Assembly (NCBI GenBank): GCA_017434885.1
Contig: JAFSGE010000031.1
Coordinates: 52,968 to 116,967, forward strand
DNA: 64,000 nt
Direction of reading: 5' to 3'
Source: Lachnospiraceae bacterium
GTDB taxonomy: Bacteria; Bacillota; Clostridia; Lachnospirales; Lachnospiraceae
In this document: piece after piece, positions 1-64,000 of the stretch
How the letters are laid out: every line of letters starts with the position of its first letter
Position numbering within the stretch: the first letter of the stretch is position 1
Program-made: the position numbers and the translations under genes
The notes under the pieces: model-generated
Seen by the model: only the letters and a program-made list of their open reading frames with translations
Told to the model about the DNA's origin: nothing
The model's database searches: none

Positions 1-68
1 GGAAATTTGAATTTTCTGTTGTCTTAAAGGCGGATATTTTATTCCGTCTTTTTCTATTGACAAAAGAT

Positions 69-106
69 AGGTAATGTGTTACCTTAAATAAAGTAATATA
101 TTACCT
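69..106. promoter_or_regulatory. Two related palindromic boxes (candidate MarR operators) upstream of the MarR gene
   Basis: 'aggtaaTGTGttacct' (69-84) and 'aagtaaTATAttacct' (91-106) share 6-bp inverted half-sites and lie 22 nt centre to centre, just 5' of the RBS 'ggagga' and the ATG at 120. Confidence 0.45.
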
Positions 107-119
107 ATCGGAGGACGTA

Positions 120-590
120 ATGAATTTAAAGGAAGTAATTAGAAGTGATAAAGTGAATTTTACAGGCATTGAATCATCCTATTTTCTGTTGGGATTGCTA
201 AGTGCCTTTGAGAACAGATTTCAGGCAATGGCGGACAGTACTATGAAAGAAATTAGTTGGAAACAGTTTTTTGCAATCATATGTATCAACTTGTGCAAAA
301 CGCCTCCTACAGTTAAGGAGTTAGCGGAAATCATGGGTAGCTCTCATCAGAATGTGAAACAAATACTGTTGAAACTGGAGAAGAAGGGGTTTGTAATTAT
401 TTCTGTGGATGAACAGGATAAGAGGAAGCAACGGATTGAACTTACGCCATATTGCCAAGAGTTTTGTGAGAAAAACGATGAAATGAGTATGACGCTTTTG
501 AAGAGAATGTTTGAAGGAGTGTCTGAGGAGCAGTTACAGACTACTATACAGACCATTGTGCAGATTGAGGATAATTTAAAATTGATTTAA
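120..590 (+). CDS. MarR-family winged-helix transcriptional regulator
   Basis: 156-aa ORF. The segment 'LAEIMGSSHQNVKQILLKLEKKGFVIISVDEQDKRKQRIELT' is typical of a MarR wHTH plus wing. A GGAGGA RBS lies upstream. Confidence 0.8.
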   Translation: MNLKEVIRSDKVNFTGIESSYFLLGLLSAFENRFQAMADSTMKEISWKQFFAIICINLCKTPPTVKELAEIMGSSHQNVKQILLKLEKKGFVIISVDEQDKRKQRIELTPYCQEFCEKNDEMSMTLLKRMFEGVSEEQLQTTIQTIVQIEDNLKLI

Positions 591-602
591 GGAGAAGAAG
601 AG

Positions 603-1145
603 ATGAAGGCTTTGATAATTTATAAAAGTAAAACAGGGTTTACAAAATGGTATGCAGAATTCATTGCTAAAGAAGTAGATGGCAATCTGATGGACTTTAA
701 GGAAGTTACAGCTGAAATAATGTCTGGATATGATGTGGTTGTTTATGGTGGCGGGTTGTATGCAGGAATGATAAATGGATATAAAAAAGCGAAAGAGATG
801 TTTGAAAAGAGTTCAGCGAACAGGTTTATTCTGTTTGCAACAGGTGGAACGCCTAATGAAGCCACAAAGGAGATTGAGGAGGTTTGGAAGAACAATCTGT
901 CAGCAGAAGAATTGCAAGCTATCCCTCATTTTTATATGCAAGGTGGAATCTGTTATGAAAAAATGTCATTTTCGAATAGGACAATTATGAAAATGATGTC
1001 TAAAGTGCTGGATAAAAAGAAGGATAAGGACAGCACAGAAGAAGGTTTTGCACAGGCAATAAAAAGTTCCTATGATATTACTTCCAGTGAATATGCAAAA
1101 CCACTTATTAAGTGTTTATTAGAAGGTATACAGCACAGGCATTAG
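603..1145 (+). CDS. Flavodoxin-domain protein
   Basis: 180 aa. The N-terminus 'MKALIIYKSKTGFTKWYAEFIA' and 'VVVYGGGLYAG' match the flavodoxin-like FMN-binding fold. An RBS 'aggaga' lies upstream and the gene is 12 nt after the MarR stop. Confidence 0.75.
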   Translation: MKALIIYKSKTGFTKWYAEFIAKEVDGNLMDFKEVTAEIMSGYDVVVYGGGLYAGMINGYKKAKEMFEKSSANRFILFATGGTPNEATKEIEEVWKNNLSAEELQAIPHFYMQGGICYEKMSFSNRTIMKMMSKVLDKKKDKDSTEEGFAQAIKSSYDITSSEYAKPLIKCLLEGIQHRH

Positions 1146-1258
1146 AAGAGTTGATTATTACATTGAAGAAGAAAGGATATACCTTTGTGCCGGTGTCGGA
1201 GCTGATTTATAAAGAAGGGTATCATATGAACCATGAAGGGCGACAGGTCAGAAATTAA
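1145..1258 (+). pseudogene. C-terminal remnant of a polysaccharide deacetylase-like gene
   Basis: A start-less open frame 'EELIITLKKKGYTFVPVSELIYKEGYHMNHEGRQVRN*' resembles the conserved C-terminal tail of PdaA/PdaB-type deacetylases. It abuts the flavodoxin stop and has no catalytic domain upstream. Confidence 0.4.
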
Positions 1259-1401
1259 AATATTTGGAAAAAAGTGTATACTTACGATTTGCCGTGATGT
1301 AAGTTTTAAAGGTATTAGCTTTGAAAAACTGCGTGAGAACGGCGATGTGGAAATTGCATGGAAAATATAAATATGTAATAATTTTATAATTTATTAAAAC
1401 G

Positions 1402-1443
1402 AAAACTTTAATTTTAATTGATATGGATTAAAATTAAAGTTTT
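1402..1443. repeat. Perfect 17-bp AT-rich inverted repeat (hairpin) in a ~460-nt noncoding AT-rich tract
   Basis: 'aaaactttaattttaat' (1402-1418) pairs with 'attaaaattaaagtttt' (1427-1443) around an 8-nt loop. A T-rich tail follows, so it may act as a weak terminator. Confidence 0.4.
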
Positions 1444-1777
1444 TGTAATTTTCGGGAACTTTTCTTTTGGGAGAAAAATATTGTTTTTACGGGAAGAAAT
1501 AGAGTTTTGTGAAAAAAGAAAATGTGGGTATGGTTTGAAGAGAGAGCATTTAATTATTTTGAATTAAAATATAAATTTGAGGATTTAATAATATTACGGA
1601 CTTTTGGGGCAGATTGTGGTAATATTTAGTTTGTAGAGTTTAAGGAACTTTGAATTATCTGGATATTATAGGTGACTAGACAGATGTGTCTATCCAATAA
1701 ATACGACGTTTTCTCGCTTTGTGTCGTGTTATTGGTGGCTGTCAGATCGTATTCTGCAGATGAAAGGAGGCGCTGTA

Positions 1778-2926
1778 ATGGACCAGAAAAAAATAGGTTT
1801 ATTTCTAAAAGGGTTAAGAAAAGAAAAAGGCATTACACAAGAAGCATTTGCAGAAATATTAAATATATCAGGAAGAACAGTTTCACGTTGGGAGACGGGA
1901 AATAATTTACCAGATATTTCATTGCTTGTATCAATTGCTGATTTCTATGAGGTTGATGTAAGAGAAATTATTGAAGGAGAAAGAAAAAGCGAGATGAATG
2001 AAGAGATTAAAGATGTAGCCAACAAGATGGCAGATTATGCAGGAAACGAAAAAAGTAAGGTGATGAAATATATTCAAGCTATTGGATTTGTAGGGGTTTT
2101 TATAATGACAGTAGCAATTATTTTTCAATGCATATCATATGATGCAACATTTTTTCATAAGGGTGCGTTGCTTACGTCTTGTGTATCTTTGATTATTATG
2201 GTAATTATCACGCTGCATGTGATTGGTGTGCTTGAAAGAATTAGTAGAAAAAAAGGATTATTAGTAATAATAAAAGTCGCAACGATTATTCTAACGGTGA
2301 TTAGCTTGTTTTTTGTTGCTAAAGTAATATTGGTGTTTGGGATAGGCGTTGTTGATTATGCACTTCCGTTTAGAACAATGCAAGGAATTGAGAATTACGA
2401 TAAAGCAAATATGCAGGAAAAATACGGAATGGATATGAATTCAGGATTTTTGATTTTTCCGGAAACAGTTGATAATACGATTTCAGTAAAATACGAGTCT
2501 AAATTGAAAACAGGTTTCTTTGATTCGGATGGTTTTTTTATTCTCGAAGCAAGGTATAATGAAGCGGATTTTGAAAAAGAAATAAGAAGGCTAGCTGACA
2601 TCACCTGTGAAATTGCATACGCCGGAACATCCGTCACAAATCAAATTGAATATGATGAAGAGATGTATATGTATCCGGCATATATTGCAAGCGATGGATA
2701 TGATTATGTTTATGAGTATGCACTGATTGATAAAGAGAATTATAGAATTGTTTATGTGAATTTAAGCTATCCTGTATATAATAAATTGCAAAAATATAAG
2801 GATTTTCTTAAAAGAAATGCAGACGAGTATGACCTCGATAATAGTACTGTGCTTGAAAACTTTACAATATATGCACACAAGTTTCCGGAATTAGATGGAT
2901 GGATAGAGTACGCAGATATGAACTAG
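1778..2926 (+). CDS. Membrane-anchored XRE-family HTH protein with C-terminal extracytoplasmic domain
   Basis: The start is moved to the ATG at 1778 (RBS 'aaaggagg' 7 nt upstream). The HTH_3 motif is 'LKGLRKEKGITQEAFAEILNISGRTVSRWETGNNLPD'. It is followed by about four hydrophobic helices and a ~190-aa unassigned C-terminal domain. Confidence 0.75.
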   Translation: MDQKKIGLFLKGLRKEKGITQEAFAEILNISGRTVSRWETGNNLPDISLLVSIADFYEVDVREIIEGERKSEMNEEIKDVANKMADYAGNEKSKVMKYIQAIGFVGVFIMTVAIIFQCISYDATFFHKGALLTSCVSLIIMVIITLHVIGVLERISRKKGLLVIIKVATIILTVISLFFVAKVILVFGIGVVDYALPFRTMQGIENYDKANMQEKYGMDMNSGFLIFPETVDNTISVKYESKLKTGFFDSDGFFILEARYNEADFEKEIRRLADITCEIAYAGTSVTNQIEYDEEMYMYPAYIASDGYDYVYEYALIDKENYRIVYVNLSYPVYNKLQKYKDFLKRNADEYDLDNSTVLENFTIYAHKFPELDGWIEYADMN

Positions 2927-3066
2927 TAAATACACATAAAAAAATCAGTTTAGTGAAGAACTAATATCTAAATTTGTGGCATGATAATTTGGATGGGTTT
3001 TCTATTAAGTATAGCGACAAGGAAAAATCTTACTAGATTAATTTTCGACGTTATGGAGGGTTAGCA

Positions 3067-4587
3067 ATGGTATATGAATACATAGTGGTAGCACTTGCGG
3101 CTGCGCTTGCCGGTATCGGTACCGGACTGGTAGGATTGAGCGCGGCAACAGCAATGGTTCCTCTTTTGATAGTACTGTGTCCGACTTTCGGTGGCGAACA
3201 CGGAGCATATATGGCAACGGCGATTGCTCTTGCCAGTGATATACTCGGTTCGGCTGTTACAACCGGTGTTTATGCAAAAAACAAAAAAATAGATTTAAAG
3301 CATGGATGGTTGATTGCGACCTGCATTATAGGAATGTGTACGGTTGGTTCTGTTGCTGCATACTTTACGCATCAATCGGTGCTTGGAGGCTTTTCACTAT
3401 TTCTTTGTGTTGCCATCGGTATCCGCTTTTTGGTCAGTCCTGATTCAAAGGAACGTCCTGAAAAAGATGGTAAGGTAAAGCTGACATTTAAAGAAATTGC
3501 AGTATCTTTGTTTTTCGGTCTCACTATTGGTTTTGGTACCGGATTCTTTGGTTCGGGCGGCGGTATGATGATGCTTATTGTGTTTACCGCTATGCTTGGT
3601 TACGAACGAAAAACAGCAGTAGGAACTTCCACCTTTATTATGACCTTCACGGCACTGATTGCTTCAGTCAGTCATATTCTTATTGAACCGACCATTATAT
3701 TTGAATGTTGGGACTTCCTGCTTCTTGCAATAGCTGTTGCTACAGTATTTTCTCTTGTCAGTGCAAAGTTTGCCAATAAAGTCAAGGGAAGAGTTGTAGG
3801 ATATACGACAGGTGTGATTCTTCTCCTGCTGGGTCTTTCTATGATTACGATTAATAACCTTGATAAAATCAGTATTCCTTACCTTATGGAATATTTAAAG
3901 GTACTTAGTATTTATTTAGGATACATTGTTGTACTTGCAACCGTCTTGATTGCAGTCCGTTTTACAACCAGGGTCAAGGACCATATATTCAGAAAATTGC
4001 TGCACTTTGTTGCATTTACTTCAATTATTCCGCTTGTGATGTCGACTGACATTTGGTGGATTTCTGTGGCGGTAGAGGTGTTGTTTCTGATTCTTGTCAT
4101 AATTGGTCTGCATTTCTTCGAAAAATTTTCTTTTTACAAAGGCTTATTCGTAGAAAAAGCAAAACATGAAGTTATCTTAAGTTTTGTATCGCTATTCGGA
4201 CTTATGACAGTGTTGCTTATCATCTTTTGGGGTATCTTTGGGCGAGAACATTTATTTATAGCCGTTGGTGCTATTATGGCTTGGGGACCGGGTGATGCTG
4301 TTGCAGCTATTGTTGGAAAAGAATACGGCAAGCATAAGTTACAAGGGAGATTTATCGAAGGGACAAAGTCGATGGAAGGCAGCATTGGTATGGCAATCAC
4401 GGCATTTGTGTGTTTGCTGTCTGTATTGTTTACAATGTCTGAATTTCCCACGCACGTAGCTGTTATTGTGTCCCTTGTGATTGCACCGATTGCATCCATA
4501 ACAGAACTTTACACCAAAGGTGGATGGGATACGGTTACAGTTCCGGCAGTTTCGGCATTGCTATTATCTGTTACACTGATTTGGTAG
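3067..4587 (+). CDS. Fusion of a TauE/SafE-type anion exporter and a CTP-dependent polyprenol/phytol (dolichol) kinase-like domain
   Basis: The N-terminal ~260 aa is a glycine-rich multi-TM region ('GFGTGFFGSGGGMMMLIVF', 'KTAVGTSTF'), as in TauE/SafE. The C-terminal ~200 aa carries 'FRKLLHF', 'AWGPGDAVAAIVGKEYGKHKL', 'GTKSMEGSIGM' and 'ELYTKGGWDTVTVP', as in the CdsA/DolK/VTE5 superfamily. Confidence 0.65.
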   Translation: MVYEYIVVALAAALAGIGTGLVGLSAATAMVPLLIVLCPTFGGEHGAYMATAIALASDILGSAVTTGVYAKNKKIDLKHGWLIATCIIGMCTVGSVAAYFTHQSVLGGFSLFLCVAIGIRFLVSPDSKERPEKDGKVKLTFKEIAVSLFFGLTIGFGTGFFGSGGGMMMLIVFTAMLGYERKTAVGTSTFIMTFTALIASVSHILIEPTIIFECWDFLLLAIAVATVFSLVSAKFANKVKGRVVGYTTGVILLLLGLSMITINNLDKISIPYLMEYLKVLSIYLGYIVVLATVLIAVRFTTRVKDHIFRKLLHFVAFTSIIPLVMSTDIWWISVAVEVLFLILVIIGLHFFEKFSFYKGLFVEKAKHEVILSFVSLFGLMTVLLIIFWGIFGREHLFIAVGAIMAWGPGDAVAAIVGKEYGKHKLQGRFIEGTKSMEGSIGMAITAFVCLLSVLFTMSEFPTHVAVIVSLVIAPIASITELYTKGGWDTVTVPAVSALLLSVTLIW

Positions 4588-4628
4588 TAACTAAAATGCA
4601 ACTTTCAGTATGAAAAGGTAGAAAAACA

Positions 4629-5501
4629 ATGTATATCAGAAAATCAACAGAAAAAAAGACGGCAGAAGGACACTTATATCATGTAAATTATGATAAAGAA
4701 ATTGTATTGAAAGAATTGAATAATTTTGTTAATAATATTTTTTTACTGCCGGAAATTGATTGCGTAAAAATAAGAGATGTAATCATAAAAAGAGACGCGG
4801 AAAAAGCAGCTAAGTTACAGGAAGCAGTGATGAAAAGCTTTCACGATTGCTATAGTGATGTGGATATGTCTGTGGTAGTAAAAATCTCTACCGAGGATAG
4901 CACAACTCCCGTAGAGTATATGAGGAACATAGAACGATTCGGTATCAATACAGAGTCATGTTTGGGATTCTGTTTTGTTGAAGAAAATAATATGTATCGT
5001 ATTATTTTCAAAAACGGAATGAGATATGATTTCGGATTTGAATTCAAATATGACGATAGTGTAGAAATGATTATGTTACAAGCAAAAGAAAATGAATATA
5101 ATAATCCTAATTGGCCGATGGAAAAAATAAACCGATTTTGGTTTGTTCAAATTCAGGCATTGGGAAAACTTTATAGAAAAGATTTTTTAATAAGTAATCA
5201 TCTTGCAAACATGAATTTAAATGAGACTCTGGTACAGCAAATGGTATTAAGAGATATAGAGCATGGGACAAATCATCACAGATACGGGTATGAGGAAGAA
5301 ATAGAATATATGAGAAATAAGGGGAAGTGTCCGATAAAAACAGGAGATACGCATTTTGAATTGATTGCAGATAAAATATATTGTGCCGCTTTAACTTATG
5401 ATGAATTGACATTATTATTTTATCCTATGTACCAAAAGAGATGCACAGACTTTATGGAAATATGGAAATGTTATGAGCAGGGTAGAATAGCCTCCTGTTA
5501 G
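4629..5501 (+). CDS. Hypothetical protein, distantly ANT(6)/AadK-like in its C-terminal half
   Basis: 290 aa. 'RFWFVQIQALGKLYRKDFLISNHLANMNLNETLVQQMVLRD' resembles the helical domain of streptomycin 6-adenylyltransferases. The N-terminal GS...DxD nucleotidyltransferase motif is only partly kept ('YSDVDMSVVV'). Confidence 0.45.
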   Translation: MYIRKSTEKKTAEGHLYHVNYDKEIVLKELNNFVNNIFLLPEIDCVKIRDVIIKRDAEKAAKLQEAVMKSFHDCYSDVDMSVVVKISTEDSTTPVEYMRNIERFGINTESCLGFCFVEENNMYRIIFKNGMRYDFGFEFKYDDSVEMIMLQAKENEYNNPNWPMEKINRFWFVQIQALGKLYRKDFLISNHLANMNLNETLVQQMVLRDIEHGTNHHRYGYEEEIEYMRNKGKCPIKTGDTHFELIADKIYCAALTYDELTLLFYPMYQKRCTDFMEIWKCYEQGRIASC

Positions 5502-5653
5502 AGCGTTTGCAGAAAATGTAAAAACAATATATGGATGCTTACAATGACAAAAATTCCACGTTCCGTTGATTCGCAATAGCTAATCAGATGGTGTACTGTG
5601 CGGAAAGAATCTGTTACGATAAATGTACGGTACCGAATCAATAATTGAGGTGA

Positions 5654-6733
5654 TTGGCTATGACAATAGGACAGAGAATTAAAGCGTGCAGAAAAGAGAG
5701 AGGACTGACGCAGGGACAATTGGCGGAATTAATCGGTGTGTCGACGCAGGCGGTTTCGAAGTGGGAAACAGATGCGGGGATGCCTGATATTTCCCAGATA
5801 GTTCCCTTGGCAAAAGTACTGGAAGTTTCAACGGATAAGCTACTTGGACATACAGATGAAGAGTATGAAAGGGAATTGCAGGAAATCAAAAATTTTCATA
5901 GAGGAATTAATTTCATCAGTGATATAGAGAAAGCAAAGAAGCTGTATGAAATGTCATTAAAGTTTTTTGACAGATATCCGGATGAACCTGAAATTGCTCT
6001 TAAGTGTCTGGAGAGTTATATTGAGTTGTTCGCTCAAAAAGAACTGGACGTATCAGAAAAATTATTTATGGAGGAATGTGAACGATACAGTAACAGCATT
6101 TTTCGATATGAAAATAATTCAGATAATGTGTGCAAGACATATTATTTACTGGCAAGGGCATATGGCTTGTGTGGAGAAGCAAACAAGGCAGAGAATGTTA
6201 TGAAAAACTTGCCTTATATTTACGGTGACCGGGAATATTGGGAAGCAGAAATAGCATATGCAGACGGGAACTACGATATCGCCCTTGAGAAAATAAAAAG
6301 AAGCTTTGCTCTAAAGGCTCGATTTGTGGCAAGAAGCATAAGACTGGCGGTACGAATTACAAAAGCGCAGAATAAAAGCGATGCAGATGAAAAATGCATT
6401 GCACTTAATGAGTATATGCTGCGTCTTTTAAATGCTTTTTTGTCGGGAGGTGATTACCTTCCTCACCGACAGATATTTCAAAAGACGTCCTTATTATTGG
6501 GACTGGTTGTGGAACATGCAAAGCAAGGACATAAAGAAGAGGCGCTGAAATATGCACAGGAGCTGAAGGCAACCCGTAATGAATATGTTGCGTTTCTTGA
6601 TAATCCGGAAAATAAAGAGTGTCTGATGTTTGTTCCGGGTGATTCGGACGGTGACCTTTGGGATACTGAGCGTGATGATATTCGTCAGCGTGTGGAAATT
6701 GCAGAGAAAATAGTACACAAATTAAATGAATAA
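5654..6733 (+). CDS. XRE-family HTH regulator with TPR-like helical-repeat C-terminal domain (RNPP-like architecture)
   Basis: The HTH is 'IKACRKERGLTQGQLAELIGVSTQAVSKWETDAGMPD'. A ~290-aa all-helical repeat region follows. A strong terminator lies downstream. Confidence 0.75.
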   Translation: MAMTIGQRIKACRKERGLTQGQLAELIGVSTQAVSKWETDAGMPDISQIVPLAKVLEVSTDKLLGHTDEEYERELQEIKNFHRGINFISDIEKAKKLYEMSLKFFDRYPDEPEIALKCLESYIELFAQKELDVSEKLFMEECERYSNSIFRYENNSDNVCKTYYLLARAYGLCGEANKAENVMKNLPYIYGDREYWEAEIAYADGNYDIALEKIKRSFALKARFVARSIRLAVRITKAQNKSDADEKCIALNEYMLRLLNAFLSGGDYLPHRQIFQKTSLLLGLVVEHAKQGHKEEALKYAQELKATRNEYVAFLDNPENKECLMFVPGDSDGDLWDTERDDIRQRVEIAEKIVHKLNE

Positions 6734-6762
6734 AAAACAGAAATAATGCCCATACAGTCTGG

Positions 6763-6793
6763 AGCAACCGCTATAATGAGCGGTTGCTTTTTT
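6763..6793 (+). terminator. Rho-independent terminator
   Basis: A 10-bp stem 'agcaaccgct'/'agcggttgct' with a 6-nt loop is followed by a T6 run. Confidence 0.8.
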
Positions 6794-6881
6794 GCAATGT
6801 AAAAAACAGAGTATTTTGAGTGAACATTATGTGAAAAGATGGTATAATTGATATAAATTATGATTGGGAGGAGTACCGGAA

Positions 6882-7640
6882 ATGAGAAAAAACATAGTGT
6901 TTATTGGAGAAGACAATAAAATTAACAATGAACTGTATCAGTTACTAAACTGGAGATTTAAAGTTACCAGTTATTTGGGAAAAGACATTGCGTCTGGTGA
7001 AATAAGTGTTTTGGATTCCATGTTGGTGGTAGTGAGCATGGTGGGAGAAAATGTTGATTATACGGAATTGTTTGAGGGACTTATGGAAAACGGTACTATT
7101 CTGCCGGTAGTAACCATAAGTACAAAAACTGAAAGCACGGCATATGAAAAATATTATGAAACAAAGCAGTTTCACAGAATATTGCGTCCTGTTACAGGCA
7201 GAAGAATTTTGGAAGTATGTCTGGCTGTCATTAACGGAACTGATTATGGGACATATGAGGATTTTGGAGAAAGAGAAAAACAACATATTTTGATTGTAGA
7301 TGATAATGCCATGGTATTGCGTAATATCAAGAGTGTTCTTGAACATGATTACTCAGTGGCAGTAGCACCCTCCGGCGTGCATGCCTTTATTTCTATAGGC
7401 AAAAAGATGCCGGATTTGATTTTGCTTGATTATGAGATGCCGGAGATGAATGGAAAGCAGGTGTTGGAAAAACTGCAGGGGCAGGAAGAATATGCAGATA
7501 TTCCGGTTGTTTTTTTGACAAGTATGGATTCACGTGAAATAGTAATGGAACTTTTGGCATTGCAACCGGCTGGTTATATTTTAAAGCCGGTAGAGGCACA
7601 GGTGCTTTTAGACAGAGTAGAAGATATTATCGGAAAGTAG
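6882..7640 (+). CDS. Stand-alone response regulator: N-terminal pseudo-receiver plus C-terminal receiver, no output domain
   Basis: The start is moved to the ATG at 6882 (RBS 'gggagg'). The C-terminal REC has 'ILIVDDNAMVLR', 'LILLDYEMPEMNG' and 'FLTS...KP'. The N-terminal half looks receiver-like but has no acidic phospho-acceptor ('VVVSM'). Confidence 0.8.
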   Translation: MRKNIVFIGEDNKINNELYQLLNWRFKVTSYLGKDIASGEISVLDSMLVVVSMVGENVDYTELFEGLMENGTILPVVTISTKTESTAYEKYYETKQFHRILRPVTGRRILEVCLAVINGTDYGTYEDFGEREKQHILIVDDNAMVLRNIKSVLEHDYSVAVAPSGVHAFISIGKKMPDLILLDYEMPEMNGKQVLEKLQGQEEYADIPVVFLTSMDSREIVMELLALQPAGYILKPVEAQVLLDRVEDIIGK

Positions 7641-7647
7641 TGATTAC

Positions 7648-10122
7648 ATGTACAAAACACAAATAGCATGTGCCATATTTATATTATTTATCGGGATACT
7701 TTACTTTTATTCGACTAGTAAAAAGACTAGTTCATCCAAGCGTTTTGTAGCACTTTTGACTTGTTCATTTTTTCAATTAATTTTTGATGTGTTATCTGTA
7801 TATACGGTAAATCATTTGGAAACGGTTTCGCCAATAGTAAATCGTATTATACACATTTTTTATATGGGTTTGTTACAGGTGCTCTTTTATATTGCATATC
7901 GATATTTGGAAACAATAATTGAGGAAGAAATAGGCAGAACGATTAGAAAATATCAGTTTACGCTTACGCCGTTATTGGTTGCGATAGCAGGAACGATTTT
8001 TTTGCCCTTACATTATGTTGAGTCGGAAAGAAGCAATTATTCCTATGGACCGGCAGCGTTTATGACGTACATCGGTGTTGCGATTTACCTTTTCCTGATA
8101 ATACGATTAATGGTGCAATATGGGAAAATGATTCCGAGTAAAAAGAAAAGAGCAATTTATGTTGCACTTCTCAGTGAGATTCCGGTTGCTGTTTATCAGA
8201 TAATAATACCGGATTCGCTAATTACTTGTATTGGGATAGTACTTCTTAATTTGGGTATTTTTATGACAACTGAAAATCCGGATACACTTTTGGCAGAACA
8301 ATTGGAGAAAGAAAAGCAGCGTGCGGATTCTGCCAATGCTGCTAAGACTAATTTTTTAGCTAACATGTCTCACGAAATAAGAACTCCTATTACAGCGGTT
8401 TTGGGTATGAATGAACTTATTCTGAGAGAAACAAAGGATAATGTTATCAAGCAATATGCCAAGGATGTAGAAGGAGCAGCAAAATCTCTTCTGAGTATTA
8501 TCAATGATATTTTGGATATTACCAAAATCGAAGCAGGGAAGCTTAGTGTAATCACTGTAGAGTATGATTTCGGCGCGGTGATAAAGGATGTTGTAAATAT
8601 GATATCCTTTAAATCTAAGGTGAAGAGTCTGGAATTCAAAGTCCAAGTAGATGAGAATATTCCTCGAAAAATGATGGGAGATGACATCCGTTTAAGACAG
8701 ATTTTGGTAAATTTGCTAAATAATGCGGTGAAGTATACCCATGAAGGCGAGGTTATCTTAAAGATTAGTGATATGAAGTCGGATTCCGATAATGTGGCAA
8801 GATTGCATTTTTGCGTAAAAGATACCGGTATTGGGATTAAGGAAGAAGACTTGCAGAAATTATGTGAGCCCTTTGAACGTATAGAAGAAAAAAGGAATCG
8901 GAATATTGAAGGCACCGGACTGGGAATGAGCATTACCAAGCAGCTTTTAAATCTGTTAAACAGCGAACTTAAGGTGTGCAGTGTTTATGGGGAAGGATCG
9001 GAATTTTCTTTTGTACTGGAACAGAGGATTGCAGATGTAACACCTTGTGGTAGATTGGAAGAATATACGGAATCTTCCGATGATGAATATCAGCATGCGT
9101 TCGAAGCACCGGATGCAAAAATACTTGTGGTGGATGATAATGAACTGAACCGAAGGGTAATTACCGGATTGCTAAAGCCTACCCGAATTCAGATTGATGA
9201 GGCAGGAAACGGAAAAGCATGTTTGGAAAAAGTGAAGAATAATGCCTATAATATCATTTTTATGGATCATATGATGCCGGAACTTGACGGAGTAGAAACT
9301 TTCCGTATTATGAAGACAATGGGAGATTTTCCATCAAAGAATACACCGGTGGTGATTCTGACTGCCAATGCATTAGTAGGTGCTAAGGAGAAATATCAGG
9401 AAGAAGGATTTACAGCCTTCTTGCCTAAACCTATTGACTATGAGCAGTTTGAAGATATGATAAAAGATTTGCTGGATGAATCCCTGGTGCATGAGGTGAC
9501 TGCAACAGTAGAGAAAGCAAGCGATGAGAATGTGGAACTGCCTATGATAGAAGGCTTGGATTGGAAATATGCGAGAACGCATTTTAAGGAGACGCACACC
9601 ATGGTGGATGCGGTGCGGTTCTTTGCAGAATCCATTGTTTATGAGGCAAAAACGTTGGAAGAATTATTTGCTGATATAGAGAATGAAGCCGGCAGGAAAA
9701 ATTATTGTACCCAAATACATAGTATGAAAAATTCTGCTTCAACTATCGGCATTATTCCATTGGCCGGATTGGCGAAAATTTTAGAGGATGCTGCAAGAAG
9801 CGGTGAATTAAATGTATTGAAAGTTATGACGTGCGTGTTTTTGGAATATTGGTATTCTTATCAGGAAAAACTGGCTGTATTTTTGCCGTCTGCGGTTAAA
9901 GAGAAAAAAAGGGCTGACGATTGTAAAGCAGAGATTCAGAAATTGTTTCAATTGATAAATGAGGCAGCAGAAGAGATGGATATTGATGCGTTGGATTTAA
10001 TTTGGACACAATTGGCAGAGTATCAGTTTGATAAGGATAAGCAGGATTTGCTGGATAAAGTACATAAAGCTATTATGGGATTCGATGTAGATTATTTACA
10101 GAAAATTTCTTGTGAATGGTAA
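7648..10122 (+). CDS. Hybrid sensor histidine kinase (multi-TM sensor, HisKA, HATPase_c, REC, Hpt)
   Basis: The H-box is 'MSHEIRTPITAVLGM' and the N-box 'LLNNAVKYT'. G-boxes are 'DTGIGI' and 'GTGLGMSI'. The REC has 'ILVVDDNELNR...IFMDHMMPELDG'. The Hpt motif is 'HSMKNSASTIG'. The gene starts 7 nt after the response regulator gene. Confidence 0.9.
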   Translation: MYKTQIACAIFILFIGILYFYSTSKKTSSSKRFVALLTCSFFQLIFDVLSVYTVNHLETVSPIVNRIIHIFYMGLLQVLFYIAYRYLETIIEEEIGRTIRKYQFTLTPLLVAIAGTIFLPLHYVESERSNYSYGPAAFMTYIGVAIYLFLIIRLMVQYGKMIPSKKKRAIYVALLSEIPVAVYQIIIPDSLITCIGIVLLNLGIFMTTENPDTLLAEQLEKEKQRADSANAAKTNFLANMSHEIRTPITAVLGMNELILRETKDNVIKQYAKDVEGAAKSLLSIINDILDITKIEAGKLSVITVEYDFGAVIKDVVNMISFKSKVKSLEFKVQVDENIPRKMMGDDIRLRQILVNLLNNAVKYTHEGEVILKISDMKSDSDNVARLHFCVKDTGIGIKEEDLQKLCEPFERIEEKRNRNIEGTGLGMSITKQLLNLLNSELKVCSVYGEGSEFSFVLEQRIADVTPCGRLEEYTESSDDEYQHAFEAPDAKILVVDDNELNRRVITGLLKPTRIQIDEAGNGKACLEKVKNNAYNIIFMDHMMPELDGVETFRIMKTMGDFPSKNTPVVILTANALVGAKEKYQEEGFTAFLPKPIDYEQFEDMIKDLLDESLVHEVTATVEKASDENVELPMIEGLDWKYARTHFKETHTMVDAVRFFAESIVYEAKTLEELFADIENEAGRKNYCTQIHSMKNSASTIGIIPLAGLAKILEDAARSGELNVLKVMTCVFLEYWYSYQEKLAVFLPSAVKEKKRADDCKAEIQKLFQLINEAAEEMDIDALDLIWTQLAEYQFDKDKQDLLDKVHKAIMGFDVDYLQKISCEW

Positions 10123-10136
10123 GTGAACAGAAAAGG

Positions 10137-10277
10137 ATGATATGTGTGAAGAAGAGAATCGTGGCAGCAGTCTGCGCTGTTATAGCAGTTTTGATGATAG
10201 CTGCAGCGGTATACGTCAATGATTTTTATCATGCGACAGAAGAAGCACTGTTTTGTTTGGAGGAAGCTTATGAGTAG
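10137..10277 (+). pseudogene. 46-codon N-terminal remnant of an alpha/beta-hydrolase-like membrane-anchored protein
   Basis: 'MICVKKRIVAAVCAVIAVLMIAAAVYVNDFYHATEEALFCLEEAYE*' is a signal-anchor followed by a 'YVNDFYHA' motif, as at the N-terminus of many clostridial alpha/beta hydrolases. It stops after 46 codons and overlaps the next gene's start. Confidence 0.3.
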
Positions 10278-11151
10278 ATTAAAAATAGCATTATTACAAA
10301 TTGCACCAACAGGAACTTTGGAGGGTAATCTTCAAAAGGGAATGGACGCCTGTAAGGCGGCGAAAGAGAAAGGCGCAGATATTGCTTTGTTCCCGGAGAT
10401 GTGGAGCAATGGTTACAACATTTATAACCGTGAAGTGAAAGAATGGCAGGCGGAAGCGATTCCGGCAGAGGATGTGTTTGTTAAGTCTTTTGCAAAGTTG
10501 GCGAAAGAACTGAATATGGCAATCGGTATCACATTTCTTGAAAAATTCGAGAATGCGCCGCGTAATACGGTGGTTCTTTTTGACAGATTCGGAAATGAGA
10601 AGTTTATTTATGCAAAGGTGCATACCTGCGATTTTGATGTGGAGCGGAATCTGACACCGGGTGAGGAGTTTTTCGTAACATCGCTGGATACGGCGCAAGG
10701 GGAAATAAAAGTGGGTTCCATGATTTGTTATGACAGGGAGTTCCCCGAAAGTGCACGGATTTTAATGCTAAAGGGAGCAGAACTGATTTTAGTTCCCAAT
10801 GCCTGTCCTATGGAAATCAACCGCCTTGCGCAGCTTAGAGGAAGGGCTTATGAAAATATGGTTGCCATTGCCACCTGCAATTATCCTGCAACAGTGCCGG
10901 ACTGCAATGGTGGTTCCAGTGTGTTTGACGGTGTAGTTTATCTGCCGGAGTTATCCGGTTCCAGAGATACCTGCATTTTGCAGGCAGGAGGAGAAGAGGG
11001 AATCTATGTAGCTGAACTTGATGTGGACCAGCTTCGAAGATATCGTGAAAGTGAAGTGCACGGGAATGCATACAGACGCCCTCACAAATACGGACTTTTA
11101 GTGGACGACAAGGTTACTGCTCCATTTATCAGAGAGGGCGGTCGGCGATAA
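10270..11151 (+). CDS. Carbon-nitrogen hydrolase (nitrilase superfamily) protein
   Basis: The start is moved to the ATG at 10270 (RBS 'ggagga'). 'LFPEMWSNGY' carries the catalytic Glu context, 'YAKVH' the Lys context and 'GSMICYDREFPE' the Cys context. Confidence 0.85.
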   Translation: MSRLKIALLQIAPTGTLEGNLQKGMDACKAAKEKGADIALFPEMWSNGYNIYNREVKEWQAEAIPAEDVFVKSFAKLAKELNMAIGITFLEKFENAPRNTVVLFDRFGNEKFIYAKVHTCDFDVERNLTPGEEFFVTSLDTAQGEIKVGSMICYDREFPESARILMLKGAELILVPNACPMEINRLAQLRGRAYENMVAIATCNYPATVPDCNGGSSVFDGVVYLPELSGSRDTCILQAGGEEGIYVAELDVDQLRRYRESEVHGNAYRRPHKYGLLVDDKVTAPFIREGGRR

Positions 11152-11184
11152 AAGCGAGTTTCCCGTAGCGAAGGGTGCGCAACA

Positions 11185-11487
11185 TTATTTTTGAATTCCT
11201 TTATAGGACACATATTTAATGCCGAGAAAAGATTTCAGACCAAAGGTAACGACATCGTCATATTTCAATCGGAATGGCGGAAGAAGAACTTCACCAGCCT
11301 CTGTAGTGACGGTGCCGTAGCCTTGTTTTTTCTTAAAATATTCAGCTCTTTTTTCATCAATTAACTGGACATGCAGCTCCGTGATTTCGAAGTCGGAATT
11401 GTTGCTGGTCACTTCCTCAACCACAATGGTAGTTCTTTCCTTTTTTTTCATGTATTCCAATAATGCAGGTTCGTACGTAAACTTCAT
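11185..11487 (-). CDS. Hypothetical small protein
   Basis: 100-aa ORF with an RBS 'aaaggag' upstream on the minus strand. I could not assign a family. Confidence 0.55.
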   Translation of the reverse strand: MKFTYEPALLEYMKKKERTTIVVEEVTSNNSDFEITELHVQLIDEKRAEYFKKKQGYGTVTTEAGEVLLPPFRLKYDDVVTFGLKSFLGIKYVSYKGIQK

Positions 11488-11593
11488 AAAGACTCCTTTT
11501 TGCAGATTATGATATTATGATTCTATCATATCATATAAAGGAACGAACAGACAAATTTTCTTCCGATACGTTATGCTGCTGTTAGTGATTAAA

Positions 11594-13525
11594 TCAGTCA
11601 ACGAATGAACTATCAGCGAGTACATTCATGAGAGTAAGCAAATTAAGAACAAATAACGCAAAAGCCGGTTTCGTAAGGCAAAAATTATCAAAAGCTGTTT
11701 TGCTTTTTTGGCTAAGGAAAGCACACAGGAAGAAGGGCAGAACCGGAAGAAAATATCTGCCTTGAATTCCTTCAATGGAGTACGTTGAAGCTGCAAAGTC
11801 TGTCCACTGGATATATAGGCTGGTTGCAATTAAAAGCAACATGCCGGCAGAAAGCAATATCATCCAAATGCTTGCAGTATAATCGGGGAGTCTTCGTAAA
11901 TTTTTTTCATAATAATATATTTTGCAGAACATAAGAGTAATCATAATAATTAGCATACTGTTAATAACAATATTGAGACTGCCTAATTCATATCCAAGCA
12001 TTTCGTAGAGAAATCCTTCACCGAGTTCCCAAAATGTTTTATCGATGATATAGATATAGCGCCCCATGTTATTCAGAATAAACTGTATTTTTTCAGAAGC
12101 ACTACCACCACCTCTGGTATTATTTAAATAACTGCCGGCAATGGCAAGCCAGCCAAATGAGTTCAGAAAGATAAGGAGAGTACCGGCTCCTTTATGAATC
12201 CATTGGGCTTTTTTTGTTTTAAAGCATTCTTTCGGAATGATTACTATCATAAAAGCTGCAATGAAATAAACAACTTTGCATGATGTAGTAAAAAAAATCA
12301 GGAGATACATGATCAATAATTGAAGCTTTGTCATTTGCTTTTTTTGTTCACGCATATATAAACAAAAAGCGAGCATGGTAACAGCAATAGCATAGGTAAT
12401 TGCATCAACAGATAGACTTGCACGTTCCTGTAATGCCATTGGAAGCAGAGAAATAAAAGTTACGATTCCTTTGCCGTAAGGAATATATTTAATGGCAAAA
12501 TATATTAGTGTGGTACATCCTGCTATATTAAAAATGCTACCGGCAAGCACGAGGAGATAGGTGTTGTTGCAAAGTGTATCAGCAATGCGGATGCCTAATA
12601 CCTGAAAAACATATGATATAGGAGAGTACAGTGACATGTTAACGTTATTATGTAAAATAGCATTTGCTGAGTCTATTTCCATATTAAAATATTTGAGCAA
12701 AATAAAAGGAGTATAGGTATTCCATTCATATGGTATTAAATTTTGCGGGATTGGTAAATGACCGTCTGATGGTGTCAGGAAATAGCCATGTGCAATGCCA
12801 AAAGCTCTTACATAATGATTGACTTCATCCGGTACCTGAAAAATCGGTACACAAAATAAGTAGAGAAAACTAAGAAAAAGTGAAGTCGCTAAAAAGAAGT
12901 TTTCCGGTTTGTGCAGGCGAGACATTTTTTTATGATAACAAATGGTATATGCAACACAGGTAATGAATGAAGCAATCAAAAAACACAGCAATTTACGCTC
13001 TGAAGTTGTAAGAATTAAATAGGTAGGGCGTGTCCAAAGCTGATGAGAGGTATCTAAGCGAAACCCAAAGGCACTTTCCGCAGTTTGGGCATTTGAAGTG
13101 ATTAAAATAGAATATTCACTTTCGGAATTTACTTCTATTATATCTTCAAAAGTAAAATCAACGGTGTTTTCGAGGCTACCGACCATTTCGTAGTAATCGG
13201 TTCCCTTCATGGTAAAGTTGGTAATTTCCGTGTTGTTTTCCAAAAGTGAGATTACGGTTTCAATAGTTTCTGAGCATGAATCGGGATATGTGATGCTAAG
13301 AAGCACTGAACGGATTTTATTACCAACCGGTGAAATAGAAACGGATAAAGGGTCGTTAACCGTCACATAGCAATAATTGTCAGAGGGTGCAATATAAGCA
13401 TCAGCAGCGACATAGTCGTTACGAATAATATAGGTAAATGCCCAAATAATAAAAAGAGATATGAAAAGAAGTTTATGTTGTACAAGGAACGTCAATATTT
13501 GTTTTTTAGGTATTTTTTTATTCAT
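11594..13525 (-). CDS. DUF2142-like polytopic membrane protein (GT-C-like putative glycosyltransferase)
   Basis: 643 aa. It has an N-terminal anchor, a ~150-aa extracytoplasmic domain and more than 10 TM helices. The motif 'VPDEVNHYVRAFGIAHGY' is typical of DUF2142. Confidence 0.65.
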   Translation of the reverse strand: MNKKIPKKQILTFLVQHKLLFISLFIIWAFTYIIRNDYVAADAYIAPSDNYCYVTVNDPLSVSISPVGNKIRSVLLSITYPDSCSETIETVISLLENNTEITNFTMKGTDYYEMVGSLENTVDFTFEDIIEVNSESEYSILITSNAQTAESAFGFRLDTSHQLWTRPTYLILTTSERKLLCFLIASFITCVAYTICYHKKMSRLHKPENFFLATSLFLSFLYLFCVPIFQVPDEVNHYVRAFGIAHGYFLTPSDGHLPIPQNLIPYEWNTYTPFILLKYFNMEIDSANAILHNNVNMSLYSPISYVFQVLGIRIADTLCNNTYLLVLAGSIFNIAGCTTLIYFAIKYIPYGKGIVTFISLLPMALQERASLSVDAITYAIAVTMLAFCLYMREQKKQMTKLQLLIMYLLIFFTTSCKVVYFIAAFMIVIIPKECFKTKKAQWIHKGAGTLLIFLNSFGWLAIAGSYLNNTRGGGSASEKIQFILNNMGRYIYIIDKTFWELGEGFLYEMLGYELGSLNIVINSMLIIMITLMFCKIYYYEKNLRRLPDYTASIWMILLSAGMLLLIATSLYIQWTDFAASTYSIEGIQGRYFLPVLPFFLCAFLSQKSKTAFDNFCLTKPAFALFVLNLLTLMNVLADSSFVD

Positions 13526-13666
13526 AAATTTCCCTTTCTATATGTGATAAATTATATAAATTCATAATGCTAAAAAATGTCGTTATAATTATACGATAAT
13601 ACATATTAAAGTGCAACGTTTAATTTAAGTATAATTAACGAAAAAATCAAGTAATAGGAGTAGGGT

Positions 13667-13972
13667 ATGGATGTACTGCAAAAAATCAGTGTGTTGAGAG
13701 AAGAACGGCATTGGACAGAATATCAGCTTGCAGAAAAATCAGGTCTTACACAGTCTACAATTTCATCATGGTATCGCAAAAATATGACACCATCAATTTC
13801 TTCATTAGCAAAAATATGTGATGCATTTGGAATCACAATTTCTCAATTTTTTTTGGATGATTCTAATAAGACGGTCTTGTTAAGTGAAGAACAGCTGGAG
13901 TTAATTGAGGTAGCGGCACGATTGGATAAAGAACAATATTATGCATTATTGCAATTCCTTAAGCTGCTATGA
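13667..13972 (+). CDS. Small XRE-family HTH transcriptional regulator
   Basis: 101 aa with 'LREERHWTEYQLAEKSGLTQSTISSWYRKNMTPS'. It is divergent from the DUF2142 gene. Confidence 0.8.
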   Translation: MDVLQKISVLREERHWTEYQLAEKSGLTQSTISSWYRKNMTPSISSLAKICDAFGITISQFFLDDSNKTVLLSEEQLELIEVAARLDKEQYYALLQFLKLL

Positions 13973-14003
13973 TACAATCAGAATACAAATATGGAGAAAG
14001 AAG

Positions 14004-14047
14004 TACCGCACCTGCATCTGTTGCAAAGCTGCGGTATCTTTTTTTTC
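14004..14047 (+). terminator. Probable rho-independent terminator
   Basis: The stem 'taccgca'/'tgcggta' is followed by 'tctttttttt'. Confidence 0.55.
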
Positions 14048-14192
14048 GGGAATTCTTCGGTACATTTATTACAGGTAAGCGTATACGTTGTTATAGTATA
14101 GTGGGAAAAAACAGTGAAAAATCTATTTTATTATAGTTTTTTGGTGGGATTTCGTGTATCATGGTAAAAGAACGAAAAGAAAGGATTGCGAT

Positions 14193-15245
14193 ATGGAAGA
14201 AAAAAACGGACAACCCCACAAAAGGCGTGTGCGTTATAAGGGGACACATCCCCGTACATACAGTGAAAAATACAAAGAGCATAATCCTGAAAAATATCAG
14301 GATACCATAGAAAAAGTAATCAGTAAGGGAAGTACACCGGCGGGGATGCATATTTCCATCTGTGTAAGGGAGATTCTTGATTTTTTGCAAATAAAGCCGG
14401 GAATGAAAGGATTGGATGCGACGCTTGGCTATGGCGGGCACAGCCGTAAGATGTTGGAGGAGCTGCAGGGAAGTGGTCATTTATACGGACTTGATATTGA
14501 CCCTATAGAAATTGTAAAAACGACGCAGAGACTTCGTGATGCCGGATTTGGAGAAGAAATATTTACTTCTATTCATCAGAATTTTGCTGATATAGACGAT
14601 GCGGCGAAAAAGTATGGTCCTTTTGATTTCCTGTTGGCAGACTTAGGTGTATCTTCCATGCAGATTGATAACCCCGAGAGGGGGTTTTCTTATAAAAATG
14701 AAGGTCCGCTTGACTTGCGTTTGAATCCCCAGGCGGGAATTTCTGCGGCAGAGCGTCTTAAGGAAGTGGCGTCGGATGAGCTTGAATGGATGCTGATTGA
14801 TAATGCTGATGAGCCTTATGCCAAAGAGATTGCAAAGGTAATTATCAGTAAAAGACGTAAAGGACAGAACGCAGAAACAACAACGCAGTTGGCGGGTATG
14901 ATAGAAGAAGCACTTGCTTTTCTGCCGGAAAAGGAGAGAGGGGAAGCGGTAAAGAAGTCCTGTGCGCGTGTATTTCAAGCACTTCGAATTGATGTGAACA
15001 GTGAGTTTGAGGTGTTGGATGCTTTTCTGCAAAAATTGCCGGAAGTGATGAAGCCCGGCGGACGTATTGCGATTTTGACATTTCATTCCGGCGAGGACAG
15101 ACTGGTAAAGAAAGCCTTTAAGGAAATGAAAAAAGCAGGTGTTTACAGTGAGATTGCAGAGGATGTTATCAGACCTTCTGCGCAGGAATGTGCCAGAAAT
15201 CCGAGAGCACGTTCCACCAAGATGCGATGGGCAGTAAAGGCGTGA
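14193..15245 (+). CDS. RsmH/MraW-family SAM-dependent (cytosine-N4) methyltransferase paralog with a basic N-terminal extension
   Basis: 'DATLGYGGHS', 'DLGVSSMQID', 'RGFSY', 'GPLDLRL', 'FQALRIDVNSEF', 'LTFHSGEDR' and 'NPRARSTKMR' match RsmH motifs. The ATG at 14193 is preferred (RBS 'aaagga' 7 nt upstream); the track start is 14154. Confidence 0.8.
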   Translation: MEEKNGQPHKRRVRYKGTHPRTYSEKYKEHNPEKYQDTIEKVISKGSTPAGMHISICVREILDFLQIKPGMKGLDATLGYGGHSRKMLEELQGSGHLYGLDIDPIEIVKTTQRLRDAGFGEEIFTSIHQNFADIDDAAKKYGPFDFLLADLGVSSMQIDNPERGFSYKNEGPLDLRLNPQAGISAAERLKEVASDELEWMLIDNADEPYAKEIAKVIISKRRKGQNAETTTQLAGMIEEALAFLPEKERGEAVKKSCARVFQALRIDVNSEFEVLDAFLQKLPEVMKPGGRIAILTFHSGEDRLVKKAFKEMKKAGVYSEIAEDVIRPSAQECARNPRARSTKMRWAVKA

Positions 15246-15273
15246 AAATAAAAAGAGAGACGAGGAAAACAGA

Positions 15274-15777
15274 ATGGAACTTTGGGATATTTATGACAAA
15301 AACAAGCAAAAAACAGGACGTACCATGAAGAGAAATGACTGGTGTCTTAAGGATGATGAATATCATTTGACGGTACTGGGAGTAATTGTAAGACCGGACG
15401 GTAAATTTCTGATTACACAGCGAGTGATGACAAAGTCATGGGCTCCCGGCTGGTGGGAGGTTTCCGGCGGCGGTGTTATGGCGGGCGAGGAATCGGAGGA
15501 TGCCGTAAAGCGTGAAATTTTGGAAGAGACAGGACTTGATGTAAGCGGATGTGAAGGTGGTTATGTTTTCAGCTATCACAGGGAAAATCCCGGGGAAGGC
15601 GATAACTATTTTGTGGACATTTACCGTTTTGTTATGGATTTCGATGAGAGTGATGTAAAGGTGCAGGAAGCAGAAGCTGCCGGATTTAAGCTGGCAACTG
15701 TCGAGGAAATTAAGGAATTGGCAAAGCAGGGAATTTTCCTGCATTATGACAGCATTAAACAAGTGTTTGAATTGTAA
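15274..15777 (+). CDS. NUDIX hydrolase
   Basis: The Nudix box is 'GGGVMAGEESEDAVKREILEETGL'. Confidence 0.9.
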   Translation: MELWDIYDKNKQKTGRTMKRNDWCLKDDEYHLTVLGVIVRPDGKFLITQRVMTKSWAPGWWEVSGGGVMAGEESEDAVKREILEETGLDVSGCEGGYVFSYHRENPGEGDNYFVDIYRFVMDFDESDVKVQEAEAAGFKLATVEEIKELAKQGIFLHYDSIKQVFEL

Positions 15778-15793
15778 TCACGGAGGACAAGGT

Positions 15794-17722
15794 ATGAAAA
15801 TTCAAAGACAGATTCATCAGAAAGCTTATCGGAGTACAGACGGATTTCTCCGTCATTATCAGCAGCTTGTAAAGGATGTGGTGATTCCTTACCAGTATGC
15901 GGTATTGCAGGATGAAGCAGAGGGTGCAGAGAAAAGTCATGTGATTCAAAATTATATCAATGCGGGAAAGGCACTTGCCGGTGAGGATGTCGGCGACGGA
16001 TTTTACGGCATGGTATTTCAGGATAGTGACCTTGCAAAGTGGATGGAGGCTGTCGCTTACATTCTGGCACAGTTTCCGGACGAAGAACTCGAGAAAACTG
16101 CGGATAAGCTGATTGAAATGATAGAAAAGGCGCAGGATGCAGACGGTTACCTCAATACCTATTTTACCATTAAAGATAAGGAAAAACGTTGGACGAATCT
16201 GACAGAAGGTCATGAACTTTATTGCTCCGGTCATATGATGGAGGCGGCAGTTGCCTATTATGAAAGCACAGGAAAAGACAGGTTGCTTCGTATTATGGAG
16301 CGTAATGCAGAACACATATATGATGAATTTATAGTGAAAAAAAGACCGGGGTATCCGGGACATCCTGAGGTGGAACTTGCACTCCTTAAAATGTACCGTG
16401 CCTGTGGAAATAAAAAGTGTTTGGAGCTTGCCAAGCATTTTATTGATGTGCGCGGTGTGAATCCGTCGTTTTTTGAGCAGGAAGCAGCAGAAAGAGATTG
16501 GACAGTATGGGGAAATAACGGAAGCGAGTACGAGTATGCCCAGAATGAAAAGCCGGTCCGTGATCAAAAAGATGCAAATGGTCACAGTGTCCGTGCGGTG
16601 TATTTGTATACAGGAATGGCAGACCTTGCAAGTGAGACGGAAGATAAAGAGTTATTGGACGCATGCCATGCGCTGTGGGACAGTATTGTGCAGAGAAGAA
16701 TGTATATTACAGGCGGAATCGGTTCTACTGTGGAGGGTGAGGCCTTTACGGTAGATTATGATTTACCCAATGATACTGCCTATGCGGAAACCTGTGCTTC
16801 TATCGGACTGATGTTTTTTGCATCACGTATGCTTGAATGTGAAGTGAAGCGTGAGTATGCAGACATTATGGAACTGGCATTTTATAATACGGTTCTGGCA
16901 GGAATGCAGCTTGACGGAAAACGATTCTTTTATGTGAATCCGTTAGAAGTTCTGCCGGGAATATCAGGGAAAATAAAAACACATCGTCATACCTTGCCTG
17001 CCCGTCCCGGTTGGTATGCCTGTGCCTGTTGCCCGCCTAATGTTGCAAGACTTCTTGCATCTTTTGGAAAGTATGCATATGGAGAAAATGAAGATACTGT
17101 ATTTTGTCATTTGTATGCGGCAGGAAATGTAAAATTTGATAACGGTATGGAAATAGAGTGCAGTACGGGATATCCTTATGAATATCAGATTCATTATCGG
17201 GTAGTGAGAGGCGGTAAAAAGTTTGCGGTCAGAATTCCTGCTTACAGTAAAGAATTTACATTGCTGAAAAACGGAGAAAAAGTCATATATGATTTAAAAG
17301 AAGGATATGCATATTTACCGGAAATGGCAGAAGGAGACGAAATTACTTTACAGCTTGATGATACACCGCATTTTGTGTATGCCTCCACAAAGATTGCGGC
17401 AGACACCGGAAAAACAGCACTTAAAAGAGGCCCGTTGGTATACTGTTTTGAGGGAGTGGACAATGAGAAAGACGTACTTTCTCTGAAACTTCTAAAGAAC
17501 AGCAAAATTGAGATACAGAAATATGAAAAAGATCTTCTTTCCGGTACGGAAAGAATGAGTGTTGCGGCTGTACGGGTGGAAGATTCCGATGAAAGTATAG
17601 CAGGAAGTTCCTACAGCACAGTACTGCCTAAAGAATATCCTTGCACAGCTGTGGCAATTCCCTATTATACATGGGGAAACCGAGGAGAGAATCAGATGCG
17701 TGTCTGGATGAATTTTTGCTAA
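15794..17722 (+). CDS. Glycoside hydrolase family 127 (beta-L-arabinofuranosidase-like, DUF1680)
   Basis: The start is moved to the ATG at 15794 (RBS 'ggagga'). The length, 'HELYCSGHMMEAAVAYY', 'GHPEVELAL' and the Cys-rich 'WYACACCPPNVAR' are characteristic of HypBA1-type GH127. Confidence 0.85.
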   Translation: MKIQRQIHQKAYRSTDGFLRHYQQLVKDVVIPYQYAVLQDEAEGAEKSHVIQNYINAGKALAGEDVGDGFYGMVFQDSDLAKWMEAVAYILAQFPDEELEKTADKLIEMIEKAQDADGYLNTYFTIKDKEKRWTNLTEGHELYCSGHMMEAAVAYYESTGKDRLLRIMERNAEHIYDEFIVKKRPGYPGHPEVELALLKMYRACGNKKCLELAKHFIDVRGVNPSFFEQEAAERDWTVWGNNGSEYEYAQNEKPVRDQKDANGHSVRAVYLYTGMADLASETEDKELLDACHALWDSIVQRRMYITGGIGSTVEGEAFTVDYDLPNDTAYAETCASIGLMFFASRMLECEVKREYADIMELAFYNTVLAGMQLDGKRFFYVNPLEVLPGISGKIKTHRHTLPARPGWYACACCPPNVARLLASFGKYAYGENEDTVFCHLYAAGNVKFDNGMEIECSTGYPYEYQIHYRVVRGGKKFAVRIPAYSKEFTLLKNGEKVIYDLKEGYAYLPEMAEGDEITLQLDDTPHFVYASTKIAADTGKTALKRGPLVYCFEGVDNEKDVLSLKLLKNSKIEIQKYEKDLLSGTERMSVAAVRVEDSDESIAGSSYSTVLPKEYPCTAVAIPYYTWGNRGENQMRVWMNFC

Positions 17723-17824
17723 AAAATTCATCAAAGTTTTCTGGTGAACAGAGTGGAAAGTGGTATATTAATTTGTTATAATCATCGTTAAAGTATTTGA
17801 TTACACTGAAAAGAGGGAAAAACA

Positions 17825-19207
17825 GTGAAGCATCGCAGTGATATGAAAATTTTCATAGTAGGTGGCGGAAAAATCGGGCGTGTATTGGCTGGACAGCTTG
17901 TGCATGACGGTTATGAAATTACTGTAATTGATAAAGATGAAAATGTAGTAAACAGTCTTGGAAATTCCATGGATATTATCTGTTTGCAGGGAAACGGTGC
18001 ATCTTGTGCCACACTGCAGGATATGAGTGTGGAAAATGCTGATATTTTTATCGCAGTAACAGATTCTGACGAGATGAATATATTAAGCTGTCTGACAGCA
18101 CATATGTTAGGGGCAAAGCATACCATTGCTCGTATCAGGGATGTGGACTATGCAAGGCAATATAAGTTTTACAGAGACAGACTGGGGATTTCCATGATTA
18201 TTAATCCGGAACTTGCCACAGCAATGGAAATTTATCGTCTGCTCAGGTTTCCGTTAGCCACCAGGGTGGAAGTATTTGCAAAGAACAGAGCTGAACTTGT
18301 TGAAATGAGTTTGACAGGGGATAGCCCGCTTTGCGGAAAGTCTTTGATTGAGATTAATCAAAATATGGGCATTAATTTGCTGATATGTGCAGTTGTACGT
18401 GGAGATGAAGTTTTCGTTCCAAAGGGTAATACAGTGATTCATTCCGGTGATATTCTTTATATGACCGGTGCAGCGGAAGAGTTTAGAAAAGCCTTTAAAA
18501 AACTGAAACTACCTATTAAACCGTTACAGTCGGTTATGATAGCCGGAGGAGGCAGAATATCTTATTATCTGGCAGAACTGTTAACCCAACATGGTGCCAA
18601 AATAACAATAATTGAAAGAAATGAAGATGATGCAGTACGATTGGCAGAAGACTTGGCCGGAGCAAATGTAATTTGTGATGATGCACTTGCCTATTTTGAT
18701 ACGATGTCGCAATCAGATATTGATAATACGGACGCATTTATTGCGCTTACCGAAAATGATGAATACAATTTGGTGGCAGCGATGTTTGCAGAGTCGCAGG
18801 AAATCGGTAAGGTAGTATCCCGTATTAAGATGAAGTCCAGATTAAAGGTGCTTCCGTCAGACAGCAAGATATGTGTAACTTCCAGAGAGGATGTTGCAGC
18901 AGACCGTATTTTGGGCTATAGCCGTTCTCTTTTAAATGCAGGAGATAAGGATGCGGTAGAATCATTGTATCGCTTGATGGATGGAAAAATTGAGTTTATC
19001 GAGTTTAAGGTGGATGAAAAGGACAAAAATCTTGATATTCCGCTTAAAGAGTTAAATATGAAGAAAAATATGCTGCTTGGCTGTATTATCAGGGATAATA
19101 AGACTATTATTCCGCGAGGCGATGATTTGATCAAAGCAGGAGATACTGTGCTTGTGGCAACAATCAATCAGCAGATTGCCAGATTGGAAGATATTTTTGC
19201 ATTATAA
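17825..19207 (+). CDS. trkA: Trk potassium uptake system NAD-binding subunit TrkA (tandem RCK)
   Basis: There are two Rossmann motifs, 'IVGGGKIGRVLA' and 'IAGGGRISYYLA'. The GTG at 17825 has the RBS 'agaggga'. An alternative ATG lies at 17843. Confidence 0.9.
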   Translation: MKHRSDMKIFIVGGGKIGRVLAGQLVHDGYEITVIDKDENVVNSLGNSMDIICLQGNGASCATLQDMSVENADIFIAVTDSDEMNILSCLTAHMLGAKHTIARIRDVDYARQYKFYRDRLGISMIINPELATAMEIYRLLRFPLATRVEVFAKNRAELVEMSLTGDSPLCGKSLIEINQNMGINLLICAVVRGDEVFVPKGNTVIHSGDILYMTGAAEEFRKAFKKLKLPIKPLQSVMIAGGGRISYYLAELLTQHGAKITIIERNEDDAVRLAEDLAGANVICDDALAYFDTMSQSDIDNTDAFIALTENDEYNLVAAMFAESQEIGKVVSRIKMKSRLKVLPSDSKICVTSREDVAADRILGYSRSLLNAGDKDAVESLYRLMDGKIEFIEFKVDEKDKNLDIPLKELNMKKNMLLGCIIRDNKTIIPRGDDLIKAGDTVLVATINQQIARLEDIFAL

Positions 19208-19223
19208 TTCGTAGGTAGGAAAA

Positions 19224-20660
19224 ATGAATAAGCGGAAAATAGCAAGTATTATCGGGAAAATTATATTAATTGAGGCGGTACTTATGATACCGTCCTTGAT
19301 TGTAGCACTTATTTATGGTGACGGGGATGCATCTGCATTTTTATGGACGATTATTCCGGCACTGATAATCGGACTTTTGCTCTCACATATTAAGCAGTCT
19401 GAAAAAAGGATGAGTAGCAGAGACGGATATTTTATCGTTGCTGCTGCATGGATTATTATATCATTAATTGGCGCAGTGCCGCTTTATTTGGCAGGAGGTT
19501 TCGAATCCTATATCGGAGCGCTGTTTGAAATTGTATCAGGATTTACAACTACAGGAGCGTCTGTTTTGACAGAACCGGCAGATTTGGGACATGGTATTAT
19601 TTTTTGGAGAAGCTTTACACATTGGATAGGCGGTATGGGCGTTCTGGTGTTTGTACTAATGGTAATGCCTATGGAAAATGATAATTCCATGCATTTGGTA
19701 AGGGCAGAAGTGCCGGGACCTACAGCCGGAAAACTTGTGCCGAGAATGCGTACAACATCCATGATTCTTTATGGTATTTATGCTGCGATGACAGTTATTT
19801 TGGTTGTCTTATTGCTGATGGGGAAAATGCCTTTGTTTGATAGCTTCTGTATTGCGTTCGGTACGGCAGGAACCGGTGGCTTTGGTGTGAATGCGGCAGG
19901 CATAGGCGGATATGGCAGTGCATACTTAGAAATTGTTATTGGTATATTTATGTTACTGTTTGGTATTAATTTTAATTTGTATCATTTACTTTTGTTAGGG
20001 AAAGTGCGTGAGGTTTTTAAATCGGAAGAAGCAAAAGTATATCTTGGAGTGGTTACATTAGCAACGGTTGCAATTACTCTTAATATTTTAGGACAGACGC
20101 AAAGTTTTGCGAAAGCACTGAGGGAAGCTTTTTTTCAAGTGGCAAGTATTATTACAACGACAGGATTTTCTACTGTGGATTATAATTTTTGGCCGGAGTT
20201 TTCTAAGCATACTCTGGTGCTTTTAATGGTACTTGGGGCCTGTGCCGGTTCCACGGGTGGCGGTATGAAAATTTCCAGGGTAATTATTCTTGTAAAGTCT
20301 TTATTTGCTGAAATAAAACAGATTATTACACCTAGAGCCATAGTAACAGTGAGACTTGATGGGAAAACTGTGAACAAACAAACTTTGAATTCTACCAGAA
20401 TTTATGCGGCAGCATATCTGATTTTGGTTTGTGTATTTACGTTGGTGCTGTCGCTTGATGGGCTTGATTTGACGACTAATATTACAGCAGTACTTGCCTG
20501 TTTTAATAATATCGGTCCCGGACTTGGACTTGTAGGTCCGGCGGCCAATTTTAGTGTATATTCTGATTGGGCACAGCTTTGGCTTTCATTGGCTATGCTG
20601 ACAGGACGATTGGAAATTTTTCCGATGTTCTTATTATTTGCCAGATCAGCACATGAATAA
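19224..20660 (+). CDS. trkH: Trk potassium transporter membrane subunit TrkH
   Basis: 478-aa polytopic protein with selectivity-filter-like repeats 'TTTGAS', 'GTAGTGGF', 'TTTGFS' and 'GSTGGGMK'. It lies 16 nt after trkA. Confidence 0.9.
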   Translation: MNKRKIASIIGKIILIEAVLMIPSLIVALIYGDGDASAFLWTIIPALIIGLLLSHIKQSEKRMSSRDGYFIVAAAWIIISLIGAVPLYLAGGFESYIGALFEIVSGFTTTGASVLTEPADLGHGIIFWRSFTHWIGGMGVLVFVLMVMPMENDNSMHLVRAEVPGPTAGKLVPRMRTTSMILYGIYAAMTVILVVLLLMGKMPLFDSFCIAFGTAGTGGFGVNAAGIGGYGSAYLEIVIGIFMLLFGINFNLYHLLLLGKVREVFKSEEAKVYLGVVTLATVAITLNILGQTQSFAKALREAFFQVASIITTTGFSTVDYNFWPEFSKHTLVLLMVLGACAGSTGGGMKISRVIILVKSLFAEIKQIITPRAIVTVRLDGKTVNKQTLNSTRIYAAAYLILVCVFTLVLSLDGLDLTTNITAVLACFNNIGPGLGLVGPAANFSVYSDWAQLWLSLAMLTGRLEIFPMFLLFARSAHE

Positions 20661-20686
20661 AAAATATGCAGAAGAGTAAAGAGGCT

Positions 20687-20718
20687 AAAACCACCGGAAC
20701 AATTGTCCGGTGGTTTTT
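20687..20718 (+). terminator. Rho-independent terminator after trkH
   Basis: The stem 'accaccgga'/'tccggtggt' is followed by a T5 run. Confidence 0.85.
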
Positions 20719-20767
20719 AATCATGAATGAGAAATTTTGATTACTTATTATTTCATTTAACAAAGTG

Positions 20768-21886
20768 TCAATCGGCTAATACGTTTCTGACATATTCTAC
20801 AGAAATCCGTAATTCATCAGCTATCTCCTGTTGGGTTTTGTTTTTACTGTGTAGCTTAAAAATATCACGTTCAGTTTTAGTGGTGTCCAGTTCTGTTTTG
20901 GTAGTGTCTAATTCTGTTCTCATGGCATTTAGCTCTGTGTTTGTCCGAGAAAGTTCTTCTTGGGCTTCTTCAATCATAAGTCGTTCTAAATTTCTATCCA
21001 TAATATATAATTCTTCTGATAACATATCAATCAACTCCTTCGGTTTGTTGACAAAATCGGTTATTTCCTGATAAATAGTGGCAAAGCAAGGGAAACTTTT
21101 TATCAGCATATGAATGTCAGTAGGACTAGTGGTGCTTAAGAAAGTAAGCCAGGCATCTAAAACATTACTGTTTTTAGTTATATTATGTACTGCGGAATGA
21201 AAACTGTCAAGGCAAATAAAGATGTCTTCATGTAAACCTGAATTTTGAGGATAAATGCCTGTATCAAAGTATGTTCTCCGCCGATGAATATATTTTTCTG
21301 CGACAGAATGAAATTCGCTTGGGCTTTGTTCCATAATAATAATGCTATATACTTTTTGTAAGGCATTGAATGTGAACTTCTTTCCAAGAGTAGCTTTTTT
21401 ATCCGCATATTGGCGCATGATAATATCAGAAATATAGCAATCTGCCCTTGCGAGAGGAAAGCTGTAACCAATTTTTTTCATTTCGACATTGGCATAGGAA
21501 CCATCATCCAAATGCACAAGGATGTCCATGACAACAAAGCTTGTACCTTCCTTCATTTGTGTACCTTCACGTGGTATGATCTGAAGGATTTTAATGTTAT
21601 GTCCCAGGATGGCAGATAGTAATGATTCCAGACGTTTGAGCCCCTGTTCTCTTTTGGGATGAAAAACTTTTTGAAAGACGGAGTCGTAAGTGATTTTTAA
21701 CCCCTGCTTTCCAAGACAGAAATTTATCAGATTTTGTTGCATGTCTTGCGGCAACTGCAGATAATTTTCCCATGCACAGGGAATGCTCTTAAAATGCGCT
21801 TCGGCGTCTTTTCTTGTAGCAAAAGATGGGAGCGGTAATGTGTGGACAAATTGCTTGTCCGGGTAAATAGATGTGTTTTTTGACAT
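20768..21886 (-). CDS. Rpn-family / PD-(D/E)XK nuclease 'putative transposase' with C-terminal heptad repeats and a terminal HTH-like tail
   Basis: 372 aa. The N-terminal two-thirds match the PDDEXK_2-type proteins that are abundant in Clostridia ('VVMDILVHLDDGSYANVEMKKIGY'). The C-terminus is '...TNTELNAMRTELDTTKTELDTTKTERD...' followed by 'QQEIADELRISVEYVRNVLAD'. Confidence 0.75.
   Translation of the reverse strand: MSKNTSIYPDKQFVHTLPLPSFATRKDAEAHFKSIPCAWENYLQLPQDMQQNLINFCLGKQGLKITYDSVFQKVFHPKREQGLKRLESLLSAILGHNIKILQIIPREGTQMKEGTSFVVMDILVHLDDGSYANVEMKKIGYSFPLARADCYISDIIMRQYADKKATLGKKFTFNALQKVYSIIIMEQSPSEFHSVAEKYIHRRRTYFDTGIYPQNSGLHEDIFICLDSFHSAVHNITKNSNVLDAWLTFLSTTSPTDIHMLIKSFPCFATIYQEITDFVNKPKELIDMLSEELYIMDRNLERLMIEEAQEELSRTNTELNAMRTELDTTKTELDTTKTERDIFKLHSKNKTQQEIADELRISVEYVRNVLAD
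20871..20954. repeat. Four tandem 21-nt units encoding the heptad repeats of the Rpn-like protein
   Basis: The units are 'tcagttttagtggtgtccagt', 'tctgttttggtagtgtctaat', 'tctgttctcatggcatttagc' and 'tctgtgtttgtccgagaaagt'. Confidence 0.7.
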
Positions 21887-22134
21887 GTAATGTCCTCCTT
21901 AAGATATGATTTTGTTTTTTCAAGGGAAATGATTTGAAACAAAAAGATAAAATAGAAAAATAGAATCAATCAAGAACCTTTGAAAAAGTGTAAAATTTAT
22001 TGTAAAACCGATTATAGCAAATGTGAGAATTATTTGCAATCACTATTTATGATTTTTTCAGCAGAGTAATATACATTCCATTTACCCAAAGATGAATATG
22101 TGTCGGAGAAATAGTAAAGTGTCATAGAAGTAAA

Positions 22135-22275
22135 AATCCCCGGGCATCCCATAATTCCGTAAGAAGTCCTTTAAAAAACGCCGATGCTTGGCGAGGTTCT
22201 ATCGAGCCTAGCAGTCGTTGCGTTTTTTTAGAGCGGGAGCGTGACGACGTCGGAATTATGGGATGTCCGGGGATT
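22135..22275. repeat. 141-nt compound palindrome: a 25-bp outer stem enclosing a nested A-tract/stem/T-tract hairpin; probable buk terminator or MITE-like element
   Basis: 'aatccccgggcatcccataattccg' (22135-22159) pairs with 'cggaattatgggatgtccggggatt' (22251-22275) at 24 Watson-Crick pairs plus one G-T. The inner hairpin is 'aaaaaacgccgatgcttgg...cctagcagtcgttgcgttttttt'. Read on the minus strand, the outer stem is followed by TTTTTA, 17 nt after the buk stop. Confidence 0.6.
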
Positions 22276-22292
22276 ATACTATCTAAAACAAA

Positions 22293-23360
22293 CTAATATT
22301 TCATAGCCTCTTCTTCACCATTCATAACACGGAGTGCACCCTGCACCAATGCAAGAAGCTCATCTTCACCGGGATATACGGTGAAAGGAGCGATAAATCC
22401 GGCTCTTTCCTGTATCTTATCTACTACAATTTTATTGTAAGCAATACCGCCTGTTACGATAATCTGGTCTACTTTACCGTTTAATACACAGGCCATGGAA
22501 CCGATATCTTTGGCTACCTGCAGAATGAAAGCTTCACGGATTTCTGCTGCTTTTTCATTACCTTCATCAACCATCTTGCCTACTTCACGCATATCGTTGG
22601 TGCCAAGGTAAGCATTGAAACCACCACCACCGACTAATTTCTTGTAAACTTCTTTTTCTGTATACTGACCGGAAAAGCACATCTTAATGAGTGCACCTAC
22701 AGGAACGCCGCCTGCTCTTTCGGGAGAGAAAGCTCCGTCACCGTCAAGTGCATTAAATACGTCAATGATACGTCCCTTTTCATGAGCACCTACGGAAACA
22801 CCGCCGCCCATATGAACTACGATTAAGTTCAGGGATTCGTAAGGAATGTTCTGTTCTTTTGCATAGCGCTTTGCAACTGCCTTCTGATTCAGTGCGTGGA
22901 ATACGCTGGTACGGGGCATTTCGGGAACACCGGAGTATCTTGCGATAGGCATCAGTTCATCAACAACAACGGGGTCAACGATGTAAGAGGGAACACCGAT
23001 AGAGTCACCGATTTCTCTTGCAAGGATACCGCCCAAGTTGGAAGCGTGCTGTCCCTGCTTGCCAATCTTTAAATCTTCAAGCAAATCATCGGTTACGGCA
23101 TAGGTGCCGCCGGGAATGGGCTTTAACATACCACCGCGGCCTACGATAACCTGTAAGGAATTGATGTCGAAGTCTTTCTTTGCAAGTAAGTCAAGAATAA
23201 TCTGCTTACGGAAATCCTTCTGGTCTACGATAGAAGCGTACTGTGCGATTTCTTCGGTAGAGTGACGAAGGGTTTCTTCGAATAATAAGGTTTCATCTTC
23301 AAAAACACCGATTTTGGTGGAAGTGGAACCGGGATTGATAATCAAGCTTTTGATAGACAT
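22293..23360 (-). CDS. buk: Butyrate kinase
   Basis: 355 aa. '[15 protein letters not shown]', '[13 protein letters not shown]' and 'ERAGGVPVG' are typical of the acetate/butyrate kinase (ASKHA) family, and the length fits Buk. It is adjacent to ptb. Confidence 0.92.
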
Positions 23361-23393
23361 TTTTGATTCCTCCTGTTTGATAAAATAAATGTA

Positions 23394-24320
23394 TTATGCG
23401 TTTGCTTTTTTCATCTCTTCTGCCACAACAGCTGCAAGAGCAATGGAATTTACCTTGGTTTCAAAGGTGTCGGAACGGGAGGTAAGAATAACCGGAACTT
23501 TAGTTCCTGTTAAGATACAGCCGTTCTTTACACCGGGAACTGTATGTACCAGTGCCTTGTATACTAAATTTCCTGCATGAATGTCAGGGAAAAGAAGTAC
23601 ATCGGCATCGCCCTGAATCTTTCTGTCGGTAGCGCCTTTGTGAAGAGCAGCCTCCGGGTCAATGGCAAGGTCTAAAGAAAGAGGACCGTCAACGATGCAA
23701 CCGGTAATCTGACCTTCTGCATTCATTTTGGTAAGTTCTGCTGCTTCTACGGTTGCAGGCATTTTAGGATTTACTACTTCTACAGCTGCTAAAGGAGCAA
23801 CCTTAGGCATATCAATACCGCAAGCCTTGCAGACGGGAACGGTGTTATTAATAATGCTTACTTTATCTTCTAAGGTAGGGTAAGTCATAAATGCAACATC
23901 GGTTAAGAATAAAAGCTGAGGGGTTCCGGGAATGTCAAACACAGCTACGTGAGAGAGCGGGCTTCCGGTACGAAGACCAACTTCCTTGTCAAGAACACTT
24001 TTTAAGAAGTTCTTGGTGTCAACAAGTCCCTTCATATACATATCTGCCTTGCCGTCATGTGCAAGTTTTACAGCTGTGAGGGATGCCTGAATCATATCGG
24101 GTTCATCAATGATTTCAAAACCGGATACATCAATGCCGAGGGAAGCAGCGATTTCTTTAATCTTTGCTTCATCACCTACTAAGATTGCATTTGCAATGTT
24201 TCTTTCCTTGGCAGCCTGTACTGCTTCAAGGACAGCGGAATCCTGTGCCACAGCTACGGCAACGGTTTTCATTCCGCATTCACTGATTTTGGAAATAATG
24301 TCATCAAATCCTTTGTTCAT
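23394..24320 (-). CDS. ptb: Phosphate butyryltransferase
   Basis: 308-aa phosphate acetyl/butyryltransferase-family protein immediately upstream of buk, in the classical ptb-buk arrangement. Confidence 0.88.
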   Translation of the reverse strand: MNKGFDDIISKISECGMKTVAVAVAQDSAVLEAVQAAKERNIANAILVGDEAKIKEIAASLGIDVSGFEIIDEPDMIQASLTAVKLAHDGKADMYMKGLVDTKNFLKSVLDKEVGLRTGSPLSHVAVFDIPGTPQLLFLTDVAFMTYPTLEDKVSIINNTVPVCKACGIDMPKVAPLAAVEVVNPKMPATVEAAELTKMNAEGQITGCIVDGPLSLDLAIDPEAALHKGATDRKIQGDADVLLFPDIHAGNLVYKALVHTVPGVKNGCILTGTKVPVILTSRSDTFETKVNSIALAAVVAEEMKKANA

Positions 24321-24400
24321 TTTGTTTTACCTCTTACTGATATATTTGTTAAATTTATAACACAATTATCATCATAGCACATTTATAAGGAAATATCAAT

Positions 24401-25726
24401 CTATTTCATAAAGACAAAAGACTCCAGTTCAAACAATGCACGGCCTTCAAAGTATTGTGCGCCCCATCCTTCTGCAGTGCTTTTGGTCTTAAAGAAAATT
24501 GCATGACGTCCGGTGAGGTTTTTTACGGTGGTTCTGTAGATACCGCTGTCAAGACCGATATTACATTCGCCGATTTTTTCACCATTTTCATAATTATCAA
24601 CAAGAATCTCCAAAGTGGCGTAGCAGCCTAAGCCTTTTACCTTTGCGGAAAATTCCATGGTTTTGCTGCTGAAATCTTCACCGAAATCATAGTATTTATA
24701 ACCGATGATACATTCGTCCTGAATGTTTGTAATCATTCGTTCAAATTCATTTCGTTCGGTAATGATGGCACCGCCTTTCAATACACAGGCGATATCTGCT
24801 GGAGTCTGCTTATAAGGATTTAATGATTCTTCAAAGCCGAGAGAAGTCATTTCCACCTGGGGAATGGTGCCGTCTTCCAATATGTTGATTTTTTCCACAC
24901 AGCCTCTTCTGGAAAAGATGGTGCCGTTTGTCATGCGGTGATAAAAAATATACCACTGACCTTTGATACAGCAGATGGAACCGTGGTCATTACCGGCAGG
25001 ATAATCTACTCCATTGTCCACAATGATTCCGCGGTAGGTAAAGGGACCGGTTGGAGAATCGGAAGTGGCGTATACCAGTCTGTTTCCTGTTGTGGGAGAG
25101 TATATGAGATAGTAAGTGTCTCCTACTTTGCGAGGGGAACATGCTTCAAAGAAACAGAAGGGCTCTTCCACCGGGATAATATCTTTTTTAAAACTGCCTT
25201 CCACCATTTCGTACATATTGTCGCCGTTAAGCTCTGCCATATATGAACTTAAATAACCGCAGTAGACATAAACTCTGCCGTCATCGTCCACAAGTACGCC
25301 GGGGTCAATAAAAATACCTTCGTCAAAGCCTTCCGTGTTATCGGGAATGGAATATTGGTATTGGGACAGTAGCTTGAAAGGCCCTTCCGGCTTGTCTGCT
25401 ACAGCAACACAACCTTTGGCACCTACAATATAAGCATATAAGTAATATTTGCCGTCTTTTTCAACCACATCGGGGGCAAACAGACTATTGCCGGTCCAGT
25501 TTACATCTGATTTGTGGTCGCGGTCATCGGCAGTGTGGAAAATATCGCCGTGACATTGCCAGTTATTTAAGTCATCAACGGAAGCAGACCAGACTTTCAA
25601 TTTGTGGTCGCAAAACGTGTGGGAACCGACTCTGTCATGAGAACCGTAAACATAAACTCTGTTACCAAAAACACGGGGTTCGCCGTCTGGTATATATTCC
25701 CAGCCGGGTAGATAGGGATTTGCCAT
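24401..25726 (-). CDS. Glycoside hydrolase family 43 with a C-terminal beta-sandwich (CBM-like) domain
   Basis: The start is moved to 25726 (RBS 'aggagg'). 'NPYLPGWEYIPDGEPRVF', 'FAPDVVEKDGKYYLY' and 'WYIFYHR' match the GH43 five-bladed propeller signature. Confidence 0.85.
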   Translation of the reverse strand: MANPYLPGWEYIPDGEPRVFGNRVYVYGSHDRVGSHTFCDHKLKVWSASVDDLNNWQCHGDIFHTADDRDHKSDVNWTGNSLFAPDVVEKDGKYYLYAYIVGAKGCVAVADKPEGPFKLLSQYQYSIPDNTEGFDEGIFIDPGVLVDDDGRVYVYCGYLSSYMAELNGDNMYEMVEGSFKKDIIPVEEPFCFFEACSPRKVGDTYYLIYSPTTGNRLVYATSDSPTGPFTYRGIIVDNGVDYPAGNDHGSICCIKGQWYIFYHRMTNGTIFSRRGCVEKINILEDGTIPQVEMTSLGFEESLNPYKQTPADIACVLKGGAIITERNEFERMITNIQDECIIGYKYYDFGEDFSSKTMEFSAKVKGLGCYATLEILVDNYENGEKIGECNIGLDSGIYRTTVKNLTGRHAIFFKTKSTAEGWGAQYFEGRALFELESFVFMK

Positions 25727-25949
25727 AAAGATAACCTCCTGATAAATTGTCATTTTATAAACTTATTGTATAAAGGATGATGCAGGCTGTCTATTCGTAT
25801 TTTGCGATTTGTTTACTAATTTTTTACTATTTATGAATCTTTTTGTTATAGTCAGCGACAGGGAATGAATGGTATAATGAGCGAGAAGGAAAATGGCAGA
25901 ATGAAGTGACAGCATCAAAGATTATAAAGCAGAGAGGTATGGTTTATTT

Positions 25950-27086
25950 ATGGAGAAAAGAAAATTAGAAAAACTGGGAATTGAGACTTCACTTTTAGGA
26001 TTTGGCTGTATGCGTTTCCCCACAACTTCCGAGGGGAAAATAGATGAGCCTAAAGCAGAGGAGATGATTGATAAAGCCATTGCAGCAGGCGTCAACTATA
26101 TTGACACGGCATACCCTTATCATGATAAACAAAGTGAACCTTTTGTAGGAAAGGTATTAAAGAAATATCCAAGAAATTCTTTTTATCTTGCAACGAAACT
26201 TCCGGTTTGGCTAGTAGAAACGAAGACGGATATTGAACGGATTTTTGAAGAACAGCTTGAAAGACTGCAGACAGACTACATTGATTTTTATTTATTGCAT
26301 GCTATGAATAAAGAGCGTTTTGATAAAATGAAAGAAATTGGTTGTATGGATGTGTTGGAAGCAAAAAGAGCCGAAGGAAAAATTAAGTACATCGGTTTTT
26401 CGTTCCATGACAGCTATGAAGTGTTTGAAGAAGCAATTGGTGAGAGAGAGTGGGATTTCTGCCAGATTCAGTTAAACTACATGGATGCGGATGAACAGGC
26501 AGGATTAAAAGGATATGAGCTTGCAGCATCAAAAGGGATTCCTGTGGTGGTAATGGAACCCATAAAAGGCGGCTCTTTGGCTTCTTTTGCTGAGGATATT
26601 ACAAGTGAATTTAAGAGACTGGATGCGGATGCTTCGGTAGCTTCTTTTGCCCTGCGATGGGTGGGAAGCCTTCCGGGAATTAAGGTGATTCTCAGCGGTA
26701 TGTCTACCATGGAACAGGTGGAGGACAATTTAAAGACGTTTGGTGAATTTAAACTTTTGTCAGCAGAAGAAAAAGAAACCATCGATAAAGTGGTGGAAAC
26801 CTTGAACAGTCGTATTCAGAACGGCTGTACAGGCTGCCGTTATTGTATGCCTTGTCCCGCAGGTGTGGATATTCCGGCCTGTTTTAGTGCATGGAATACC
26901 TACCACATGTACCAAAATTATAATGCGGTAAGCTGGAAGTGGGAGCATGACATCGGACAGGAAAAGCAGGCGAAGAATTGCGTGAAGTGTGGCAAGTGTG
27001 AGGCAGTATGCCCGCAGAAGATTTCCATAAGAAAAGATCTTGAAAAGGTGCAGAAGGACTTGGAAGAGAAGAAATTTATCTTTTAG
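25950..27086 (+). CDS. Aldo/keto reductase with a C-terminal 4Fe-4S cluster-binding extension
   Basis: 'LGFGCMRFP', 'NYIDTAYPYH' and 'IDFYLLH' are AKR motifs. The C-terminus has 'CTGCRYCMPCPAG' and 'CVKCGKCEAVCP'. Confidence 0.85.
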   Translation: MEKRKLEKLGIETSLLGFGCMRFPTTSEGKIDEPKAEEMIDKAIAAGVNYIDTAYPYHDKQSEPFVGKVLKKYPRNSFYLATKLPVWLVETKTDIERIFEEQLERLQTDYIDFYLLHAMNKERFDKMKEIGCMDVLEAKRAEGKIKYIGFSFHDSYEVFEEAIGEREWDFCQIQLNYMDADEQAGLKGYELAASKGIPVVVMEPIKGGSLASFAEDITSEFKRLDADASVASFALRWVGSLPGIKVILSGMSTMEQVEDNLKTFGEFKLLSAEEKETIDKVVETLNSRIQNGCTGCRYCMPCPAGVDIPACFSAWNTYHMYQNYNAVSWKWEHDIGQEKQAKNCVKCGKCEAVCPQKISIRKDLEKVQKDLEEKKFIF

Positions 27087-27121
27087 CAGAAGAATCAGTG
27101 ATAAAGAAAAGGAGACTAACT

Positions 27122-28660
27122 ATGGCAAAGTGGCTTGATGATGCAATTTTTTATGAAATTTATCCCCAGTCCTTCATGGATACCAATGCAGACGGTATTG
27201 GGGACTTTCAGGGAATTATTTCCAAACTGGATTATATTAAGGAACTGGGATGTAACGCTTTGTGGATAAACCCGTGCTTTAAATCACCCTTTGGGGATGC
27301 GGGATATGATGTGGAGGATTATTATACTATTGCTCCCAGATACGGAACCAATGAAGATGCCAAGCTGTTGTTTGAAGAAGTGCATAAACGCGGCATGCAT
27401 ATTTTGTTTGACTTAGTTCCCGGTCATACATCTGTGCAGCATCAGTGGTTTAAAGAGTCCATGAAACCGGAGCGAAATGAATTCAGTGACAGATATATCT
27501 GGACAGACAGTATTTGGGAATCACCGGAGGATTTACCCTGTCTTCGCGGTATTTCCGACAGGGACGGTTCCTGTTCCGTAAATTTCTTTTCCACTCAGCC
27601 GGCACTGAATTACGGATATTACAGAATTACCAAGCCTTGGCAGATGTCACCGGAGGATGAAGGACCTAAGGCAACTTTAGAGGCCATGAAGGATGTGATG
27701 CGCTTTTGGCTTACCATGGGCTGTGACGGATTCCGTGTGGATATGGCGGGTTCTCTTGTGAAACAGGATGAAGAAGGAAAAGGAACCATTGCCTTGTGGA
27801 AAAAGGTAAGAGGCTTCCTGGATGAGGAGTTCCCGGAGGCAGCGCTTGTTTCCGAGTGGGGCGAGCCGGATAAATCCTTGCAGGGAGGTTTCCATATGGA
27901 TTTCCTTCTGCATTTCGGACCCTCCCATTACAATGATTTGTTCCGTTGCGAACATCCTTATTTTAATAAAGAGGGTAAGGGAGACATTTCCGAGTTTGTT
28001 GCTAAGTACTTAGAAAATTATGAGAAATCCGAAAAGAAGGGGCTTATTTGTATTCCCTCCGGTAATCATGATATGGACAGACTGGCAAGAACTTTGGATG
28101 TGGAGGAAATGAAAGTGGCGTTTGCGTTTCTGCTTTCCATGCCGGGAGCACCGTTTATTTATTACGGGGATGAAATCGGCATGCGTTATGTGGAAGGGCT
28201 TACTTCTGTAGAGGGTGGCTACAACAGAACCGGTGCCCGTTCTCCCATGCAGTGGAACAGTGGTGTAAATGCCGGATTCAGCAGTGCTCCGAAAGAAAAA
28301 CTTTACATCAGACAGGATGAAAGTGCTGACAGACCTACGGTGGAAGCGCAGATGGCGGATAAGGACTCCCTGTATCATGAAATCAAGAAGCTGATTGCAG
28401 TAAGACAGTCCCACAAGGCGCTTCAGAGCAAGGGTGAAATTGAATTTGTTTTTGCAGAGAAAGACAGTTATCCTTTTGCATATTTGAGAAGTATGGAGGG
28501 TGAAAGAATTCTTGTTGTAATCAATCCTTCCGATAAGGAAGTAAGCTTTAAAAGTGATTTGCAGCTTAATGAGATAATTTATTCTTATCATGGAGAGGCA
28601 AAAGCGCAAGGTGGTAAGATAAGTGTACCTGCAAGCAGCGTGAGTTTTATCCTTGTATAA
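27122..28660 (+). CDS. GH13 alpha-amylase-family enzyme (alpha-glucosidase / oligo-1,6-glucosidase-like)
   Basis: The start is moved to 27122 (RBS 'aaggag'). GH13 conserved regions are 'DLVPGHTS', 'GFRVDMAG', 'VSEWGE' and 'SGNHDMDR'. Confidence 0.85.
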   Translation: MAKWLDDAIFYEIYPQSFMDTNADGIGDFQGIISKLDYIKELGCNALWINPCFKSPFGDAGYDVEDYYTIAPRYGTNEDAKLLFEEVHKRGMHILFDLVPGHTSVQHQWFKESMKPERNEFSDRYIWTDSIWESPEDLPCLRGISDRDGSCSVNFFSTQPALNYGYYRITKPWQMSPEDEGPKATLEAMKDVMRFWLTMGCDGFRVDMAGSLVKQDEEGKGTIALWKKVRGFLDEEFPEAALVSEWGEPDKSLQGGFHMDFLLHFGPSHYNDLFRCEHPYFNKEGKGDISEFVAKYLENYEKSEKKGLICIPSGNHDMDRLARTLDVEEMKVAFAFLLSMPGAPFIYYGDEIGMRYVEGLTSVEGGYNRTGARSPMQWNSGVNAGFSSAPKEKLYIRQDESADRPTVEAQMADKDSLYHEIKKLIAVRQSHKALQSKGEIEFVFAEKDSYPFAYLRSMEGERILVVINPSDKEVSFKSDLQLNEIIYSYHGEAKAQGGKISVPASSVSFILV

Positions 28661-28715
28661 CATGACAATGATGGAAGAGAGCATAGCCGGTGAGTTGGCT
28701 ATGCTCTTTTGGCTT

Positions 28716-29213
28716 TTAATAAGTGCGTCTGATTTCTCCGCAGGCAATTCTTGTGCCGGAGTTGCCGGCAGGCTGTGAGCGGAAGTCATCGGTGGATGAA
28801 TGAATAATGACAGATTTACCAATGATTTCGTCTATTGTAAATCGTTTGTCATAGAATGCCATCCACGCATAGCCTTGATTGGCAAGAAGCGGCGGCATGT
28901 CACCGGCATGGTCGGGATGCGGTCGGTTTTTGGGATTGTAATGTCCGCCGGCACTGTCAAAGTTTCCGCGGCAATTCCCAAACTCGTGAATATGAAAGGC
29001 ATAAAAATCCGAAGAATCAGGAGTATCAATATTTGGAAGACCGAAAAATTCTGCTTCTACCAAAATACCGCCATAAGAGGTCTGATAAAATTTGACAAGA
29101 CCGCTGATTTGCGGATTACTTGCATTACCGGTTACCCATGCAGTAGCATCAGGACGTTCCCCCAGAAGAAGTCCGGTGAAAGAGAGTCTGGGCGTGATTT
29201 CATAATGTGTCAT
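28716..29213 (-). CDS. Cu/Zn superoxide dismutase-family protein without an evident signal peptide
   Basis: Metal-ligand contexts are 'FHIHEFGNC', 'GGHYNP', 'HPDHAGD' and 'VIIHSSTDD'. The N-terminus 'MTHYEITPRLSFTGL' is not signal-peptide-like. Confidence 0.8.
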   Translation of the reverse strand: MTHYEITPRLSFTGLLLGERPDATAWVTGNASNPQISGLVKFYQTSYGGILVEAEFFGLPNIDTPDSSDFYAFHIHEFGNCRGNFDSAGGHYNPKNRPHPDHAGDMPPLLANQGYAWMAFYDKRFTIDEIIGKSVIIHSSTDDFRSQPAGNSGTRIACGEIRRTY

Positions 29214-29364
29214 GAGTATTTCCTTTTTTCTTTTTATTATATGAGGAATTGTGACGTAGGGGACTGTTTGCTCAAAAAAATGCAGTGTGTTACAATAAGA
29301 ACCAAAAGAAGCAGTTTTTTGATGAAAAGCAATAGACAGAGTATGAAAGAAGAAAGGACAGCAT

Positions 29365-30405
29365 ATGTTAGCATTTGAGTGTGATTACTTAGAAGGTGCC
29401 CATGAAAAGATTTTGCAGCGCCTTGTAGAAACTAATTATGAAAAGGCACCGGGGTATAGTGCCGACAAATATTGTGAAAGTGCCAAAGAAAAGATTAAGC
29501 AGGCGTGTAACTGCCCTGATGCAGAGATTTACTTTTTGGTAGGCGGCACACAGACCAATGCAATCGTTATTGATTCCATTCTTCAGAAATATGAAGGCGT
29601 GATTGCGGCAACCACAGGGCATGTAAATGTACACGAAGCAGGTGCCATTGAACATACCGGACATAAGGTGCTTACCGTACCTTCTTATCAGGGCAAAATG
29701 CAAGCAGAGGATGTGCGCAGTCTGCTTCAAGGCTTTTGGAATGATGCAAGCCATGACCACATGGTATTTCCGGGTATGGTTTATCTCTCTCATCCGACGG
29801 AGTACGGTACTTTGTACGGTAAACAGGAACTGAAGGAGATAGCTGATGTTTGCCGTGAATATAAGATTCCCCTCTTTTTGGACGGTGCACGTCTGGGATA
29901 CGGTCTGATGAGCAAAAATACTGATTTGACTTTAGAAGATATTGCGAAAATTTGTGATGTGTTTTATATCGGTGGCACAAAGGTGGGAGCCCTTTGCGGT
30001 GAAGCAGTTGTATTTACCGGGCAAAATATGCCGAAGCATTTTATGACTATGGTAAAGCAGCACGGTGCCATGCTTGCCAAGGGAAGACTGCTTGGCATCC
30101 AGTTTGATACTTTATTTACAGATAATCTTTATTTTGAAATTGCGGAACATGCTATTAATATGGCAGAGAAATTAAAGGAAGGATTCAGACAGAGAGGATA
30201 TTCTTTCTATCTGGATTCGCCCACCAATCAGCAGTTCATTATTTTATCAAAAGAAGAAATTGCAAAGCTTGCAGATAAAGTGACCTTTGATTTTTGGGAC
30301 CCGGTAGATGACAACCGACAGGTAGTCCGTTTTGCAACAAGCTGGGCAACAAAGGAAGAAGATATTGACGCACTGATGACATTGCTGGATGAAATAAAAC
30401 GATGA
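29365..30405 (+). CDS. PLP-dependent threonine aldolase-like (beta-eliminating lyase family) enzyme
   Basis: 346 aa. 'GGTQTN' and 'YIGGTKVGA' (candidate PLP lysine) fit the fold-type I threonine aldolase family. Confidence 0.7.
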   Translation: MLAFECDYLEGAHEKILQRLVETNYEKAPGYSADKYCESAKEKIKQACNCPDAEIYFLVGGTQTNAIVIDSILQKYEGVIAATTGHVNVHEAGAIEHTGHKVLTVPSYQGKMQAEDVRSLLQGFWNDASHDHMVFPGMVYLSHPTEYGTLYGKQELKEIADVCREYKIPLFLDGARLGYGLMSKNTDLTLEDIAKICDVFYIGGTKVGALCGEAVVFTGQNMPKHFMTMVKQHGAMLAKGRLLGIQFDTLFTDNLYFEIAEHAINMAEKLKEGFRQRGYSFYLDSPTNQQFIILSKEEIAKLADKVTFDFWDPVDDNRQVVRFATSWATKEEDIDALMTLLDEIKR

Positions 30406-30434
30406 TTGAAAGCAGTAGGTAACATGCCTTTAGA

Positions 30435-30463
30435 TTGACAGCTTTCAGGGCATATGATATGGT
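30435..30463 (+). promoter_or_regulatory. Candidate sigma-A promoter for the trpB-like gene
   Basis: TTGACA (30435-30440), a 17-nt spacer, and an extended -10 'TGaTATGGT'. Confidence 0.35.
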
Positions 30464-30544
30464 TTTTGATAATGAAAGCATTGGAAACGAGACGAAAATC
30501 ACATAAAGACAATTAGTAGTTAATTTACTGATACGGAGAAAGTT

Positions 30545-31930
30545 ATGAGTGAGAAGAAAATACCTTACAAAATCTATTTAGAAGAAAGTGAAATGCCGAA
30601 GCAGTGGTACAATATGCGTGCCGATATGAAAAATAAGCCGGCACCGCTGTTAAATCCTAAGACCCTACAGCCTATGACGCAGGAAGAACTCAGCAGTGTA
30701 TTCTGTGAGGAACTTTGCAGACAGGAATTGGATGAAAATACGGCATATTTTGATATCCCCGAAGAAATCAGGGATTTCTATAAGATGTACCGCCCATCAC
30801 CTTTGGTGCGTGCGTATTGTCTGGAAGAAAAGCTGCAGACGCCGGCAAAAATATATTACAAATTTGAAGGAAACAACACAAGCGGAAGCCATAAGCTTAA
30901 TTCTGCCATTGCACAGGCTTATTATGCAAAGAAGCAGGGGCTTAAGGGTGTTACCACAGAAACAGGAGCAGGACAGTGGGGAACGGCACTTTCCATGGCA
31001 TGTGCTTACTTCGGACTGGATTGTCAGGTGTATATGGTAAAGTGTTCCTATGAGCAGAAGCCTTTCCGCCGTGAAGTGATGAGAACCTATGGTGCAAATG
31101 TAACCCCTTCTCCTTCCAATACTACAGTTGTAGGACGCAAGATTTTACAGGAGTTTCCGGGAACAAACGGAAGTCTTGGCTGTGCGATTTCCGAGGCAGT
31201 GGAAGCAGCAGGTGCACAGACCGGATACCGCTATGTACTTGGCTCTGTACTGAATCAGGTATTGCTTCATCAGACAGTGATTGGTTTGGAGACCAAGGCG
31301 GCAATGGATAAGTATGATATTAAGCCGGATGTGATTATCGGTTGTGCCGGAGGTGGTTCCAATCTGGGCGGTTTGATTGCTCCTTTTATGGGTAAGCAGC
31401 TCCGTGGGGAAGAAAATTACGAATTTATCGCGGTAGAGCCGGCAACCTGCCCCAGCCTTACCAGAGGAAAATATGTGTACGATTACTGCGATACCGGAAA
31501 AGTGTGTCCTCTCTCCAAGATGTATACACTGGGTAGCGGTTATATGCCGGCAGGTACTCATGCGGGAGGTCTTCGCTATCATGGCATGAATCCGATTTTA
31601 TCACAGCTTTATGATGACGGATATATGAAGGCTGTCAGTGTGCATCAGACAGAAGTATTTAAGGCTGCACAGGAGTTTGCAAGGGTGGAAGGAATTCTTC
31701 CGGCACCGGAAAGCTCCCATGCCATTAAGATTGCCATTGACGAAGCTATGAAATGTAAGGAAACGGGAGAAGAAAAGACTATTCTGTTCGGTCTTACAGG
31801 TACAGGTTATTTTGATATGTTTGCCTATGCCCGTTACAATGATGGCGAAATGGTGGATTATAATCCCACAGATGAAGAAATTGCAAAGGGACTATCGGGA
31901 ATTCCGCAGATTCCGCAAAATGGTTTTTAG
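30545..31930 (+). CDS. trpB: TrpB-like PLP enzyme (tryptophan synthase beta chain, long TrpB2 class), stand-alone
   Basis: 461 aa. 'EGNNTSGSHKLNSA' carries the PLP-Lys context, and 'GCAGGGSNLGG' is the glycine loop. The extended N-terminus is typical of TrpB2. No trpA is adjacent. Confidence 0.8.
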   Translation: MSEKKIPYKIYLEESEMPKQWYNMRADMKNKPAPLLNPKTLQPMTQEELSSVFCEELCRQELDENTAYFDIPEEIRDFYKMYRPSPLVRAYCLEEKLQTPAKIYYKFEGNNTSGSHKLNSAIAQAYYAKKQGLKGVTTETGAGQWGTALSMACAYFGLDCQVYMVKCSYEQKPFRREVMRTYGANVTPSPSNTTVVGRKILQEFPGTNGSLGCAISEAVEAAGAQTGYRYVLGSVLNQVLLHQTVIGLETKAAMDKYDIKPDVIIGCAGGGSNLGGLIAPFMGKQLRGEENYEFIAVEPATCPSLTRGKYVYDYCDTGKVCPLSKMYTLGSGYMPAGTHAGGLRYHGMNPILSQLYDDGYMKAVSVHQTEVFKAAQEFARVEGILPAPESSHAIKIAIDEAMKCKETGEEKTILFGLTGTGYFDMFAYARYNDGEMVDYNPTDEEIAKGLSGIPQIPQNGF

Positions 31931-31969
31931 GAAGTTTTAACAAACCGTTAATATTTGAATAGTTGAATA

Positions 31970-32010
31970 AAGACCGCAAATCTGTTAAAATAAGACTTGC
32001 GGTCTTTTTT
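31970..32010 (+). terminator. Rho-independent terminator after the trpB-like gene
   Basis: The stem 'aagaccgcaa'/'ttgcggtctt' is followed by a T6 run. Confidence 0.8.
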
Positions 32011-32035
32011 AAATCTCAGTAAGAGAGGTAACAGT

Positions 32036-34603
32036 ATGAATTTAATTCAGAAGGTTTTTGGAACACACAGTGAAAGAGAATTAAAGAGAATAGAAAGTAC
32101 GGTACAGGCAATCGAGGATTTGCGCCCTTCTATGGCGGCACTTTCCGATGAGGAGCTGAAAGCGAAGACAGAGGAATTTAAGAGAAGACTTTCCGAGGGA
32201 GAAACCTTGGATGATCTTCTTCCCGAAGCATATGCAACAGTAAGGGAAGCGGCAAAACGTGTACTGAATATGGAACACTACAGAGTGCAGCTTATCGGTG
32301 GAATTATTCTGCATCAGGGACGTATTGCAGAGATGAGAACCGGTGAAGGTAAAACATTGGTATCCACATTGCCGGCATACTTAAATGCTCTTGAAGGAAA
32401 AGGTGTACATGTAGTAACCGTAAATGACTATCTGGCAAAACGTGATGCTGAGTGGATGGGTGAAGTACACAAATTCTTAGGGCTTACTGTTGGCGTTGTT
32501 TTGAACCATATGAAACCCGAAGAGAGAAGAGAAGCTTATAATTGTGACATTACTTATGTGACCAATAACGAACTGGGATTTGATTATCTGCGTGATAACA
32601 TGGTAATTTACAAAGCACAGCTTGTACTTCGTGATTTACATTATGCAATTATCGACGAGGTTGACTCTGTGCTAATTGACGAAGCCAGAACACCCCTTAT
32701 CATTTCCGGTCAGAGCGGTAAATCCACCAAGCTTTATGAGGTGTGTGATATTCTTGCCAGACAGATGAGACGTGGTGAAGATATGGCAGACCTTAGCAAA
32801 ATGGATGCCATTATGGGTGTGGAACGTGAAGAAACCGGAGATTTTATTGTTAATGAGAAAGATAAAGTAGTAAATCTTACGGCACAGGGTGTTGAGAGAG
32901 TAGAAAAATTCTTCCAGATTGATAACCTTGCAGACCCGGAAAATATTGAAATACAGCACAATATTACCCTGGCACTTCGTGCACATAATCTGATGTTCCG
33001 TGACCAGGACTATGTGGTAAAAGATGACCAGGTTATGATTGTAGATGAATTTACCGGACGTATTATGCCGGGACGCCGTTATTCCGACGGTTTGCATCAG
33101 GCAATTGAAGCAAAGGAGCATGTAAAGGTAAAGAGGGAAAGCAAGACACTTGCAACCATTACCTTCCAGAATTTCTTCAATAAATTTGCAAAGAAGGCCG
33201 GTATGACCGGTACGGCGCTTACCGAAGAAAAGGAATTCCGCGATATTTACGGAATGGATGTTATTGAAATTCCCACCAACAAGCCTGTAGCCAGAAAAGA
33301 TTTACAGGATGCGGTGTATAAGACTAAGAAAGAGAAATTGCATGCCATTGTAGAAGCGGTAAAAGAGGCACATGCAAAGGGACAGCCTGTACTGGTTGGT
33401 ACCATTACCATTGAGGCTTCCGAAGAAATCAGCAGACTCCTTACCAAGCAGGGAATCTCTCACAAGGTATTGAACGCAAAGTTTCACGAAATGGAAGCCG
33501 AGATTGTTGCCGATGCAGGTATTCACGGTGCAGTTACCATTGCTACCAACATGGCAGGTCGTGGTACGGATATCAAACTGGACGACGAGGCAAAAGCAGC
33601 CGGCGGACTGAAAATCATCGGTACAGAGCGACATGAATCCAGACGTATTGACAATCAGCTTCGTGGTCGTGCCGGACGTCAGGGTGACCCCGGTGAATCT
33701 AAGTTTTATATTGCGCTTGAGGATGACCTGATGCGTTTGTTTGGTTCTGAGCGCTTGATTGGTATGTTTAATACGCTTGGTATTCCCGAAAATCAGGAAA
33801 TTGAACATAAAGCGTTAACAAATGCCATTGAATCGGCACAGAAAAAGATTGAAAATAATAACTTTGGTATCAGAAAGAATTTGCTTGAGTATGATCAGGT
33901 AATGAATGAACAGAGAGAAATCATCTATGAAGAGAGACTTCGTGTATTAAACGGTGAAAGTATGCGCGATGCGATTTACAAGATGATTACGGATATTACA
34001 GAGAACAGCGTAGACATTTCCATTGGCGATGATTCCGATTTTGAAGATTGGGATTTAGACGAACTGAATACCCTTTTGCTTCCTACCGTGCCGTTAAAGC
34101 CGGTTAGCAGAGGACGTATCAATACACCAAAGAAGAATGCGCTGAAACAGCAGCTTAAGGAAGAAGCGGTTAAGCTATATGAAGCAAAAGAGGCAGAGTT
34201 CCCGGAACCCGAAGCAATCAGAGAATTAGAGCGCGTTATCCTGCTGAAAGTGATTGACCGTAAGTGGATGGATCACATTGATGATATGGATCAGCTTCGC
34301 CAGGGCGTGGGTCTACAGGCATACGGACAGAGAGACCCGCTTGTAGAATACAAACTCAGCGGATATGACATGTTTGATGAAATGACACAGAACATCAAGG
34401 AAGAAACGGTAAGAGTATTATTCCATGTCCGCGTAGAGCAGAAGGTAGAAAGAGAACAGGTTGCCAAGGTGACAGGTACCAATAAAGATGACTCCGTGGC
34501 AAAAGCTCCCGTAAAGAGAGAAGTTGCAAAAGTGTATCCAAACGACCCCTGTCCATGCGGAAGTGGTAAAAAATATAAACAGTGTTGTGGACGCAAAGCA
34601 TAA
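32036..34603 (+). CDS. secA: Preprotein translocase ATPase SecA
   Basis: The start is moved to 32036 (RBS 'agagagg'). 'MRTGEGKTL' is Walker A. '[19 protein letters not shown]' is present, and the C-terminal zinc motif is '[14 protein letters not shown]'. Confidence 0.95.
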
Positions 34604-34674
34604 AGTAAGAATATGTTTTGATAAGATGTTATGAAAATTAATGAAATTCAAATTCAGAAAGAGGTGAACGTTAA

Positions 34675-35797
34675 GTGGTAGAATTAGACCAGATGAAGTC
34701 TGAGCTTTTGGCTTATGAAACCCCTTTAGCGGAAGTGAGGGATTCACTTTGACTTAGACAGTAAGTCAAAGAAAATTGAGGAATTGGAAAGAGAAATGGA
34801 AGCTCCCGGTTTTTGGGATGACCCGGATATTTCCAATCAAAAAATGAAAGAACTTAAAAATTTAAAAGATACCGTAGATACCATGAACGGACTTTGCAGT
34901 CAGTATGAGGACATTGAGACGTTGATTGAAATGGGCTATGAGGAAGAAGATGCAGAGCTTGCGGCAGATATCCGTACGGAGTTAGATGAGTTTATTTCCA
35001 CCTTTGAAGATATCCGAATCAGTACGCTTTTGTCGGGAGAATACGATAATAACAATGCGATTTTGAAGCTGAATGCCGGAGCCGGCGGAACCGAAAGCTG
35101 TGACTGGTGCAGCATGCTTTATCGTATGTATACCAGATGGGCGGAGAGAAAAGGGTTTTCCGTGGAAGTACTTGATTATCTGGATGGTGATGAAGCGGGA
35201 ATTAAGTCTGTTACGTTTCAGGTAAATGGCGTAAATGCTTACGGTTATCTGAAATCTGAAAAAGGCGTGCATCGTCTGGTGCGTATTTCGCCCTTTAATG
35301 CACAGGGCAAACGTCAGACTTCCTTTGTGTCACTGGATGTCATGCCGGATATCGAGGAAGATGTGGACATTGAAATCAATAACGATGATTTGCGTATCGA
35401 CACTTACCGAAGCAGTGGTGCCGGTGGACAGCATATCAATAAGACATCATCCGCTATCCGTATCACGCATCTCCCTACAGGAATTGTGGTACAATGCCAG
35501 AATGAACGTTCCCAGTTCCAGAACAAGGATAAGGCAATGCAGATGCTCAAGGCAAAGCTTTACATGTTGCAGAAAGAGGCTAATGCGGAGAAACTTTCCG
35601 ATATCAGAGGTGAAGTGAAAGAAATCGGATGGGGAAATCAAATTCGTTCTTATGTCATGCAGCCTTACACTATGGTGAAAGACCACAGAACTGAGGCAGA
35701 AACGGGAAACGTGGATGCAGTGATGGATGGTGCGCTGGATTTGTTTATCAATGCGTACCTGAAATGGATTAATACCAAGCCGGAGAGCGAAAACTAA
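34675..35797 (+). CDS. prfB: Peptide chain release factor 2, requiring a programmed +1 frameshift at 34747-34753
   Basis: Frame 0 runs from GTG 34675 to 'CTT TGA' (34747-34752) and encodes 'VVELDQMKSELLAYETPLAEVRDSL'. The +1 frame from 34751 continues 'DLDSKSKKIEELEREMEAPGFWDD...'. The SPF ('RISPFNAQ') and GGQ ('GAGGQHINK') motifs are present. The ORF track shows only 34784-35797. Confidence 0.9.
34735..34753 (+). promoter_or_regulatory. prfB autoregulatory +1 frameshift site
   Basis: 'gtgAGGgattcaCTTTGAC' has an internal SD-like GAGG followed by the canonical CUU UGA C slippery/stop context. Confidence 0.85.
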
Positions 35798-35827
35798 AAA
35801 AGAGAATTGCAAAAAATAAAAATGAAA

Positions 35828-35876
35828 GCCGGACAGTATCGTGTTCCTAAGAACCGATGTTGTCCGGCATTTTTTC
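35828..35876. terminator. Bidirectional terminator between prfB (+) and the DUF975 gene (-)
   Basis: The stem 'gccggaca'/'tgtccggc' has extended imperfect pairing. It is flanked by an A-rich tract 5' and 'attttttc' 3'. Confidence 0.75.
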
Positions 35877-35882
35877 ATTTTC

Positions 35883-36599
35883 CTAACCCTTCTTTTTCAT
35901 CAGGTCGAGATAAAAGTTTGCCTGCACAGCCTGCATATAAGGGAATATCCATAAATAGGTGATGCAACAGCTGCATAATCCCAAACAAAGCAGTGGAAGG
36001 AAAGAAAGTTCAATATAGAACAGTCTTCCGCGGTTTCCTTTCATGATGCGTTTGCTCTGTGTAAATAACTCCTTGGGAGAGTGATTCGGAAAGTCAAGCA
36101 TCAAATAATAACATTGTGAGTATGTCAGTGAAAAAATCACATTGACGGCAGTTGCGATAATGGTGAGAATTACGTAAATAAGCATTAAGTAAGGATTCTC
36201 CGGATTTTGCATCAGAGACGGAGAAAGCAATTCGGGAAGGGAACACGCCAGACTCACCATTGCAAATACAAACTGAACCTTCAATATTTTGTCGGGAACT
36301 GTTTGAAAGCCGTGAAATAAATCGTTAACAGTTACCTGCTGATTACATGCAATTTTGAGATAAATATAGGCTTCTCCGTAAAGGAACAATCCACCCAAAA
36401 GATTTACCAACACACTTATTGCATAAAGGATAATTGTCCCGATTACGGTTGATGTATCTACCAGTAAAGAGGCGCTGAATGTGGTAAAAGCAATACAACA
36501 CAAATGGATGGCATAAGCAGCTACCAACGTACCGTATTTGCCAAGTAATTGTCCTTTTGCCAGTGATTTCAGACTGGCAGAGGAAAGATGTTTATTCAT
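35883..36599 (-). CDS. DUF975-family integral membrane protein
   Basis: 238 aa. The start 'SLKSLAKGQLLGKYG' and about five TM helices are typical of DUF975. Confidence 0.65.
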   Translation of the reverse strand: MNKHLSSASLKSLAKGQLLGKYGTLVAAYAIHLCCIAFTTFSASLLVDTSTVIGTIILYAISVLVNLLGGLFLYGEAYIYLKIACNQQVTVNDLFHGFQTVPDKILKVQFVFAMVSLACSLPELLSPSLMQNPENPYLMLIYVILTIIATAVNVIFSLTYSQCYYLMLDFPNHSPKELFTQSKRIMKGNRGRLFYIELSFLPLLCLGLCSCCITYLWIFPYMQAVQANFYLDLMKKKG

Positions 36600-36651
36600 A
36601 AATAAAAAACTCCTGTGATAGCATAATTAAGTAGTCAAATCGCCAAAGTGT

Positions 36652-37134
36652 TTAAACGGCAACGTCCAGATTCATACCAATGAAAGCAGCAGCGTCTGCA
36701 CTCTTTTTGTTTTGCTGATAAGGATTGGACTCATCGCTGTAGCTGATTTTGGTTGCGGTGGTTCCTCCGGCAACATAGCTGCGTCCGCATTCCGGACAAA
36801 TAGCAGTTTTAAGGGTTACATTGGCTGCTAAAACCTTGCCCCCTTCTTTGGCTGCTTTTTTAAATGCGTTGCTGACATGCTCCTGCTCGTGAGCGCGTAC
36901 TCTGGAAGCGGAGGCTTCGGGAGAAATATGTGCTGCTGATTTAAAAGATACCATTTCATCAGAGCCGTCCTGATATTTGCGGTTGCTGCAGGTTTCACAT
37001 TCTGCAGGAGAAGACTTGCGTCCGGGAGTTACTTCCGTGGAAGCACCGGGATTTTTGACAACTGCATTTGATGAGGGGATAGACCCCACCGAATAAGTAT
37101 ATGGTGCGGCATAGCCGCTGATTCCGTTTATCAT
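36652..37134 (-). CDS. SprA-related (putative metalloprotease CJM1_0395-like) family protein
   Basis: 'CETCSNRKYQDGSDEMVSFKSAAHISPEASASRVRAHEQEHV' and 'CPECGRSYVAGG' match the conserved core of the family. Confidence 0.6.
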   Translation of the reverse strand: MINGISGYAAPYTYSVGSIPSSNAVVKNPGASTEVTPGRKSSPAECETCSNRKYQDGSDEMVSFKSAAHISPEASASRVRAHEQEHVSNAFKKAAKEGGKVLAANVTLKTAICPECGRSYVAGGTTATKISYSDESNPYQQNKKSADAAAFIGMNLDVAV

Positions 37135-37146
37135 AAAGACTCCTTT

Positions 37147-37590
37147 CTACCGAAATAAATCGGCGTAATCTTCCATCATGTCTTCAAAAGAATAACCAAA
37201 CATTTCTTCTGAGGTCTGACCGTACATTGCTTCACAGGTGGCGTCATATTGCCTTCCGACTTCTACCAAAACATCGGGATTGGATATCAGCATAATAAAG
37301 GAAGATACAAACATGGCGGTAGTGATGCAAAAGCTGCCAAGTCCGCAGATAAATCCAACCTTTGCCTGCGTAAGCATTTTTTTGCCGTAACCTTTGGATA
37401 ACAGGGCGAAGACAATTGCCAGACTGCCAAAAAGCAGAGGCATGAAAACTGTCAATGCAGTGCATATGGCAGCAACTCCCAAAAAGAGAGAAGTGGATGC
37501 CATGTTAAGTCCGGGATTACGGAAGGTTTGCGGTTCGTTGTATGGTTGATTCCCCGAAGGAGAGGAATTTGACTGATTGTTAAAGTCCAT
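37147..37590 (-). CDS. Small membrane protein (DUF4190-like)
   Basis: It has an N-terminal Asn/Ser/Pro-rich tail and then three hydrophobic helices. The start is uncertain (the track start is 37635). Confidence 0.55.
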   Translation of the reverse strand: MDFNNQSNSSPSGNQPYNEPQTFRNPGLNMASTSLFLGVAAICTALTVFMPLLFGSLAIVFALLSKGYGKKMLTQAKVGFICGLGSFCITTAMFVSSFIMLISNPDVLVEVGRQYDATCEAMYGQTSEEMFGYSFEDMMEDYADLFR

Positions 37591-37746
37591 AATATCCCAC
37601 TTTCTAATCATTCTATGGTAATTATATAGTAACATTTTATGGCAGAGAATACAAGTAAGCCGACCTTGAAAAAAACATTTGTTTTCACTATAATAGTTGT
37701 GAGGGGCTTCCCGTAAAAAGGAAAAAAGAAGTAAAGGACAGAGAAT

Positions 37747-40122
37747 ATGGACATTATACTGAAATTGAAAGAAGAACTAAAGGTAGAAAAGTGGCAGGTG
37801 GAGGCAGCTGTGAAGCTGATTGATGAAGGGAATACCATTCCTTTTATCTCCCGTTACCGTAAAGAAGCTACAGGCTCTTTAAATGATGAACAGCTTCGTA
37901 ATCTGCATGAGAGACTGACTTATCTGCGCAATCTGGAAGAGAAGAAGGAACAGGTAATCGGCAGTATTGAGGAACAGGGCAAGATGACCGATGAACTGAA
38001 AGCTAAGATTCTGGCAGCAGAAACCTTGGTAGTGGTAGAGGACTTGTACCGTCCGTACAGACCGAAACGTAAGACCAGAGCCAGTGTTGCCAAAGAAAAA
38101 GGGCTTGAGCCGCTTGCAGAATATATTATGCAGCAGAATGCAGGTACACCGCTTGCAGAAGAGGCAGCTAACTACATAGACGAAGAAAAAGGCGTAAAGG
38201 ATGCAAAAGAAGCTCTGCAGGGAGCGGCAGACATTATTGCCGAGAGCATTTCTGATGAGGCGGACTATCGTATTTATATCAGAGACATTACTACTCAGGA
38301 AGGTACATTGACAAGCAGTGCCAAGGATGAAAAGGCACAGAGTGTTTACGAAATGTATTATGCCTATGAAGAACCCATTAAGAAAGTGGCAGGACACCGT
38401 GTGCTTGCATTAAACCGTGGGGAAACAGAGAAGTTCCTGGCGGTTAAGGTGATTGCGCCCAAAGAGAGAATTCTGCAATACCTTGCAAAGAAAACATTGA
38501 CTTCAGAAAACGAATACACCACACCTTTTCTGCAGGAAGTGATTGAAGATGCTTATGATCGTCTCATCGCTCCTGCTATTGAGAGAGAAATCAGAAACGA
38601 ATTAACCGAGAAGGCGGAGGATGGAGCCATTTCCGTTTTCGGCAAAAATTTAGAGCAGCTTCTCATGCAGCCGCCTATTGCAGGTAAAGTGGTGCTCGGA
38701 TGGGACCCTGCATTTCGTACCGGATGTAAACTTGCGGTAGTGGATGCTACCGGTAAAGTACTTGATACCAAAGTAATTTATCCCACAGCACCTCAGAATA
38801 AAGTAGAAGAGGCAAAAGCAGAACTGAAAAAAATGATTGCCAAGTACGGCATCTCCTTAATCAGTGTAGGTAACGGAACGGCATCCAGAGAATCCGAGCA
38901 GGTGATAGTGGAACTGATTAAAGAGCTGAACATGCCTGTTCAGTATGTAATTGTAAACGAAGCAGGCGCTTCTGTTTATTCCGCAAGTAAGCTGGCAACG
39001 GAAGAGTTTCCGAACTTTGACGTGGGACAGAGAAGTGCGGCTTCCATTGCAAGAAGATTACAGGATCCGTTGGCTGAACTTGTTAAAATTGATCCCAAGT
39101 CTATCGGCGTGGGCCAGTATCAGCATGATATGAACCAGAAGAAACTGGGAGAAGCATTGAGCGGCGTGGTAGAGGACTGTGTAAATAAAGTGGGTGTTGA
39201 CTTAAATACTGCATCAGCACCGCTTCTTGAGTATATTTCCGGTATTTCCAAGGTGATTGCCAAGAATATCGTGGATTACAGAGAGCAGAACGGTAAGTTC
39301 AGGAACCGTGCACAGCTTTTAAAGGTTCCCAAATTAGGTCCTAAAGCGTATGAACAGTGTGCCGGATTCCTTCGTATTGTAGACGGTGACAACCCCTTAG
39401 ATGCAACCAGTGTGCATCCCGAAAGCTATGAAGCAGCAATGGCACTTCTTGCAAAGATGGGATTAACGATGGACGATGTCCGTGCTGCACAAAAGGAAGC
39501 GGCCAAGAAGAAACCGGCTGCGCAGGCAAAGAAAGAAGCGCCAAAGAAAGAAAAGAAGCAGCAGAAAGTTGTGATCCGCAATACCAATACTGCCATGGGA
39601 CAGGCACTTGCGGCAGCCATGGGCGGTGCTACCATGGCACTTGACAGTGAAAACTCAGATAAAAAGAGCAGCGCAGAAGGTAAGCAGACTGATACAGTGA
39701 AAGAAGCAGCAATGGTAAGTTCTCTTGAGAAGAAAATCAAGGATAAGAAGTTGATGGCAGAGGAACTCGGTATCGGTGAAATTACTTTGACTGACATTTT
39801 GAAAGAATTGGAAAAGCCGTCACGTGACCCCAGAGAGAGTATGCCTGCACCGATTCTTCGAAGCGATGTACTGGATATGGAAGATTTGAAACCCGGTATG
39901 ATTTTGAAGGGAACTGTCCGTAATGTTATTGACTTTGGTGTATTTGTGGATATCGGTGTACATCAGGACGGACTGGTACATATTTCGCAGATTACTGACA
40001 AGTTTATTAAACATCCTCTTGAGGCAGTCAGTGTTGGTGACATTGTGGAAGTACAGGTACTTTCCGTAGATGTACCCAAGAAGAGAATCGGTCTGACAAT
40101 GCGTATTAATCAGGCAAAATAA
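37747..40122 (+). CDS. tex: Tex-like transcription accessory protein (YqgF/HHH/S1 domains) with a Lys/Ala-rich insert
   Basis: 'IPFISRYRKEATG', 'VLGWDPAFRTGCKLAVVD' (YqgF-like), 'LLEYISGI' plus the HHH region, and the C-terminal S1 'GMILKGTVRNVIDFGVFVDIGVHQDGLVHIS'. Confidence 0.9.
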   Translation: MDIILKLKEELKVEKWQVEAAVKLIDEGNTIPFISRYRKEATGSLNDEQLRNLHERLTYLRNLEEKKEQVIGSIEEQGKMTDELKAKILAAETLVVVEDLYRPYRPKRKTRASVAKEKGLEPLAEYIMQQNAGTPLAEEAANYIDEEKGVKDAKEALQGAADIIAESISDEADYRIYIRDITTQEGTLTSSAKDEKAQSVYEMYYAYEEPIKKVAGHRVLALNRGETEKFLAVKVIAPKERILQYLAKKTLTSENEYTTPFLQEVIEDAYDRLIAPAIEREIRNELTEKAEDGAISVFGKNLEQLLMQPPIAGKVVLGWDPAFRTGCKLAVVDATGKVLDTKVIYPTAPQNKVEEAKAELKKMIAKYGISLISVGNGTASRESEQVIVELIKELNMPVQYVIVNEAGASVYSASKLATEEFPNFDVGQRSAASIARRLQDPLAELVKIDPKSIGVGQYQHDMNQKKLGEALSGVVEDCVNKVGVDLNTASAPLLEYISGISKVIAKNIVDYREQNGKFRNRAQLLKVPKLGPKAYEQCAGFLRIVDGDNPLDATSVHPESYEAAMALLAKMGLTMDDVRAAQKEAAKKKPAAQAKKEAPKKEKKQQKVVIRNTNTAMGQALAAAMGGATMALDSENSDKKSSAEGKQTDTVKEAAMVSSLEKKIKDKKLMAEELGIGEITLTDILKELEKPSRDPRESMPAPILRSDVLDMEDLKPGMILKGTVRNVIDFGVFVDIGVHQDGLVHISQITDKFIKHPLEAVSVGDIVEVQVLSVDVPKKRIGLTMRINQAK

Positions 40123-40208
40123 AAAAATAAAAATTTTTTACAAAAAACCCATAAAAAGGATATTCCTCCCGCGTATCTGATATATCAGTTACAAGGGAGG
40201 GATTTTTT

Positions 40209-42038
40209 ATGAAAAAAAGATTAGTAGCATGTTTGATGACAATGACATTAGTGGCAGGAATGCTGACCGGTTGCGGCGGGATGAAGGCAGCAGAGGCGGA
40301 AACCGTGACGGAAGCGACAACAGAAGCGGAAACTGAGGCGGCTGCAGACACCGGGATGGAAATGAAAACGGAAGAATCCTGCACGACGGAAGCAGCACCT
40401 GCGGAAGAGGCACCGGCAGCAGAAGCACCTGCGGAAGCAGAGACTTTGTATGACAATGCCATGATGAAGGAGTCCGCAGAAGAAGCACCGGCAGCAGGGA
40501 TGGCGGAGGAGAAGCGGGCTGATGCGGAAGCGGCGAAGAGTGAAGCAAGCTATTTAGAAGGTTGCTATGACTTTGATAGTGAAGTGAAAAATGATAACTC
40601 AGAGGAATATAGTGAATGGGAAGAAAAAGGTTACAGTTCTGTGATGAAAGAGCCTCTTTCCACTTTTTCCGCAGATGTGGATACTGCATCTTACAGTAAT
40701 TTGCGCAGATTGATTCGGGATGGTTATTCCTTGGAAGAATTGCCTGAAAATGCAGTGCGAATCGAAGAAATGTTAAATTATTTTGATTATGATTATGCAG
40801 AGCCTAAAGGGAATGAGCCTTTTGGTGTAACTACGCAAATCGGCAAGTGCCCTTGGAACGAAGAAGCAGAGCTTGTGATGATTGGGCTGAAAACACAGGA
40901 AATTGAGTATGAACAGACACCTTCTTCCAATCTTGTATTTTTACTGGATGTATCAGGCTCTATGCATAATGAAGATAAGTTACCGCTATTACAGGAATCA
41001 TTTTGTATGCTGGCAGAAAATCTTACTGAAAAGGATAGAGTATCCATTGTAACCTATGCCGGAGACGATACAGTTGTACTTGATGGTGTCAGCGGTGACA
41101 AGACAAGAAAAATTCAAAAAGCGTTAATGAACCTTGAGGCTGGCGGAGGTACCCACGGAAGTAAGGGAATTGAAACGGCCTATGAACTGGCGGAAGAACA
41201 TTTTATTGAAGGCGGAAATAACAGAGTGATTCTGGCAACCGACGGTGACTTAAATATTGGTCTTACCACAGAAGAAGAACTTGAGGAATTGATTTCCGAA
41301 AAGAAAGAGAGCGGCATTTTCTTATCTGTACTTGGATTTGGAACAGGTAACATTAAGGATAACAAAATGGAAACTTTGGCAGATAAGGGAAACGGAAATT
41401 ATGCATATATTGACTGCATCAGGGAAGCAGATAAGGTGCTGGTGGAAGAAATGACAGCTACTCTGCTGACAATTTGCAAGGATGTAAAATTCCAGGTGGA
41501 ATTTAATCCTTCCGTAGTATCAGAGTATCGTCTTATCGGTTATGAAAACCGTGCGCTCAATAAAGAAGATTTTGCGGATGATACCAAAGATGCGGGAGAA
41601 ATCGGGGCAGGACACAGTGTTACCGTGCTTTATGAAGTGATTTTAAAGGAGCCCATGGACGGACTTGCAGAAGAAGAAATTGAAGATTTAAAATATAGCG
41701 ATAATTACAAAAAGGAATTAAAAGAACAAGGAAATGGGACAGAGCATGGTGAGAAAAGTAGCGCTCTTACAGAAGAATGGTTTACTTTGAGTGTACGTTA
41801 TAAAAAGCCGGCTGAGGATACCAGTAATCTGCTTCAGTATCCTATCGGATATGAGTGCTATGATACAGACCCTTCCGATGATTTCCGGTTTGCGGCAGCA
41901 GTGGCTGAGTTTGGTCTTTTGGCATCCCACAGTGAGAATCCGGAAGATGCTTCTGTGAAGAATGTAAAAAAGGTGCTAAAAGACATTGATTTGGATGATG
42001 AATACAAAGAAGAATTTTTGGAGCTGGTAAAATTTTGA
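40209..42038 (+). CDS. von Willebrand factor A (vWA) domain lipoprotein with an acidic low-complexity linker
   Basis: The lipobox is 'LTGCGG'. The linker is Ala/Glu/Thr-rich. The MIDAS motif is 'LLDVSGSM', and the vWA core follows. Confidence 0.85.
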   Translation: MKKRLVACLMTMTLVAGMLTGCGGMKAAEAETVTEATTEAETEAAADTGMEMKTEESCTTEAAPAEEAPAAEAPAEAETLYDNAMMKESAEEAPAAGMAEEKRADAEAAKSEASYLEGCYDFDSEVKNDNSEEYSEWEEKGYSSVMKEPLSTFSADVDTASYSNLRRLIRDGYSLEELPENAVRIEEMLNYFDYDYAEPKGNEPFGVTTQIGKCPWNEEAELVMIGLKTQEIEYEQTPSSNLVFLLDVSGSMHNEDKLPLLQESFCMLAENLTEKDRVSIVTYAGDDTVVLDGVSGDKTRKIQKALMNLEAGGGTHGSKGIETAYELAEEHFIEGGNNRVILATDGDLNIGLTTEEELEELISEKKESGIFLSVLGFGTGNIKDNKMETLADKGNGNYAYIDCIREADKVLVEEMTATLLTICKDVKFQVEFNPSVVSEYRLIGYENRALNKEDFADDTKDAGEIGAGHSVTVLYEVILKEPMDGLAEEEIEDLKYSDNYKKELKEQGNGTEHGEKSSALTEEWFTLSVRYKKPAEDTSNLLQYPIGYECYDTDPSDDFRFAAAVAEFGLLASHSENPEDASVKNVKKVLKDIDLDDEYKEEFLELVKF

Positions 42039-42111
42039 TGCATCAAAAACGCAAAATGTAAATTTTCAAAAAAAAAAACAAACCTATTGCGTGTCTGAGG
42101 GATTAATTTAG

Positions 42112-42139
42112 GGTGACGGTACGAGCCGTCACCTTTTTG
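42112..42139 (+). terminator. Rho-independent terminator after the vWA gene
   Basis: The stem 'ggtgacgg'/'ccgtcacc' has a 6-nt loop and a T5 run. Confidence 0.8.
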
Positions 42140-42145
42140 TTTACT

Positions 42146-42190
42146 CAAAAAACTGCGTATTGTTTCAAAAATCTGCGGATTGTGCAGAAA
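42146..42190 (+). repeat. Copy A of a ~45-bp element with internal TGCG(T/G)AT direct repeats 20 nt apart
   Basis: 'caaaaaactgcgtattgtttcaaaaatctgcggattgtgcagaaaat'. It aligns at roughly 80-85 percent identity with 60906-60950. It lies just 5' of a candidate promoter. Confidence 0.6.
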
Positions 42191-42193
42191 ATA

Positions 42194-42221
42194 TTGTAAA
42201 TTATAGTCTTTGTAGTATAAT
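42194..42221 (+). promoter_or_regulatory. Candidate sigma-A promoter of the substrate-binding lipoprotein gene
   Basis: 'ttgtaa' (42194-42199), a 16-nt spacer, and 'tataat' (42216-42221), 34 nt before the ATG. Confidence 0.45.
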
Positions 42222-42254
42222 ATTACAAATTAAAAAAATGGAGGAATTCAAAGG

Positions 42255-43133
42255 ATGAAAAAAATACTTAGTTTTTGTTTGGTTTTTTGCCTTGTAATGA
42301 GTATGACATGCGGATGTGCAAAGGCACCGGAAAAAAGTGAAGGAAATTCTGCACAAGGCGTGTTACCGCTTAAGACAGGGATATTAGCAAGAAGTGCTGT
42401 TAGTGAGGAAGAAAGCGAAAAAGCGATAGGCGAGCACACCATGTCCCATGTGAAAGGGGATATGACTTTTGAGCTTACTTTCTACGATAATATGTCATCC
42501 ATGCTTATGGCACTTCAGGCAAAGGATATTTATGTAATGATTTTGGCAGACAGTGTTGCACAATACATAGTAGCCCAGAATGACTCTTTAATGATTGCAC
42601 CGGAAAGAGAGGGAGAAGGTCTGAATCAGAATATCGCATCCTATCAGATGATGATGAAAGAGGAGGATACGGATATTCAACAGAAATTTAATGATGCAAT
42701 TGTAGAACTAAAGGCAGAAGGCGTCATTGATGAACTGGTTGAGACACATGTCAAGGGTCATACAGATGGTTCTGCTCCGCAACAGGTAGAGATTCCTGTA
42801 ACAAATGGAGCTGAAACCGTTAAAGTAGCCGTTACAGGAGATCTTCCACCCCTTGATTTTGTGGCAGCGGACGGAACCCCTGCAGGATTTAATATGGCAT
42901 TACTTGCAGAAATTGCAAAGAAGACGAATATCAATATTGAAGTAGTGCAGGTAGATACCGGAGCCAGAGCTGCCGCGTTAACTTCAGGCCGTGCGGATGT
43001 TATTTTTTGGGTGAATACCAATTCCTGTTCTGTGCACGGTGAGATTGAAAAAGGGGCTGATATTCCGGAAGGAACCATTACAACAGAACCGTATTTTTCA
43101 GAGGCAATGAGCTTTGTAACATTTAAGCAGTAA
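42255..43133 (+). CDS. Family-3 (polar amino acid type) substrate-binding lipoprotein, apparently circularly permuted
   Basis: The lipobox is 'MTCGCA'. Residues ~60-170 resemble the C-terminal half of SBP_bac_3 proteins ('MLMALQAKDIYVMILADSVAQYIV', 'FNDAIVELKAEGVIDELVETHV'). Residues ~180-292 resemble the N-terminal half ('VKVAVTGDLPPLDFVAADGTPAGFNMALLAEIAKK', 'LTSGRADVIFW', 'TEPYF'). Confidence 0.75.
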   Translation: MKKILSFCLVFCLVMSMTCGCAKAPEKSEGNSAQGVLPLKTGILARSAVSEEESEKAIGEHTMSHVKGDMTFELTFYDNMSSMLMALQAKDIYVMILADSVAQYIVAQNDSLMIAPEREGEGLNQNIASYQMMMKEEDTDIQQKFNDAIVELKAEGVIDELVETHVKGHTDGSAPQQVEIPVTNGAETVKVAVTGDLPPLDFVAADGTPAGFNMALLAEIAKKTNINIEVVQVDTGARAAALTSGRADVIFWVNTNSCSVHGEIEKGADIPEGTITTEPYFSEAMSFVTFKQ

Positions 43134-43147
43134 TATAGTCATAACAA

Positions 43148-43179
43148 AAGCACACGGTACATTTGTACGGTGTGTTTTT
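43148..43179 (+). terminator. Rho-independent terminator after the SBP gene
   Basis: The stem 'cacacggtac'/'gtacggtgtg' (one mismatch) is followed by a T5 run. Confidence 0.7.
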
Positions 43180-43222
43180 GAGGATTATAAGCAAAAGACA
43201 AAAGATACAGAGGACAGTAATT

Positions 43223-43573
43223 ATGAGTATGGTAGGGAAAATGATTTTGGAGGAATTCGTAGAAAACCGTTCTGTTTACCTGGAACTGGGGGATGTGGTC
43301 CATAACCGGTTAGAAGAGTTGGTTAAGGAAGCAGGATTATCTATTCTTGGTATCGAACACCGGATTAAAACGGTAAAAAGTCTTGCAGGAAAGTTGGAGA
43401 GAAAGGGAGACGATTACTATCGGAAACTGGAAGATCTAACGGATTTGGTGGGAGCCAGAATTATTTGTTTTTTTGCCGATGAAGTAGATGTTTTGGGTCA
43501 ACTGGTAGAAAAAAGTTTTCAAATTGACCGGGAAAATTCCCTGATTTGGACGGACACAACAATTAGGAAGTAA
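43223..43573 (+). pseudogene. Truncated RelA/SpoT-domain (small alarmone synthetase-like) gene
   Basis: 'HRIKTVKSLAGKLERKG' and 'LEDLTDLVGARIICFF' match the N-terminal half of the synthetase domain. The frame ends 12 codons after 'IDRENS', so the catalytic Glu-containing strands are missing. Confidence 0.5.
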
Positions 43574-43668
43574 AGTCGACAATTAGGTCAAATTGATTGC
43601 GTGAAATGTTGAAATGGTAGATGATAGAAGCAAAGATAATGAGTCATAAAATAAAGGAGACAGAAACA

Positions 43669-43965
43669 ATGACAATTGAAAAGAATCGAAACAATGAAGA
43701 ACTGATAATTGCACCAAAAGGACGTCTTGACACTGTGACAGCCCCTTCTTTGGAAGAAGAATTAAAAGCAAGTTTTGACGGTGTTCAGAAACTGGTATTG
43801 GATTTTAAGGCGCTTGAATATATTTCTTCAGCAGGCCTGCGCGTTCTTCTCATGGCACAGAAAACCATGAATAAGCAGGGGGTTATGGTAATCAGAAATG
43901 TGAATGAGACTATAGCAGAGGTGTTTGAAATTACGGGCTTTGCAGATATGCTTACGATTGAATAA
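43669..43965 (+). CDS. STAS-domain protein (anti-sigma-factor antagonist, SpoIIAA/RsbV-like)
   Basis: The start is moved to 43669 (RBS 'aaaggaga'). 98 aa. 'LVLDFKALEYISSAGLRVLL' carries the conserved phosphorylatable Ser context (Ser53/54), and 'FEITGFADML' is the C-terminal helix. Confidence 0.85.
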   Translation: MTIEKNRNNEELIIAPKGRLDTVTAPSLEEELKASFDGVQKLVLDFKALEYISSAGLRVLLMAQKTMNKQGVMVIRNVNETIAEVFEITGFADMLTIE

Positions 43966-43991
43966 GTGCGAAAAAAGAGGAAAAACCAGAT

Positions 43992-46241
43992 ATGAAAAAG
44001 AAAAAGAAAATATCCCAATCTTTTCAAAAGTGGTTATCTGTGGTGATTATGATTGCTTTTTTAGTAACCACGGTATGCCTTTGGGTGATTCAGACAAAAC
44101 TCTCTGAGAATAATGCAATTAAACTGCTGGCACTTAACATTTCTGATGTACGTGAAGATATCATTGATGCATCAGATGAAAATCTTTTAAAACTGACTCA
44201 TGAAATTGCAGAGGAATTAAATCAGACGAATGAGGTTACATCAGAGTTTCTTGAGCAATTGACGGCAAAGTATGATGTGACGGAAATTAATCGCATTAAT
44301 CCCGATGGAATTATAGATGCCAGTACTTATCCGGATTTCCTTGACTATGATATGCGCTCAGGTGCACAGTCGAGTGAGTTTCTGGTACTGCTTTCAGGAG
44401 ATAAGGAGTATGTACAGAGTTATCAGCCGGTTTCGTATGACGATTCCATTTCCCGTAAATATGGTGGTGTGGTTTTGAATAACGGAGGATTTGTGCAGGT
44501 CGGATACGGTTCGGAGCGGTTCCAGAAAGATATTGACGAATTTGTAGTAGGGGTTACCAGAAATCGTCATGTTGGAGAAGGCGGCAGTGTCATTATTGTA
44601 AATGAAGCGTGGAATATTGTCAGTGACAGGCAGGGGAATGAGGGAAAGAATCTTGAAACGGTAGGAGTATGGATAGATAGGGACAAAACACCTGCCGGAG
44701 AAGTGTTTATCGAAACAGTATACGGAGAACCCTGTTATTGTATGTATCAAATTTCGGAAGGGTATCTGGTACTTGCTGTCATGCCTACCGGTGAGGCAGC
44801 ACTTTCACGTAACGTTTCCGTAGGCGTGACAACAGCAATGCAGATTCTGGTGTTTGCTGCATTGTTCGCACTTATTTTCTTTTTAGTAAGACGACTGGTA
44901 GTAGATAATATTTATAAGGTAAATGAGTCTCTTTCGGCGATTTCAGAAGGAAGATTGGACACCACGGTAAATGTCCGTTCTCATGAAGAGTTTAATGCGC
45001 TTTCTGATGATATCAATGCTACGGTAAATACCTTAAAGCGTTATATTTCCGAGGCAGAGGCAAGAATTGATGCGGAACTGGCATTTGCAAAGGCAATACA
45101 GCATTCCGCACTTCCATCTGTATTTCCGCCTTATCCAAATCGCAAAGAATTTGATATTTGGGCAGGAATGTATACAGCAAAAGAAGTAGGCGGTGACTTC
45201 TATGATTTCTATTTTGTAGATGAAGATACATTGGCCTTTTTGGTTGCAGACGTTTCCGGAAAAGGAATTCCGGCGGCAATGTTTATGATGACAGCCAAAA
45301 CCTTTATCAAGAGCTTTGCGGAATCGGGAATGAGTGTAGAAGAAGTATTATCCCATGCCAATGAAAAGTTGTGTGAGGGCAATGATGCCAATATGTTTGT
45401 AACAGCATGGATGGGACTTTTAAATACAAAAACCGGAGTAGTTTCTTATGCAAATGCAGGACATAATCCTCCGTTGGTAAAGCACGGGGATGAAACCTTT
45501 ACTTACTTAAAATCCAGACCCGGTTTTGTTTTGGCGGGAATGGAAGGTGTCCGTTACCGTAAGAATGAAATACAGCTGTTACCGGGTGATTCCATCTATC
45601 TTTATACGGACGGTGTTACAGAAGCTACGAATATAGACAATGAACTCTATGGAGAAGAACGTCTGCTTCATGTCATGAATCAAAAAGCAAATCTGTCTTC
45701 ACAGGAACTTTGTGAAGCGGTAAAAGCAGATGTGGATGCTTTTGTCGGTGAAGCCCCCCAGTTTGATGATATTACTATGCTGTGCCTGAATTACTTTTCA
45801 CCGGATGAAAAAGGAGAAAAGAATAAGAAAGTGAAAGAACTGACCGTAAAGGCTACCGTGGAAAATATTGATGAGATTACGGATTTTATCAATGAACAGT
45901 TAGAAAGCATGAATTGTCCTATGAAAGTACAGATGCAGATAGATGTGGCAGTTGATGAAATCTTTGGAAATATTTGTCATTATGCTTACCCTTTAAGAGA
46001 GGGAGAGGCAACGGTCTTTGTGGAAATGCAGGAAGAAACGCAGGCGGTTGTAATGACCTTTATGGATAGCGGAATTCCATACAATCCGTTAGAAAAGGAA
46101 GAGCCGGATACCACACTTTCTGCAGAAGAAAGGGAAATAGGAGGCCTTGGCATCTTTATTGTAAAAAAAACTATGGATGAGATTTCATACCGATATGAGA
46201 ATGGGAAAAATATTCTTACCGTGAAAAAATATATGAAATGA
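43992..46241 (+). CDS. Membrane sensor: Cache-like extracytoplasmic domain, HAMP, PP2C (SpoIIE-type) phosphatase and a C-terminal SpoIIAB/RsbW-like GHKL domain
   Basis: Two TM helices flank a ~250-aa extracytoplasmic domain. The HAMP segment is 'VNESLSAISEGRLDTTVNVRSHEEFNALSDDIN'. PP2C motifs are 'GGDFYDF', 'ADVSGKGIPAAMFM', 'LYTDGVTEA' and 'DDITML'. The GHKL-like part has 'VDEIFGNICHYAY', 'MDSGIPYNP' and 'GGLGIFIVKKTMD'. Confidence 0.85.
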   Translation: MKKKKKISQSFQKWLSVVIMIAFLVTTVCLWVIQTKLSENNAIKLLALNISDVREDIIDASDENLLKLTHEIAEELNQTNEVTSEFLEQLTAKYDVTEINRINPDGIIDASTYPDFLDYDMRSGAQSSEFLVLLSGDKEYVQSYQPVSYDDSISRKYGGVVLNNGGFVQVGYGSERFQKDIDEFVVGVTRNRHVGEGGSVIIVNEAWNIVSDRQGNEGKNLETVGVWIDRDKTPAGEVFIETVYGEPCYCMYQISEGYLVLAVMPTGEAALSRNVSVGVTTAMQILVFAALFALIFFLVRRLVVDNIYKVNESLSAISEGRLDTTVNVRSHEEFNALSDDINATVNTLKRYISEAEARIDAELAFAKAIQHSALPSVFPPYPNRKEFDIWAGMYTAKEVGGDFYDFYFVDEDTLAFLVADVSGKGIPAAMFMMTAKTFIKSFAESGMSVEEVLSHANEKLCEGNDANMFVTAWMGLLNTKTGVVSYANAGHNPPLVKHGDETFTYLKSRPGFVLAGMEGVRYRKNEIQLLPGDSIYLYTDGVTEATNIDNELYGEERLLHVMNQKANLSSQELCEAVKADVDAFVGEAPQFDDITMLCLNYFSPDEKGEKNKKVKELTVKATVENIDEITDFINEQLESMNCPMKVQMQIDVAVDEIFGNICHYAYPLREGEATVFVEMQEETQAVVMTFMDSGIPYNPLEKEEPDTTLSAEEREIGGLGIFIVKKTMDEISYRYENGKNILTVKKYMK

Positions 46242-46287
46242 TAATGGAACGATGGGTAATTGCAACTTGTTTAGAAGGGAGATTTTT

Positions 46288-47406
46288 ATGACGGCTAGAG
46301 AAAAACTACTACAAATTGAGGATGTATATGACAGGGAAAGCACTTCGGAAATATTTTTGGAAGCGATGAGAGATTGTTTGGCTCATCATATGTCAGGCAA
46401 CGCTTTTTTTAAGAATTATATGGAGAAAGCAGGAGTAAAACCAGAGGATATCAAAACAGAGGACGACCTGGAAAAAATTCCGCCCATTCACGCCAACTTT
46501 TTTAAAAAATACGAGGTGCTCAGTGTGCCGTACGAAGAGATTGTGGAGCATGCAACCAGTTCCGGAACCACCGGACAAAAGAGCCAGATGTTTTTTGACC
46601 AAGATAGCTTCGATTTTGGGAATAACATGGTAAAAAACGAGTTTCGTCATTTTGGATTCCTTTCGGAGGAACAGACCAATTATCTTCTCTTTACCTATGA
46701 GCCGGCGCAGATAAGTAAGGATTTGGGAACCGCTAAAACGGATGTGGGATTACTTAGCTATGCACCGGTAAACGAGACATTTTTTGCCCTTCGCTATAAT
46801 GGTGAAGGACATGATTTTGATGTATACGGAACTATTAAGACTTTAGAAGAATATGAAAAGCAGGGATTACCGGTTCGTATTTTCGGATTTCCTTCCTTTC
46901 TCTATTTTACGGTAAGACAAATGAAGGAAACCGGACACAGACCGCTTCATTTAAATACCAAATCCATGACCATGCTGGGAGGCGGCTGGAAAGGATATGC
47001 TGATAAACAGATACAAAAGAGCGAGTTGTATGCAATGGTAGAAGAGATGCTGGGAATTCCGGCAGAGAATTGCAGAGACGGATATGGTTCCACGGAACAC
47101 TCCGTTCCTTACTTTGAATGCAAAAATCACCATTTCCATATACCGGTGTACAGCAGAATGCTGATTCGTGATGTGAAGACCTTAAGACCGTTACCTTACG
47201 GAGAACCGGGGTTTGCCAATTTTATTACACCTCATTTATTAAGTGTACCTGCCGTGTCGGTTTTGATGGGAGATATGGCAGTGCTGCATGATGCAAAAGA
47301 ATGCGGTTGCGGTATCAAGACACCGTTTATGGAAATTATCGGACGTGCGGGAACCAGCAAAGGAAAAAGCTGTGCAATTACTGCGAGCGAGCTGTTGAAG
47401 CGTTAA
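46288..47406 (+). CDS. LuxE-like acyl-protein synthetase (adenylate-forming)
   Basis: The start is moved to 46288 (RBS 'gaaggga'). It has 'SSGTTGQKSQ' and 'GYGSTE'. The C-terminus is 'CGCGIKTPFMEIIGRAGTSKGKSCAITASELLKR', with a Cys followed by exactly 10 residues. Confidence 0.75.
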   Translation: MTAREKLLQIEDVYDRESTSEIFLEAMRDCLAHHMSGNAFFKNYMEKAGVKPEDIKTEDDLEKIPPIHANFFKKYEVLSVPYEEIVEHATSSGTTGQKSQMFFDQDSFDFGNNMVKNEFRHFGFLSEEQTNYLLFTYEPAQISKDLGTAKTDVGLLSYAPVNETFFALRYNGEGHDFDVYGTIKTLEEYEKQGLPVRIFGFPSFLYFTVRQMKETGHRPLHLNTKSMTMLGGGWKGYADKQIQKSELYAMVEEMLGIPAENCRDGYGSTEHSVPYFECKNHHFHIPVYSRMLIRDVKTLRPLPYGEPGFANFITPHLLSVPAVSVLMGDMAVLHDAKECGCGIKTPFMEIIGRAGTSKGKSCAITASELLKR

Positions 47407-47419
47407 TGGAGGAGTGCAT

Positions 47420-49885
47420 ATGGAATTCATTATAAGAGGAAAAAAAGTTGAATTATTGAAAGAGAATTGCTTTCAAGGAATTGAAGAACAAATAATGACC
47501 GATTTGTCGGCAGGCACACCGGATATCCGGAAAGTAATTGCAAGTTTGGATAAACTGGGACATTTTTTGGCAGAAAATGAAACATTTCTCCTTCAAGAGC
47601 TGATGGAACTTGGGCTTTCCAAGGGAGAGGCACTGCAGGTGAAAAAGGAATCTCTTGCCGTTTTATCTGCAGAGGAATTGTTCAAAAAGGTTAAGCGAGA
47701 GTTAGGAGAACTGCCGTTTGAAATAGCAAGGGTAAGTACCCGGGAAGAGGAATTTGAAGGATGGATGCCGGTTGGTGTTTTAGGCCATGTAACCAGTTCC
47801 AATGATGCTATGCTTCCGTTTTTTAGTTCAGTGGAAGGAATTCTTACAGGAAATATTAATGTGATTAAAACTGCAAGCGGTGCTCACAAGGTAGCCATGA
47901 CACTGGTAGAAAAGCTTTGTGAGATAGATGCATCTCTTTGCCCTTATTTTTATGTATTTCCTTTATCCTCTAAAGATGAGAAGTTACTGCAAACCATGTT
48001 TTCCTTATGTAACACCATTGCCGTATGGGGTTCCGATGCAGCGACAGAAGGAGTAAGAAAGCTGGCACCTTCAGGGGTTAAGATTGTGGAATGGGGAAAT
48101 CGTATCAGCTTTGCTTATATAACCAAGAAGGGCAGAACCAAGGAAAGCCTCAGGGGACTTGCAGAGGATGTCTGTGTCAATGACCAGCAGGCCTGCAGCG
48201 CACCCCAGCTTGTTTTTTATGAAGCAGATAACAGAGAAGATTTAGAGCAGTTTGCGCAGGAATTAATGACGGTGTTGCAGGAGGTTTCCGATACCTATCC
48301 CATTCACGAAATCTCACAGGCAGAGCAGGCGGAGCTGACCACTCAAACCCGGTTATGTTACTTGGATGAAGTGATGGGAGAAGCCAGACTGCTTGAAGGA
48401 GAGGGCTGCCGTATTTTTGTGAAGTATGACAATGAGCTTTGTGCTTCGCCGTTATATCGTACGTTGATTGTAAAAGCAATTAAGAGAGAGGATATCATAT
48501 CCGTGCTGCGGCCGTTCCGTTCCTACTTGCAGAGTGTGGGACTTTCCTGCGGCAGAGATGAAATAGCTTTGCTTACCCGCATTTTACTTGCCGGCGGTGT
48601 CAACAGAATTACACAGCCGGGTCTTATGATGGGTGGATATACGGGGGAACCCCATGACGGAGTCTATGCACTCTCTCACTACCTGAAAAGAGTCAGCTTA
48701 ATTTCTGACAATTTGCCCAAAGGAAGTATGTCGTTAAGTGAAATGGAACAGGTGGGAGAGGCTCCCTTTGAGGAGGGAACCCCGTTACTAAAGAAAGATG
48801 ATTTCCCTTCACAAAGAGAGATAAAGGATAAAGGATATCTTTTGCTAAAAAGCGGCGGAAGCTCAGGAAAAGCAAAGTATGCGCCTCATTCCTACGATGA
48901 TGCGCAGACTACCTATGATGAGGGCGCCAGGTTTATTATTGCAGCAGGGGTGGACCCCAAGAAGGATGTGTGTATGAATCTCTTTTATTCCGGAGATTTG
49001 TACGGTGGCTTCATCAGTATTTATGAGGCATTAAAAAAAGCTGATATCATTCAATTGCCAATGACTGCCGAGATGGATATGAAGCATGTGGCGGAAGAGA
49101 TTATTGCAAACCGTGTAAATGTACTTCTTGGAATGCCTACCTACTTACAGCGCCTTTTCCGGGAACAGAAGGAAGCCTTACAGGCATATGGAGGCGTGGA
49201 AACAGTACTTTATGGCGGAGAGCATTTTGACCCTGCCCAGATAACATATTTAAAGGAAACATTCGGCATTAAGAGAATCGGTTCGCTGGCATACGGCTGT
49301 AACGAAATCGGCTCTATGGGATATGCCTGTGAATATTGCGAGGGAAGCATCCATCATGTGGTGGCAAGTAAATATCTTGAGATATTAAAGCCGGATAAGG
49401 ATGAGCCGGTGGAAGAGGGAGAAATCGGAAGGCTGGTCTGGACTCCTGTTGACCAGGAAAATATCAGTATCAAGAGATATGAAATCGGAGATATGGGACG
49501 TTTTGTCAAAGAACCTTGTAAATGCGGACGTATTGCTCCCCGCTTTGAACTGCTTGGAAGATTCGGAGATACCTTTAAATTTGCAACCAACTACGTGAAC
49601 TACACCAGGATTAAATCTGTATTTGCCGAAAAGATGGGATATACCGGCTGGCTTCAGATTCTTTTGAATTATGATACGGTCAGCTGCATGACAATCTGCG
49701 TAGAGAAGGATTTTGCATATAGCGCATGTGATGCTCTTATGATTTTAAAGGAGCAGTATCCTGAAATAGAAGAGTGCATGCGGGATGAAACCGGAAATGT
49801 CCGGATTGTTTTGCAGGAAAGAGATGCCTTTTTGTTAAGCACAGGCGGTGGAAAGGTAAGAAGTGTGGTAGACAGAAGAATTTAA
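47420..49885 (+). CDS. Fusion of a LuxC-like acyl-CoA/acyl-protein reductase (ALDH-like) and a PaaK/F390-synthetase-like adenylate-forming domain
   Basis: The N-terminal ~450 aa has 'GVLGHVTSSNDAMLPFFS', 'NVIKTAS' and 'VNDQQACSAPQLVFY'. The C-terminal ~370 aa has 'KSGGSSGKAKY', 'YGGEHF' and 'YEIGDMGRF'. The preferred ATG is 47420 (RBS 'ggagg'). Confidence 0.75.
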   Translation: MEFIIRGKKVELLKENCFQGIEEQIMTDLSAGTPDIRKVIASLDKLGHFLAENETFLLQELMELGLSKGEALQVKKESLAVLSAEELFKKVKRELGELPFEIARVSTREEEFEGWMPVGVLGHVTSSNDAMLPFFSSVEGILTGNINVIKTASGAHKVAMTLVEKLCEIDASLCPYFYVFPLSSKDEKLLQTMFSLCNTIAVWGSDAATEGVRKLAPSGVKIVEWGNRISFAYITKKGRTKESLRGLAEDVCVNDQQACSAPQLVFYEADNREDLEQFAQELMTVLQEVSDTYPIHEISQAEQAELTTQTRLCYLDEVMGEARLLEGEGCRIFVKYDNELCASPLYRTLIVKAIKREDIISVLRPFRSYLQSVGLSCGRDEIALLTRILLAGGVNRITQPGLMMGGYTGEPHDGVYALSHYLKRVSLISDNLPKGSMSLSEMEQVGEAPFEEGTPLLKKDDFPSQREIKDKGYLLLKSGGSSGKAKYAPHSYDDAQTTYDEGARFIIAAGVDPKKDVCMNLFYSGDLYGGFISIYEALKKADIIQLPMTAEMDMKHVAEEIIANRVNVLLGMPTYLQRLFREQKEALQAYGGVETVLYGGEHFDPAQITYLKETFGIKRIGSLAYGCNEIGSMGYACEYCEGSIHHVVASKYLEILKPDKDEPVEEGEIGRLVWTPVDQENISIKRYEIGDMGRFVKEPCKCGRIAPRFELLGRFGDTFKFATNYVNYTRIKSVFAEKMGYTGWLQILLNYDTVSCMTICVEKDFAYSACDALMILKEQYPEIEECMRDETGNVRIVLQERDAFLLSTGGGKVRSVVDRRI

Positions 49886-49903
49886 GATAGGGAGAGGGTA
49901 ATT

Positions 49904-51157
49904 ATGAGCATTAAAACATATTCATTGGATGAAATCATCCGTTATGCCAGAACACATTCAAAATATTATGCCGATTTATACAAAGATATTCCTGAGGATG
50001 CGCCCTTTGAGGCGCTGCCCCTGATTAATCAGGATGACTTTTGGGCTCATTGTGACCAGGACGGAGGAACAGTGGCGACCGGGAAACAGGCAGACGGACA
50101 GATATTCAAAAGCGGCGGAACCACGGGAGATCCGAAGTACTCTTTATATACTGCGCAGGAGTGGGAAACGCTGTGTGAAGGCTGCGCATCGGTAATGGTC
50201 AAAGGAGGACTGCAAAACGGCACTAAAATTGCCAATCTTTTCTATGCAGGCGGTATGTATGCCAGCTTCTTATATACCTATAGCATGTTATATTTTGCAC
50301 CGGCAAAAACAATTATGTACAATCTTTCCGGAAATGTGTCGGTAGAAGAGATTGTATCCACAATTTTGAAGCATCAGGTCACCTGCCTTGCGGGGGTACC
50401 GTCTATTTTGACCAAAATTGTTTCTTACATTGATGAACATCAGATGACGGGTTTTGCAGTAGATACCGTCTATTTTGCAGGGGAAACCCTGTATATGGAC
50501 CAAAGAGAAAAAATCTCCAGGACCTTTGGAAGAGAGATTTCCTTCCGTTCCTGTTTTTATGCATCCAATGACGGAGGTCCTATCGGATATTTTACAAAGG
50601 ATTGCGGGTTTAACGAGCACAGAGTGATGTCGGAGTTATGTAAACTGGAGCTGATTGATGCTGATACCGGTGAGATTATCACAGAGCCGAACAGACCCGG
50701 AGTGATTTATATTACATCACTTTTTAAAACCTTAATCCCCATGATCCGTTACCCTGCCGGTGATATGGGAGAATATGTGGAGCCGGAAGGGAATGTGGAC
50801 CGTAAATTCAGAATTTTGGGAAGAAGCAATGTAGCTGCCAGAGCCGGTTATGTGACCTTATATCCCCAGGATGTGGGAGAAATTTTGAACAAGTGCGGTA
50901 TTGAATATTATGCCTATCAGATTATCGTAACACATAACGTGCGGGATAAATTTACATTTAAAATTGCGGCAAAACAGGAAAGCGGTCAGAATACAGAAAA
51001 GTTTTTGGAGATGCTGTATCGGGAACGCAGCCTGATGCAGGATGCCCTAAACGACGGTACACTGGATGAACCTGAAGTGGAGTGGTGTAAGGCAACAGAC
51101 CTTGAATACAATGAAAGAACGGGTAAGCTGAAGATTATTATTGATAAGAGAAAGTAA
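49904..51157 (+). CDS. Phenylacetate-CoA ligase-like (PaaK/CapK family) adenylate-forming enzyme
   Basis: 'FKSGGTTGDPKY', 'YFAGETL', 'RYPAGDMGEY' and 'FRILGRSN'. Confidence 0.8.
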   Translation: MSIKTYSLDEIIRYARTHSKYYADLYKDIPEDAPFEALPLINQDDFWAHCDQDGGTVATGKQADGQIFKSGGTTGDPKYSLYTAQEWETLCEGCASVMVKGGLQNGTKIANLFYAGGMYASFLYTYSMLYFAPAKTIMYNLSGNVSVEEIVSTILKHQVTCLAGVPSILTKIVSYIDEHQMTGFAVDTVYFAGETLYMDQREKISRTFGREISFRSCFYASNDGGPIGYFTKDCGFNEHRVMSELCKLELIDADTGEIITEPNRPGVIYITSLFKTLIPMIRYPAGDMGEYVEPEGNVDRKFRILGRSNVAARAGYVTLYPQDVGEILNKCGIEYYAYQIIVTHNVRDKFTFKIAAKQESGQNTEKFLEMLYRERSLMQDALNDGTLDEPEVEWCKATDLEYNERTGKLKIIIDKRK

Positions 51158-51174
51158 AACAGGAGAGTAAGCGG

Positions 51175-52596
51175 ATGGATACAAAGAAAATTGCAACCCT
51201 TGAGATATGGAACAATAAGCTTTATGCAGATGCCACACTTGATTTTTTGGATGTGATGATAGGAAGACTGGATATTCCCCACTATCAGGCATTTCGATTT
51301 GTTGTGGGAGAAATTTTGACTAAAAGAATGGAAAGCGCTTATCCGGACAATAGGGGACTAATGTATGTGGATATCTTTTTGAAGGATACTTTTTTTGAGG
51401 TTTCCATCAGAGATAAAGGAGTTCCCGGATGGCAGGACTTTTCCTACGATATGGAAAGTATTGCCAAAAGCAAAAAGGACCTTCGCAATTACATGCTGAA
51501 CCTTTGCGCAGACGGAGTGGGGATTGAAAAGCTTGGAAAAGACGGCCAGAGAATTTTTATCCGGTTAAGAACAGTAAATTCCATACAGTTTAAGCGTCCT
51601 CAGCCTTATAAAGAAATAGAGGTTCTTGACACCAATATCAGTATTCGTCCCGTTGAGACACAGGAGGATATTATTGAAGCCATCCGTTGTATTTACAGTG
51701 AATACGGCTATTCTTACAGCTATGAGAAATTATATTATGTGGATTCCTTTAAGCGGGCACTGGAAAATGGAGAGCTGATGTCATTTTTGGCTGTCAACGA
51801 CCATGGACAGACTGCCGGACACTTCGCACTTTCCTTCTCGGAACAATTCCGTAATATGCCGGAAATTGCATCTACGGTAATACGAAGAGAATTTCGTGGA
51901 CTTGGTCTTATTGACAGGTTTATTGAGTACTGTCTGGAAGTAGCAAAGAAACATAATTTCAGGGCAGTGATGTCTCAACCGGTTGCATTTCATCCCAAGG
52001 CGCAGAAGGCCGTGTTAAAAGCAGGATTTACAGCAAGCTCTTTATTACTTTCTTATATCAGTTCCGGTTTGGAGAGTGAATATAATGAAAACAAAGAAAG
52101 ACTGGATGTATGTGCCTGTGTGAAAATAATTGATGCAACAGCATACAGCAAAATCTATCCGCCTAAGGAACTGACAGAGCTTTTGAAAAAAATCTATGAC
52201 AAACTGGACTGGAACTATGAATTCAGTGATGAGAAGAAATTAAGCGACAGTACGCAAATCAGTGTGGAAAATCAGGAACAGCTCAAGGCTACCAAAATGG
52301 TTCTTCATGAAGCTGCAGAGGATTTTGAAGAGGTGCTGAGGGAAGTTGTTCAAAATACAATCAAAAACAAAAATGAAATGATTGAGTTGGTCATTTGTTT
52401 AAATTCTCCAAGCGCCGAGTATGGATATCAGGTAGCAAGAAGGAACGGCTTGGCGGTTTCGGGAGTGATTCCTGGCAGTGAAAGTGGCGACTACCTGATA
52501 ATGCAGATGCTGGTGGGAGATAAACTGAAATATGATAAGCTGGTGCTTGCCGGTGAATTTGAAGAATTAAAAGAAGATATTCTTAAATTATCATAA
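51175..52596 (+). CDS. GNAT-family acyltransferase flanked by an N-terminal, possibly GHKL-like, domain and an unassigned C-terminal domain
   Basis: The central GNAT core is 'FLAVNDHGQTAGHFAL...VIRREFRGLGLIDRFIEYCLEVAKKHNF'. The N-terminal ~135 aa ('FRFVVGEILTKRMESAY', 'VSIRDKGVPG') loosely resembles an anti-sigma kinase fold. Confidence 0.65.
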   Translation: MDTKKIATLEIWNNKLYADATLDFLDVMIGRLDIPHYQAFRFVVGEILTKRMESAYPDNRGLMYVDIFLKDTFFEVSIRDKGVPGWQDFSYDMESIAKSKKDLRNYMLNLCADGVGIEKLGKDGQRIFIRLRTVNSIQFKRPQPYKEIEVLDTNISIRPVETQEDIIEAIRCIYSEYGYSYSYEKLYYVDSFKRALENGELMSFLAVNDHGQTAGHFALSFSEQFRNMPEIASTVIRREFRGLGLIDRFIEYCLEVAKKHNFRAVMSQPVAFHPKAQKAVLKAGFTASSLLLSYISSGLESEYNENKERLDVCACVKIIDATAYSKIYPPKELTELLKKIYDKLDWNYEFSDEKKLSDSTQISVENQEQLKATKMVLHEAAEDFEEVLREVVQNTIKNKNEMIELVICLNSPSAEYGYQVARRNGLAVSGVIPGSESGDYLIMQMLVGDKLKYDKLVLAGEFEELKEDILKLS

Positions 52597-52608
52597 AAAA
52601 ATACAGAG

Positions 52609-53904
52609 ATGGTAGGCAAGACGATAATGCTCTTTGATGAATTTGGACGGATGCAGATACTGGACGGTATGCGTTATTATAAGAAGACACAGGAAGAGAA
52701 TAATATGCCTCGTTTTGTGATTACCATGACAGAGGAAATTGATAGGGAATGCCTGCAGTATGCAGCCAAGGTTGCCATGCAGAGGTTCTGTGTACAGCGT
52801 TTGGTAGCGGAAGCGGATGAGAGTCGTTTCTATTTAAAACAGAATCTTCAAGAGCCGGTTGTTCATTTAGACAACGGAGAGAGGCATATCGTGTGTAATG
52901 AGAAAAACAGAGGACATATGATATGGATAGGGTATAAAGAATGCGATATTATTGTTGACTTTTTTCATGGTGTTTCGGATGGTATTGGTATGATGCCCTT
53001 TATGGTGCTGCTGTTAACTTCTTATTGCCAAAAAAAATATAGCAATAAAATATACGAAAAGACAGATTTGCAGTCCGGTGGGAATGAAAATGAATATACT
53101 GAGGCTATCCGCTTCTTACCGGAAGAGCCTGTTGTTACAGAGCATTCTTACCGGTGGAAAAGTGCTTTGCAGTTAAAAGGCAGGCAGATGAAGCTAAAGA
53201 GTGGTTGTCATTATTATGTTTTATCTGTGGATGGAGATGCCTTTGATGATTATGTAACAAGAAATGGTTCCTGCCGTTCGGCAGTATTTGCCATGTTTAT
53301 GAATCAGGCAATAGCAGGCATACATAAAGTGGATACAAAACCCATAGTAGCAGCTATGGCAGTCAACGCAAGGAAGGCTTACGGAGCAGAAGAGACCCTG
53401 CAGTGTTGTGTGGCCACGATACCGCTATGGTATGACAGGGAAATAGCAGAACTTTCCGTATCGGAAAGATTAAAAAAGGGCAGAGCAATGGTGTCGGAAG
53501 GCGTAAAGAAGGAATGTGTTCTTTGGGGAGCACAAAAAAAACGGCTGCTCAATCAGAATTTGGAAGCAAATTATCCTACTCTTGAAGAAAAGAGGGCGCA
53601 TTGCAGAAGGCTTACGGATAGCAGTAGCGACAGATACACTTATGGATTAAGTTATCTGGGAAATATCAGTTTTGGGGAGTTTGCAGATGCTTACGTGAGA
53701 GATGTAAGAGTGATGCTCTGTGCAAATACCGTTCCGCTTATTTTGGAAATTTTAAAATGGAAGGGAAAGTATACGATTAGTTATAACACCCATCTGGAAG
53801 AGGATAGATATTTGAAGGAATTGATGGTAATGTTTCAGGAGGCGGGCATTACCTGCAATTGCGTAAAGCAGGAGATGTTTGAAGAGGCATTGGCAGATTT
53901 TTGA
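52609..53904 (+). CDS. HxxxD-motif acyltransferase-like protein (condensation / WS-DGAT / PapA5 superfamily candidate)
   Basis: 431 aa. 'IIVDFFHGVSDGIGMMPF' lies about 115 residues from the N-terminus, as in condensation-type acyltransferases. There are no other diagnostic motifs, and the start is uncertain. Confidence 0.45.
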   Translation: MVGKTIMLFDEFGRMQILDGMRYYKKTQEENNMPRFVITMTEEIDRECLQYAAKVAMQRFCVQRLVAEADESRFYLKQNLQEPVVHLDNGERHIVCNEKNRGHMIWIGYKECDIIVDFFHGVSDGIGMMPFMVLLLTSYCQKKYSNKIYEKTDLQSGGNENEYTEAIRFLPEEPVVTEHSYRWKSALQLKGRQMKLKSGCHYYVLSVDGDAFDDYVTRNGSCRSAVFAMFMNQAIAGIHKVDTKPIVAAMAVNARKAYGAEETLQCCVATIPLWYDREIAELSVSERLKKGRAMVSEGVKKECVLWGAQKKRLLNQNLEANYPTLEEKRAHCRRLTDSSSDRYTYGLSYLGNISFGEFADAYVRDVRVMLCANTVPLILEILKWKGKYTISYNTHLEEDRYLKELMVMFQEAGITCNCVKQEMFEEALADF

Positions 53905-53952
53905 TGGAATGTGAAGCAGAATTGATGATAGAAAGTAAGAGGATAAATTGAT

Positions 53953-54939
53953 ATGAATGAAGAATCTGTAAAAATCCGCGAAATGCTGCTAAAATGTTAC
54001 GGAGTCGATATAGAAGAGGCGAAATGCCATTTTTCTACACAGAATTATGCCTATATATTTCCAAATCATCCGTACATGATTCGTGTCAGTAAGATGCCCA
54101 AAAAGACAAGAAAAGAGATACTCAGTGAGTTAATGTGGGTAGATGATTTGAAGCAATTCAAACAGACAATTTGTGAACCCAGCGTTTCCATCGGCGGAAA
54201 AATTTTGGAAGAATTTGAGATTGACGGTGTGACATATCGGGCAAGTATGTTCCGGACGGCACGGGGAAACGTGCAGGTATCAACGGAAATGACGCCGATG
54301 TTTTTTATTTGCGTGGGAGAATTGTTGGGTATTATTCATCATGTCAGTACGGATGAACGTGAAAACGGGATGAAATTCCAGAGAAAAGAGCTGAAGGATA
54401 TTTTTGCACAGCAGAAAGAAAAGGTGTGGGAAAAATTGAAACCGGAGATTCAAGGCAGGATTACAGCCATTGAAACACAGGTAAATTCACTGCCGCAAGA
54501 CCTTGGAACTTATGGCATTTGCCATGGGGATTTCCAGGCCAATAATTTTTTTGTAGAGGCCAATAATGTCTGGCTGTTTGACTTTGACGGATGTTGCTAT
54601 GCCAATTATCTGTATGATGTGGCAAGCTTTATTTTATCTTGTTTTCTCGGAGGATTTGGTGGCGGTAAGGAGTGCAGTCAGGTTATAGAGGAGATTTTGC
54701 ACTATTTGAAAATAGGCTATGAATTAAATCATAAATGTACAGATGAGTACTGGGAACAATTGCCGTTATTCATAAGTTATCGTGCAGCATATACGGCACT
54801 GATGTTGGCAGAAATAGAAACCTGTGGTGTGGTTTCCAGCCTGGATGAGATTAAAGAATTCTTTTCATTTATTCTTCTTCAGGATGACATTTATGAGGGG
54901 ATTACAAAAGTAATCAGTGAGAGAAAGAGCCGGCTATGA
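53953..54939 (+). CDS. APH/choline-kinase-family small-molecule phosphotransferase
   Basis: The Brenner motif is 'ICHGDFQANNFF' and the Mg-binding motif is 'LFDFDGCCY'. The RBS is 'aagagga'. Confidence 0.8.
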   Translation: MNEESVKIREMLLKCYGVDIEEAKCHFSTQNYAYIFPNHPYMIRVSKMPKKTRKEILSELMWVDDLKQFKQTICEPSVSIGGKILEEFEIDGVTYRASMFRTARGNVQVSTEMTPMFFICVGELLGIIHHVSTDERENGMKFQRKELKDIFAQQKEKVWEKLKPEIQGRITAIETQVNSLPQDLGTYGICHGDFQANNFFVEANNVWLFDFDGCCYANYLYDVASFILSCFLGGFGGGKECSQVIEEILHYLKIGYELNHKCTDEYWEQLPLFISYRAAYTALMLAEIETCGVVSSLDEIKEFFSFILLQDDIYEGITKVISERKSRL

Positions 54940-56690
54940 AAAACAGTTATCTGATAAGAAAACTCTATTTATCATTTTTGATTGTGTCAATTCTTTCCGC
55001 TCTTACTGCTACGGTGGGAATATTGATTGATAATATTATAGTAGGAATGTATTTAGGTGATGTTTCATTAGGCGCTATGGGGATTGTGGGGCCTATCAGT
55101 CTTATTTTTTCCGCAATCGGAAATATATGTTCCGGAGGCGGAACGGCCAGAGCGGCGCAGGCATTGGGAAAAGGTGATGGGGAAGGCTTGTATCAGATTT
55201 TTACAGTTACTGTGCTGTTTGCTGTAGCAGGGGGATTTCTCATTACTATTTTGGGACTGCTGTTCACTCCGCAGCTGGCGGAGCTTCTTGGGGCAAAAGG
55301 AGAATTACTTGAACCATCCATTCAGTATTTGCGGGGCTACTTTCTGGGGGCTGTTCCCACAATTATGCTTACGGCCCTTTCCGGATTTGTAAAGATAGAC
55401 GGTTCACCAAGATTGCCGCTCATATGCATTATAGTAATGTCTTCGGCAAATATTATTCTGGATTTTTTGATGATTCATGCATTTCATCTCGGAATGTTCG
55501 GTATGGCACTTGCAACTACCATCAGTTATGTGGTGGCAGTATTGATTGCCTGCACACATTTTTTTAAGAAGCATTCTACGCTTCGATTGGTAGTGCCAAA
55601 GAAAATGCTTGGCGAGTGGATACAGATGGTTACGACAGGTGCACCTACAGCAATCAGTAGGGTTTGTGATACCGTAAAGGTCATGGTGCTGAATCATATG
55701 CTGGTGTTGTTTGTGGGAGTAGGTGCTGTTACCGCGTTAAGCATAAGGACGCAGGCATATAGCTTTTTTGGTGCATTTTTGATAGGAATTGCCCAGGCGT
55801 CTGTGCCGTTAACCGGATTATTCTACGGAGAAGAAGATATAACAGCGTTAAAGGATATCTTAAAAAATACATTAAAAATCGGACTTTTTATCAATGTAAT
55901 ATTGGCAGTGTTGCTGTTTCTGACAGCACCGTTTTTCGTGGAACTTATGGGTGTTTCCGAGCCGGAAACAAAAAAAATGGCAGTAAATGCGGTCAGGCTG
56001 TTTGCAATCGGCGTGCCTTTTGCGCTGATTAACTACATATTTATGAGCTTTTATCAGAGTACGAAAAGAATAGCCATGGCAACCATGATTTGTGTATTAC
56101 AGTCTTTGGTATATGTGTTACTTATAGCGGTGCTTTTAATTGGAACACTTAAGGAAAGTGGGATATGGCTTGCATTTTTGGCAGCAGAAATATTAACAAT
56201 TTTCACGACAATAGCAGTGATAGCTTATCACTGCAGAAAAATTCCGGGAAAGATTACAGATTTCATGTTGCTAAAAGAAGACTTTGGAAGCAGAGAGGAA
56301 GACCGATTGGAAATTTCCGTAGGGAATGATATGGTGGAACTGGTGAACATATCTGCAGGCATTCATAAGTTTGGCGAAGGGCGCAACATCAGTCAAAAGC
56401 TTCTTAAGGAGTTGGCGCTGTGCATTGAAGAAATCGGTGGCAATGTGATACATCATGCTTTTCGTCCGGGTGAGAAAAAGTGGTTTGATATCATGATTCT
56501 GGATAAAAAGGATTTACTTATTGTGCGTCTTCGTGATAATGGAGCCGCTTTTAATCCGGTTAATTACTGCGATGACTATGATATGAAGAAAGAAAAATAT
56601 GGACTACAGTTAATCCGTAGTATGGCAGACGACATGAAGTATAAGAGAACTTTGGAAATGAATAATATCATTATTACTTTTAAGAAATAA
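54936..56690 (+). CDS. MATE-family efflux transporter fused to a C-terminal SpoIIAB/RsbW-like GHKL domain
   Basis: It has a ~440-aa 12-TM MATE core. The cytoplasmic ~140-aa tail has 'LALCIEEIGGNVIHHAF' (N-box-like), 'LRDNGAAFNP' and 'KYGLQLIRSMADDMKY'. The start overlaps the upstream stop (ATGA). Confidence 0.8.
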   Translation: MKNSYLIRKLYLSFLIVSILSALTATVGILIDNIIVGMYLGDVSLGAMGIVGPISLIFSAIGNICSGGGTARAAQALGKGDGEGLYQIFTVTVLFAVAGGFLITILGLLFTPQLAELLGAKGELLEPSIQYLRGYFLGAVPTIMLTALSGFVKIDGSPRLPLICIIVMSSANIILDFLMIHAFHLGMFGMALATTISYVVAVLIACTHFFKKHSTLRLVVPKKMLGEWIQMVTTGAPTAISRVCDTVKVMVLNHMLVLFVGVGAVTALSIRTQAYSFFGAFLIGIAQASVPLTGLFYGEEDITALKDILKNTLKIGLFINVILAVLLFLTAPFFVELMGVSEPETKKMAVNAVRLFAIGVPFALINYIFMSFYQSTKRIAMATMICVLQSLVYVLLIAVLLIGTLKESGIWLAFLAAEILTIFTTIAVIAYHCRKIPGKITDFMLLKEDFGSREEDRLEISVGNDMVELVNISAGIHKFGEGRNISQKLLKELALCIEEIGGNVIHHAFRPGEKKWFDIMILDKKDLLIVRLRDNGAAFNPVNYCDDYDMKKEKYGLQLIRSMADDMKYKRTLEMNNIIITFKK

Positions 56691-56700
56691 AGGAGAAGAC

Positions 56701-58422
56701 ATGGACAATAGATATAAGTACAGGCATAATCCAATTGTAAAGAAAATCTTTATGACAATGTTAGTTCCAACTATTTTTATGAATTTAACAACGGCGATTG
56801 CTTCCATGGCGGATGCAATTATTATCGGACAGTATCTGGATGATGCCTCCTTGTCAGTAGTAACTTTTGCAATGCCTATTTTTTTGATTATTAATGTTTT
56901 TTCCGCTCTGCTTGCAGTGGGAGGATGTATTTCCATGAGTATAGATGCAGGAAAGGGCGATAAAGAGGAAGCCAATAAAGCATTCAGTATTTCAATAGAA
57001 CTGCTTTTAGCTATGGGAGTATTGTTATTGCTTGCCGGTTTATTTTTCAGTCGTACCATTACAGGTTGGCTGGGGGCAGGAGAAGATATATTTGAATCCG
57101 TGGAACTGTATTCCCGGATTATTCTGATGGGCGGACCATTTTTTGTACTGAATACGGGACTTGCATTTTTTGTGAGAAATGACGGAAGACCAACGCTGTC
57201 CATGATGGGAATGTTTGCTTCTATTTTTGTAGATATTACATTGAATTTTGTATTTGTGGGAGTGATGAAAATCGGAGTGGCCGGTGCGGCTTATTCCACA
57301 GTAATAGGAAGCATTGTCAGTGTACTCATTGTATGCACACATTTCTTTCATGCGAAAAATACATTGAAATTCTGTTTTGCTTTTGACAGCATGGCAATAC
57401 GGATTATGAAAAACGGCGGAAGTACAGCCCTGCAATTTATTTACCAGTTTGTTACAGTACTTATTATGAATCATTTCCTCGCGGATTTGTCAGGAACAGG
57501 TGGTGTAGTTGTTTATACAGTGGTAATTAACCTTTCTACAGTGGCCCTTTCGTTGTTTGAAGGAATCAGTCAGACCATACAGCCGATGGTCAGCAATTAT
57601 TTTGGAGAAAAAAGTTATCGGAAAATGAAGGAAGTGTTGCGACTTGCTTTTATTACTACTCTTGTGATATGCGGAAGTATTACTATACTTCTTGAGGCAA
57701 TGCCGCAGTGGATTCCCATGATTTTTGGAATTGAAGATGCAGCGTTGATGGCAAATTCTGTGATTGCGGTACGCATTTATACGGCAGGTATGATTATTAC
57801 AACCGTAAATGTATTGATTAGCTATTATCTTCAGTCTATTGAACAGACCTTAATGTCAGCTGTCATAGTCAGTTTACGCAACTTTGTATTGCTGTTATGT
57901 GCAGTGTTTGTTCTCGGTAAACTGTTCGGAATGAATGGGATATGGGCAGCTTACCCGGTAGCAGAGGTTCTTACATTTTTTGTTGGCATTGGAATGATTT
58001 GTGCCAAACAGAAGAAACTGGAAAAGACCGGAAAGCATATGAACATTTTTTTGTTGGATGAAACGGTTGAATGGAACACGGAATGTTATACATATGATAG
58101 CATGAACGATGCTTTCCCTGATTTTTGCGATATTGTACTTCAATCTTTGGCAAGGAGAGGAGAATGTAGCGGAGAAATGGCACAGGATGCTGAAAACTAT
58201 CTGTTACAGCTTGGAAACGGAATCAAAAAGAAAAAAGGAAATTATATTGAAATGGAAGTAAATGGTCTTGAAAAAACCATCATTATCAGAGACAATTTGA
58301 ATCATGCAGATATTCCTGTAAATATTCAGGATACGATAAAAAGCGATAGTAATTCGGATTATGGTCCTGTGCTTGGATGGAACAGATTGATCCGTAAGGA
58401 AATAAAAAACAAAGAGGTGTAA
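56701..58422 (+). CDS. Second MATE-family efflux transporter with a ~135-aa divergent cytoplasmic C-terminal domain
   Basis: It has a 12-TM MATE core. The tail, 'AENYLLQLGNGI...YIEMEVNGLEKTIIIRDNLNHADIP...DYGPVLGWNRLI', is colinear with the tail of the upstream MATE but degenerate. Confidence 0.8.
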   Translation: MDNRYKYRHNPIVKKIFMTMLVPTIFMNLTTAIASMADAIIIGQYLDDASLSVVTFAMPIFLIINVFSALLAVGGCISMSIDAGKGDKEEANKAFSISIELLLAMGVLLLLAGLFFSRTITGWLGAGEDIFESVELYSRIILMGGPFFVLNTGLAFFVRNDGRPTLSMMGMFASIFVDITLNFVFVGVMKIGVAGAAYSTVIGSIVSVLIVCTHFFHAKNTLKFCFAFDSMAIRIMKNGGSTALQFIYQFVTVLIMNHFLADLSGTGGVVVYTVVINLSTVALSLFEGISQTIQPMVSNYFGEKSYRKMKEVLRLAFITTLVICGSITILLEAMPQWIPMIFGIEDAALMANSVIAVRIYTAGMIITTVNVLISYYLQSIEQTLMSAVIVSLRNFVLLLCAVFVLGKLFGMNGIWAAYPVAEVLTFFVGIGMICAKQKKLEKTGKHMNIFLLDETVEWNTECYTYDSMNDAFPDFCDIVLQSLARRGECSGEMAQDAENYLLQLGNGIKKKKGNYIEMEVNGLEKTIIIRDNLNHADIPVNIQDTIKSDSNSDYGPVLGWNRLIRKEIKNKEV

Positions 58423-58425
58423 AGA

Positions 58426-58935
58426 ATGAAGTGGAAATTATTCTATGTGATAACGGTTATCGGCATGATAACGGTCGGAAGTATTGGCTGCAAAAGCGCA
58501 GATGACAGTACAGCAAAGGAGAAAGATTCGGTTGTTGAGAAAGTAGAAATTTTACCACAGGATAGTACAGGAGAAACAGGTGTAGAAACTGAAAACAGTG
58601 AGTATTATCTGAATGATGCCGGTATTCTGGTGGATAAGGTTGAAGAATTTAAAACCCAGTCCTTCGGGGAGTACTCCTTAACCTATCCGATTCTGGAAGA
58701 AGGTGTGGATGAGGTTGCTGTATATGAATTTGATACCAATGAAAATGTTCACATTGTGCTGGATGCAACCAATATTTATCAGCAGATTAGCCTGGATACC
58801 CAGGGAGATTACGGAGCTGTAGAGCTTGAAGTGGTTGCACAGGCTGAAGGGATTTTGTATATGTATGATGGAGAACGGTATTATATTGAAGATGAAGTAA
58901 ATAATTTGCTGACGATATCAGATTCAATAAAATAA
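58426..58935 (+). CDS. Small lipoprotein of unknown function
   Basis: The lipobox is 'GSIGCKS'. 169 aa. It starts 3 nt after the MATE stop. Confidence 0.7.
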   Translation: MKWKLFYVITVIGMITVGSIGCKSADDSTAKEKDSVVEKVEILPQDSTGETGVETENSEYYLNDAGILVDKVEEFKTQSFGEYSLTYPILEEGVDEVAVYEFDTNENVHIVLDATNIYQQISLDTQGDYGAVELEVVAQAEGILYMYDGERYYIEDEVNNLLTISDSIK

Positions 58936-58962
58936 ATAAAAGAGACAAGAAAGGGAAAAAGG

Positions 58963-60873
58963 ATGAAAAAGCACAAAAGAATTTTATCACTGCTTCTTGC
59001 CGGTATGCTGGCAATGTTATTACTTGTCGGTTGCGGTAATGCAGATGCAGAAGCAGTAGAAACAACTGGAACAGCAGAAGCAGCAGAAGCAGCGGAATCA
59101 ACAGTGGAAGCTGTGGAATCAACTTTGGAAGAAACGGCAGATGCGGACGCAAAAGCAGAGGAAAACACCACAGACGATGATATCGTTATTTTGTATACCA
59201 ATGATGTACATACTTACGTGGACGGTCCCATCAGCTATGATGTCATTGCTGCCGTTAAAAAGGAACTTCAGACTAAATACGGATATGTATATCTGGTGGA
59301 TGCAGGAGACCATATTCAGGGAACGGCCTATGGCTCTATGGATAATGGGGAAACAATTATCAAAATGATGAACGCGGCGGGCTATGATGCGGCTACCTTG
59401 GGAAATCATGAGTTTGACTATGGTATGTTCGGATGTATGAAGGTAATTGATATGGCTGAATATCCTTATGTATCCTGCAATTTTCATCATGAAGCAGGGG
59501 GTGTATGCGGTGATAATGTATTAGACAGTTACAAGCTTTTCACAGCAGGGGAAGAAACTGTTGCACTTATCGGTATTACTACACCTGAGACCTTTACCAA
59601 AACCACCCCTGCATATTTCCAGGATGAAACGGGAAACTTTATTTACGGTATTGCAGGAGGCGAAGATGGTAGTGAGCTTTATGTAGCTGTTCAAAAAGCA
59701 ATTGATGGTGCGATGTCAGCAGGTGCAACCAAAGTGATTGCATTGGGACATCTTGGAGATGATTTATCTTCCGTACCTTGGACCAGTGAGGAAACCATTG
59801 CAAACGTAACCGGCCTTCATGCCTTTATTGACGGACACTCTCACAGTACGGTAGAAGGTAAGAAAGTTGCTGACAAGGACGGCAATCAGGTGGTATTAAC
59901 CCAGACAGGACAGTATTTTGACAGAATCGGAATAATGATAATTGACGCTGAAAGCGGCGATATCACTACGGATTTCATTGAATACAAAGAAGTTCTGGCA
60001 GCAGATGGTGAAACTGTGGAAGGCTATGAATTATGTTCTGACATGTATGAAGGAACAGAAATGATATATGATACAGAGGTACAGGCAATCAAGGATGCAT
60101 GGATTGCAGAAATTGATAACAAGCTTGGACAGAAGGTAGGAGAGGCAACAGTAGTTCTGGACAATTATGATGCGGAAGGAAATCGTATGGTCAGAGGACA
60201 GGAAACCAATACCGGCGATTTCTGTGCGGATGCATTGTATTATTTGTTTGATGATATGGAAATGGATGTAGATGTCAGTATTATGAATGGCGGCGGCATC
60301 CGTAACAAGGCAGTTACAGGAGAAGTTACATACAAAACCTGTAAGGACATCCACACCTTTGGAAATGTGGCATGTTTGCAGACTGTTAGCGGACAACAGA
60401 TTTTGGATGCACTGGAATGGGGGAGCAGACAGCTTGGTTCAGGAGAAGAGAGCGGCGGATTTTTGCAGGTTTCCGGGTTGACTTATCACATTGATACTTC
60501 CATGCCATGTACGGTACAGCAGGATGAAAATGGAATCTGGACCGGTGGACCTACAGGAGAATACCGGGTACATGAAGTGAAGGTTTATAACAAAGAAACC
60601 AATGAATGGGAAGACCTGCAGCTGGATGCTGAGTATAATCTGGCAGGCTATAATTACACACTTAGGGATTTGGGTGACGGATGTGCCATGTTTGAGGGCG
60701 CAGTCAATGTCCTTGACTATGTGATGGAGGATTATATGGTTCTGGCAAACTACGTGCAGGGATTTGAAGGCGGCATAGTAGATGCAGATAATTCTCCTCT
60801 TTTGGAAAAATATTCCGGTTTTGTGATAAACTACAGTGAAACAACAGGAAGCGGACGAATCAAAATAGAATAA
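58963..60873 (+). CDS. Lipoprotein 5'-nucleotidase / metallophosphoesterase (UshA-like) with an acidic low-complexity linker
   Basis: The lipobox is 'LLVGCGN'. Metallophosphatase motifs are 'TNDVHT', 'DAGDHIQG' and 'GNHEFD'. A C-terminal 5'-nucleotidase substrate domain is present. Confidence 0.85.
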   Translation: MKKHKRILSLLLAGMLAMLLLVGCGNADAEAVETTGTAEAAEAAESTVEAVESTLEETADADAKAEENTTDDDIVILYTNDVHTYVDGPISYDVIAAVKKELQTKYGYVYLVDAGDHIQGTAYGSMDNGETIIKMMNAAGYDAATLGNHEFDYGMFGCMKVIDMAEYPYVSCNFHHEAGGVCGDNVLDSYKLFTAGEETVALIGITTPETFTKTTPAYFQDETGNFIYGIAGGEDGSELYVAVQKAIDGAMSAGATKVIALGHLGDDLSSVPWTSEETIANVTGLHAFIDGHSHSTVEGKKVADKDGNQVVLTQTGQYFDRIGIMIIDAESGDITTDFIEYKEVLAADGETVEGYELCSDMYEGTEMIYDTEVQAIKDAWIAEIDNKLGQKVGEATVVLDNYDAEGNRMVRGQETNTGDFCADALYYLFDDMEMDVDVSIMNGGGIRNKAVTGEVTYKTCKDIHTFGNVACLQTVSGQQILDALEWGSRQLGSGEESGGFLQVSGLTYHIDTSMPCTVQQDENGIWTGGPTGEYRVHEVKVYNKETNEWEDLQLDAEYNLAGYNYTLRDLGDGCAMFEGAVNVLDYVMEDYMVLANYVQGFEGGIVDADNSPLLEKYSGFVINYSETTGSGRIKIE

Positions 60874-60884
60874 GGAGAGCAGGA

Positions 60885-61022
60885 ATGGATGGGACCAATT
60901 TTGGGGAAAAACTTGCGGATTATGTCAAAAATCTGCGGATATGCAGAAGCTGCGGAAGGTTCTGTAAACGAAGAATGTCCGGTGTGTTTTACAGAAAATG
61001 CGGATCTGAATGTAAGTGCTAA
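60885..61022 (+). CDS. Possible 45-codon basic Cys-rich small ORF (uncertain; overlaps the repeat element)
   Basis: 'aaggag' lies 7 nt before the ATG at 60885. The product is 'MDGTNFGEKLADYVKNLRICRSCGRFCKRRMSGVFYRKCGSECKC', with 7 Cys. Several Cys codons come from the repeated TGCGGA DNA motif, so coding status is doubtful. Confidence 0.2.
   Translation: MDGTNFGEKLADYVKNLRICRSCGRFCKRRMSGVFYRKCGSECKC
60906..60950 (+). repeat. Copy B of the ~45-bp TGCGGAT-repeat element
   Basis: 'gaaaaacttgcggattatgtcaaaaatctgcggatatgcagaagct'. TGCGGAT starts at 60914 and 60934 (20-nt spacing). Further (T)GCGGA(T/A) copies lie near 60951, 60999 and 61061. Confidence 0.6.
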
Positions 61023-61057
61023 TCCTGTGACACTTACCTTGCATAATTTTTCTTTGG

Positions 61058-61330
61058 ATGGCGGATATTATGCGAGAAATGAAAATCACGCAATATTTGG
61101 GAGCGGTATGTATCTTGGGACAGGATTGGTATGCAGGTGTTACGAAAGAAAGTTGCAAGCAGGTGGAAGCGGTATTTAAGGATTGTAAGTATCCTTCCTG
61201 TGCAGATGAACGGCTTACCCAGAGGCTCTTTGATTTACAGCCGGGAACAAAGATGAAGCCTGCGGCGGAGAAGATGACTGCATCCATGTCCATAATGAAA
61301 ATTGCTAATAGCAGTAGATATGATGCGTAA
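61058..61330 (+). CDS. Hypothetical protein (weak call)
   Basis: 90-aa ORF ending just before a strong bidirectional terminator. There is no recognisable family and the RBS is poor. Alternative starts lie at 61070 and 61079. Confidence 0.35.
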   Translation: MADIMREMKITQYLGAVCILGQDWYAGVTKESCKQVEAVFKDCKYPSCADERLTQRLFDLQPGTKMKPAAEKMTASMSIMKIANSSRYDA

Positions 61331-61342
61331 ATGATAATATAT

Positions 61343-61392
61343 AAAAAAGAACTTTCACTTATGATGACTTGGTTAAGTGAAAGTTCTTTTTT
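61343..61392. terminator. Bidirectional rho-independent terminator between convergent genes
   Basis: The stem 'aagaactttcactta'/'taagtgaaagttctt' is flanked by A6 on the 5' side and T6 on the 3' side. Confidence 0.85.
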
Positions 61393-61394
61393 GA

Positions 61395-62495
61395 TTACAT
61401 TTCTATATGCAGTATATTTGTACCGTTCCGGTAGGTATGAGTATGATGTTTAGCCATATTTTGCAAAATAGTAATGCTCAGATTATCCTCCATGGTATCC
61501 TCTGCTTCAGATGCAAAAGGATTGAAGGAAGCTCCCATACTGGTACAAATGAGCAGAATAGTTTTATCAGCTTCGGAGTATTCAATGGAAATCTCGATAT
61601 CAATCCGGTCGGGATTTAGTTCCATAATCGGATAAATAAGTTCTTCTGTACAAAGTTGTAGACGGTTTGCAGTTTTCAGACCAAGACCGTAGCGGTTCAC
61701 AAAATCGTAAATACCCCCCTGGATGGCCATTAAGTCGAAATTCTTATCCGTTATATGATAGTTGAAAAACTTCAGTTTCTTAATAAAGGAAATTGTCTTT
61801 TCTCTTTGAGGATTTTCAAAAATTTGTTTCGGTGTACCCTGTTCGTAGATGCCCTTGTCTGCAAAAAACAGAACCCGGTCTGCAATCTCCTTTGCAAAAT
61901 TCATTTCATGGGTCACAATCAGCATTGTCATTTTCTTTTTGGCGAGTCCGCGCATGGTTGCCAAAACCTCTCCCACCATGGTTGGGTCCAAGGCAGATGT
62001 AGGTTCATCAAAGAGCATAATTTTCGGGTCCATCATCAGACAGCGGGCGATGGCGATCCGCTGCTTTTGCCCACCGGAAAGATTGGCCGGCATGGCATAT
62101 GCTTTTTCCGGCAAACCAACTTGATTTAATAAATTTCGGGCCTTTTTTTCTGCATTTTCACGGCTCATCTTACGAAGATGTACCGGTGCAAGGCATAAGT
62201 TATCCATTACGTTCATATGGGTAAAAAGGTTGAAATTTTGGTATACCATTCCCATGCTGCAACGGATTTTATCAATATCAGCATCTTTGGCGGTGATTTC
62301 CTGATCATCAATAATAATTTTTCCGGCATCCGGAGCCTCTAACAGTTCCATGCAGCGTAAAGTAACACTTTTTCCGCATCCGGAGCCTCCGATAATAGCA
62401 ATGACTTCGCCTTCTTCTACGGCTAAATTCACATCCTTAAGTACTTCCAGAGAACCGAAGGATTTGCATAATCCTTTGATTTCGATTAAACTCAT
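61395..62495 (-). CDS. Polar amino acid ABC transporter ATP-binding protein with a ~120-aa C-terminal extension
   Basis: Walker A is 'GGSGCGKS', the signature is 'LSGGQKQRIAIARCL' and Walker B is 'MLFDEPTSALD'. At 366 aa it is longer than the ~240 aa usual for this family. The tail has 'LQLCTEELIYPIM', 'SMGASFNPF' and 'ITILQNMAKHHTHTYRNGTNILHIEM'. Confidence 0.9.
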   Translation of the reverse strand: MSLIEIKGLCKSFGSLEVLKDVNLAVEEGEVIAIIGGSGCGKSVTLRCMELLEAPDAGKIIIDDQEITAKDADIDKIRCSMGMVYQNFNLFTHMNVMDNLCLAPVHLRKMSRENAEKKARNLLNQVGLPEKAYAMPANLSGGQKQRIAIARCLMMDPKIMLFDEPTSALDPTMVGEVLATMRGLAKKKMTMLIVTHEMNFAKEIADRVLFFADKGIYEQGTPKQIFENPQREKTISFIKKLKFFNYHITDKNFDLMAIQGGIYDFVNRYGLGLKTANRLQLCTEELIYPIMELNPDRIDIEISIEYSEADKTILLICTSMGASFNPFASEAEDTMEDNLSITILQNMAKHHTHTYRNGTNILHIEM

Positions 62496-63160
62496 GCCTT
62501 TTTCCTCCTGTGTTCAGTATAAAATCCGTGTAAAGCAAACAGACCGTTTACGATGTAAGCAACCGCAAGATAAAGGATTACACCTACAATAAGCATAAAC
62601 ATAGGTTTCATGGTACGGGCGGAAAAGTTATTGATGACACGGGTAAGGTCTGTAATGGAAACATATCCAAGTACACTGGTCCACTGAATCAGATTGATAA
62701 TAGTGGATTGATATACCGGTTTGGCAATCGTAAGAGCCTGCGGAAGTGTAATCAGGCAGAATGCCTGCCATTTGGAAAAGCCTAAGGTACGGGCGGCTTC
62801 TGCCTGTCCTTTATCTGTTGCATCCAAAGCGGCACGCATAAGCTCCGCAACATAAGCGGCGGTATTCAGCCCAAATGCAAGGATTGCTACTGTTGAAGCA
62901 TCTAACGGACTCCTGGCAAAGATTCCGTAATAAAAAAGCAACAACAGCATGGAGACAGGTGAACCTCGCAGAATAGCGATATATACTTTGGCAAAATTGT
63001 GTAAAAAAGCATTTTTACTTCTTCTCATACAGCAGATAAGTGCACCTGCCAAGGTTCCTAAAATCAGGGCAAAGAAAGAGATTTTTATGGTAATTCCAAG
63101 TCCTTTTAAAATGCTTAACCAGGCATCATCCTTGATAAGCATATTGTAGATTGCTTCCAA
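62492..63160 (-). CDS. Polar amino acid ABC transporter permease (His/Glu/Gln/Arg/opine family)
   Basis: 222 aa with 5 TM helices. The EAA-like loop is 'AALDATDKGQAEAARTLGFSKWQAFCLITLPQAL'. The stop overlaps the ATPase start. Confidence 0.9.
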   Translation of the reverse strand: MEAIYNMLIKDDAWLSILKGLGITIKISFFALILGTLAGALICCMRRSKNAFLHNFAKVYIAILRGSPVSMLLLLFYYGIFARSPLDASTVAILAFGLNTAAYVAELMRAALDATDKGQAEAARTLGFSKWQAFCLITLPQALTIAKPVYQSTIINLIQWTSVLGYVSITDLTRVINNFSARTMKPMFMLIVGVILYLAVAYIVNGLFALHGFYTEHRRKKA

Positions 63161-63204
63161 ATTCGTTCACTCCTTTTTATTATATTTTGACATAACACAG
63201 TTTG

Positions 63205-64000
63205 TCATTTCAGCGGCAATGTAATTCCGACCCGGAATACCGTTTCTTTTGGATAAATATCTATACTACCGCCATATTTTTGGGTGATATCTTTCACGGA
63301 TTCCAGACCGATTCCAAAACGCTTGGAATCGGTCTCTTTGCGGGACAGAAAACGGTTATGTTTTTGCATTACAATGCCGTCATAAGTATTTTCTACCAAA
63401 ATAAACCATTGGCCGTCTGTTTCGTGGGAACTAATCGTAATAGTTTTTTCAGAACCTGATTTCTTGTCTTCAGGCATCCGCTTACAAGCATCTACTGCAT
63501 TTTCCAAAAGATTTCCCAAAACCGAGCATAACTCCACATCAGGCAATACCTGCTGTTGCGGCATCCAGAAACGGATATTCATGTAAATGTCATGTTCCTT
63601 TGCACAGAAATAATAATATTGCAGTAATACATCCACAGCAGTGTTCTCTGAAATTGCACCGGCAATCATATTGGAACGTGTGGCTGTATGCGCAGTAAGT
63701 GTATCAAGATAGCTCTGTAAATTTTTTAAAGGCCCTTCTGTCGCAGGTGTATGCTGCAGTTGCTCTACAAAGCCGGATATGGTATAGATCTGTTGCCTAA
63801 AGTCATGAGTCATTTTCCTGCGTTCTTCCAGCTGACCGCTAAGTTCACGGTGATATATCTCCTGCATGGCAAGCTGCTTTTTGAATTGGTGATTTTCTTC
63901 CTCAAAGGCCAGTTTATTAATATAGGCATTTGTTAAGTCGCGCCATAGAGTATAGCCGATGGCACATATGATAATCAGACTTCCCCAGTCCATAAACCAA
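63205..64000 (-). CDS. AgrC/ComD-type (HPK10, GHKL 'HATPase_c_5') sensor histidine kinase, partial because the 5' end runs off the window
   Basis: The H-box is 'MTHDFRQQIYTISG', the N-box 'LGNLLENAVDAC' and the G-box 'RFGIGLESVKDITQKYGGSIDI'. The reading frame is still open at position 64000. Confidence 0.8.
   Translation of the reverse strand, partial: WFMDWGSLIIICAIGYTLWRDLTNAYINKLAFEEENHQFKKQLAMQEIYHRELSGQLEERRKMTHDFRQQIYTISGFVEQLQHTPATEGPLKNLQSYLDTLTAHTATRSNMIAGAISENTAVDVLLQYYYFCAKEHDIYMNIRFWMPQQQVLPDVELCSVLGNLLENAVDACKRMPEDKKSGSEKTITISSHETDGQWFILVENTYDGIVMQKHNRFLSRKETDSKRFGIGLESVKDITQKYGGSIDIYPKETVFRVGITLPLK

Follow-up and report, generated by a model that had tools for sequence, protein, structure and literature searches.

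A partner-switch module without a sigma factor that shares an operon with a biosynthesis cassette in a gut Lachnospiraceae bacterium

The partner switches of Bacillus, RsbV/RsbW/RsbU with SigB and SpoIIAA/SpoIIAB/SpoIIE with SigF, are built from a STAS protein whose serine loop is conserved, a GHKL kinase of the RsbW type that bears N, G1 and G2 boxes, and a phosphatase of the PP2C family. Identical domain families are encoded by an operon of 12–13 genes from a gut Lachnospiraceae bacterium, in which a partner-switch module is combined with a biosynthesis cassette. Unlike in the Bacillus switches, the search turned up no sigma factor, a single membrane sensor unites kinase and phosphatase, and extra GHKL-like domains with degraded ATP lids are carried by transporters and an enzyme. 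On what, then, does such a switch act? The initial annotation of the 64,000-nucleotide stretch of DNA analysed here (the window) proposed that one STAS protein is shared by all of these domains; its observations hold almost entirely, and its interpretation as a whole is partly supported.

Twelve co-directional ORFs on the + strand span 43621/43669 to 60873 (Table 1), separated by gaps of 26, 46, 13, 18, 17, 12 (or 30), 48, -4, 10, 3 and 27 nt, sizes that rest on start codons picked by independent gene callers on identical metagenome contigs and that reproduce those first listed. The ATG of g01 is preceded 8 nt upstream by AGGAG, and the 4-nt overlap of g08 and g09 is consistent with translational coupling. 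Both terminators claimed to flank the block fold strongly (-20.6 kcal/mol, z -7.1, at the 5' boundary; -22.3 kcal/mol, z -7.0, at the 3' boundary), and 0/200 shuffles fold as well in either case. The view that the block contains no internal terminator stands for the intergenic gaps, none of which gave a hairpin+T match in a consensus terminator scan, whereas weak matches of this kind exist within coding sequence. A possible 13th gene, with a weak Cys_rich_CPCC match (E 0.028), follows g12 with no hairpin between them.

Table 1. Features of the operon and its borders, with window coordinates
Feature	Position	Strand	Evidence
Intrinsic terminator of upstream SBP_bac_3 gene (5' boundary)	43145..43180	+	RNA fold, U-run after
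Truncated RelA_SpoT (small alarmone synthetase) remnant, between upstream terminator and STAS gene	43223..43573	+	Pfam RelA_SpoT profile positions 1-55 of 113
g01, 98-aa single-domain STAS (anti-sigma antagonist family)	43669..43965	+	Pfam STAS 1e-17; TIGR00377 6e-22
g02, membrane sensor, PP2C/SpoIIE phosphatase, RsbW-type GHKL Ser-kinase tail	43992..46241	+	SpoIIE 1e-54; HATPase_c_2 2e-21
g03, LuxE-like acyl-protein synthetase (ANL superfamily)	46288..47406	+	Pfam LuxE 8e-34
g04, LuxC-type acyl reductase fused to PaaK-like ANL adenylating domain	47420..49885	+	LuxC 3e-78; AMP-binding 1e-10
g05, PaaK-like ANL ligase	49904..51157	+	AMP-binding 2.5e-7; AMP-binding_C_2 3.6e-5; PaaK/DVU1553 NCBIfam matches
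g06, three-part enzyme	51175..52596	+	Acetyltransf_1 2e-6; HATPase_c_2 2e-3 on residues 33-88
g07, free-standing condensation-domain-superfamily (HxxxD) acyl/peptidyl transferase	52609..53904	+	AF2 and Foldseek
g08, APH-fold small-molecule kinase	53953..54939	+	APH 5e-12
g09 (MATE1), MATE exporter with C-terminal RsbW-like GHKL tail (~455-584)	54936..56690	+	MatE 1e-36; HATPase_c_2 5e-11
g10 (MATE2), MATE exporter with ~125-aa degenerate SpoIIAB-like tail	56701..58422	+	MatE 2e-30
g11, 169-aa lipoprotein	58426..58935	+	Lipobox SIGC
g12, lipoprotein 5'-nucleotidase-family metallophosphoesterase, extracytoplasmic	58963..60873	+	5_nucleotid_C 9e-25; Metallophos 2e-6; lipobox LVGC
Possible 13th gene, Cys-rich 96-aa ORF, between g12 and terminator	60889..61179	+	Gene call on independent assemblies
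Strong bidirectional terminator (3' boundary, common to convergent ABC operon)	61342..61393		20-bp perfect stem, A-run/U-run flanks
Neighbouring ABC ATPase with C-terminal degenerate GHKL tail (~240-366), outside operon	61395..62495	-	ABC_tran 9e-36; HATPase_c_2 2e-3

The first two genes encode the STAS protein and the sensor phosphatase. The candidate phospho-serines of g01, S53/S54, lie within YISSAGLR, and its identity to the free STAS proteins found beside MATE-GHKL genes elsewhere (97–107 aa, mostly 98 aa) is 40–68%; judged by sequence, the window STAS is a member of a subfamily proper to these loci. The N-terminal part of g02 consists of TM1, a ~240-aa extracytoplasmic segment, TM2 and a weak HAMP (E 0.044), and in its tail the N, G1 and G2 boxes are all intact; aligned to B. 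subtilis RsbW (6M36), it shows the same E..N..H and GGLG. The domain calls made at the outset were recovered by profile or structure searches throughout, HAMP weakly, except for Cache, for which neither Pfam, with a cut-off as loose as E<=10, nor the sequences of the PDB gave a match in g02, leaving an extracellular Cache ligand as the signal without sequence support.

SpoIIAB/RsbW-like domains are found on five proteins, namely g02, MATE1, MATE2 (as a fold-level match only), the N-terminus of g06 and the adjacent ABC ATPase, and their tethering to sensor phosphatase, both exporters and the GNAT enzyme is thereby confirmed, borderline in the case of MATE2. Only the g02 tail carries the full RsbW kinase motif set; E..N..H, D.G and the 'TLSAEER.IGGLG' lid are present in it, in stand-alone GHKLs of ~136 aa and in other PP2C tails, as in RsbW. 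The MATE1 tail has invariant N and G1 boxes, a shortened ATP lid and a G2 box of which one Gly is left; tails of this type share invariant EE..GN..H and RDNG..F[DN]P, with a lid about 10 residues shorter and a single Gly. The MATE1 tail is probably kinase-impaired, although its invariant N and G1 boxes mean that it could have kept ATPase or kinase activity and not be a passive receiver. Every one of the 120 clusters listed of 322 MATE1 matches has both MatE and HATPase_c_2, and a search with the tail profile gave 1,099 cluster representatives at E<=1e-10.

The other three domains are degenerate. The MATE2 tail has no Pfam match and no N box, but RDN and YGPVLGWNR are conserved in it, and it is kept among the 120 homologues listed. 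Its AF2 model (pLDDT 87) has SpoIIAB, RsbW, UsfX or Rv1364c as 16 of its 18 best PDB matches by Foldseek (structural matches include 1TH8, 6M36 and 3KE6, the RsbU-RsbW part of Rv1364c), the remaining two being one Leptospira response regulator, LvrC. Since the E-values range from 1e-3 to 8e-2 at a TM of about 0.5, the GHKL assignment is borderline; by hhalign the MATE2 and MATE1 tails are collinear, though not significantly so. In g06, a degenerate GHKL-like part (~1-140) precedes a GNAT acyltransferase (~170-290), and the C-terminus is a conserved domain without assigned function. Its homologues in L061 and L062 (52–58% identity), which have precomputed HATPase_c_2 matches, keep the N-box Asn that is lost in the window copy. 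The ABC ATPase tail is related to that of g02 (BLASTP 1e-5; 2.5e-27 with an iterated GHKL HMM), the same architecture adjoins APH and MATE-GHKL genes in L025, and this tail is a possible further target of STAS.

The genes for g03–g06 and MATE2 form a conserved unit, cassette A. Like the LuxCDE fatty-acid reductase complex, it includes a LuxE-like synthetase and LuxC-like reductase domains, but its scores fall far below the NCBIfam equivalog cut-offs (99 versus 550 and 73 versus 750), its LuxC part is joined to an ANL domain in a fusion common to all cassette A loci, LuxD and luciferase are absent, and the genes around the Lux-like ones encode a GNAT, a C-like enzyme and exporters. The C-like enzyme, g07, has no Pfam match; its AF2 model (pLDDT 91) matches NRPS C domains, PapA5 and TRI101 (Foldseek E 5e-16), the FHGxxDG motif (F119-H120-G121..D124) is invariant in its family, and its homologues adjoin MATE-GHKL genes in L027, L040, L047 and L052. 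The small lipoprotein g11 has no match in Pfam or PADLOC.

In four other Clostridia genomes (L061–L064), LuxE, LuxC-ANL, ANL, GHKL-GNAT and MATE2 make up a stand-alone five-gene operon, and g03 belongs to the conserved cassette in L061–L065. No STAS or SpoIIE gene lies within 8–10 kb of it in those four genomes, so that the association of LuxC/LuxE with a STAS-PP2C pair does not extend to them. Because cassette A is autonomous there, the GHKL-like domains of g06 and MATE2 need no window STAS, and they may pair with each other. In the sister species L065, APH-MATE1 and cassette A are kept apart, with an intact RelA_SpoT gene between them. Residues 1–106 of the window RelA are 84% identical to the start of this syntenic 364-aa protein, the rest being missing from the window, and the truncated gene is the scar of the rearrangement that brought STAS and PP2C here. 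On this comparison, the operon is a recent composite of cassettes A and B, the latter centred on APH and MATE1-GHKL, rather than one integrated invention.

Close relatives of cassette B were defined as the 32 loci with a MATE protein at least 45% identical to g09. In 31 of them MATE1-GHKL is directly preceded by an APH gene (median gap -1.5 nt); a STAS domain, free or fused, lies within 10 kb in 16 (and just past the flank in one more), SpoIIE (PP2C) within 10 kb in 13, and any partner-switch component in 21, so that STAS and PP2C do co-occur with the tailed MATE. The smallest version, with four genes (APH-MATE-GHKL-STAS-PP2C-GHKL), is seen in L009 and L024. Six MATE-GHKL loci encode a fusion of STAS with an APH-fold kinase (Pfam-confirmed), and of 33 STAS-APH loci in a separate metagenome set, 26 contain SpoIIE, GHKL or free STAS; APH-fold kinases therefore recur in these sigma-less switches. 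The fused kinases are distant relatives of g08 and mostly do not lie beside MATE genes, so the fusions alone do not prove contact between STAS and a MATE tail. As about half of the close loci lack a STAS within 10 kb, and the part of L065 retrieved has none, the tail must be able to work either without a neighbouring STAS or with a remote one. The enzymes adjoining MATE-GHKL genes are mostly adenylate-forming and biosynthetic (NRPS, A-T didomains, GH3, LuxE).

The absence of a sigma factor, central to the initial annotation, is upheld. Sigma70 was found in none of the window ORFs that were scanned or have precomputed Pfam calls; these account for all but a few long ORFs in 7.6–20.7 kb and two of about 160 aa that gave no match. 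When the Pfam families of 150 sigma-sized neighbours from related loci are ranked by frequency, Sigma70 is not among the first 25, and no sigma factor recurs in the 47 loci.

Switches of this kind have relatives. SypE of Vibrio fischeri and Rv1364c of M. tuberculosis resemble g02 in carrying an RsbW-like kinase and a PP2C on one polypeptide, and in both systems, as proposed for the window, the output of the STAS target is not a sigma factor (PMC8256260). SypE differs from g02 by its central receiver domain and opposite domain order, and the target of SypA is not known, while the window operon encodes a candidate target, the GHKL tail on a pump. In Anabaena, All4160/HenR, a STAS-glycosyltransferase under PP2C and GHKL kinases, brings a partner-switching-like phospho-switch directly onto a biosynthetic enzyme through its fused STAS (PMC13555669), a fusion analogous to the STAS-APH proteins of MATE-GHKL loci. 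What is fused in the window is the GHKL partner, not STAS, and the proteins that bear it are exporters instead of a glycosyltransferase.

The model that we tentatively prefer, and regard as quite possible, is that one operon combines cassette A for synthesis and export with cassette B, a sigma-less switch acting on a pump. The sequences directly show which domains are present, the state of their motifs, the order of the genes, and how the components are conserved and co-occur, whereas all steps of binding, phosphorylation, substrate and gating are our inference. Cassette A would build and export a small aldehyde or amide derived from an acyl or aminoacyl group, the degenerate SpoIIAB-like domains of g06 and MATE2 most likely tethering enzyme to exporter rather than signalling. 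The sensor g02 would respond to an extracytoplasmic or membrane signal and set the phosphorylation of STAS, with its PP2C domain taking the phosphate off and its RsbW-type tail putting it on, as in SypE. Unphosphorylated STAS would dock on the MATE1 tail, and perhaps on that of the neighbouring ABC ATPase, and export would be gated post-translationally. The AmiN-like kinase g08 would phosphorylate the product or a related toxic compound in self-protection, the pumps would export the masked compound, and g12 may unmask it outside the cell, following the logic of AmiN/AmiO and StrA/StrK.

In streptomycin, StrA/StrK represents a comparable kinase/phosphatase self-resistance logic. The precedent for the scheme is the amicoumacin cluster, in which AmiN, AmiO and AmiP provide kinase inactivation, a reactivating phosphatase and an exporter (PMC6156654), and AmiN (6SUI/6SUM, E 2e-14) is the only relative of g08 by sequence among solved structures. 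The window differs in that its candidate phosphatase is a lipoprotein of the 5'-nucleotidase family and not an alkaline phosphatase, that its exporters are MATE and not MFS proteins, and that the amicoumacin system is not known to include a partner switch. An enzyme related to g12 sits upstream of cassette A in L061; since APH is absent there, g12 may instead belong to the chemistry of cassette A rather than to kinase reversal.

APH, MATE1-GHKL and STAS/PP2C could alternatively form a self-contained phosphorylate-and-pump defence against an exogenous antibiotic, linked to cassette A in position but taking no part in the handling of its product. The APH and MATE-GHKL pair does occur in many loci without recognisable biosynthetic genes (e.g. 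L013, L014, L017), beside mobilisation and integrase genes in L009, and apart from cassette A in L065, and AmiN homologues such as YerI give resistance alone (PMC6156654). This reading is nevertheless somewhat unlikely: the pair lies directly 3' of NRPS, A-T/C-like or LuxE-type enzymes in several loci (L010, L026, L027, L040 and the window), two species 72% apart both keep it in the neighbourhood of cassette A even though the region was rearranged, and a search of PLSDB plasmids gave no fused homologue.

It has also been considered that the GHKL-like domains act mainly as dimerisation modules in the manner of SpoIIAB, assembling a membrane metabolon (g06 with MATE2, g02 with MATE1) of which STAS is a minor modulator. 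SpoIIAB and RsbW are obligate dimers, cassette A always comprises one GHKL-like enzyme and one MATE with a GHKL-like tail, without STAS, and some MATE proteins carry a tandem pair of GHKL domains. Such a scaffold, which we hold to be unlikely, leaves unexplained both the invariant nucleotide-binding residues of the MATE1-type tail and its specific co-occurrence with STAS and PP2C.

The initial proposal, in which the single STAS is the phospho-gated partner of every GHKL-like domain and a Cache-bound extracellular ligand switches synthesis and export together, draws on the presence of five such domains and one STAS gene in or beside one operon, placed under one promoter by the rearrangement. 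The part that concerns MATE1 agrees with the co-occurrence of STAS and PP2C, but the proposal in full is quite unlikely, as g06 and MATE2 have the most degenerate domains and belong to a cassette that is complete elsewhere without STAS or SpoIIE, and no Cache was detected. Finally, that STAS and g02 regulate a remote sigma factor, the transporter tails being unrelated nucleotide-binding or dimerisation domains, is improbable, for although the g02 tail has all RsbW catalytic motifs, the genome is visible for 64 kb only and there is no STAS close by in half of the MATE-GHKL loci, the clustering of STAS/SpoIIE/GHKL with MATE-GHKL (16/32) is far above what few STAS per genome would give (an estimated, not computed, expectation), the STAS proteins form their own subfamily, and no sigma family recurs among the 150 sigma-sized neighbours.

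The preferred model, a sigma-less switch with a pump as its output, touches on the claim that no system with this wiring has been described. Sigma-less partner switching itself is already known from SypE/SypA, BtrUVW and All4160 (PMC8256260, PMC13555669), whereas the transporter-borne GHKL receiver appears to be a new element, no description of such a switch having been found in the literature searched. SLC26/SulP anion transporters resemble MATE1 in that their C-terminal regulatory domain, in the cytoplasm, is one half of the STAS/anti-sigma pair (PMC8256260); they carry STAS, and the window presents the mirror image, with the GHKL half on MATE (and ABC) proteins and STAS free or fused to a kinase. 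In this bacterium, the arrangement suggests that a phosphorylation switch may control export directly, and not via transcription.

The region from 43.1 to 61.4 kb carries twelve plus-strand ORFs (g01 to g12) separated by gaps of -4 to 48 nt, and the gaps listed in the initial annotation were reproduced with start codons picked by independent gene callers on identical metagenome contigs, on which these sizes rest. The first ORF, the STAS gene g01, begins with an ATG preceded by AGGAG. Two hairpins with U-runs bracket the block, of -20.6 kcal/mol upstream and -22.3 kcal/mol downstream, and both are strong (z about -7 against shuffles). The block had also been described as free of internal terminators, which agrees with a consensus scan: weak hairpin-plus-T matches number 26, against 12.7 in shuffled sequence, all of them lie within coding sequence, and none falls in an intergenic gap. 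The Cys-rich ORF that follows g12 includes a CPVC motif and matches Cys_rich_CPCC weakly; a second small ORF overlaps it, and the pair fills the 470 nt up to the terminator. The operon splits an ABC system of the polar-amino-acid type, with the substrate-binding protein (SBP) upstream and the permease and the GHKL-tailed ATPase downstream on the opposite strand, and a sensor kinase (HATPase_c/HATPase_c_5) comes after this minus-strand pair. The source is an uncultured Lachnospiraceae bacterium of the ruminant gut, whose closest genome is the MAG RGIG2054 from goat colon (MATE1 96% identical). Most of the domain calls made initially were borne out by Pfam and NCBIfam, and the observation as a whole was confirmed with minor corrections.

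Operon genes, flanking hairpins and neighbouring features, in window positions
Feature	Position	Strand	Assignment or placement
DUF975 gene	35883-36599	-	adjacent
ORF of ~160 aa	36652-37134	-	no Pfam match; adjacent
ORF of ~160 aa	37147-37635	-	no Pfam match; adjacent
SBP_bac_3 lipoprotein	42255-43133	+	upstream of operon
Terminator hairpin	43145-43180		upstream of operon
Truncated RelA_SpoT ORF	43223-43573	+	between upstream terminator and STAS gene
g01	43669 (start)	+	STAS (Pfam 1e-17; TIGR00377 6e-22)
g02		+	SpoIIE-type PP2C, then HATPase_c_2 (Pfam)
g03		+	LuxE (Pfam/NCBIfam)
g04		+	LuxC fused to ANL domain (Pfam/NCBIfam)
g05		+	PaaK-like ANL (Pfam/NCBIfam)
g06		+	GNAT (Pfam/NCBIfam)
g08		+	APH (Pfam/NCBIfam)
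g09 (MATE1)		+	MatE + HATPase_c_2 (Pfam/NCBIfam)
g10 (MATE2)		+	MatE (Pfam/NCBIfam)
g12		+	Metallophos + 5_nucleotid_C, lipoprotein (Pfam/NCBIfam)
96-aa Cys-rich ORF	60889-61179	+	between g12 and terminator; gene-called on other assemblies
Second small ORF	61058-61330	+	overlaps the Cys-rich ORF
Terminator hairpin	61342-61393		downstream of operon
ABC ATPase with degenerate GHKL tail	61395-62495	-	downstream, convergent
ABC permease	62492-63160	-	downstream of operon

In the canonical RsbV/RsbW module, a GHKL kinase sequesters a sigma factor that is usually encoded in the same operon. The other components of such a module are present here. The STAS protein is a single-domain protein, and S53/S54 in its YISSAGLR loop would provide the conserved phosphorylatable serine of partner switches. 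The PP2C domain of g02 matches nearly the whole SpoIIE profile (positions 1-190 of 192) at 1e-54, and its tail matches HATPase_c_2 at 2e-21, with E..N..H, D.G and GGLG motifs that align with RsbW (PDB 6M36), so that the STAS, phosphatase and SpoIIAB/RsbW-like assignments all stand. The Cache and HAMP domains also proposed for g02 fared differently: HAMP is found weakly, at E 0.044, and the Cache sensor, possible at most as a divergent fold, is not supported by sequence, no Cache family being among the Pfam matches to residues 1-375 at E<=10 and no PDB sequence being matched by the extracytoplasmic segment with phmmer. As stated originally, no sigma factor was found among the window ORFs covered, namely those scanned here and those with existing Pfam assignments on the matching contig. 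The Sigma70 family is likewise missing from the 25 commonest Pfam families in 150 sigma-sized unassigned ORFs of related loci, where response regulators, GNATs, DUF975, GntR and TetR prevail, and a cognate sigma factor is therefore not a regular neighbour. DUF975 accounts for 4 of these 150 neighbours of MATE-GHKL genes.

GHKL-like domains turned out to be more numerous than had been annotated, the N-terminus of g06 and the C-terminus of the ABC ATPase being two further cases. The MATE1 tail is assigned by its Pfam match to HATPase_c_2 (5e-11) and by motif alignment; sequence and profile searches against the PDB returned only designed-repeat artefacts and weak VraS/RsbW matches for it. The g06 N-terminus matches HATPase_c_2 at 2e-3, and homologues 52-58% identical to it have stronger precomputed matches. 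The ATPase tail is recognized at 2e-3 by Pfam, 1e-5 by BLASTP and 2.5e-27 by an iterated HMM; an ABC ATPase with a GHKL tail also adjoins an APH gene and MATE-GHKL gene in the related locus L025, and in L063 the equivalent ATPase has no tail. The MATE2 tail, retained in the 120 homologues listed, never gives a Pfam match, and its hhalign alignment to the MATE1-tail profile is collinear and not significant (E 0.1 for the tail alone, 0.07 for a 24-sequence profile). Its structural model (pLDDT 87) finds SpoIIAB, RsbW, UsfX or the RsbW domain of Rv1364c in 16 of the 18 top PDB matches by Foldseek (E 1e-3 to 8e-2, TM about 0.5), the other two being one Leptospira response regulator. These borderline matches, dominated by anti-sigma kinases, suggest that the tail is GHKL-like at the level of the predicted fold. 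The initial claim of GHKL tails on both exporters thus holds for MATE1 by profile and for MATE2 at the fold level only.

Alignment with Bacillus subtilis RsbW from 6M36 separates these domains further. The full motif set (E..N..H; D.G..YNP; lid ending in GGLG) is found in the g02 tail, in stand-alone GHKL proteins of about 136 aa and in the PP2C tails of related loci. In MATE1-type tails, compared over 14 sequences with 54-73% identity to the window protein, the N box (EE..GN..H) and the G1 box (RDNG..F[D/N]P) do not vary, the lid is about 10 residues shorter and the G2 box is reduced to a single Gly. The other three domains are degenerate: in the ABC tail the N-box Asn, the Asp of G1 and the glycines of G2 are all gone; the window copy of the g06 N-terminus has Lys where the N box would show Asn; and no N box is left in the MATE2 tail, which keeps only RDN and a C-terminal GWN motif. 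No transporter or enzyme domain among these four retains the complete ATP-binding/kinase set. From this comparison it is plausible that the operon encodes one STAS kinase, the g02 tail on the phosphatase, and several relatives of receiver or scaffold type.

The MATE1-GHKL protein belongs to a sizeable family. All 120 MATE1 clusters listed (55-99% identity) carry MatE plus HATPase_c_2, and their source names mention only a MATE transporter. A profile of the tail matches 1,099 cluster representatives among 1.84 billion at E<=1e-10, mostly MATE fusions of about 580 aa, together with some MATEs bearing two tandem GHKL domains and one fusion to a TagF-like glycerophosphotransferase (the tandem and TagF-like proteins are represented by P0289, P0299, P0362 and P0388). 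Sampling each species by a single genome, a scan returned 48 loci, nearly all in Lachnospiraceae and other Clostridia of animal guts; they were mapped with HMMs iterated from the window proteins, and 32 of them form a close set (MATE at least 45% identical to g09). In 31 of these 32 an APH gene lies directly upstream of the MATE-GHKL gene, with a median gap of -1.5 nt and overlap in 15 of 30 pairs. Within 10 kb there is a STAS gene in 16 of the 32 (in one more, slightly past the flank) and a SpoIIE gene in 13, and 21 have some partner-switch component. The free STAS proteins of related loci measure 97-107 aa, mostly 98, and are 40-68% identical to g01. Transporter-tethered GHKL domains and a switch lacking a sigma factor, as first proposed, are real and conserved across related loci. 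Two loci, L009 and L024, have a minimal unit of four genes: APH, MATE-GHKL, STAS and sensor-PP2C-GHKL. The L009 unit (L009:7731-13369) has MobA_MobL, a serine recombinase and a phage-type integrase in its flanks, a hint that mobile elements can carry the four genes as a module; plasmids in PLSDB contain no full-length fused MATE-GHKL homologue.

The enzymes beside the APH/MATE-GHKL pair vary from locus to locus. Large NRPSs with a terminal reductase are found in L010 and L026, an A-T didomain with a g07-like protein in L027 and L040, and a GH3 amido synthetase precedes a more distant MATE-GHKL in seven loci (L019, L041, L044, L053, L054, L055 and L058). Among the mapped loci, LuxE and LuxC lie near the pair in the window species only. 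In five loci (L008, L021, L022, L030 and L038) a sub-module near the pair comprises STAS, an MFS_1 fusion of about 966 aa with a large N-terminal extracytoplasmic region, a GNAT of about 190 aa and a sensor-SpoIIE protein; two of the five, L021 and L030, have genes for a cNMP-binding protein of 164 aa and a stand-alone GHKL lying between MATE and STAS.

A second connection between the kinase and the switch comes from gene fusion. Six MATE-GHKL loci encode a STAS-APH fusion of about 390 aa no farther than 5.3 kb from the pump (in five of them its immediate neighbour), and Pfam finds STAS (up to 3e-16) and APH (about 2e-10) in the two fusions searched. Their kinase motifs are a Gly-rich loop GxGGxGxVY, HGDxHxxN and IDMxD. 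A metagenome scan seeded with these fusions yielded at least 574 related stretches from rumen and gut, where the fusion usually lies inside modules of free STAS, SpoIIE-GHKL and stand-alone GHKL genes, with two tandem copies in L068 and L083. In the 33 such loci of at least 5 kb, SpoIIE, GHKL or free STAS occurs within 5 kb in 26, so APH-fold kinases recur as components of sigma-less partner-switching modules, and a MATE gene in two. The fusion supports a functional tie between APH-fold kinases and the switch; it does not on its own establish that STAS touches the MATE tail, and a strict 'Rosetta stone' reading is weakened by the metagenome loci, most of which have no MATE gene. The fused kinases and g08 are only distant relatives, which indicates that two APH subfamilies joined the module independently. 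No description of STAS-APH fusions was found in the literature searched.

The LuxE and LuxC domains recall the LuxCDE fatty acid reductase, but the NCBIfam equivalog scores are far short (99 versus 550 and 73 versus 750) and no LuxD-type protein is encoded among the twelve ORFs. Pfam, NCBIfam and phmmer against the PDB gave nothing or spurious armadillo matches for g07. Its AlphaFold (AF2) model, built from a 25-sequence alignment (pLDDT 91, pTM 0.90), matches the C domains of Txo2, SrfA-C and TomB, as well as PapA5 and TRI101, with Foldseek E-values near 5e-16, and FHGxxDG is invariant across the 25 homologues. On this predicted structure, g07 is a free-standing condensation-type acyltransferase of CAT fold with the HxxxD(G) motif, in line with its initial description as HxxxD acyltransferase-like. 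The kinase g08 matches the amicoumacin kinase AmiN (6SUI) at 2.4e-14 over residues 6-278 (phmmer), the sole PDB family found at E<=0.01. Its putative phosphatase partner differs from the AmiN precedent, since g12 belongs to the 5'-nucleotidase family whereas AmiO-type enzymes are alkaline phosphatases. Both exporters have PF01554 twice (1e-36 in g09, 2e-30 in g10) and score slightly under the 147-bit cut-off of TIGR00797 (140 and 125 bits). An anti-phage defence function was considered and rejected: PADLOC models match none of nine operon proteins, and the neighbouring ATPase matches a generic ABC model only.

Loci L061 to L064 contain a stand-alone five-gene operon (cassette A) of LuxE, LuxC/ANL, MATE2, a g06 homologue of about 480 aa and a 417-aa ANL, with no STAS, SpoIIE, APH, MATE1 or g07 within 8-10 kb. 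In the sister species (L065), whose SBP is 72% and cassette A proteins 77-92% identical to those of the window, the order is SBP, APH, MATE1-GHKL, RelA_SpoT (364 aa), HD_4, Acyl_transf_3, LuxE, LuxC/ANL, ANL, g06 and MATE2. The RelA_SpoT remnant of the window corresponds to residues 1-106 of this small alarmone synthetase (84% identical to the start of L065:5442-6536) and is directly followed by STAS and PP2C-GHKL. The rest of the synthetase, the HD_4 hydrolase and Acyl_transf_3, intact in L065, are all missing, which identifies the site as the scar of a rearrangement; two copies of ACAATTAGG lie around the break, at ~43556 and ~43580. The APH-MATE1 pair, with g07 in front, now lies between g06 and MATE2. 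The stand-alone cassette and the L065 arrangement together indicate a recent consolidation: on gene order, the twelve genes are a recent merger, under one promoter, of cassette A, for biosynthesis and export, with a cassette B (g01, g02, g08 and g09) that combines switch, kinase and pump. By the same comparison, the two GHKL-like domains of cassette A work elsewhere without a nearby STAS. Acyl_transf_3 precedes cassette A both in L065 (L065:7043-8125) and in L061 (L061:3013-4080), where it is a membrane acyltransferase. In L061 a 1,099-aa Metallophos/5_nucleotid_C protein (L061:1-2963) does so as well, from which g12 may be part of cassette A chemistry rather than a partner of the APH kinase.

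The model we propose places g02, governed by its membrane sensor, as a SypE-like dual kinase/phosphatase that would act on STAS. Unphosphorylated STAS would dock on the lid-less, RsbW-like tail of MATE1, possibly also on the ABC tail, and alter pump activity. The AmiN-like kinase g08 would mask the product or a related toxin, the masked compound would leave through both MATE pumps, and the extracytoplasmic phosphoesterase g12 may then unmask it. A precedent for such a set of kinase, phosphatase and exporter is AmiN/AmiO/AmiP (PMC6156654). Within cassette A, dimerisation of the SpoIIAB kind may join the N-terminus of g06 to the tail of MATE2 and so tether the enzyme to the exporter. Taken as a whole, this package is a serious possibility that stops a little short of probable. 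The readings weighed here partly overlap, and their probabilities need not add up to one. Kinase and pump could instead form a stand-alone resistance cassette merely physically linked to cassette A, which we regard as fairly unlikely. That the GHKL-like domains are purely scaffolding appears unlikely. The initial interpretation made one STAS the partner of every GHKL-like domain, switching synthesis and export together. Its sigma-less switch and transporter-tethered GHKL domains stand and its Cache ligand has no sequence backing; the single-STAS wiring is less likely again than a pure scaffold, and for the half made up of LuxE, LuxC, GNAT and MATE2 it lacks support, since the cassette A domains occur elsewhere with no STAS nearby. 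A conventional switch acting on a remote sigma factor is the least probable.

Partner switching is the textbook path to sigma-factor control. To our knowledge, few non-sigma outputs have been identified, their targets are mostly obscure, and that of SypA is still not known. Non-sigma partner switches already described include SypE/SypA, BtrUVW and RbaVWY (PMC8256260, PMC3999984), and the STAS-glycosyltransferase All4160 with HenR (PMC13555669). Sigma-less switching is thus not new; the candidate target here, evident from gene architecture, is an anti-sigma-like domain fused to an efflux pump. SulP/SLC26 carriers bear the STAS domain, whereas here the transporter bears the anti-sigma-like half, in a mirror arrangement. 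In the literature searched, no paper connects a HATPase_c_2 or anti-sigma-like domain with MATE or any other transporter. Tentatively, the lid-less tail on MATEs, some ABC ATPases and other membrane enzymes could be a dedicated receptor for unphosphorylated STAS, through which a serine-phosphorylation switch coupled to an APH-fold kinase gates the pump.

If true, this would be the first partner-switching system with a transporter as its output and a functional mirror of the STAS-bearing SulP/SLC26 carriers, and the pump-gating switch would be widespread in gut Clostridia beside small biosynthetic clusters. Gating of the pump by STAS would offer a direct read-out for orphan STAS/PP2C/GHKL modules and a functional rationale for the old connection between STAS and transporters. 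The analysis also defines two conserved uncharacterised cassettes, the LuxE/LuxC-ANL/ANL/GHKL-GNAT/MATE operon and the APH plus MATE-GHKL pair, whose products or substrates may be aldehydes or amides with biological activity in the gut. The MATE1-GHKL family, annotated merely as "MATE family efflux transporter", is broadly distributed in gut Clostridia, and a STAS-gated pump would mean post-translational control of secondary-metabolite export and self-resistance in abundant gut and rumen Lachnospiraceae.

Follow-up and report, generated by a model that had tools for sequence, protein, structure and literature searches.

Three adenylate-forming modules arranged around a single LuxC-like reductase raise the question of which carboxylic acids this locus activates, which of them it reduces and to what product. 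The locus is in a 64,000-nucleotide stretch of DNA from a Lachnospiraceae bacterium (contig JAFSGE010000031.1), the whole of which is called here the window. An earlier note, made from the letters alone, had described a LuxE-like synthetase, a LuxC-like reductase fused to an ANL domain and a PaaK-like ligase, and had left the product undefined.

Gene content and catalytic motifs of the operon

The operon and its neighbouring genes show the following features:

43669-43965, + strand: STAS anti-sigma-antagonist-like protein, 98 aa (PF01740, E = 1e-17; TIGR00377 score 77.6, cutoff 53.45)
43992-46241, + strand: membrane sensor with PP2C (SpoIIE) domain, residues 410-600, and RsbW-like HATPase_c_2 domain, residues 620-746 (PF07228, E = 1e-54; PF13581, E = 2e-21)
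46288-47406, + strand: LeupA-like LuxE-family acyl-protein synthetase, 372 aa (PF04443, E = 8e-34; 45% identity to Klebsiella LeupA)
47420-48730, + strand: LeupB-like N-terminal LuxC-type thioester reductase domain (PF05893, E = 3e-78, residues 37-422; aligned to 7xc6_A)
48731-49885, + strand: LeupB-like C-terminal PaaK-type ANL domain, same frame (PF00501, E = 1e-10, residues 465-675; PDB PaaK 4r1l, E = 4e-18)
49904-51157, + strand: LeupC-like stand-alone PaaK-type ligase, 417 aa (PF00501 and PF14535, AMP-binding_C_2)
51175-52596, + strand: LeupD-like GNAT acyltransferase in three parts, 473 aa (PF00583, E = 2e-6; weak PF13581)
52609-53904, + strand: orphan HxxxDG protein, 431 aa (motif at 52966-52983; found only in the window and locus L019)
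53953-54939, + strand: APH/choline-kinase-type small-molecule kinase (PF01636, E = 5e-12; beyond the window, in L019 only)
54936-56690, + strand: second MATE with C-terminal RsbW-like HATPase_c_2 domain, residues 469-581 (PF01554, E = 1e-36; PF13581, E = 5e-11; beyond the window, in L019 only)
56701-58422, + strand: MATE exporter of the conserved cassette (PF01554, E = 2e-30)

The four enzyme genes are co-linear in the order A-B-C-D, with intergenic gaps of 7-18 bp and the MATE pumps downstream, and the operon contains neither a carrier protein nor an NRPS. No strong terminator was found inside the operon, promoter-like sequences are no more numerous than in shuffles, and the window shows no Rfam match to RNA regulators and no tRNA.

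The ORFs, motifs and coordinates of the earlier note hold, including 46288 as the probable start of the LuxE-like gene: the ORF is listed as 46252-47406, and the ATG at 46288 has an AAGGGAG Shine-Dalgarno sequence upstream and agrees with the lengths of homologues. The encoded protein is a LuxE-family synthetase without the ANL C-subdomain and with a cysteine-bearing tail, and shows SSGTTGQKSQ (46558-46587, with the P-loop SSGTTG at 46558-46575) and a GGGWK lysine (46978-46992). Exactly 10 residues separate Cys362 (47371-47373) from the C-terminus, as previously noticed, and this cysteine aligns with Cys364 of P. phosphoreum LuxE (PDB 7xc6_E). The tail is GRAGTSKGKSCAITASELLKR, versus GRASHNKARSCALAASELIKGN in Klebsiella LeupA. 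The GGGWK lysine and Arg355 of LuxE, both essential (PMC9157457), are conserved.

The fusion ORF is listed as 47414-49885, and its probable start is the ATG at 47420, after GGAGGAG. The LuxC and AMP-binding Pfam domains are in one ORF of 821 aa with no intervening stop, which agrees with the fusion proposed before. The reductase part shows VNDQQACSAPQ (48176-48208), with Cys259 of DQQACS at 48194-48196, and EPHDG (48647-48661), and the ANL part shows KSGGSSGKAKY (48848-48880, with the P-loop SGGSSG), RYEIGD (49475-49501) and the A10 lysine (GGGK, 49844-49855). Cys259 aligns with the cysteine of the LuxC DQQAC motif (7xc6_A), and is taken to be equivalent to the active-site residue numbered Cys296 in PMC9157457, by motif and with the two numbering schemes not matched up. 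Among 14 fusion proteins from three phyla (alignment A3), the reductase cysteine and EPHDG, and the P-loop, RY.IGD and A10 lysine of the ligase, are all invariant. The stand-alone ligase shows KSGGTTGDPKY (50108-50140, P-loop), RYPAGD and A10 lysine motifs. Pfam E-values for the LuxE, LuxC and ANL (AMP-binding) assignments are far beyond chance, and bear out the domain identities given by the earlier note.

Match to leupABCD and competing explanations

The window enzymes match leupABCD of Klebsiella michiganensis/oxytoca gene for gene and in identical order. According to Li et al. 2020, as cited in PMC8283571 and PMC11480411, leupABCD of K. michiganensis/oxytoca directs synthesis of leupeptin (acetyl-Leu-Leu-argininal), a protease inhibitor, the pathway comprises a transporter and leupABCD, and the operon is also reported in Photorhabdus and Xenorhabdus; a K. 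oxytoca strain with the leup pathway deleted served as the leupeptin-negative strain (PMC11480411). The Klebsiella locus L026 contains genes encoding an MFS transporter, a LuxE protein (375 aa), a LuxC and AMP-binding fusion (801 aa), a PaaK-like ligase (444 aa) and a GNAT (305 aa), which fits this description. The published primers leupA_f and leupB_r map inside its LuxE and fusion genes, with an amplicon of 1,235 bp, exactly as published, and this match confirms L026 as the Klebsiella leup reference locus.

The LuxE-like protein of the window is 45% identical to Klebsiella LeupA over its full length (E = 4e-122, 348 bits), and the fusion is 36% identical to the 801-aa LeupB over residues 87-736 (E = 6e-148, 444 bits). 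The stand-alone ligase is 33% identical to LeupC over its full length (E = 2e-73), versus E = 2e-29 to the fused ANL domain, so that the stand-alone and the fused ligases each pair with their own Klebsiella counterpart. The GNAT core aligns with LeupD by hhalign (probability 95.6%, E = 1.2e-8, 151 columns), and both show YG..Y.Y..Y and HP.SQ(K/R) motifs; over roughly 150 residues, however, the two are only about 25% identical, and the domains on either side are not alike.

The conserved catalytic residues could also belong to a Lux-type fatty-acid reductase, whose fatty aldehyde or alcohol would be esterified or amidated by the extra ligases and acyltransferases to a lipid, wax-ester or signalling product. 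The LuxE and LuxC Pfam matches fit such an enzyme, the LuxC Cys and the LuxE C-terminal Cys, loop Lys and Arg are all present (7xc6 chains A and E; roles from PMC9157457), so that the alignment upholds both cysteines proposed earlier as catalytic, and the downstream HxxxDG protein could be of the wax-ester-synthase type. However, the NCBIfam equivalogs are far from reached (NF052244 LuxE, 98.8 bits versus a cutoff of 550; NF052251 LuxC, 72.6 versus 750), and LeupA and LeupB give 348 and 444 bits versus 82 and 55 bits for Photobacterium LuxE and LuxC. The window was also scanned for luciferase-like and LuxD-like Pfam families in ORFs of at least 150 aa on the plausible coding strand, and none was found, which agrees with the earlier statement that luxAB and luxD are absent. 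The HxxxDG protein is also missing from all cassettes other than those of the window and L019. A Lux-type function is very unlikely.

A second possibility is an aryl-acid metabolite, in which the PaaK-like modules activate arylacetic or aminobenzoic acids to give esters or amides (cf. NatL2, AjiA1, BagE) and one aryl acid is reduced to an aldehyde. Among solved structures the ANL parts are nearest to PaaK, with weaker matches to the PaaK-like ligases AjiA1 and 6siw, and NCBIfam gives weak matches to FlxY and BagE/FevW. These matches are, however, far below the family cutoffs, both ANL modules score 53.3 bits to the PaaK family TIGR02155 versus a cutoff of 646, the window contains no paa genes and the operon no aryl-acid biosynthetic genes. 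Full-length orthology and synteny favour LeupB and LeupC, and an aryl-acid product is unlikely.

At the level of sequence, it is established that the genes are orthologous to and syntenic with leupABCD and that their catalytic motifs are intact. The locus probably represents the leupeptin-type (leupABCD) pathway in a Clostridial form, which would lead to an N-acyl peptide aldehyde independently of NRPS enzymes, and a product of this class is likely. Suzukake, Umezawa and colleagues (1979-81) reportedly described in Streptomyces an acetyl-leucine synthetase, ATP-dependent peptide synthetases and an ATP- and NADPH-dependent leupeptin acid reductase. These activities are the set that the four Leup-type proteins would supply, and were counted in favour of the leupeptin-type pathway. 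Identities of 33-45% are too low to define which substrates the enzymes accept, so that none of the residues of the product, nor its acyl group, need be those of leupeptin. Leupeptin of Streptomyces roseus was assigned to an NRPS cluster in a preprint, and Leup-like loci of other phyla thus cannot be taken as proven producers of leupeptin.

Distribution of the cassette and its regulatory and lineage-specific genes

A five-gene cassette containing A, B, the MATE exporter, D and C recurs in MAGs of several gut Clostridia families, with LeupB identities of 72-83%. The order A-B-MATE-D-C is kept in at least 15 Clostridial MAG loci with unrelated flanks, and MATE orthologues 55-63% identical to that of the window are between LeupB and LeupD in at least 13 Clostridial loci. 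The sources of the related loci are goat, deer, buffalo, mouse-catalogue and other faecal MAGs. More than 1,000 relatives of LeupB were found at E <= 1e-10, with at least 74% identity and a length of about 821-823 aa in each of the best 120. For the LuxC::ANL fusion, 390 representatives reach E <= 1e-30, and many have the full length of 800-850 aa. The same four leup-type genes are together on one plasmid of Salmonella and on one of Kitasatospora. By its sequence distribution the leup-type cassette is common in several gut Clostridia families, and it has probably been exchanged between them. A literature search on LuxC/LuxE clusters in Clostridia returned nothing relevant, and the papers published since 2020 that were found on leupeptin biosynthesis include none on Clostridia.

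Locus L019 is a 96% relative of the window and shares its lineage-specific additions. The STAS ORF is listed from 43621, and its start is the ATG at 43669, which is preceded by a Shine-Dalgarno sequence and is equivalent to the first Met of the L019 homologue; the phosphorylatable-serine motif ISSAGL is at 43822-43839. The PP2C-RsbW sensor, present in the window and L019 only among 22 related loci, shows two transmembrane segments around a domain of about 250 aa predicted to be extracellular, and then a HAMP-like linker, with HAMP-region matches to sensor kinases at residues 277-360. The kinase shows HGDFQANN (54523-54546) and DFDG (54580-54591), and its gene has a 4-nt overlap with the next one. 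The cassette MATE has a conserved, presumably cytoplasmic, C-terminal domain of about 130 aa; its assignment as RsbW-like is unsupported, as hhalign against three HATPase_c_2 domains was negative and 13 orthologues show no Pfam match there.

From its single HxxxDG motif, the orphan protein may be a condensation/CAT-type acyltransferase. It shows no Pfam, NCBIfam, PADLOC or PDB sequence match and no relative in a JGI metagenome scan; armadillo matches were dismissed as noise, and a single-sequence AlphaFold model (pLDDT 32) was set aside. The earlier note had named GNAT and HxxxD acyltransferases as partners of the locus: the GNAT is indeed in the conserved core, but the HxxxD protein, with no detectable family, is limited to the window and L019. 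An anti-phage defence function was also considered and rejected, as PADLOC results were empty for the STAS, PP2C, GNAT, HxxxDG, kinase and MATE proteins except for one insignificant kinase match.

The LeupD-like GNAT contains a SpoIIAB/RsbW-like domain (about residues 1-132, nt 51175-51570), a GNAT core (about 155-320) with the acyl-CoA motif FRGLGL within 51886-51909, and a C-terminal alpha/beta domain. Its AF2 model (pLDDT 85.8) has Foldseek matches to SpeG-type GNATs and to SpoIIAB (1l0o_A, E = 9e-7, TM 0.70). The N-terminal domain is present in every Clostridial LeupD, and roughly half of 120 homologues show a precomputed PF13581 match; it is assigned as SpoIIAB/RsbW-like because of the Foldseek match and these precomputed matches. 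Its hhalign match to the RsbW domain of the window itself is weak (E = 0.01), and in this alignment the GNAT-fused copy seemingly does not have the N-box asparagine, so it may be a binding module only.

With SpoIIAB/RsbW-like domains on both the GNAT and a MATE, partner switching may gate synthesis and export at the post-translational level, and we infer a regulatory role for these domains. A STAS protein with its serine motif, a PP2C phosphatase and a HATPase_c_2 domain are all present. The ORFs of the operon and its flanks include no sigma factor family. In a tentative and rather doubtful scheme without a sigma factor, the PP2C-RsbW sensor would set the phosphorylation of the STAS protein, which would dock on the SpoIIAB-like domains of GNAT and MATE and gate synthesis and export; in cassettes without their own STAS gene, many of them in spore-forming Clostridia, the fused domain might tie the pathway to the sporulation SpoIIAA/AB/E circuit. 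Partner-switching genes are adjacent to the cassette only in the window lineage, which counts against gating linked to leup.

The STAS protein, the PP2C-RsbW sensor and the RsbW-like domains on the GNAT and a MATE could alternatively belong to a regulatory, protein-modifying system, in which the GNAT acetylates proteins under STAS/PP2C control and the ANL and reductase enzymes supply or remove the acyl donor. However, STAS and PP2C are absent from every other cassette, while the enzymes and the exporter are always together; the dedicated efflux pump speaks for a small molecule that is secreted, and the GNAT core is LeupD-like. Such a system is highly improbable.

Proposed pathway and comparison with known systems

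In the leupeptin-type pathway proposed here, the LeupD-like GNAT would N-acylate the first amino acid from an acyl-CoA. Each of the two PaaK-type ANL modules would activate a carboxylate by adenylation and join it to the amine of the following amino acid, giving an N-acyl dipeptide and then an N-acyl tripeptide acid with no need of carrier proteins. LeupA would adenylate the terminal carboxylate and bind the acyl group in thioester linkage to its own Cys362, and its swinging C-terminal tail would pass it to Cys259 of the LuxC domain, where reduction by NAD(P)H would give the aldehyde, to be exported by a MATE pump. These roles are assigned by domain logic, and we infer which ligase makes which bond.

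The earlier proposal of three acid activations, one reduction and an amide-linked product is right in its general logic, but did not recognise the architecture as leupABCD. With that architecture the three ANL modules are no unexplained oddity, since they would be two peptide-bond ligases and a LuxE-type activator feeding the reductase. The assays suggested then were against fatty, aromatic and amino acids; by the leup match, the acids activated are most likely all N-acylated, namely an amino acid, a dipeptide and a tripeptide.

Leupeptin and other peptide aldehydes strongly inhibit cysteine and serine proteases of both hosts and microbes. In gut Firmicutes such compounds were previously attributed to NRPS enzymes, and leup had been linked to pathogens among the Gammaproteobacteria. 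The SpoIIAB/RsbW-like domain on the Clostridial LeupD and the regulatory, export, kinase and HxxxDG genes added by this lineage are new with respect to the known leup pathway, and the cassette has probably been overlooked by NRPS/PKS-centred rule sets. It is a compact five-gene target for heterologous expression, and a natural case of anti-sigma-like domains fused to a biosynthetic enzyme and an exporter. Pyrazinone derivatives of peptide aldehydes are bacterial signals and ligands of human GPCRs (PMC11480411).

The Clostridial locus shares with Klebsiella leupABCD four orthologous enzymes, the SCA..A.EL cysteine tail of LeupA, a dedicated exporter and the absence of carrier proteins and NRPS. 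The exporter is an MFS protein in Klebsiella, whereas the Clostridial locus shows a MATE with an extra C-terminal domain; the Clostridial LeupD has gained the N-terminal SpoIIAB/RsbW-like domain and a different C-terminal domain, most Clostridial loci are ordered A-B-MATE-D-C, and the window lineage adds the STAS, PP2C-RsbW, second MATE-RsbW, APH kinase and HxxxDG proteins. With the LuxCDE complex (PDB 7xc6; PMC9157457) the window shares, as predicted from conserved residues, LuxE adenylation, a thioester on a Cys that precedes the C-terminus by about 10 residues, acyl transfer to the LuxC Cys and NADPH reduction. In contrast, it has no LuxD or luciferase, its LuxC is fused to an extra ligase, and its substrate is most likely an N-acyl peptide instead of myristate. 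As in the SpoIIAA/SpoIIAB/SpoIIE and RsbV/RsbW/RsbU systems, the locus has STAS, PP2C and RsbW-type HATPase_c_2 domains, encoded in the same direction as the operon, but there is no sigma factor and the RsbW-like domains are fused to a phosphatase, a biosynthetic GNAT and an efflux pump. NRPS-made di- and tripeptide aldehydes of gut Clostridia were reportedly described by Guo and colleagues in Cell in 2017 (ruminopeptin). These share with the present locus the gut Firmicutes niche and the predicted product class, cell-permeable inhibitors of cysteine and serine proteases that cyclise to pyrazinones; they are made by thiotemplated modules with a terminal reductase domain, whereas free-standing ANL ligases and a LuxE/LuxC relay would perform the equivalent steps here.

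Organization of the operon and its flanks

The locus shows 10 co-oriented genes between 43669 and 58422, spaced 3-48 bp apart or overlapping by 4 bp:

Gene 1: STAS protein with the serine motif ISSAGL
Gene 2: membrane protein with a predicted extracellular domain, a HAMP-like linker, a PP2C (SpoIIE) domain and an RsbW-like HATPase_c_2 domain
Gene 3, 46288-47406: LuxE-like synthetase
Gene 4, 47420-49885: LuxC::ANL fusion
Gene 5, 49904-51157: PaaK-like ligase
Gene 6, 51175-52596: GNAT, 473 aa
Gene 7, 52609-53904: 431-aa protein, HxxxDG motif only
Gene 8, 53953-54939: APH-type kinase
Gene 9, 54936-56690: MATE pump with a C-terminal HATPase_c_2 domain
Gene 10, 56701-58422: second MATE pump; its C-terminus is extended by a conserved stretch of about 130 aa

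A strong terminator is located 5' of the operon (42110-42135), and none of comparable quality was found within it. Genes of ordinary chromosomal type make up the flanks, those for a vWA protein, a solute-binding protein and a 5'-nucleotidase being close to the operon and SecA, prfB and Tex at a greater distance. The prfB gene (release factor 2, 34677-35797) has the classic site for +1 programmed frameshifting, CTT TGA C, at 34757-34763, and the mechanical ORF list contains only its downstream frame (34784-35797, TTG start), with the PCRF and RF-1 domains. A gene encoding a PD-(D/E)XK nuclease-family transposase (PF12784) is on the minus strand at 20768-21886; around it (approximately 20-26 kb) the GC skew drops towards zero and genes switch to the minus strand. 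Just 5' of the operon, a RelA_SpoT-family (small alarmone synthetase-like) gene is present as a 136-aa remnant (43163-43573). In L019, a 96%-identical relative of the window from a goat-colon Lachnospiraceae MAG, the region 3412-6149 contains a full 384-aa RelA_SpoT-family gene, an HD-hydrolase-like gene (168 aa) and a membrane acyltransferase-like gene (359 aa); about 2.3 kb of this is missing from the window, with the blastn join at 43530-43539. Directly 3' of the last MATE gene there is a 169-aa ORF without Pfam match (58426-58935), of which about 400 bp (58424-58828) are missing from L019.

Orthology with leupABCD

The earlier note had described a LuxE-like synthetase, a LuxC-like reductase fused to an ANL domain and a PaaK-like ligase at 46288-51157, and this observation is confirmed: the three ORFs are in these positions and all the quoted motifs are found in the window sequence. 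The LuxE-like gene encodes 372 aa from ATG 46288, with an AAGGGAG ribosome-binding site upstream, and the fusion gene encodes 821 aa from ATG 47420, with GGAGGAG upstream; both codons are most likely the starts. Pfam matches are LuxE in the first protein (E = 8e-34), LuxC (E = 3e-78, residues 37-422) followed in one frame by AMP-binding (residues 465-675) in the fusion, and AMP-binding plus AMP-binding_C_2 in the third. Among solved structures, the LuxE-like protein matches Photobacterium phosphoreum LuxE (7xc6_E, E = 3e-22): its Cys362, proposed as catalytic, falls on the acylated Cys364, and both the lysine of GGGWK and the Arg355-equivalent arginine are kept (roles of these residues in PMC9157457). 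The DQQACS cysteine of the fusion aligns, as had also been expected, on the DQQAC cysteine of LuxC (7xc6_A), which is taken to be the active-site residue numbered Cys296 in PMC9157457. In an alignment of 14 fusion proteins (Firmicutes, Proteobacteria and Actinobacteria), the reductase cysteine and EPHDG do not vary, nor do the P-loop, RY.IGD and A10 lysine of the ligase.

The fusion is not restricted to this lineage. A library-wide search showed the LuxC::ANL architecture in hundreds of 50%-identity clusters, those looked up including Algicola, Shewanella and Bdellovibrio, and tblastn of plasmids with the window fusion found full-length homologues (32-38% identity) on Streptomyces, Kitasatospora and Salmonella plasmids. 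LuxE-like, PaaK-like and GNAT genes adjoin each plasmid homologue examined. Through the Salmonella protein, an 801-aa "acyl-CoA reductase" was traced in many Klebsiella michiganensis genomes, where the reference locus L026 shows the gene order MFS, LuxE (375 aa), LuxC plus AMP-binding (801 aa), AMP-binding (444 aa) and GNAT (305 aa). The genes of the leupeptin operon were named leupA-D, described as "the transporter and leupABCD" (PMC8283571). L026 contains perfect matches to the published primers leupA_f and leupB_r, within the LuxE and fusion genes and 1,235 bp apart, which is the published amplicon size; therefore the genuine leup operon is present in L026, and LeupB itself is a LuxC::ANL fusion. 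Against the Klebsiella proteins, the window LuxE-like protein shows 45% identity to LeupA over its full length (E = 4e-122), the fusion 36% to LeupB (E = 6e-148) and the PaaK-like ligase 33% to LeupC, also full length (E = 2e-73). Each ligase, stand-alone or fused, has its own Klebsiella counterpart as partner, and the GNAT core matches an alignment of LeupD at 95.6% probability, with distinctive motifs in common. Orthology and synteny with leupABCD, and intact active sites, are shown, and those defining features of a leupABCD-type pathway that can be tested are present in the locus. The outline of the earlier reasoning was sound, but it overlooked this existing explanation of the architecture.

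In the Salmonella plasmid CP054717.1, a 121-aa ORF (6284-6649 of locus L023) 5' of the leup-like operon resembles the N-terminus of the Klebsiella MFS protein, so the transporter looks truncated. CP054717.1 is an IncF conjugative plasmid and the operon lies amid Tn3-family transposase, recombinase and toxin-antitoxin genes; its place on a conjugative plasmid among transposase and recombinase genes indicates that the leup pathway is plasmid-mobile in Enterobacteriaceae.

Distribution of the cassette among Clostridia

At E <= 1e-10, more than 1,000 relatives of the fusion protein were found. Of these, the top 120 are about 821-823 aa long with 74-97% identity, belong to Lachnospiraceae and Clostridia MAGs, and are labelled hypothetical or aldehyde dehydrogenase. 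From one-genome-per-species contigs, 22 loci were recovered, with MAG labels Lachnospiraceae, Ruminococcus, Oscillospiraceae, Acutalibacteraceae, Ruminiclostridium, Acetatifactor and others, from goat, deer, buffalo, mouse-catalogue and other faecal samples. Wherever a locus was long enough for a judgement, the order was LuxE, fusion, MATE, GNAT and PaaK-like ligase, apart from the MATE gene missing in two (L002 and L003). The genes flanking the cassette are unrelated between loci, and the STAS, PP2C, HxxxDG, kinase and MATE-HATPase genes are present only in the window and L019. Since the shared genes travel together and the extra genes are confined to these two, the conserved unit is a five-gene cassette, which the window lineage has rearranged to A-B-C-D and extended. 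The HxxxD protein was therefore wrongly counted as part of the core; it gave no match or relative in any search made (Pfam, NCBIfam, PADLOC, PDB, metagenome).

Across the Clostridial loci L001-L015 (window 46288-58422), the LuxE-like and fusion proteins show 72-90% identity between MAGs of different families (fusion, 72-83%), the groups compared being Lachnospiraceae, Oscillospiraceae, Acutalibacteraceae and Ruminococcus; conservation is lower for the GNAT and MATE (49-71%). This high identity across families, together with the non-conserved flanks, suggests lateral spread of the cassette among gut Clostridia. In all cassette MATE pumps, the C-terminal domain (about 130 aa, window 58021-58422) has invariant RDN and LG.NR motifs; it matches no Pfam family, and no similarity to the HATPase_c_2 domains encoded in the locus could be detected.

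Proposed chemistry and comparison with known systems

Classical Streptomyces leupeptin enzymology comprises an acetyl-leucine synthetase, ATP-dependent synthetases and an ATP/NADPH-dependent leupeptin acid reductase, and the activity set predicted for the locus matches it. To make an N-acyl tripeptide aldehyde without carrier proteins, a pathway needs three adenylate-forming modules and one reductase. The GNAT would catalyze one N-acylation from acyl-CoA, the two PaaK-type modules two ATP-dependent peptide-bond ligations, and the terminal carboxylate would undergo one ATP- and NAD(P)H-dependent reduction. In this last step, after LuxE-type adenylation, the acyl group would form a thioester with the enzyme's own C-terminal cysteine and then be passed to the LuxC cysteine for hydride transfer, following the LuxCE relay of adenylation, thioester, transfer and hydride worked out in PMC9157457. 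The bond made by each ligase, the acyl group and the amino acids are putative assignments, and the product is unlikely to be leupeptin itself.

The Clostridial LeupD-like proteins are all about 475 aa, whereas known LeupD has about 300 aa. The AlphaFold model of the GNAT, which is confident (pLDDT 85.8), shows an N-terminal domain, the GNAT domain and a C-terminal alpha/beta domain. In Foldseek the model gave two separate kinds of match, one to SpeG-type GNATs and one to the anti-sigma factor SpoIIAB (1l0o_A, E = 9e-7, TM 0.70). A precomputed HATPase_c_2 match is present in roughly half of 120 GNAT homologues. The N-box asparagine is not conserved in the N-domain, by a weak hhalign alignment, so the domain may be no more than a binding module for a partner. 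The window lineage adds the STAS protein, the PP2C-RsbW sensor and a MATE that clearly contains HATPase_c_2, suggesting that the first enzyme and an exporter may be gated post-translationally. In the Kitasatospora plasmid NZ_CP108248.1, a SpoIIE-family phosphatase and a STAS protein (13275-15935 and 17604-18011 of locus L024) are within 8 kb 3' of the leup-like locus; this could be a recurring association or, as such genes are abundant in Streptomycetaceae, a coincidence.

In comparison with a genuine Lux fatty-acid reductase, the locus shows neither the equivalog scores nor the luxD and luxAB features: as the earlier note claimed, no luciferase- or LuxD-like family is present among the window ORFs of at least 150 aa. 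The defining features of PaaK are likewise absent. Compared with partner-switching systems, the operon contains the full kit, but without a sigma factor. No description of the Clostridial clade was found in the literature searched, whose coverage excludes most subscription journals. The chemistry of the locus is explained by precedent, and what is new is how widely it occurs in gut Clostridia, together with the fusions of anti-sigma-like domains.

Follow-up and report, generated by a model that had tools for sequence, protein, structure and literature searches.

A SpoIIAB/RsbW-type GHKL domain fused to MATE transporters of gut and rumen Clostridia, and its possible role in a STAS partner switch

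SpoIIAB and RsbW of Bacillus, free proteins of roughly 145 residues that are paired with the STAS proteins SpoIIAA and RsbV, belong to the same Pfam family (HATPase_c_2) as the tail of the first transporter described here and are the best relatives of solved structure. Bifunctional proteins with PP2C and RsbW-like parts also act on STAS proteins in systems with non-sigma outputs, namely SypE/SypA of Vibrio fischeri and BtrU/V/W of Bordetella (PMC8256260). The SiaA/B/C/D mechanism of Pseudomonas is a further PP2C-type switch with a non-sigma output. HenR/All4160 of Anabaena also shows STAS partner switching with a non-sigma output, and All4160 is a precedent for a STAS acting on an enzyme or transporter (bioRxiv 10.64898/2026.04.08.717354). 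In Rv1364c of Mycobacterium tuberculosis (PDB 3ke6), PP2C and RsbW-like domains are combined. The targets of the Syp, Btr, Rv1364c, Sia and Hen systems are either unknown or enzymes (a diguanylate cyclase, a glycosyltransferase).

Transporters meet STAS domains in two described ways. The STAS protein MlaB binds the ABC ATPase MlaF, an example of post-translational transporter control with a phosphorylatable Ser/Thr at the interface (PMC7367683); in Mla the STAS contacts the nucleotide-binding domain directly, while SLC26/SulP transporters bear a C-terminal STAS of their own. MATE transporters are viewed as ion-coupled pumps, about 450 residues long, that work autonomously and lack a cytoplasmic regulatory domain, and post-translational control of MATE activity is, to our knowledge, essentially undescribed.

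The window (the whole 64,000-nucleotide stretch of Lachnospiraceae DNA analysed here) encodes two tandem MATE transporters with C-terminal extensions, together with a STAS protein and a PP2C-containing membrane sensor. The features are as follows.

43621-43965, forward strand: STAS-only protein of the anti-sigma-factor-antagonist type (Pfam STAS, E 1.1e-17; NCBIfam anti-sigma factor antagonist, E 6e-22)
43992-46241, forward strand: membrane sensor with HAMP, PP2C (SpoIIE) and HATPase_c_2 domains (Pfam SpoIIE 1e-54, HATPase_c_2 2e-21)
53953-54939, forward strand: APH-family kinase gene (Pfam APH, 4.5e-12), overlapping the start of MATE1 by 4 bp
54936-56690, forward strand: MATE1 gene, a 584-residue ORF with two Pfam MatE matches and HATPase_c_2
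54936-56234, forward strand: MATE1 core, residues 1-433, 12 transmembrane helices (AlphaFold2 helices from residue 5 to 433)
56235-56303, forward strand: MATE1 linker, residues 434-456
56304-56687, forward strand: tail 1, a GHKL (HATPase_c_2) domain, residues 457-584
56394-56459, forward strand: N-box helix of tail 1, residues 487-508, with E498, E499, N503 and H507
56514-56558, forward strand: G1-box strand and loop of tail 1, residues 527-541, with R531, R533, D534-N-G536, F539 and P541
56592-56624, forward strand: remnant G2 box and helix of tail 1, residues 553-563, in which the GGLG motif is reduced to G556 alone
56701-58422, forward strand: MATE2 gene, tandem to MATE1, a 573-residue ORF with two Pfam MatE matches only
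about 58033-58419, forward strand: tail 2, residues 445-573, with a predicted degenerate SpoIIAB/RsbW-like fold (AlphaFold2 model and Foldseek)
61398-61763, reverse strand: C-terminal tail of an amino-acid-type ABC ATPase (gene 61395-62495; tail-family HMM 1.8e-12)

The transporter part of MATE1 is conventional. Its core consists of two MatE stretches (Pfam, E 1.3e-36), as do PfMATE, VcmN, DinF-BH, NorM, ClbM and the FepA/MepA-type proteins, and Foldseek superimposed it on PfMATE, VcmN and DinF-BH over about 436 columns with TM scores of 0.84-0.90 of the target, at probability 1.0 for PfMATE and VcmN. The solved bacterial and archaeal MATEs, of about 440-480 residues, align only to residues 1 to approximately 436 of MATE1, and none of them carries a C-terminal GHKL domain. 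NCBIfam matches to FepA, MepA and MATEs linked to biosynthetic gene clusters all fell far under the equivalog cut-offs. MATE1 is inferred to be a secondary-active exporter, putatively of a small molecule in a cation-coupled manner. The AlphaFold2 model of the full-length protein is of high confidence (pLDDT 92.3, pTM 0.90) and includes a confidently modelled linker (block pLDDT 88-93), whose 'LLP..FG' is conserved in the family consensus. An orthologue with 96% identity occurs in locus L001. The possibility that the fusion is an artefact of assembly or annotation was ruled out because of the 149 independent tails identified and the pTM of 0.90.

Tail 1 is an RsbW/SpoIIAB-type GHKL domain of approximately 130 residues that follows the 12-helix core, as shown by sequence and model together. 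Pfam places HATPase_c_2 (PF13581) at residues 469-581 with an E-value of 4.7e-11 and 43.2 bits (gathering score 27.4). The domain is colinear with the C-terminal domain of the window's PP2C protein (BLASTP E 1e-8; 134 residues aligned, 23% of them identical), and a family HMM links the tail 1 family to that domain at 1e-17. Searching the PDB with tail 1 as a single sequence gave no significant match and a family profile was needed, which retrieved RsbW (E 1.8e-6) and SpoIIAB (E 2.8e-5). Tail 1 lacks a direct fold match because the Foldseek search with the full-length model returned MATE cores only. In the AlphaFold2 model, at a pLDDT of about 90 for this region, the tail begins with a strand (457-462) and two helices (466-481 and 487-508), continues with two strands (517-523 and 527-534), a short helix (541-546) and a further helix (555-563), and ends in two strands (566-572 and 575-583), a Bergerat alpha/beta sandwich with the element order of the HATPase_c_2 family. 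A histidine-kinase reading of the tail was dropped because there is no DHp/HisKA domain and, with the family profile, RsbW and SpoIIAB score above VraS.

The N-box (E..N..H) and G1-box (DxG) motifs are both present in tail 1 as encoded in the window. The N-box positions align to the E, N and H of RsbW and, among 149 family tails, E498 is kept in 99%, E499 in 99%, N503 in 98% and H507 in 74% (Tyr in 19%). Within the G1 box, D534 is kept in 97% and F539 in 98% of these tails, and at position 536 the family has Cys (55%) more often than Gly (40%). The G2 box, or ATP lid, does not conform: EKYG replaces the GGLG of the PP2C tail and RsbW, and G556 is kept in 97% of the 149 tails while positions 553 and 554 are non-Gly in most of the family. 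Whether tail 1 is a competent kinase is uncertain, given the single Gly left in its G2 box and the Cys that 55% of the family have in place of the G1 Gly. The dN/dS of tail 1 relative to L001 is 0.057. Selection has kept the nucleotide-binding residues, which is shown as conservation; ATP binding itself is inferred. Tail 1 and its surroundings thus resemble the SpoIIAB/RsbW systems in the N-box E..N..H, the G1 Asp, a STAS serine in the equivalent position and an encoded PP2C, but differ in that the domain is fused to a 12-helix MATE rather than free, the G2 box is a single Gly, the G1 Gly is often Cys in the family, no sigma-factor gene lies among the scanned neighbours, and the output is presumably transport instead of transcription.

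The adjacent MATE2 carries a tail of a different kind. Neither BLASTP nor HMM nor hhalign (P 0.03-0.06) found significant similarity between tail 2 and tail 1 or the PP2C tail, and Pfam reports no domain within tail 2, so that membership of HATPase_c_2 by sequence failed. The AlphaFold2 model of tail 2, built on a 25-sequence alignment, has a pLDDT of 87.6 and a pTM of 0.80. Its best 20 Foldseek matches in the PDB (probability 0.84-1.0, TM 0.43-0.58, E 1e-3 to 8e-2) include 18 SpoIIAB/RsbW-type anti-sigma-kinase domains (SpoIIAB, RsbW, and from M. tuberculosis UsfX and the Rv1364c RsbW domain). Chains of 9qih (LvrC/SenB) fill the remaining ranks, 11 and 13. The N-box Asn is absent, and the N-box segment is unconserved and deleted in several family members; a 4-residue turn stands in place of the G2 helix, the beta-sheet is kept and, of the ATP-binding motifs, only 'IRDN' remains. 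BLASTP of MATE2 against the MATE-tail protein of L004 gave an alignment that extends through the tail, and the tail 2 family comprises 27 proteins in which YIEVEIN..IIRDNLNH..EYGPVLGWNR is conserved. The dN/dS of tail 2 is 0.27. Tail 2 is therefore predicted to be a degenerate copy of a SpoIIAB/RsbW-type domain on the strength of its modelled fold and not of sequence statistics. The idea that MATE2-type tails are constantly paired with a MATE1-type gene was dropped, since P0158 and P0162 are lone, apparently split MATE genes without a STAS.

These results bear on an earlier note made from sequence alone. Its description of ORF 54936-56690 as a 12-TM MATE core with a tail behind it held, with all quoted motifs in place; the interval it assigned to the anti-sigma-kinase-like region, 56268-56690, runs from residue 445 to residue 584, takes in the stop codon and contains the tail 1 domain; and the colinearity it proposed with the GHKL domain of the PP2C protein was confirmed by the BLASTP and family HMM scores given above. 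Neither of the two computational outcomes named there as refuting was seen: both tails are predicted to adopt a GHKL/SpoIIAB-like fold, and the similarity between tail 1 and the PP2C tail is significant both pairwise and by family HMM. The claim of a degenerate copy on the second MATE held in part, in that the motifs are present and the fold agrees, whereas the sequence similarity is not significant.

A third tail in the window lies on the opposite strand, at the C-terminus of the ABC ATPase. Its membership of the tail 1 family is shown by the HMM and by hhalign against that family (probability 96.8%, E 2e-10). The ATP-binding residues are lost: the positions of N503, D534 and G556 are P, S and S, respectively.

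The MATE-tail fusion is not confined to this genome. Queried with one tail at a time, word-indexed searches for homologues yielded just 4 fragments apiece, and exhaustive searches of representatives and with profiles were used instead; for the locus scan, a 28-sequence tail alignment was too diverse and an 8-sequence subset was used. At E<=1e-10 there are 197 cluster representatives of the fusion, most of the full-length ones having 575-620 residues with the tail at the C-terminus, and both MatE and HATPase_c_2 were found in 68/68 full-length relatives tested. The metagenome scan gave 241 stretches. In the full-text literature searched, neither a MatE plus HATPase_c_2 fusion nor STAS control of a MATE is described. 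The size and recurrence of this family of gut and rumen Clostridia are thus shown, and it is undescribed as far as that literature goes. The general statement that MATE transporters lack a regulatory domain, on which the earlier note had relied, needs qualifying because the fusion forms a sizeable, undescribed family.

The other parts of a partner-switching system are encoded in the window. The STAS gene at 43621-43965 is the first regulatory gene of a same-strand gene array. Its predicted phospho-serine is S70 (nucleotides 43828-43830): the segment YISSAGL aligns to DSSGLG of SpoIIAA, with S70 opposite S58, which we take to be the equivalent residue. The sensor gene begins 27 bp past the STAS gene. 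Its product has a PP2C domain at residues 410-600 and a kinase domain at residues 620-746 (nucleotides 45849-46229), the latter a canonical HATPase_c_2 in which the N-box E/N, the G1 DSG and the G2 GGLG are all kept; NCBIfam resemblances are to SiaA, RsbW and SpoIIAB, and the PP2C plus RsbW-like composition is that of Rv1364c. A STAS with a phosphorylatable serine, and a PP2C and a serine kinase domain encoded alongside, are two features required of partner switching; mutually exclusive binding of the GHKL partner to the STAS or to an output protein is presumed here by analogy. The STAS gene and MATE1 belong to one tightly spaced array on the same strand but are not neighbours, the STAS gene being 11 kb upstream. 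Gene spacing of <=48 bp is the basis for calling an operon; in a scan of 42900-61500, promoter-like sites did not exceed the shuffle expectation, and the terminator scan of the same interval gave only weak terminator-like matches, inside genes. The array is biosynthetic in content (LuxE, LuxC with an AMP-ligase, a further AMP-ligase, GNAT and APH). An N-terminal segment of the GNAT protein was considered as a HATPase_c_2 member and dropped (Pfam E 5e-3, hhalign P 0.019).

A PP2C plus HATPase_c_2 protein adjoining a STAS gene is what the Syp, Btr, Rv1364c, Sia and Hen systems also have. In contrast to them, the window has GHKL-type partner domains built into transporters, and the likely STAS target can be named directly because these domains sit in a MATE and an ABC ATPase. 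The arrangement is likewise distinct from Mla and SulP: MATE1 bears the opposite, anti-sigma-kinase-like partner, the STAS is separate and diffusible, and it is inferred to be under kinase/phosphatase control.

Neighbourhoods elsewhere were counted for 61 dereplicated MATE-tail clusters, 58 of which have >=400 bp of downstream sequence. In 9/61 clusters a STAS-only gene immediately follows the MATE-tail gene (<=150 bp, same strand), and a STAS or PP2C gene occurs within <=2 kb in 15/61 and within <=6 kb in 19/61. The density of STAS genes falls with distance from the MATE-tail gene, from 18 to 4.5, 2.3 and 0 per 100 kb (0 beyond 6 kb). These STAS proteins are 54-67% identical to that of the window, and the YISSAG phospho-serine motif is kept in all. 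In roughly two thirds of the clusters the flank that could be read contains neither a STAS nor a PP2C gene, many contigs being short, and there is no adjacent one in L002, L004 and several 20-kb loci.

The loci vary in arrangement. The order is STAS-APH-MATE-tail in L007, and a PP2C gene follows the MATE-tail gene in L046 and L050; in L003 (Monoglobus), a PP2C-HATPase_c_2 gene and a STAS gene lie 4.6 kb upstream of an APH and MATE-tail pair. This pair recurs in L001-L003, L006, L007, L009-L015 and L017, and APH is a conserved upstream partner in the closest relatives. STAS is fused to APH in L002 and to an AMP-ligase in L075. A conserved N-box-like protein of about 200 residues is encoded directly after the STAS in L036, L056, L063, L071 and L085, beside it in L050 and nearby in L003. 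The closest MATE-tail relatives (L007, L006) lie within NRPS C-A-T-R clusters; at most loci with an adjacent STAS, however, the STAS is free-standing and there are no biosynthetic genes (L084 has an amylase, L017 ROK/PMI). MATE-tail genes are paired, in tandem or convergently, in L049, L039, L061 and L084, as with MATE1 and MATE2 in the window, but a single gene is the usual case. Neither the window's array nor the scanned neighbours of 12 loci yielded a sigma-factor gene. These neighbourhoods support the earlier suggestion that the tails act together with the STAS of the operon, while kinase activity and gating of efflux remain inference.

We favour, with moderate confidence, a reading in which tail 1, the STAS and the sensor constitute a partner-switching module with a transporter as its output; that the parts bind, that the tail is a kinase and that transport is affected are all inferred. 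Tail 1, taken to be a cytoplasmic domain joined to the last transmembrane helix, would serve as the docking partner of the STAS subfamily member encoded at 43621-43965 and probably as its serine kinase, and the transporter would take the position held by the sigma factor in classical partner-switching systems. The PP2C phosphatase of the sensor would yield unphosphorylated STAS, which would bind nucleotide-loaded tail 1, alter the action of the tail on the MATE core or on the partner MATE, and thereby switch export. Phosphorylation of Ser70, by tail 1 or by the kinase domain of the sensor, would release the STAS and reset the system. The tails of MATE2 and the ABC ATPase, which share the fold of tail 1 but have lost ATP-binding residues, may be docking-only branches of the network. 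The identity of the domain, the size of the family, the conservation of the ATP-binding residues, the recurrent adjacency of a cognate STAS and the conservation of its phospho-serine are shown. Binding of tail and STAS has neighbourhood support only, without experimental or structural evidence. The sensor already supplies a canonical kinase, which counts against this reading, and there are no data on the direction of signalling or on an effect on transport.

An alternative that we consider unlikely is that signalling runs in reverse, the MATE core reporting its transport or substrate-loading state to the tail. The tail would then phosphorylate or sequester the STAS and so relay 'export running' or 'product accumulating' to further partners, for example MATE2, the PP2C sensor, the ABC importer or enzymes of biosynthesis. 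The retained ATP-binding residues of tail 1, the STAS-enzyme fusions (APH in L002, AMP-ligase in L075) and the existence of other tail-like partners (the ABC tail, the MATE2 tail and the N-box-like protein of about 200 residues by the STAS) are compatible with this reading. However, a classical GHKL partner is a regulated or regulating hub and not the output of a sensor, and loci with a MATE-tail and a STAS but no recognisable downstream target (L017, L084) are more simply explained by self-regulation.

It is similarly doubtful that the tail is a docking scaffold, in which a phospho-regulated STAS/GHKL connector brings enzymes to the exporter without gating transport; enzymes that are STAS-fused or GHKL-bearing would make a reactive product at the pump, to be exported directly. 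Favouring this are the fusions in L002 and L075, the NRPS C-A-T-R clusters of L007 and L006, the biosynthetic content of the window's array and the weak Pfam match to HATPase_c_2 at the N-terminus of the GNAT protein. Against it, the GNAT similarity is non-significant by hhalign (P 0.019), the adjacent STAS is mostly free-standing with no biosynthetic genes nearby (L084, L017), and a passive connector needs no conserved ATP-binding residues.

Even less probable is a STAS-independent module, with the tail as a dimerisation and/or ATP-sensing domain that pairs MATE protomers (for example, MATE1 and MATE2) or couples a proton- or sodium-driven pump to the energy state. SpoIIAB and RsbW are dimers. 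MATE-tail pairs are found in four other loci (L049, L039, L061, L084) and the window, tail 2 keeps its beta-sheet without an ATP lid, and the nucleotide-binding residues are conserved in the family, but this reading leaves the strong, distance-dependent enrichment of one STAS subfamily unexplained, and MATE-tail genes are mostly single. A membrane-tethered anti-sigma factor, in which the tail sequesters a SigF/SigB-type sigma factor that the STAS releases, is suggested by the anti-sigma factors being the closest solved relatives of the tails but is made very improbable by the lack of a sigma-factor gene in the array or the scanned neighbours of 12 loci and by the association of the architecture with transport and biosynthesis genes.

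The conserved ATP-binding residues and the recurrent matching STAS of the partner-switching reading lead to a testable idea, that efflux, with the product of a biosynthetic cluster as its probable (inferred) cargo, is switched by a serine-phosphorylation partner switch. If true, partner switching would reach transporters, beyond sigma factors and a few enzymes, and there would be a rationale for many of the orphan STAS, PP2C and HATPase_c_2 genes in Clostridia. A bolder reading, which is no more than possible, is that one phosphorylatable STAS, set by the PP2C/kinase sensor, is a post-translational master switch of the whole secondary-metabolite pathway. The STAS would dock on GHKL-type domains, namely the putatively ATP-binding tail of MATE1 and the degenerate, docking-only tails of MATE2 and the ABC importer ATPase, and in other genomes would act while fused to pathway enzymes (the APH kinase, an adenylating enzyme). 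Were this the case, MATE1 would be the first MATE transporter under phospho-regulation, and biosynthetic gene clusters would be controlled at the level of protein and not of transcript, a new logic for such clusters.

MATE1, a 584-residue exporter of a Lachnospiraceae bacterium (54936-56690 (+)), ends in a domain (tail 1) that belongs to the HATPase_c_2 family by sequence and by predicted fold and has an atypical G2 box. Pfam places two MatE repeats ahead of an HATPase_c_2 domain that spans residues 469-581 (E 4.7e-11; 43.2 bits, curated cut-off 27.4). The solved structures that best match a 28-sequence tail profile are RsbW (1.8e-6) and SpoIIAB (2.8e-5); the histidine kinase VraS (2e-3) ranked behind both and was set aside. 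An AlphaFold2 model of MATE1 from a 68-sequence alignment (pLDDT 92.3, pTM 0.90) has twelve-plus helices up to residue 433, a well-ordered linker, and tail 1 folded in the order strand, helix, helix, strand, strand, short helix, helix, strand, strand. The modelled core overlays on PfMATE, VcmN and DinF-BH along about 436 aligned columns, and structure comparison finds the extra C-terminal domain in no solved MATE. An earlier note had described positions 56268-56690 as an anti-sigma-kinase-like tail colinear with the C-terminal domain of the PP2C protein encoded at 43992-46241. That observation is confirmed, far beyond chance: the interval corresponds to residues 445-584, all quoted motifs are found in the MATE1 product, and the two tails align end to end (BLASTP E 1e-8). 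The PP2C tail scores 1e-17 with an HMM of the tails of 64 relatives.

An exhaustive search of 1.84 billion representatives returned 1744 proteins at E<=1e-3 and 197 at E<=1e-10. Sixty-seven of the best 150 are at least 540 aa long and match at about residues 442-590, the shorter ones being contig-end fragments that match at their C-terminus; MatE and HATPase_c_2 occur together in all full-length proteins scanned (68/68). Genome matches come from Lachnospiraceae, Monoglobus and Eubacterium MAGs, and a single peptide pattern alone yielded 241 confirmed metagenomic stretches. Across 149 tails, the N-box Glu-Glu E498/E499 (99%) and Asn N503 (98%), the G1 Asp D534 (97%), F539 (98%) and G556 (97%) are conserved, while the G1 Gly (position 536) is Cys in 55% and the first two Gly of the G2 box are lost. 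Judging from this conservation, without binding data, nucleotide binding by tail 1 is likely under selection; full kinase competence is beyond what the sequence can show, and kinase activity is only inferred.

MATE1 lies within twelve same-strand genes separated by gaps of at most 48 bp, as measured from ORF spacing in the window.

Genes of the MATE1 array in order (domains from Pfam and NCBIfam)
1. 43621-43965, STAS protein
2. 43992-46241, membrane protein with HAMP, PP2C/SpoIIE and HATPase_c_2 domains
3. LuxE-like acyl-protein synthetase
4. LuxC-like reductase fused to an AMP-ligase
5. Second AMP-ligase
6. 51175-52596 (+), GNAT protein
7. 431-aa protein without Pfam match
8. 53953-54939, APH-family kinase
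9. 54936-56690, MATE1
10. 56701-58422, MATE2
11. Lipoprotein
12. 58963-60873, 5'-nucleotidase-type phosphoesterase

Gene order is identical in a goat-colon MAG contig (L001), where MATE1 is 96% identical. The array around the exporter (46252-54939 and 58963-60873) looks biosynthetic, with its LuxE, LuxC plus AMP-ligase, AMP-ligase, GNAT, 431-aa unknown and APH kinase genes. Because the APH gene overlaps the pump gene and the 5'-nucleotidase-type phosphoesterase is secreted, one may speculate that a phosphorylated pro-form is exported and then activated outside the cell. The closest pairs of APH and MATE-tail genes (MatE plus HATPase_c_2 fusions) reside in NRPS clusters ending in a reductase domain (C-A-T-reductase; L006, L007); L003:2-1249 was considered alongside them. 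Directly upstream of the STAS gene, a 136-aa ORF (43163-43573 (+)) resembles the RelA_SpoT synthetase domain over the first half of that domain only (Pfam E 1.3e-7) and is possibly a truncated small alarmone synthetase or has a mis-called start. The GNAT N-terminus (residues 35-87, 'GEILTKRMESAY ... SIRDKG') weakly matches HATPase_c_2 (Pfam E 5e-3); hhalign of this segment against the tail family was not significant (P 0.019), and the resemblance is a hint only.

Gene neighbourhoods supply the main new evidence: 85 loci were fetched, dereplicated at 90% tail identity into 61 clusters, and their ORFs searched with iterated HMMs for STAS, PP2C, APH and MATE. In 9 of the 61 clusters the MATE-tail gene is followed within 150 bp by a same-strand STAS-only gene; at least 400 bp of downstream sequence is available for 58 of the 61. 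Counting STAS and PP2C genes together, 15/61 clusters have one within 2 kb and 19/61 within 6 kb. STAS density falls with distance, from 18 per 100 kb (0-0.5 kb) to 4.5 (0.5-2 kb), 2.3 (2-6 kb) and 0 (>6 kb).

Arrangements at individual loci
L007: STAS, APH, MATE-tail
L017: APH, MATE-tail, STAS
L046 and L050: MATE-tail, then PP2C-HATPase_c_2
L037: PP2C, then MATE-tail
L084: MATE-tail, a single STAS, convergent second MATE-tail
L003 (Monoglobus): 5'-nucleotidase, PP2C-HATPase_c_2 sensor and STAS a few kb upstream of APH and MATE-tail

All MATE-tail-linked STAS proteins share the motif YISSAGLR, whose second Ser aligns with the phosphorylated Ser58 of SpoIIAA. They are more conserved than the tails themselves, those beside closer MATE-tail relatives being 54-67% identical to the window STAS.

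Other possible members of the network also turned up. An amino-acid-type ABC ATPase (GlnQ/TcyN-like; 61395-62495 (-)), also present in L001, ends in a tail-family domain of about 120 residues (61398-61763; HMM 1.8e-12; hhalign probability 96.8%, E 2e-10 against the MATE1 tail family). Its ATP-binding residues have been substituted (N503 by Pro, D534 by Ser, G556 by Ser), and the domain is possibly a docking-only GHKL remnant on an importer, an inference without binding data. Near MATE-tail genes, two enzymes carry a fused STAS domain that contains YISSAGLR: an APH-type kinase (L002:3579-4757 (-), 392 aa) and an AMP-binding adenylating enzyme (L075:2429-4318 (+), 629 aa). A conserved protein of about 200 aa without Pfam match (N-box-like 'LRLLTEEMxGMM'; 50-70% identity between loci) directly follows STAS in five loci (L036:2663-3274, L056:736-1344, L063:1876-2112, L071:974-1600, L085:8333-8962), lies between STAS and MATE-tail in another (L050:3030-3641), and in L003 (1299-1949 (-)) is encoded on the other strand, several kb away from STAS. 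The window lacks this protein, which could be a degenerate RsbW-like third partner.

The earlier note had also called the end of MATE2 (tail 2, residues 445-573) a degenerate copy. This has no sequence-level support: BLASTP, Pfam, the tail HMM and two hhalign runs were all non-significant, and these alignments keep the same register ('YIEMEV..IIIRDN' on the G1 strand pair, 'YGPVLGWNRL' on the last strands). Profile searching brought in 27 relatives, almost all of them at MATE C-termini, which share YIEVEIN, IIRDNLNH and EYGPVLGWNR and have a variable or deleted N-box segment. The AlphaFold2 model from their alignment is confident (pLDDT 87.6, pTM 0.80); 18 of its 20 best PDB matches are anti-sigma kinases (SpoIIAB, RsbW, UsfX, the Rv1364c RsbW domain) and chains of 9qih (LvrC/SenB) make up the remaining two, with Foldseek probability 0.84-1.0 and TM 0.43-0.58. 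When MATE2 is aligned by BLASTP over its full length with the L004 protein, a bona fide MATE-HATPase_c_2 fusion, the match continues through the tail. Since predicted fold and colinearity support it, the degenerate-copy reading is reasonable, and tail 2 has lost its ATP-binding apparatus. Relative to L001, dN/dS is 0.27 for tail 2 and 0.057 for tail 1 (small counts). Elsewhere, MATE-tail genes often form tandem or convergent pairs with HATPase_c_2 intact in both tails (L049:116-3689, L039, L061, L084:4839-8793); the window pair may be a version with one tail decayed. Tail-2-type MATE genes are split into two overlapping ORFs on several independent contigs (L086:3218-4445, L087-L090, L091:2346-4072; one example, 263 aa + 159 aa, occurs on 17 contigs), representing recurrent frameshifts or decayed genes, with no STAS nearby. 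The tail-2 core of about 60 residues (..VIIRDN..H...EYGxVLGWNRICLE) is perhaps a mobile module in its own right, because two tail-2 family hits have it in other settings, P0178 after an HTH_3 (XRE) DNA-binding domain and P0169 after a lipoprotein-like signal sequence.

At the sequence level, the STAS, PP2C and kinase trio of the window qualifies as a partner-switching set. The reading with the best support, held with moderate confidence, makes the transporter the fused output of a partner-switching circuit. The PP2C domain of the sensor would dephosphorylate STAS; unphosphorylated STAS would dock on the nucleotide-bound tail, altering the pump; and STAS would be released once Ser70 is phosphorylated, either by the tail or by the canonical kinase domain of the sensor. 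The analysis shows what the domains are, that their motifs are conserved and that the genes are linked. Analogy with SpoIIAB/SpoIIAA and RsbW/RsbV is the basis for inferring that STAS binds the tail, that phosphate is transferred and that transport is affected. The earlier suggestion that the tails act with the operon's STAS is supported as far as computation reaches, with binding, kinase activity and efflux gating remaining inferences.

Two rivals, both unlikely, draw on the STAS-enzyme fusions and the extra partners: that the circuit runs in reverse, the pump serving as a flux sensor, or that the STAS/GHKL pair is a phospho-regulated scaffold on which pathway enzymes dock. Less plausible still is a tail that dimerises or senses ATP independently of STAS. 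A true membrane anti-sigma factor is the least likely, disfavored because no sigma-factor gene occurs among the scanned neighbors of MATE-tail loci.

Partner switches with non-sigma outputs are known from SypA/SypE and BtrUVW (PMC8256260), and All4160/HenR acts on a glycosyltransferase, which a 2026 report (bioRxiv 10.64898/2026.04.08.717354) presents as extending the paradigm to direct enzyme control. A transporter is already a STAS target in MlaB-MlaF (PMC7367683); in SLC26/SulP the STAS domain is carried by the transporter itself. Because the literature searched (full text) describes no MATE pump that incorporates an anti-sigma-kinase domain and is paired with a free cognate STAS, and NCBIfam turned up no dedicated family model for such a fusion, we judge the MATE-tail fusion to be new on a known theme: non-sigma outputs and STAS action on transporters were already known, and the apparent novelty is an anti-sigma-kinase domain within a MATE pump, accompanied by its free cognate STAS.
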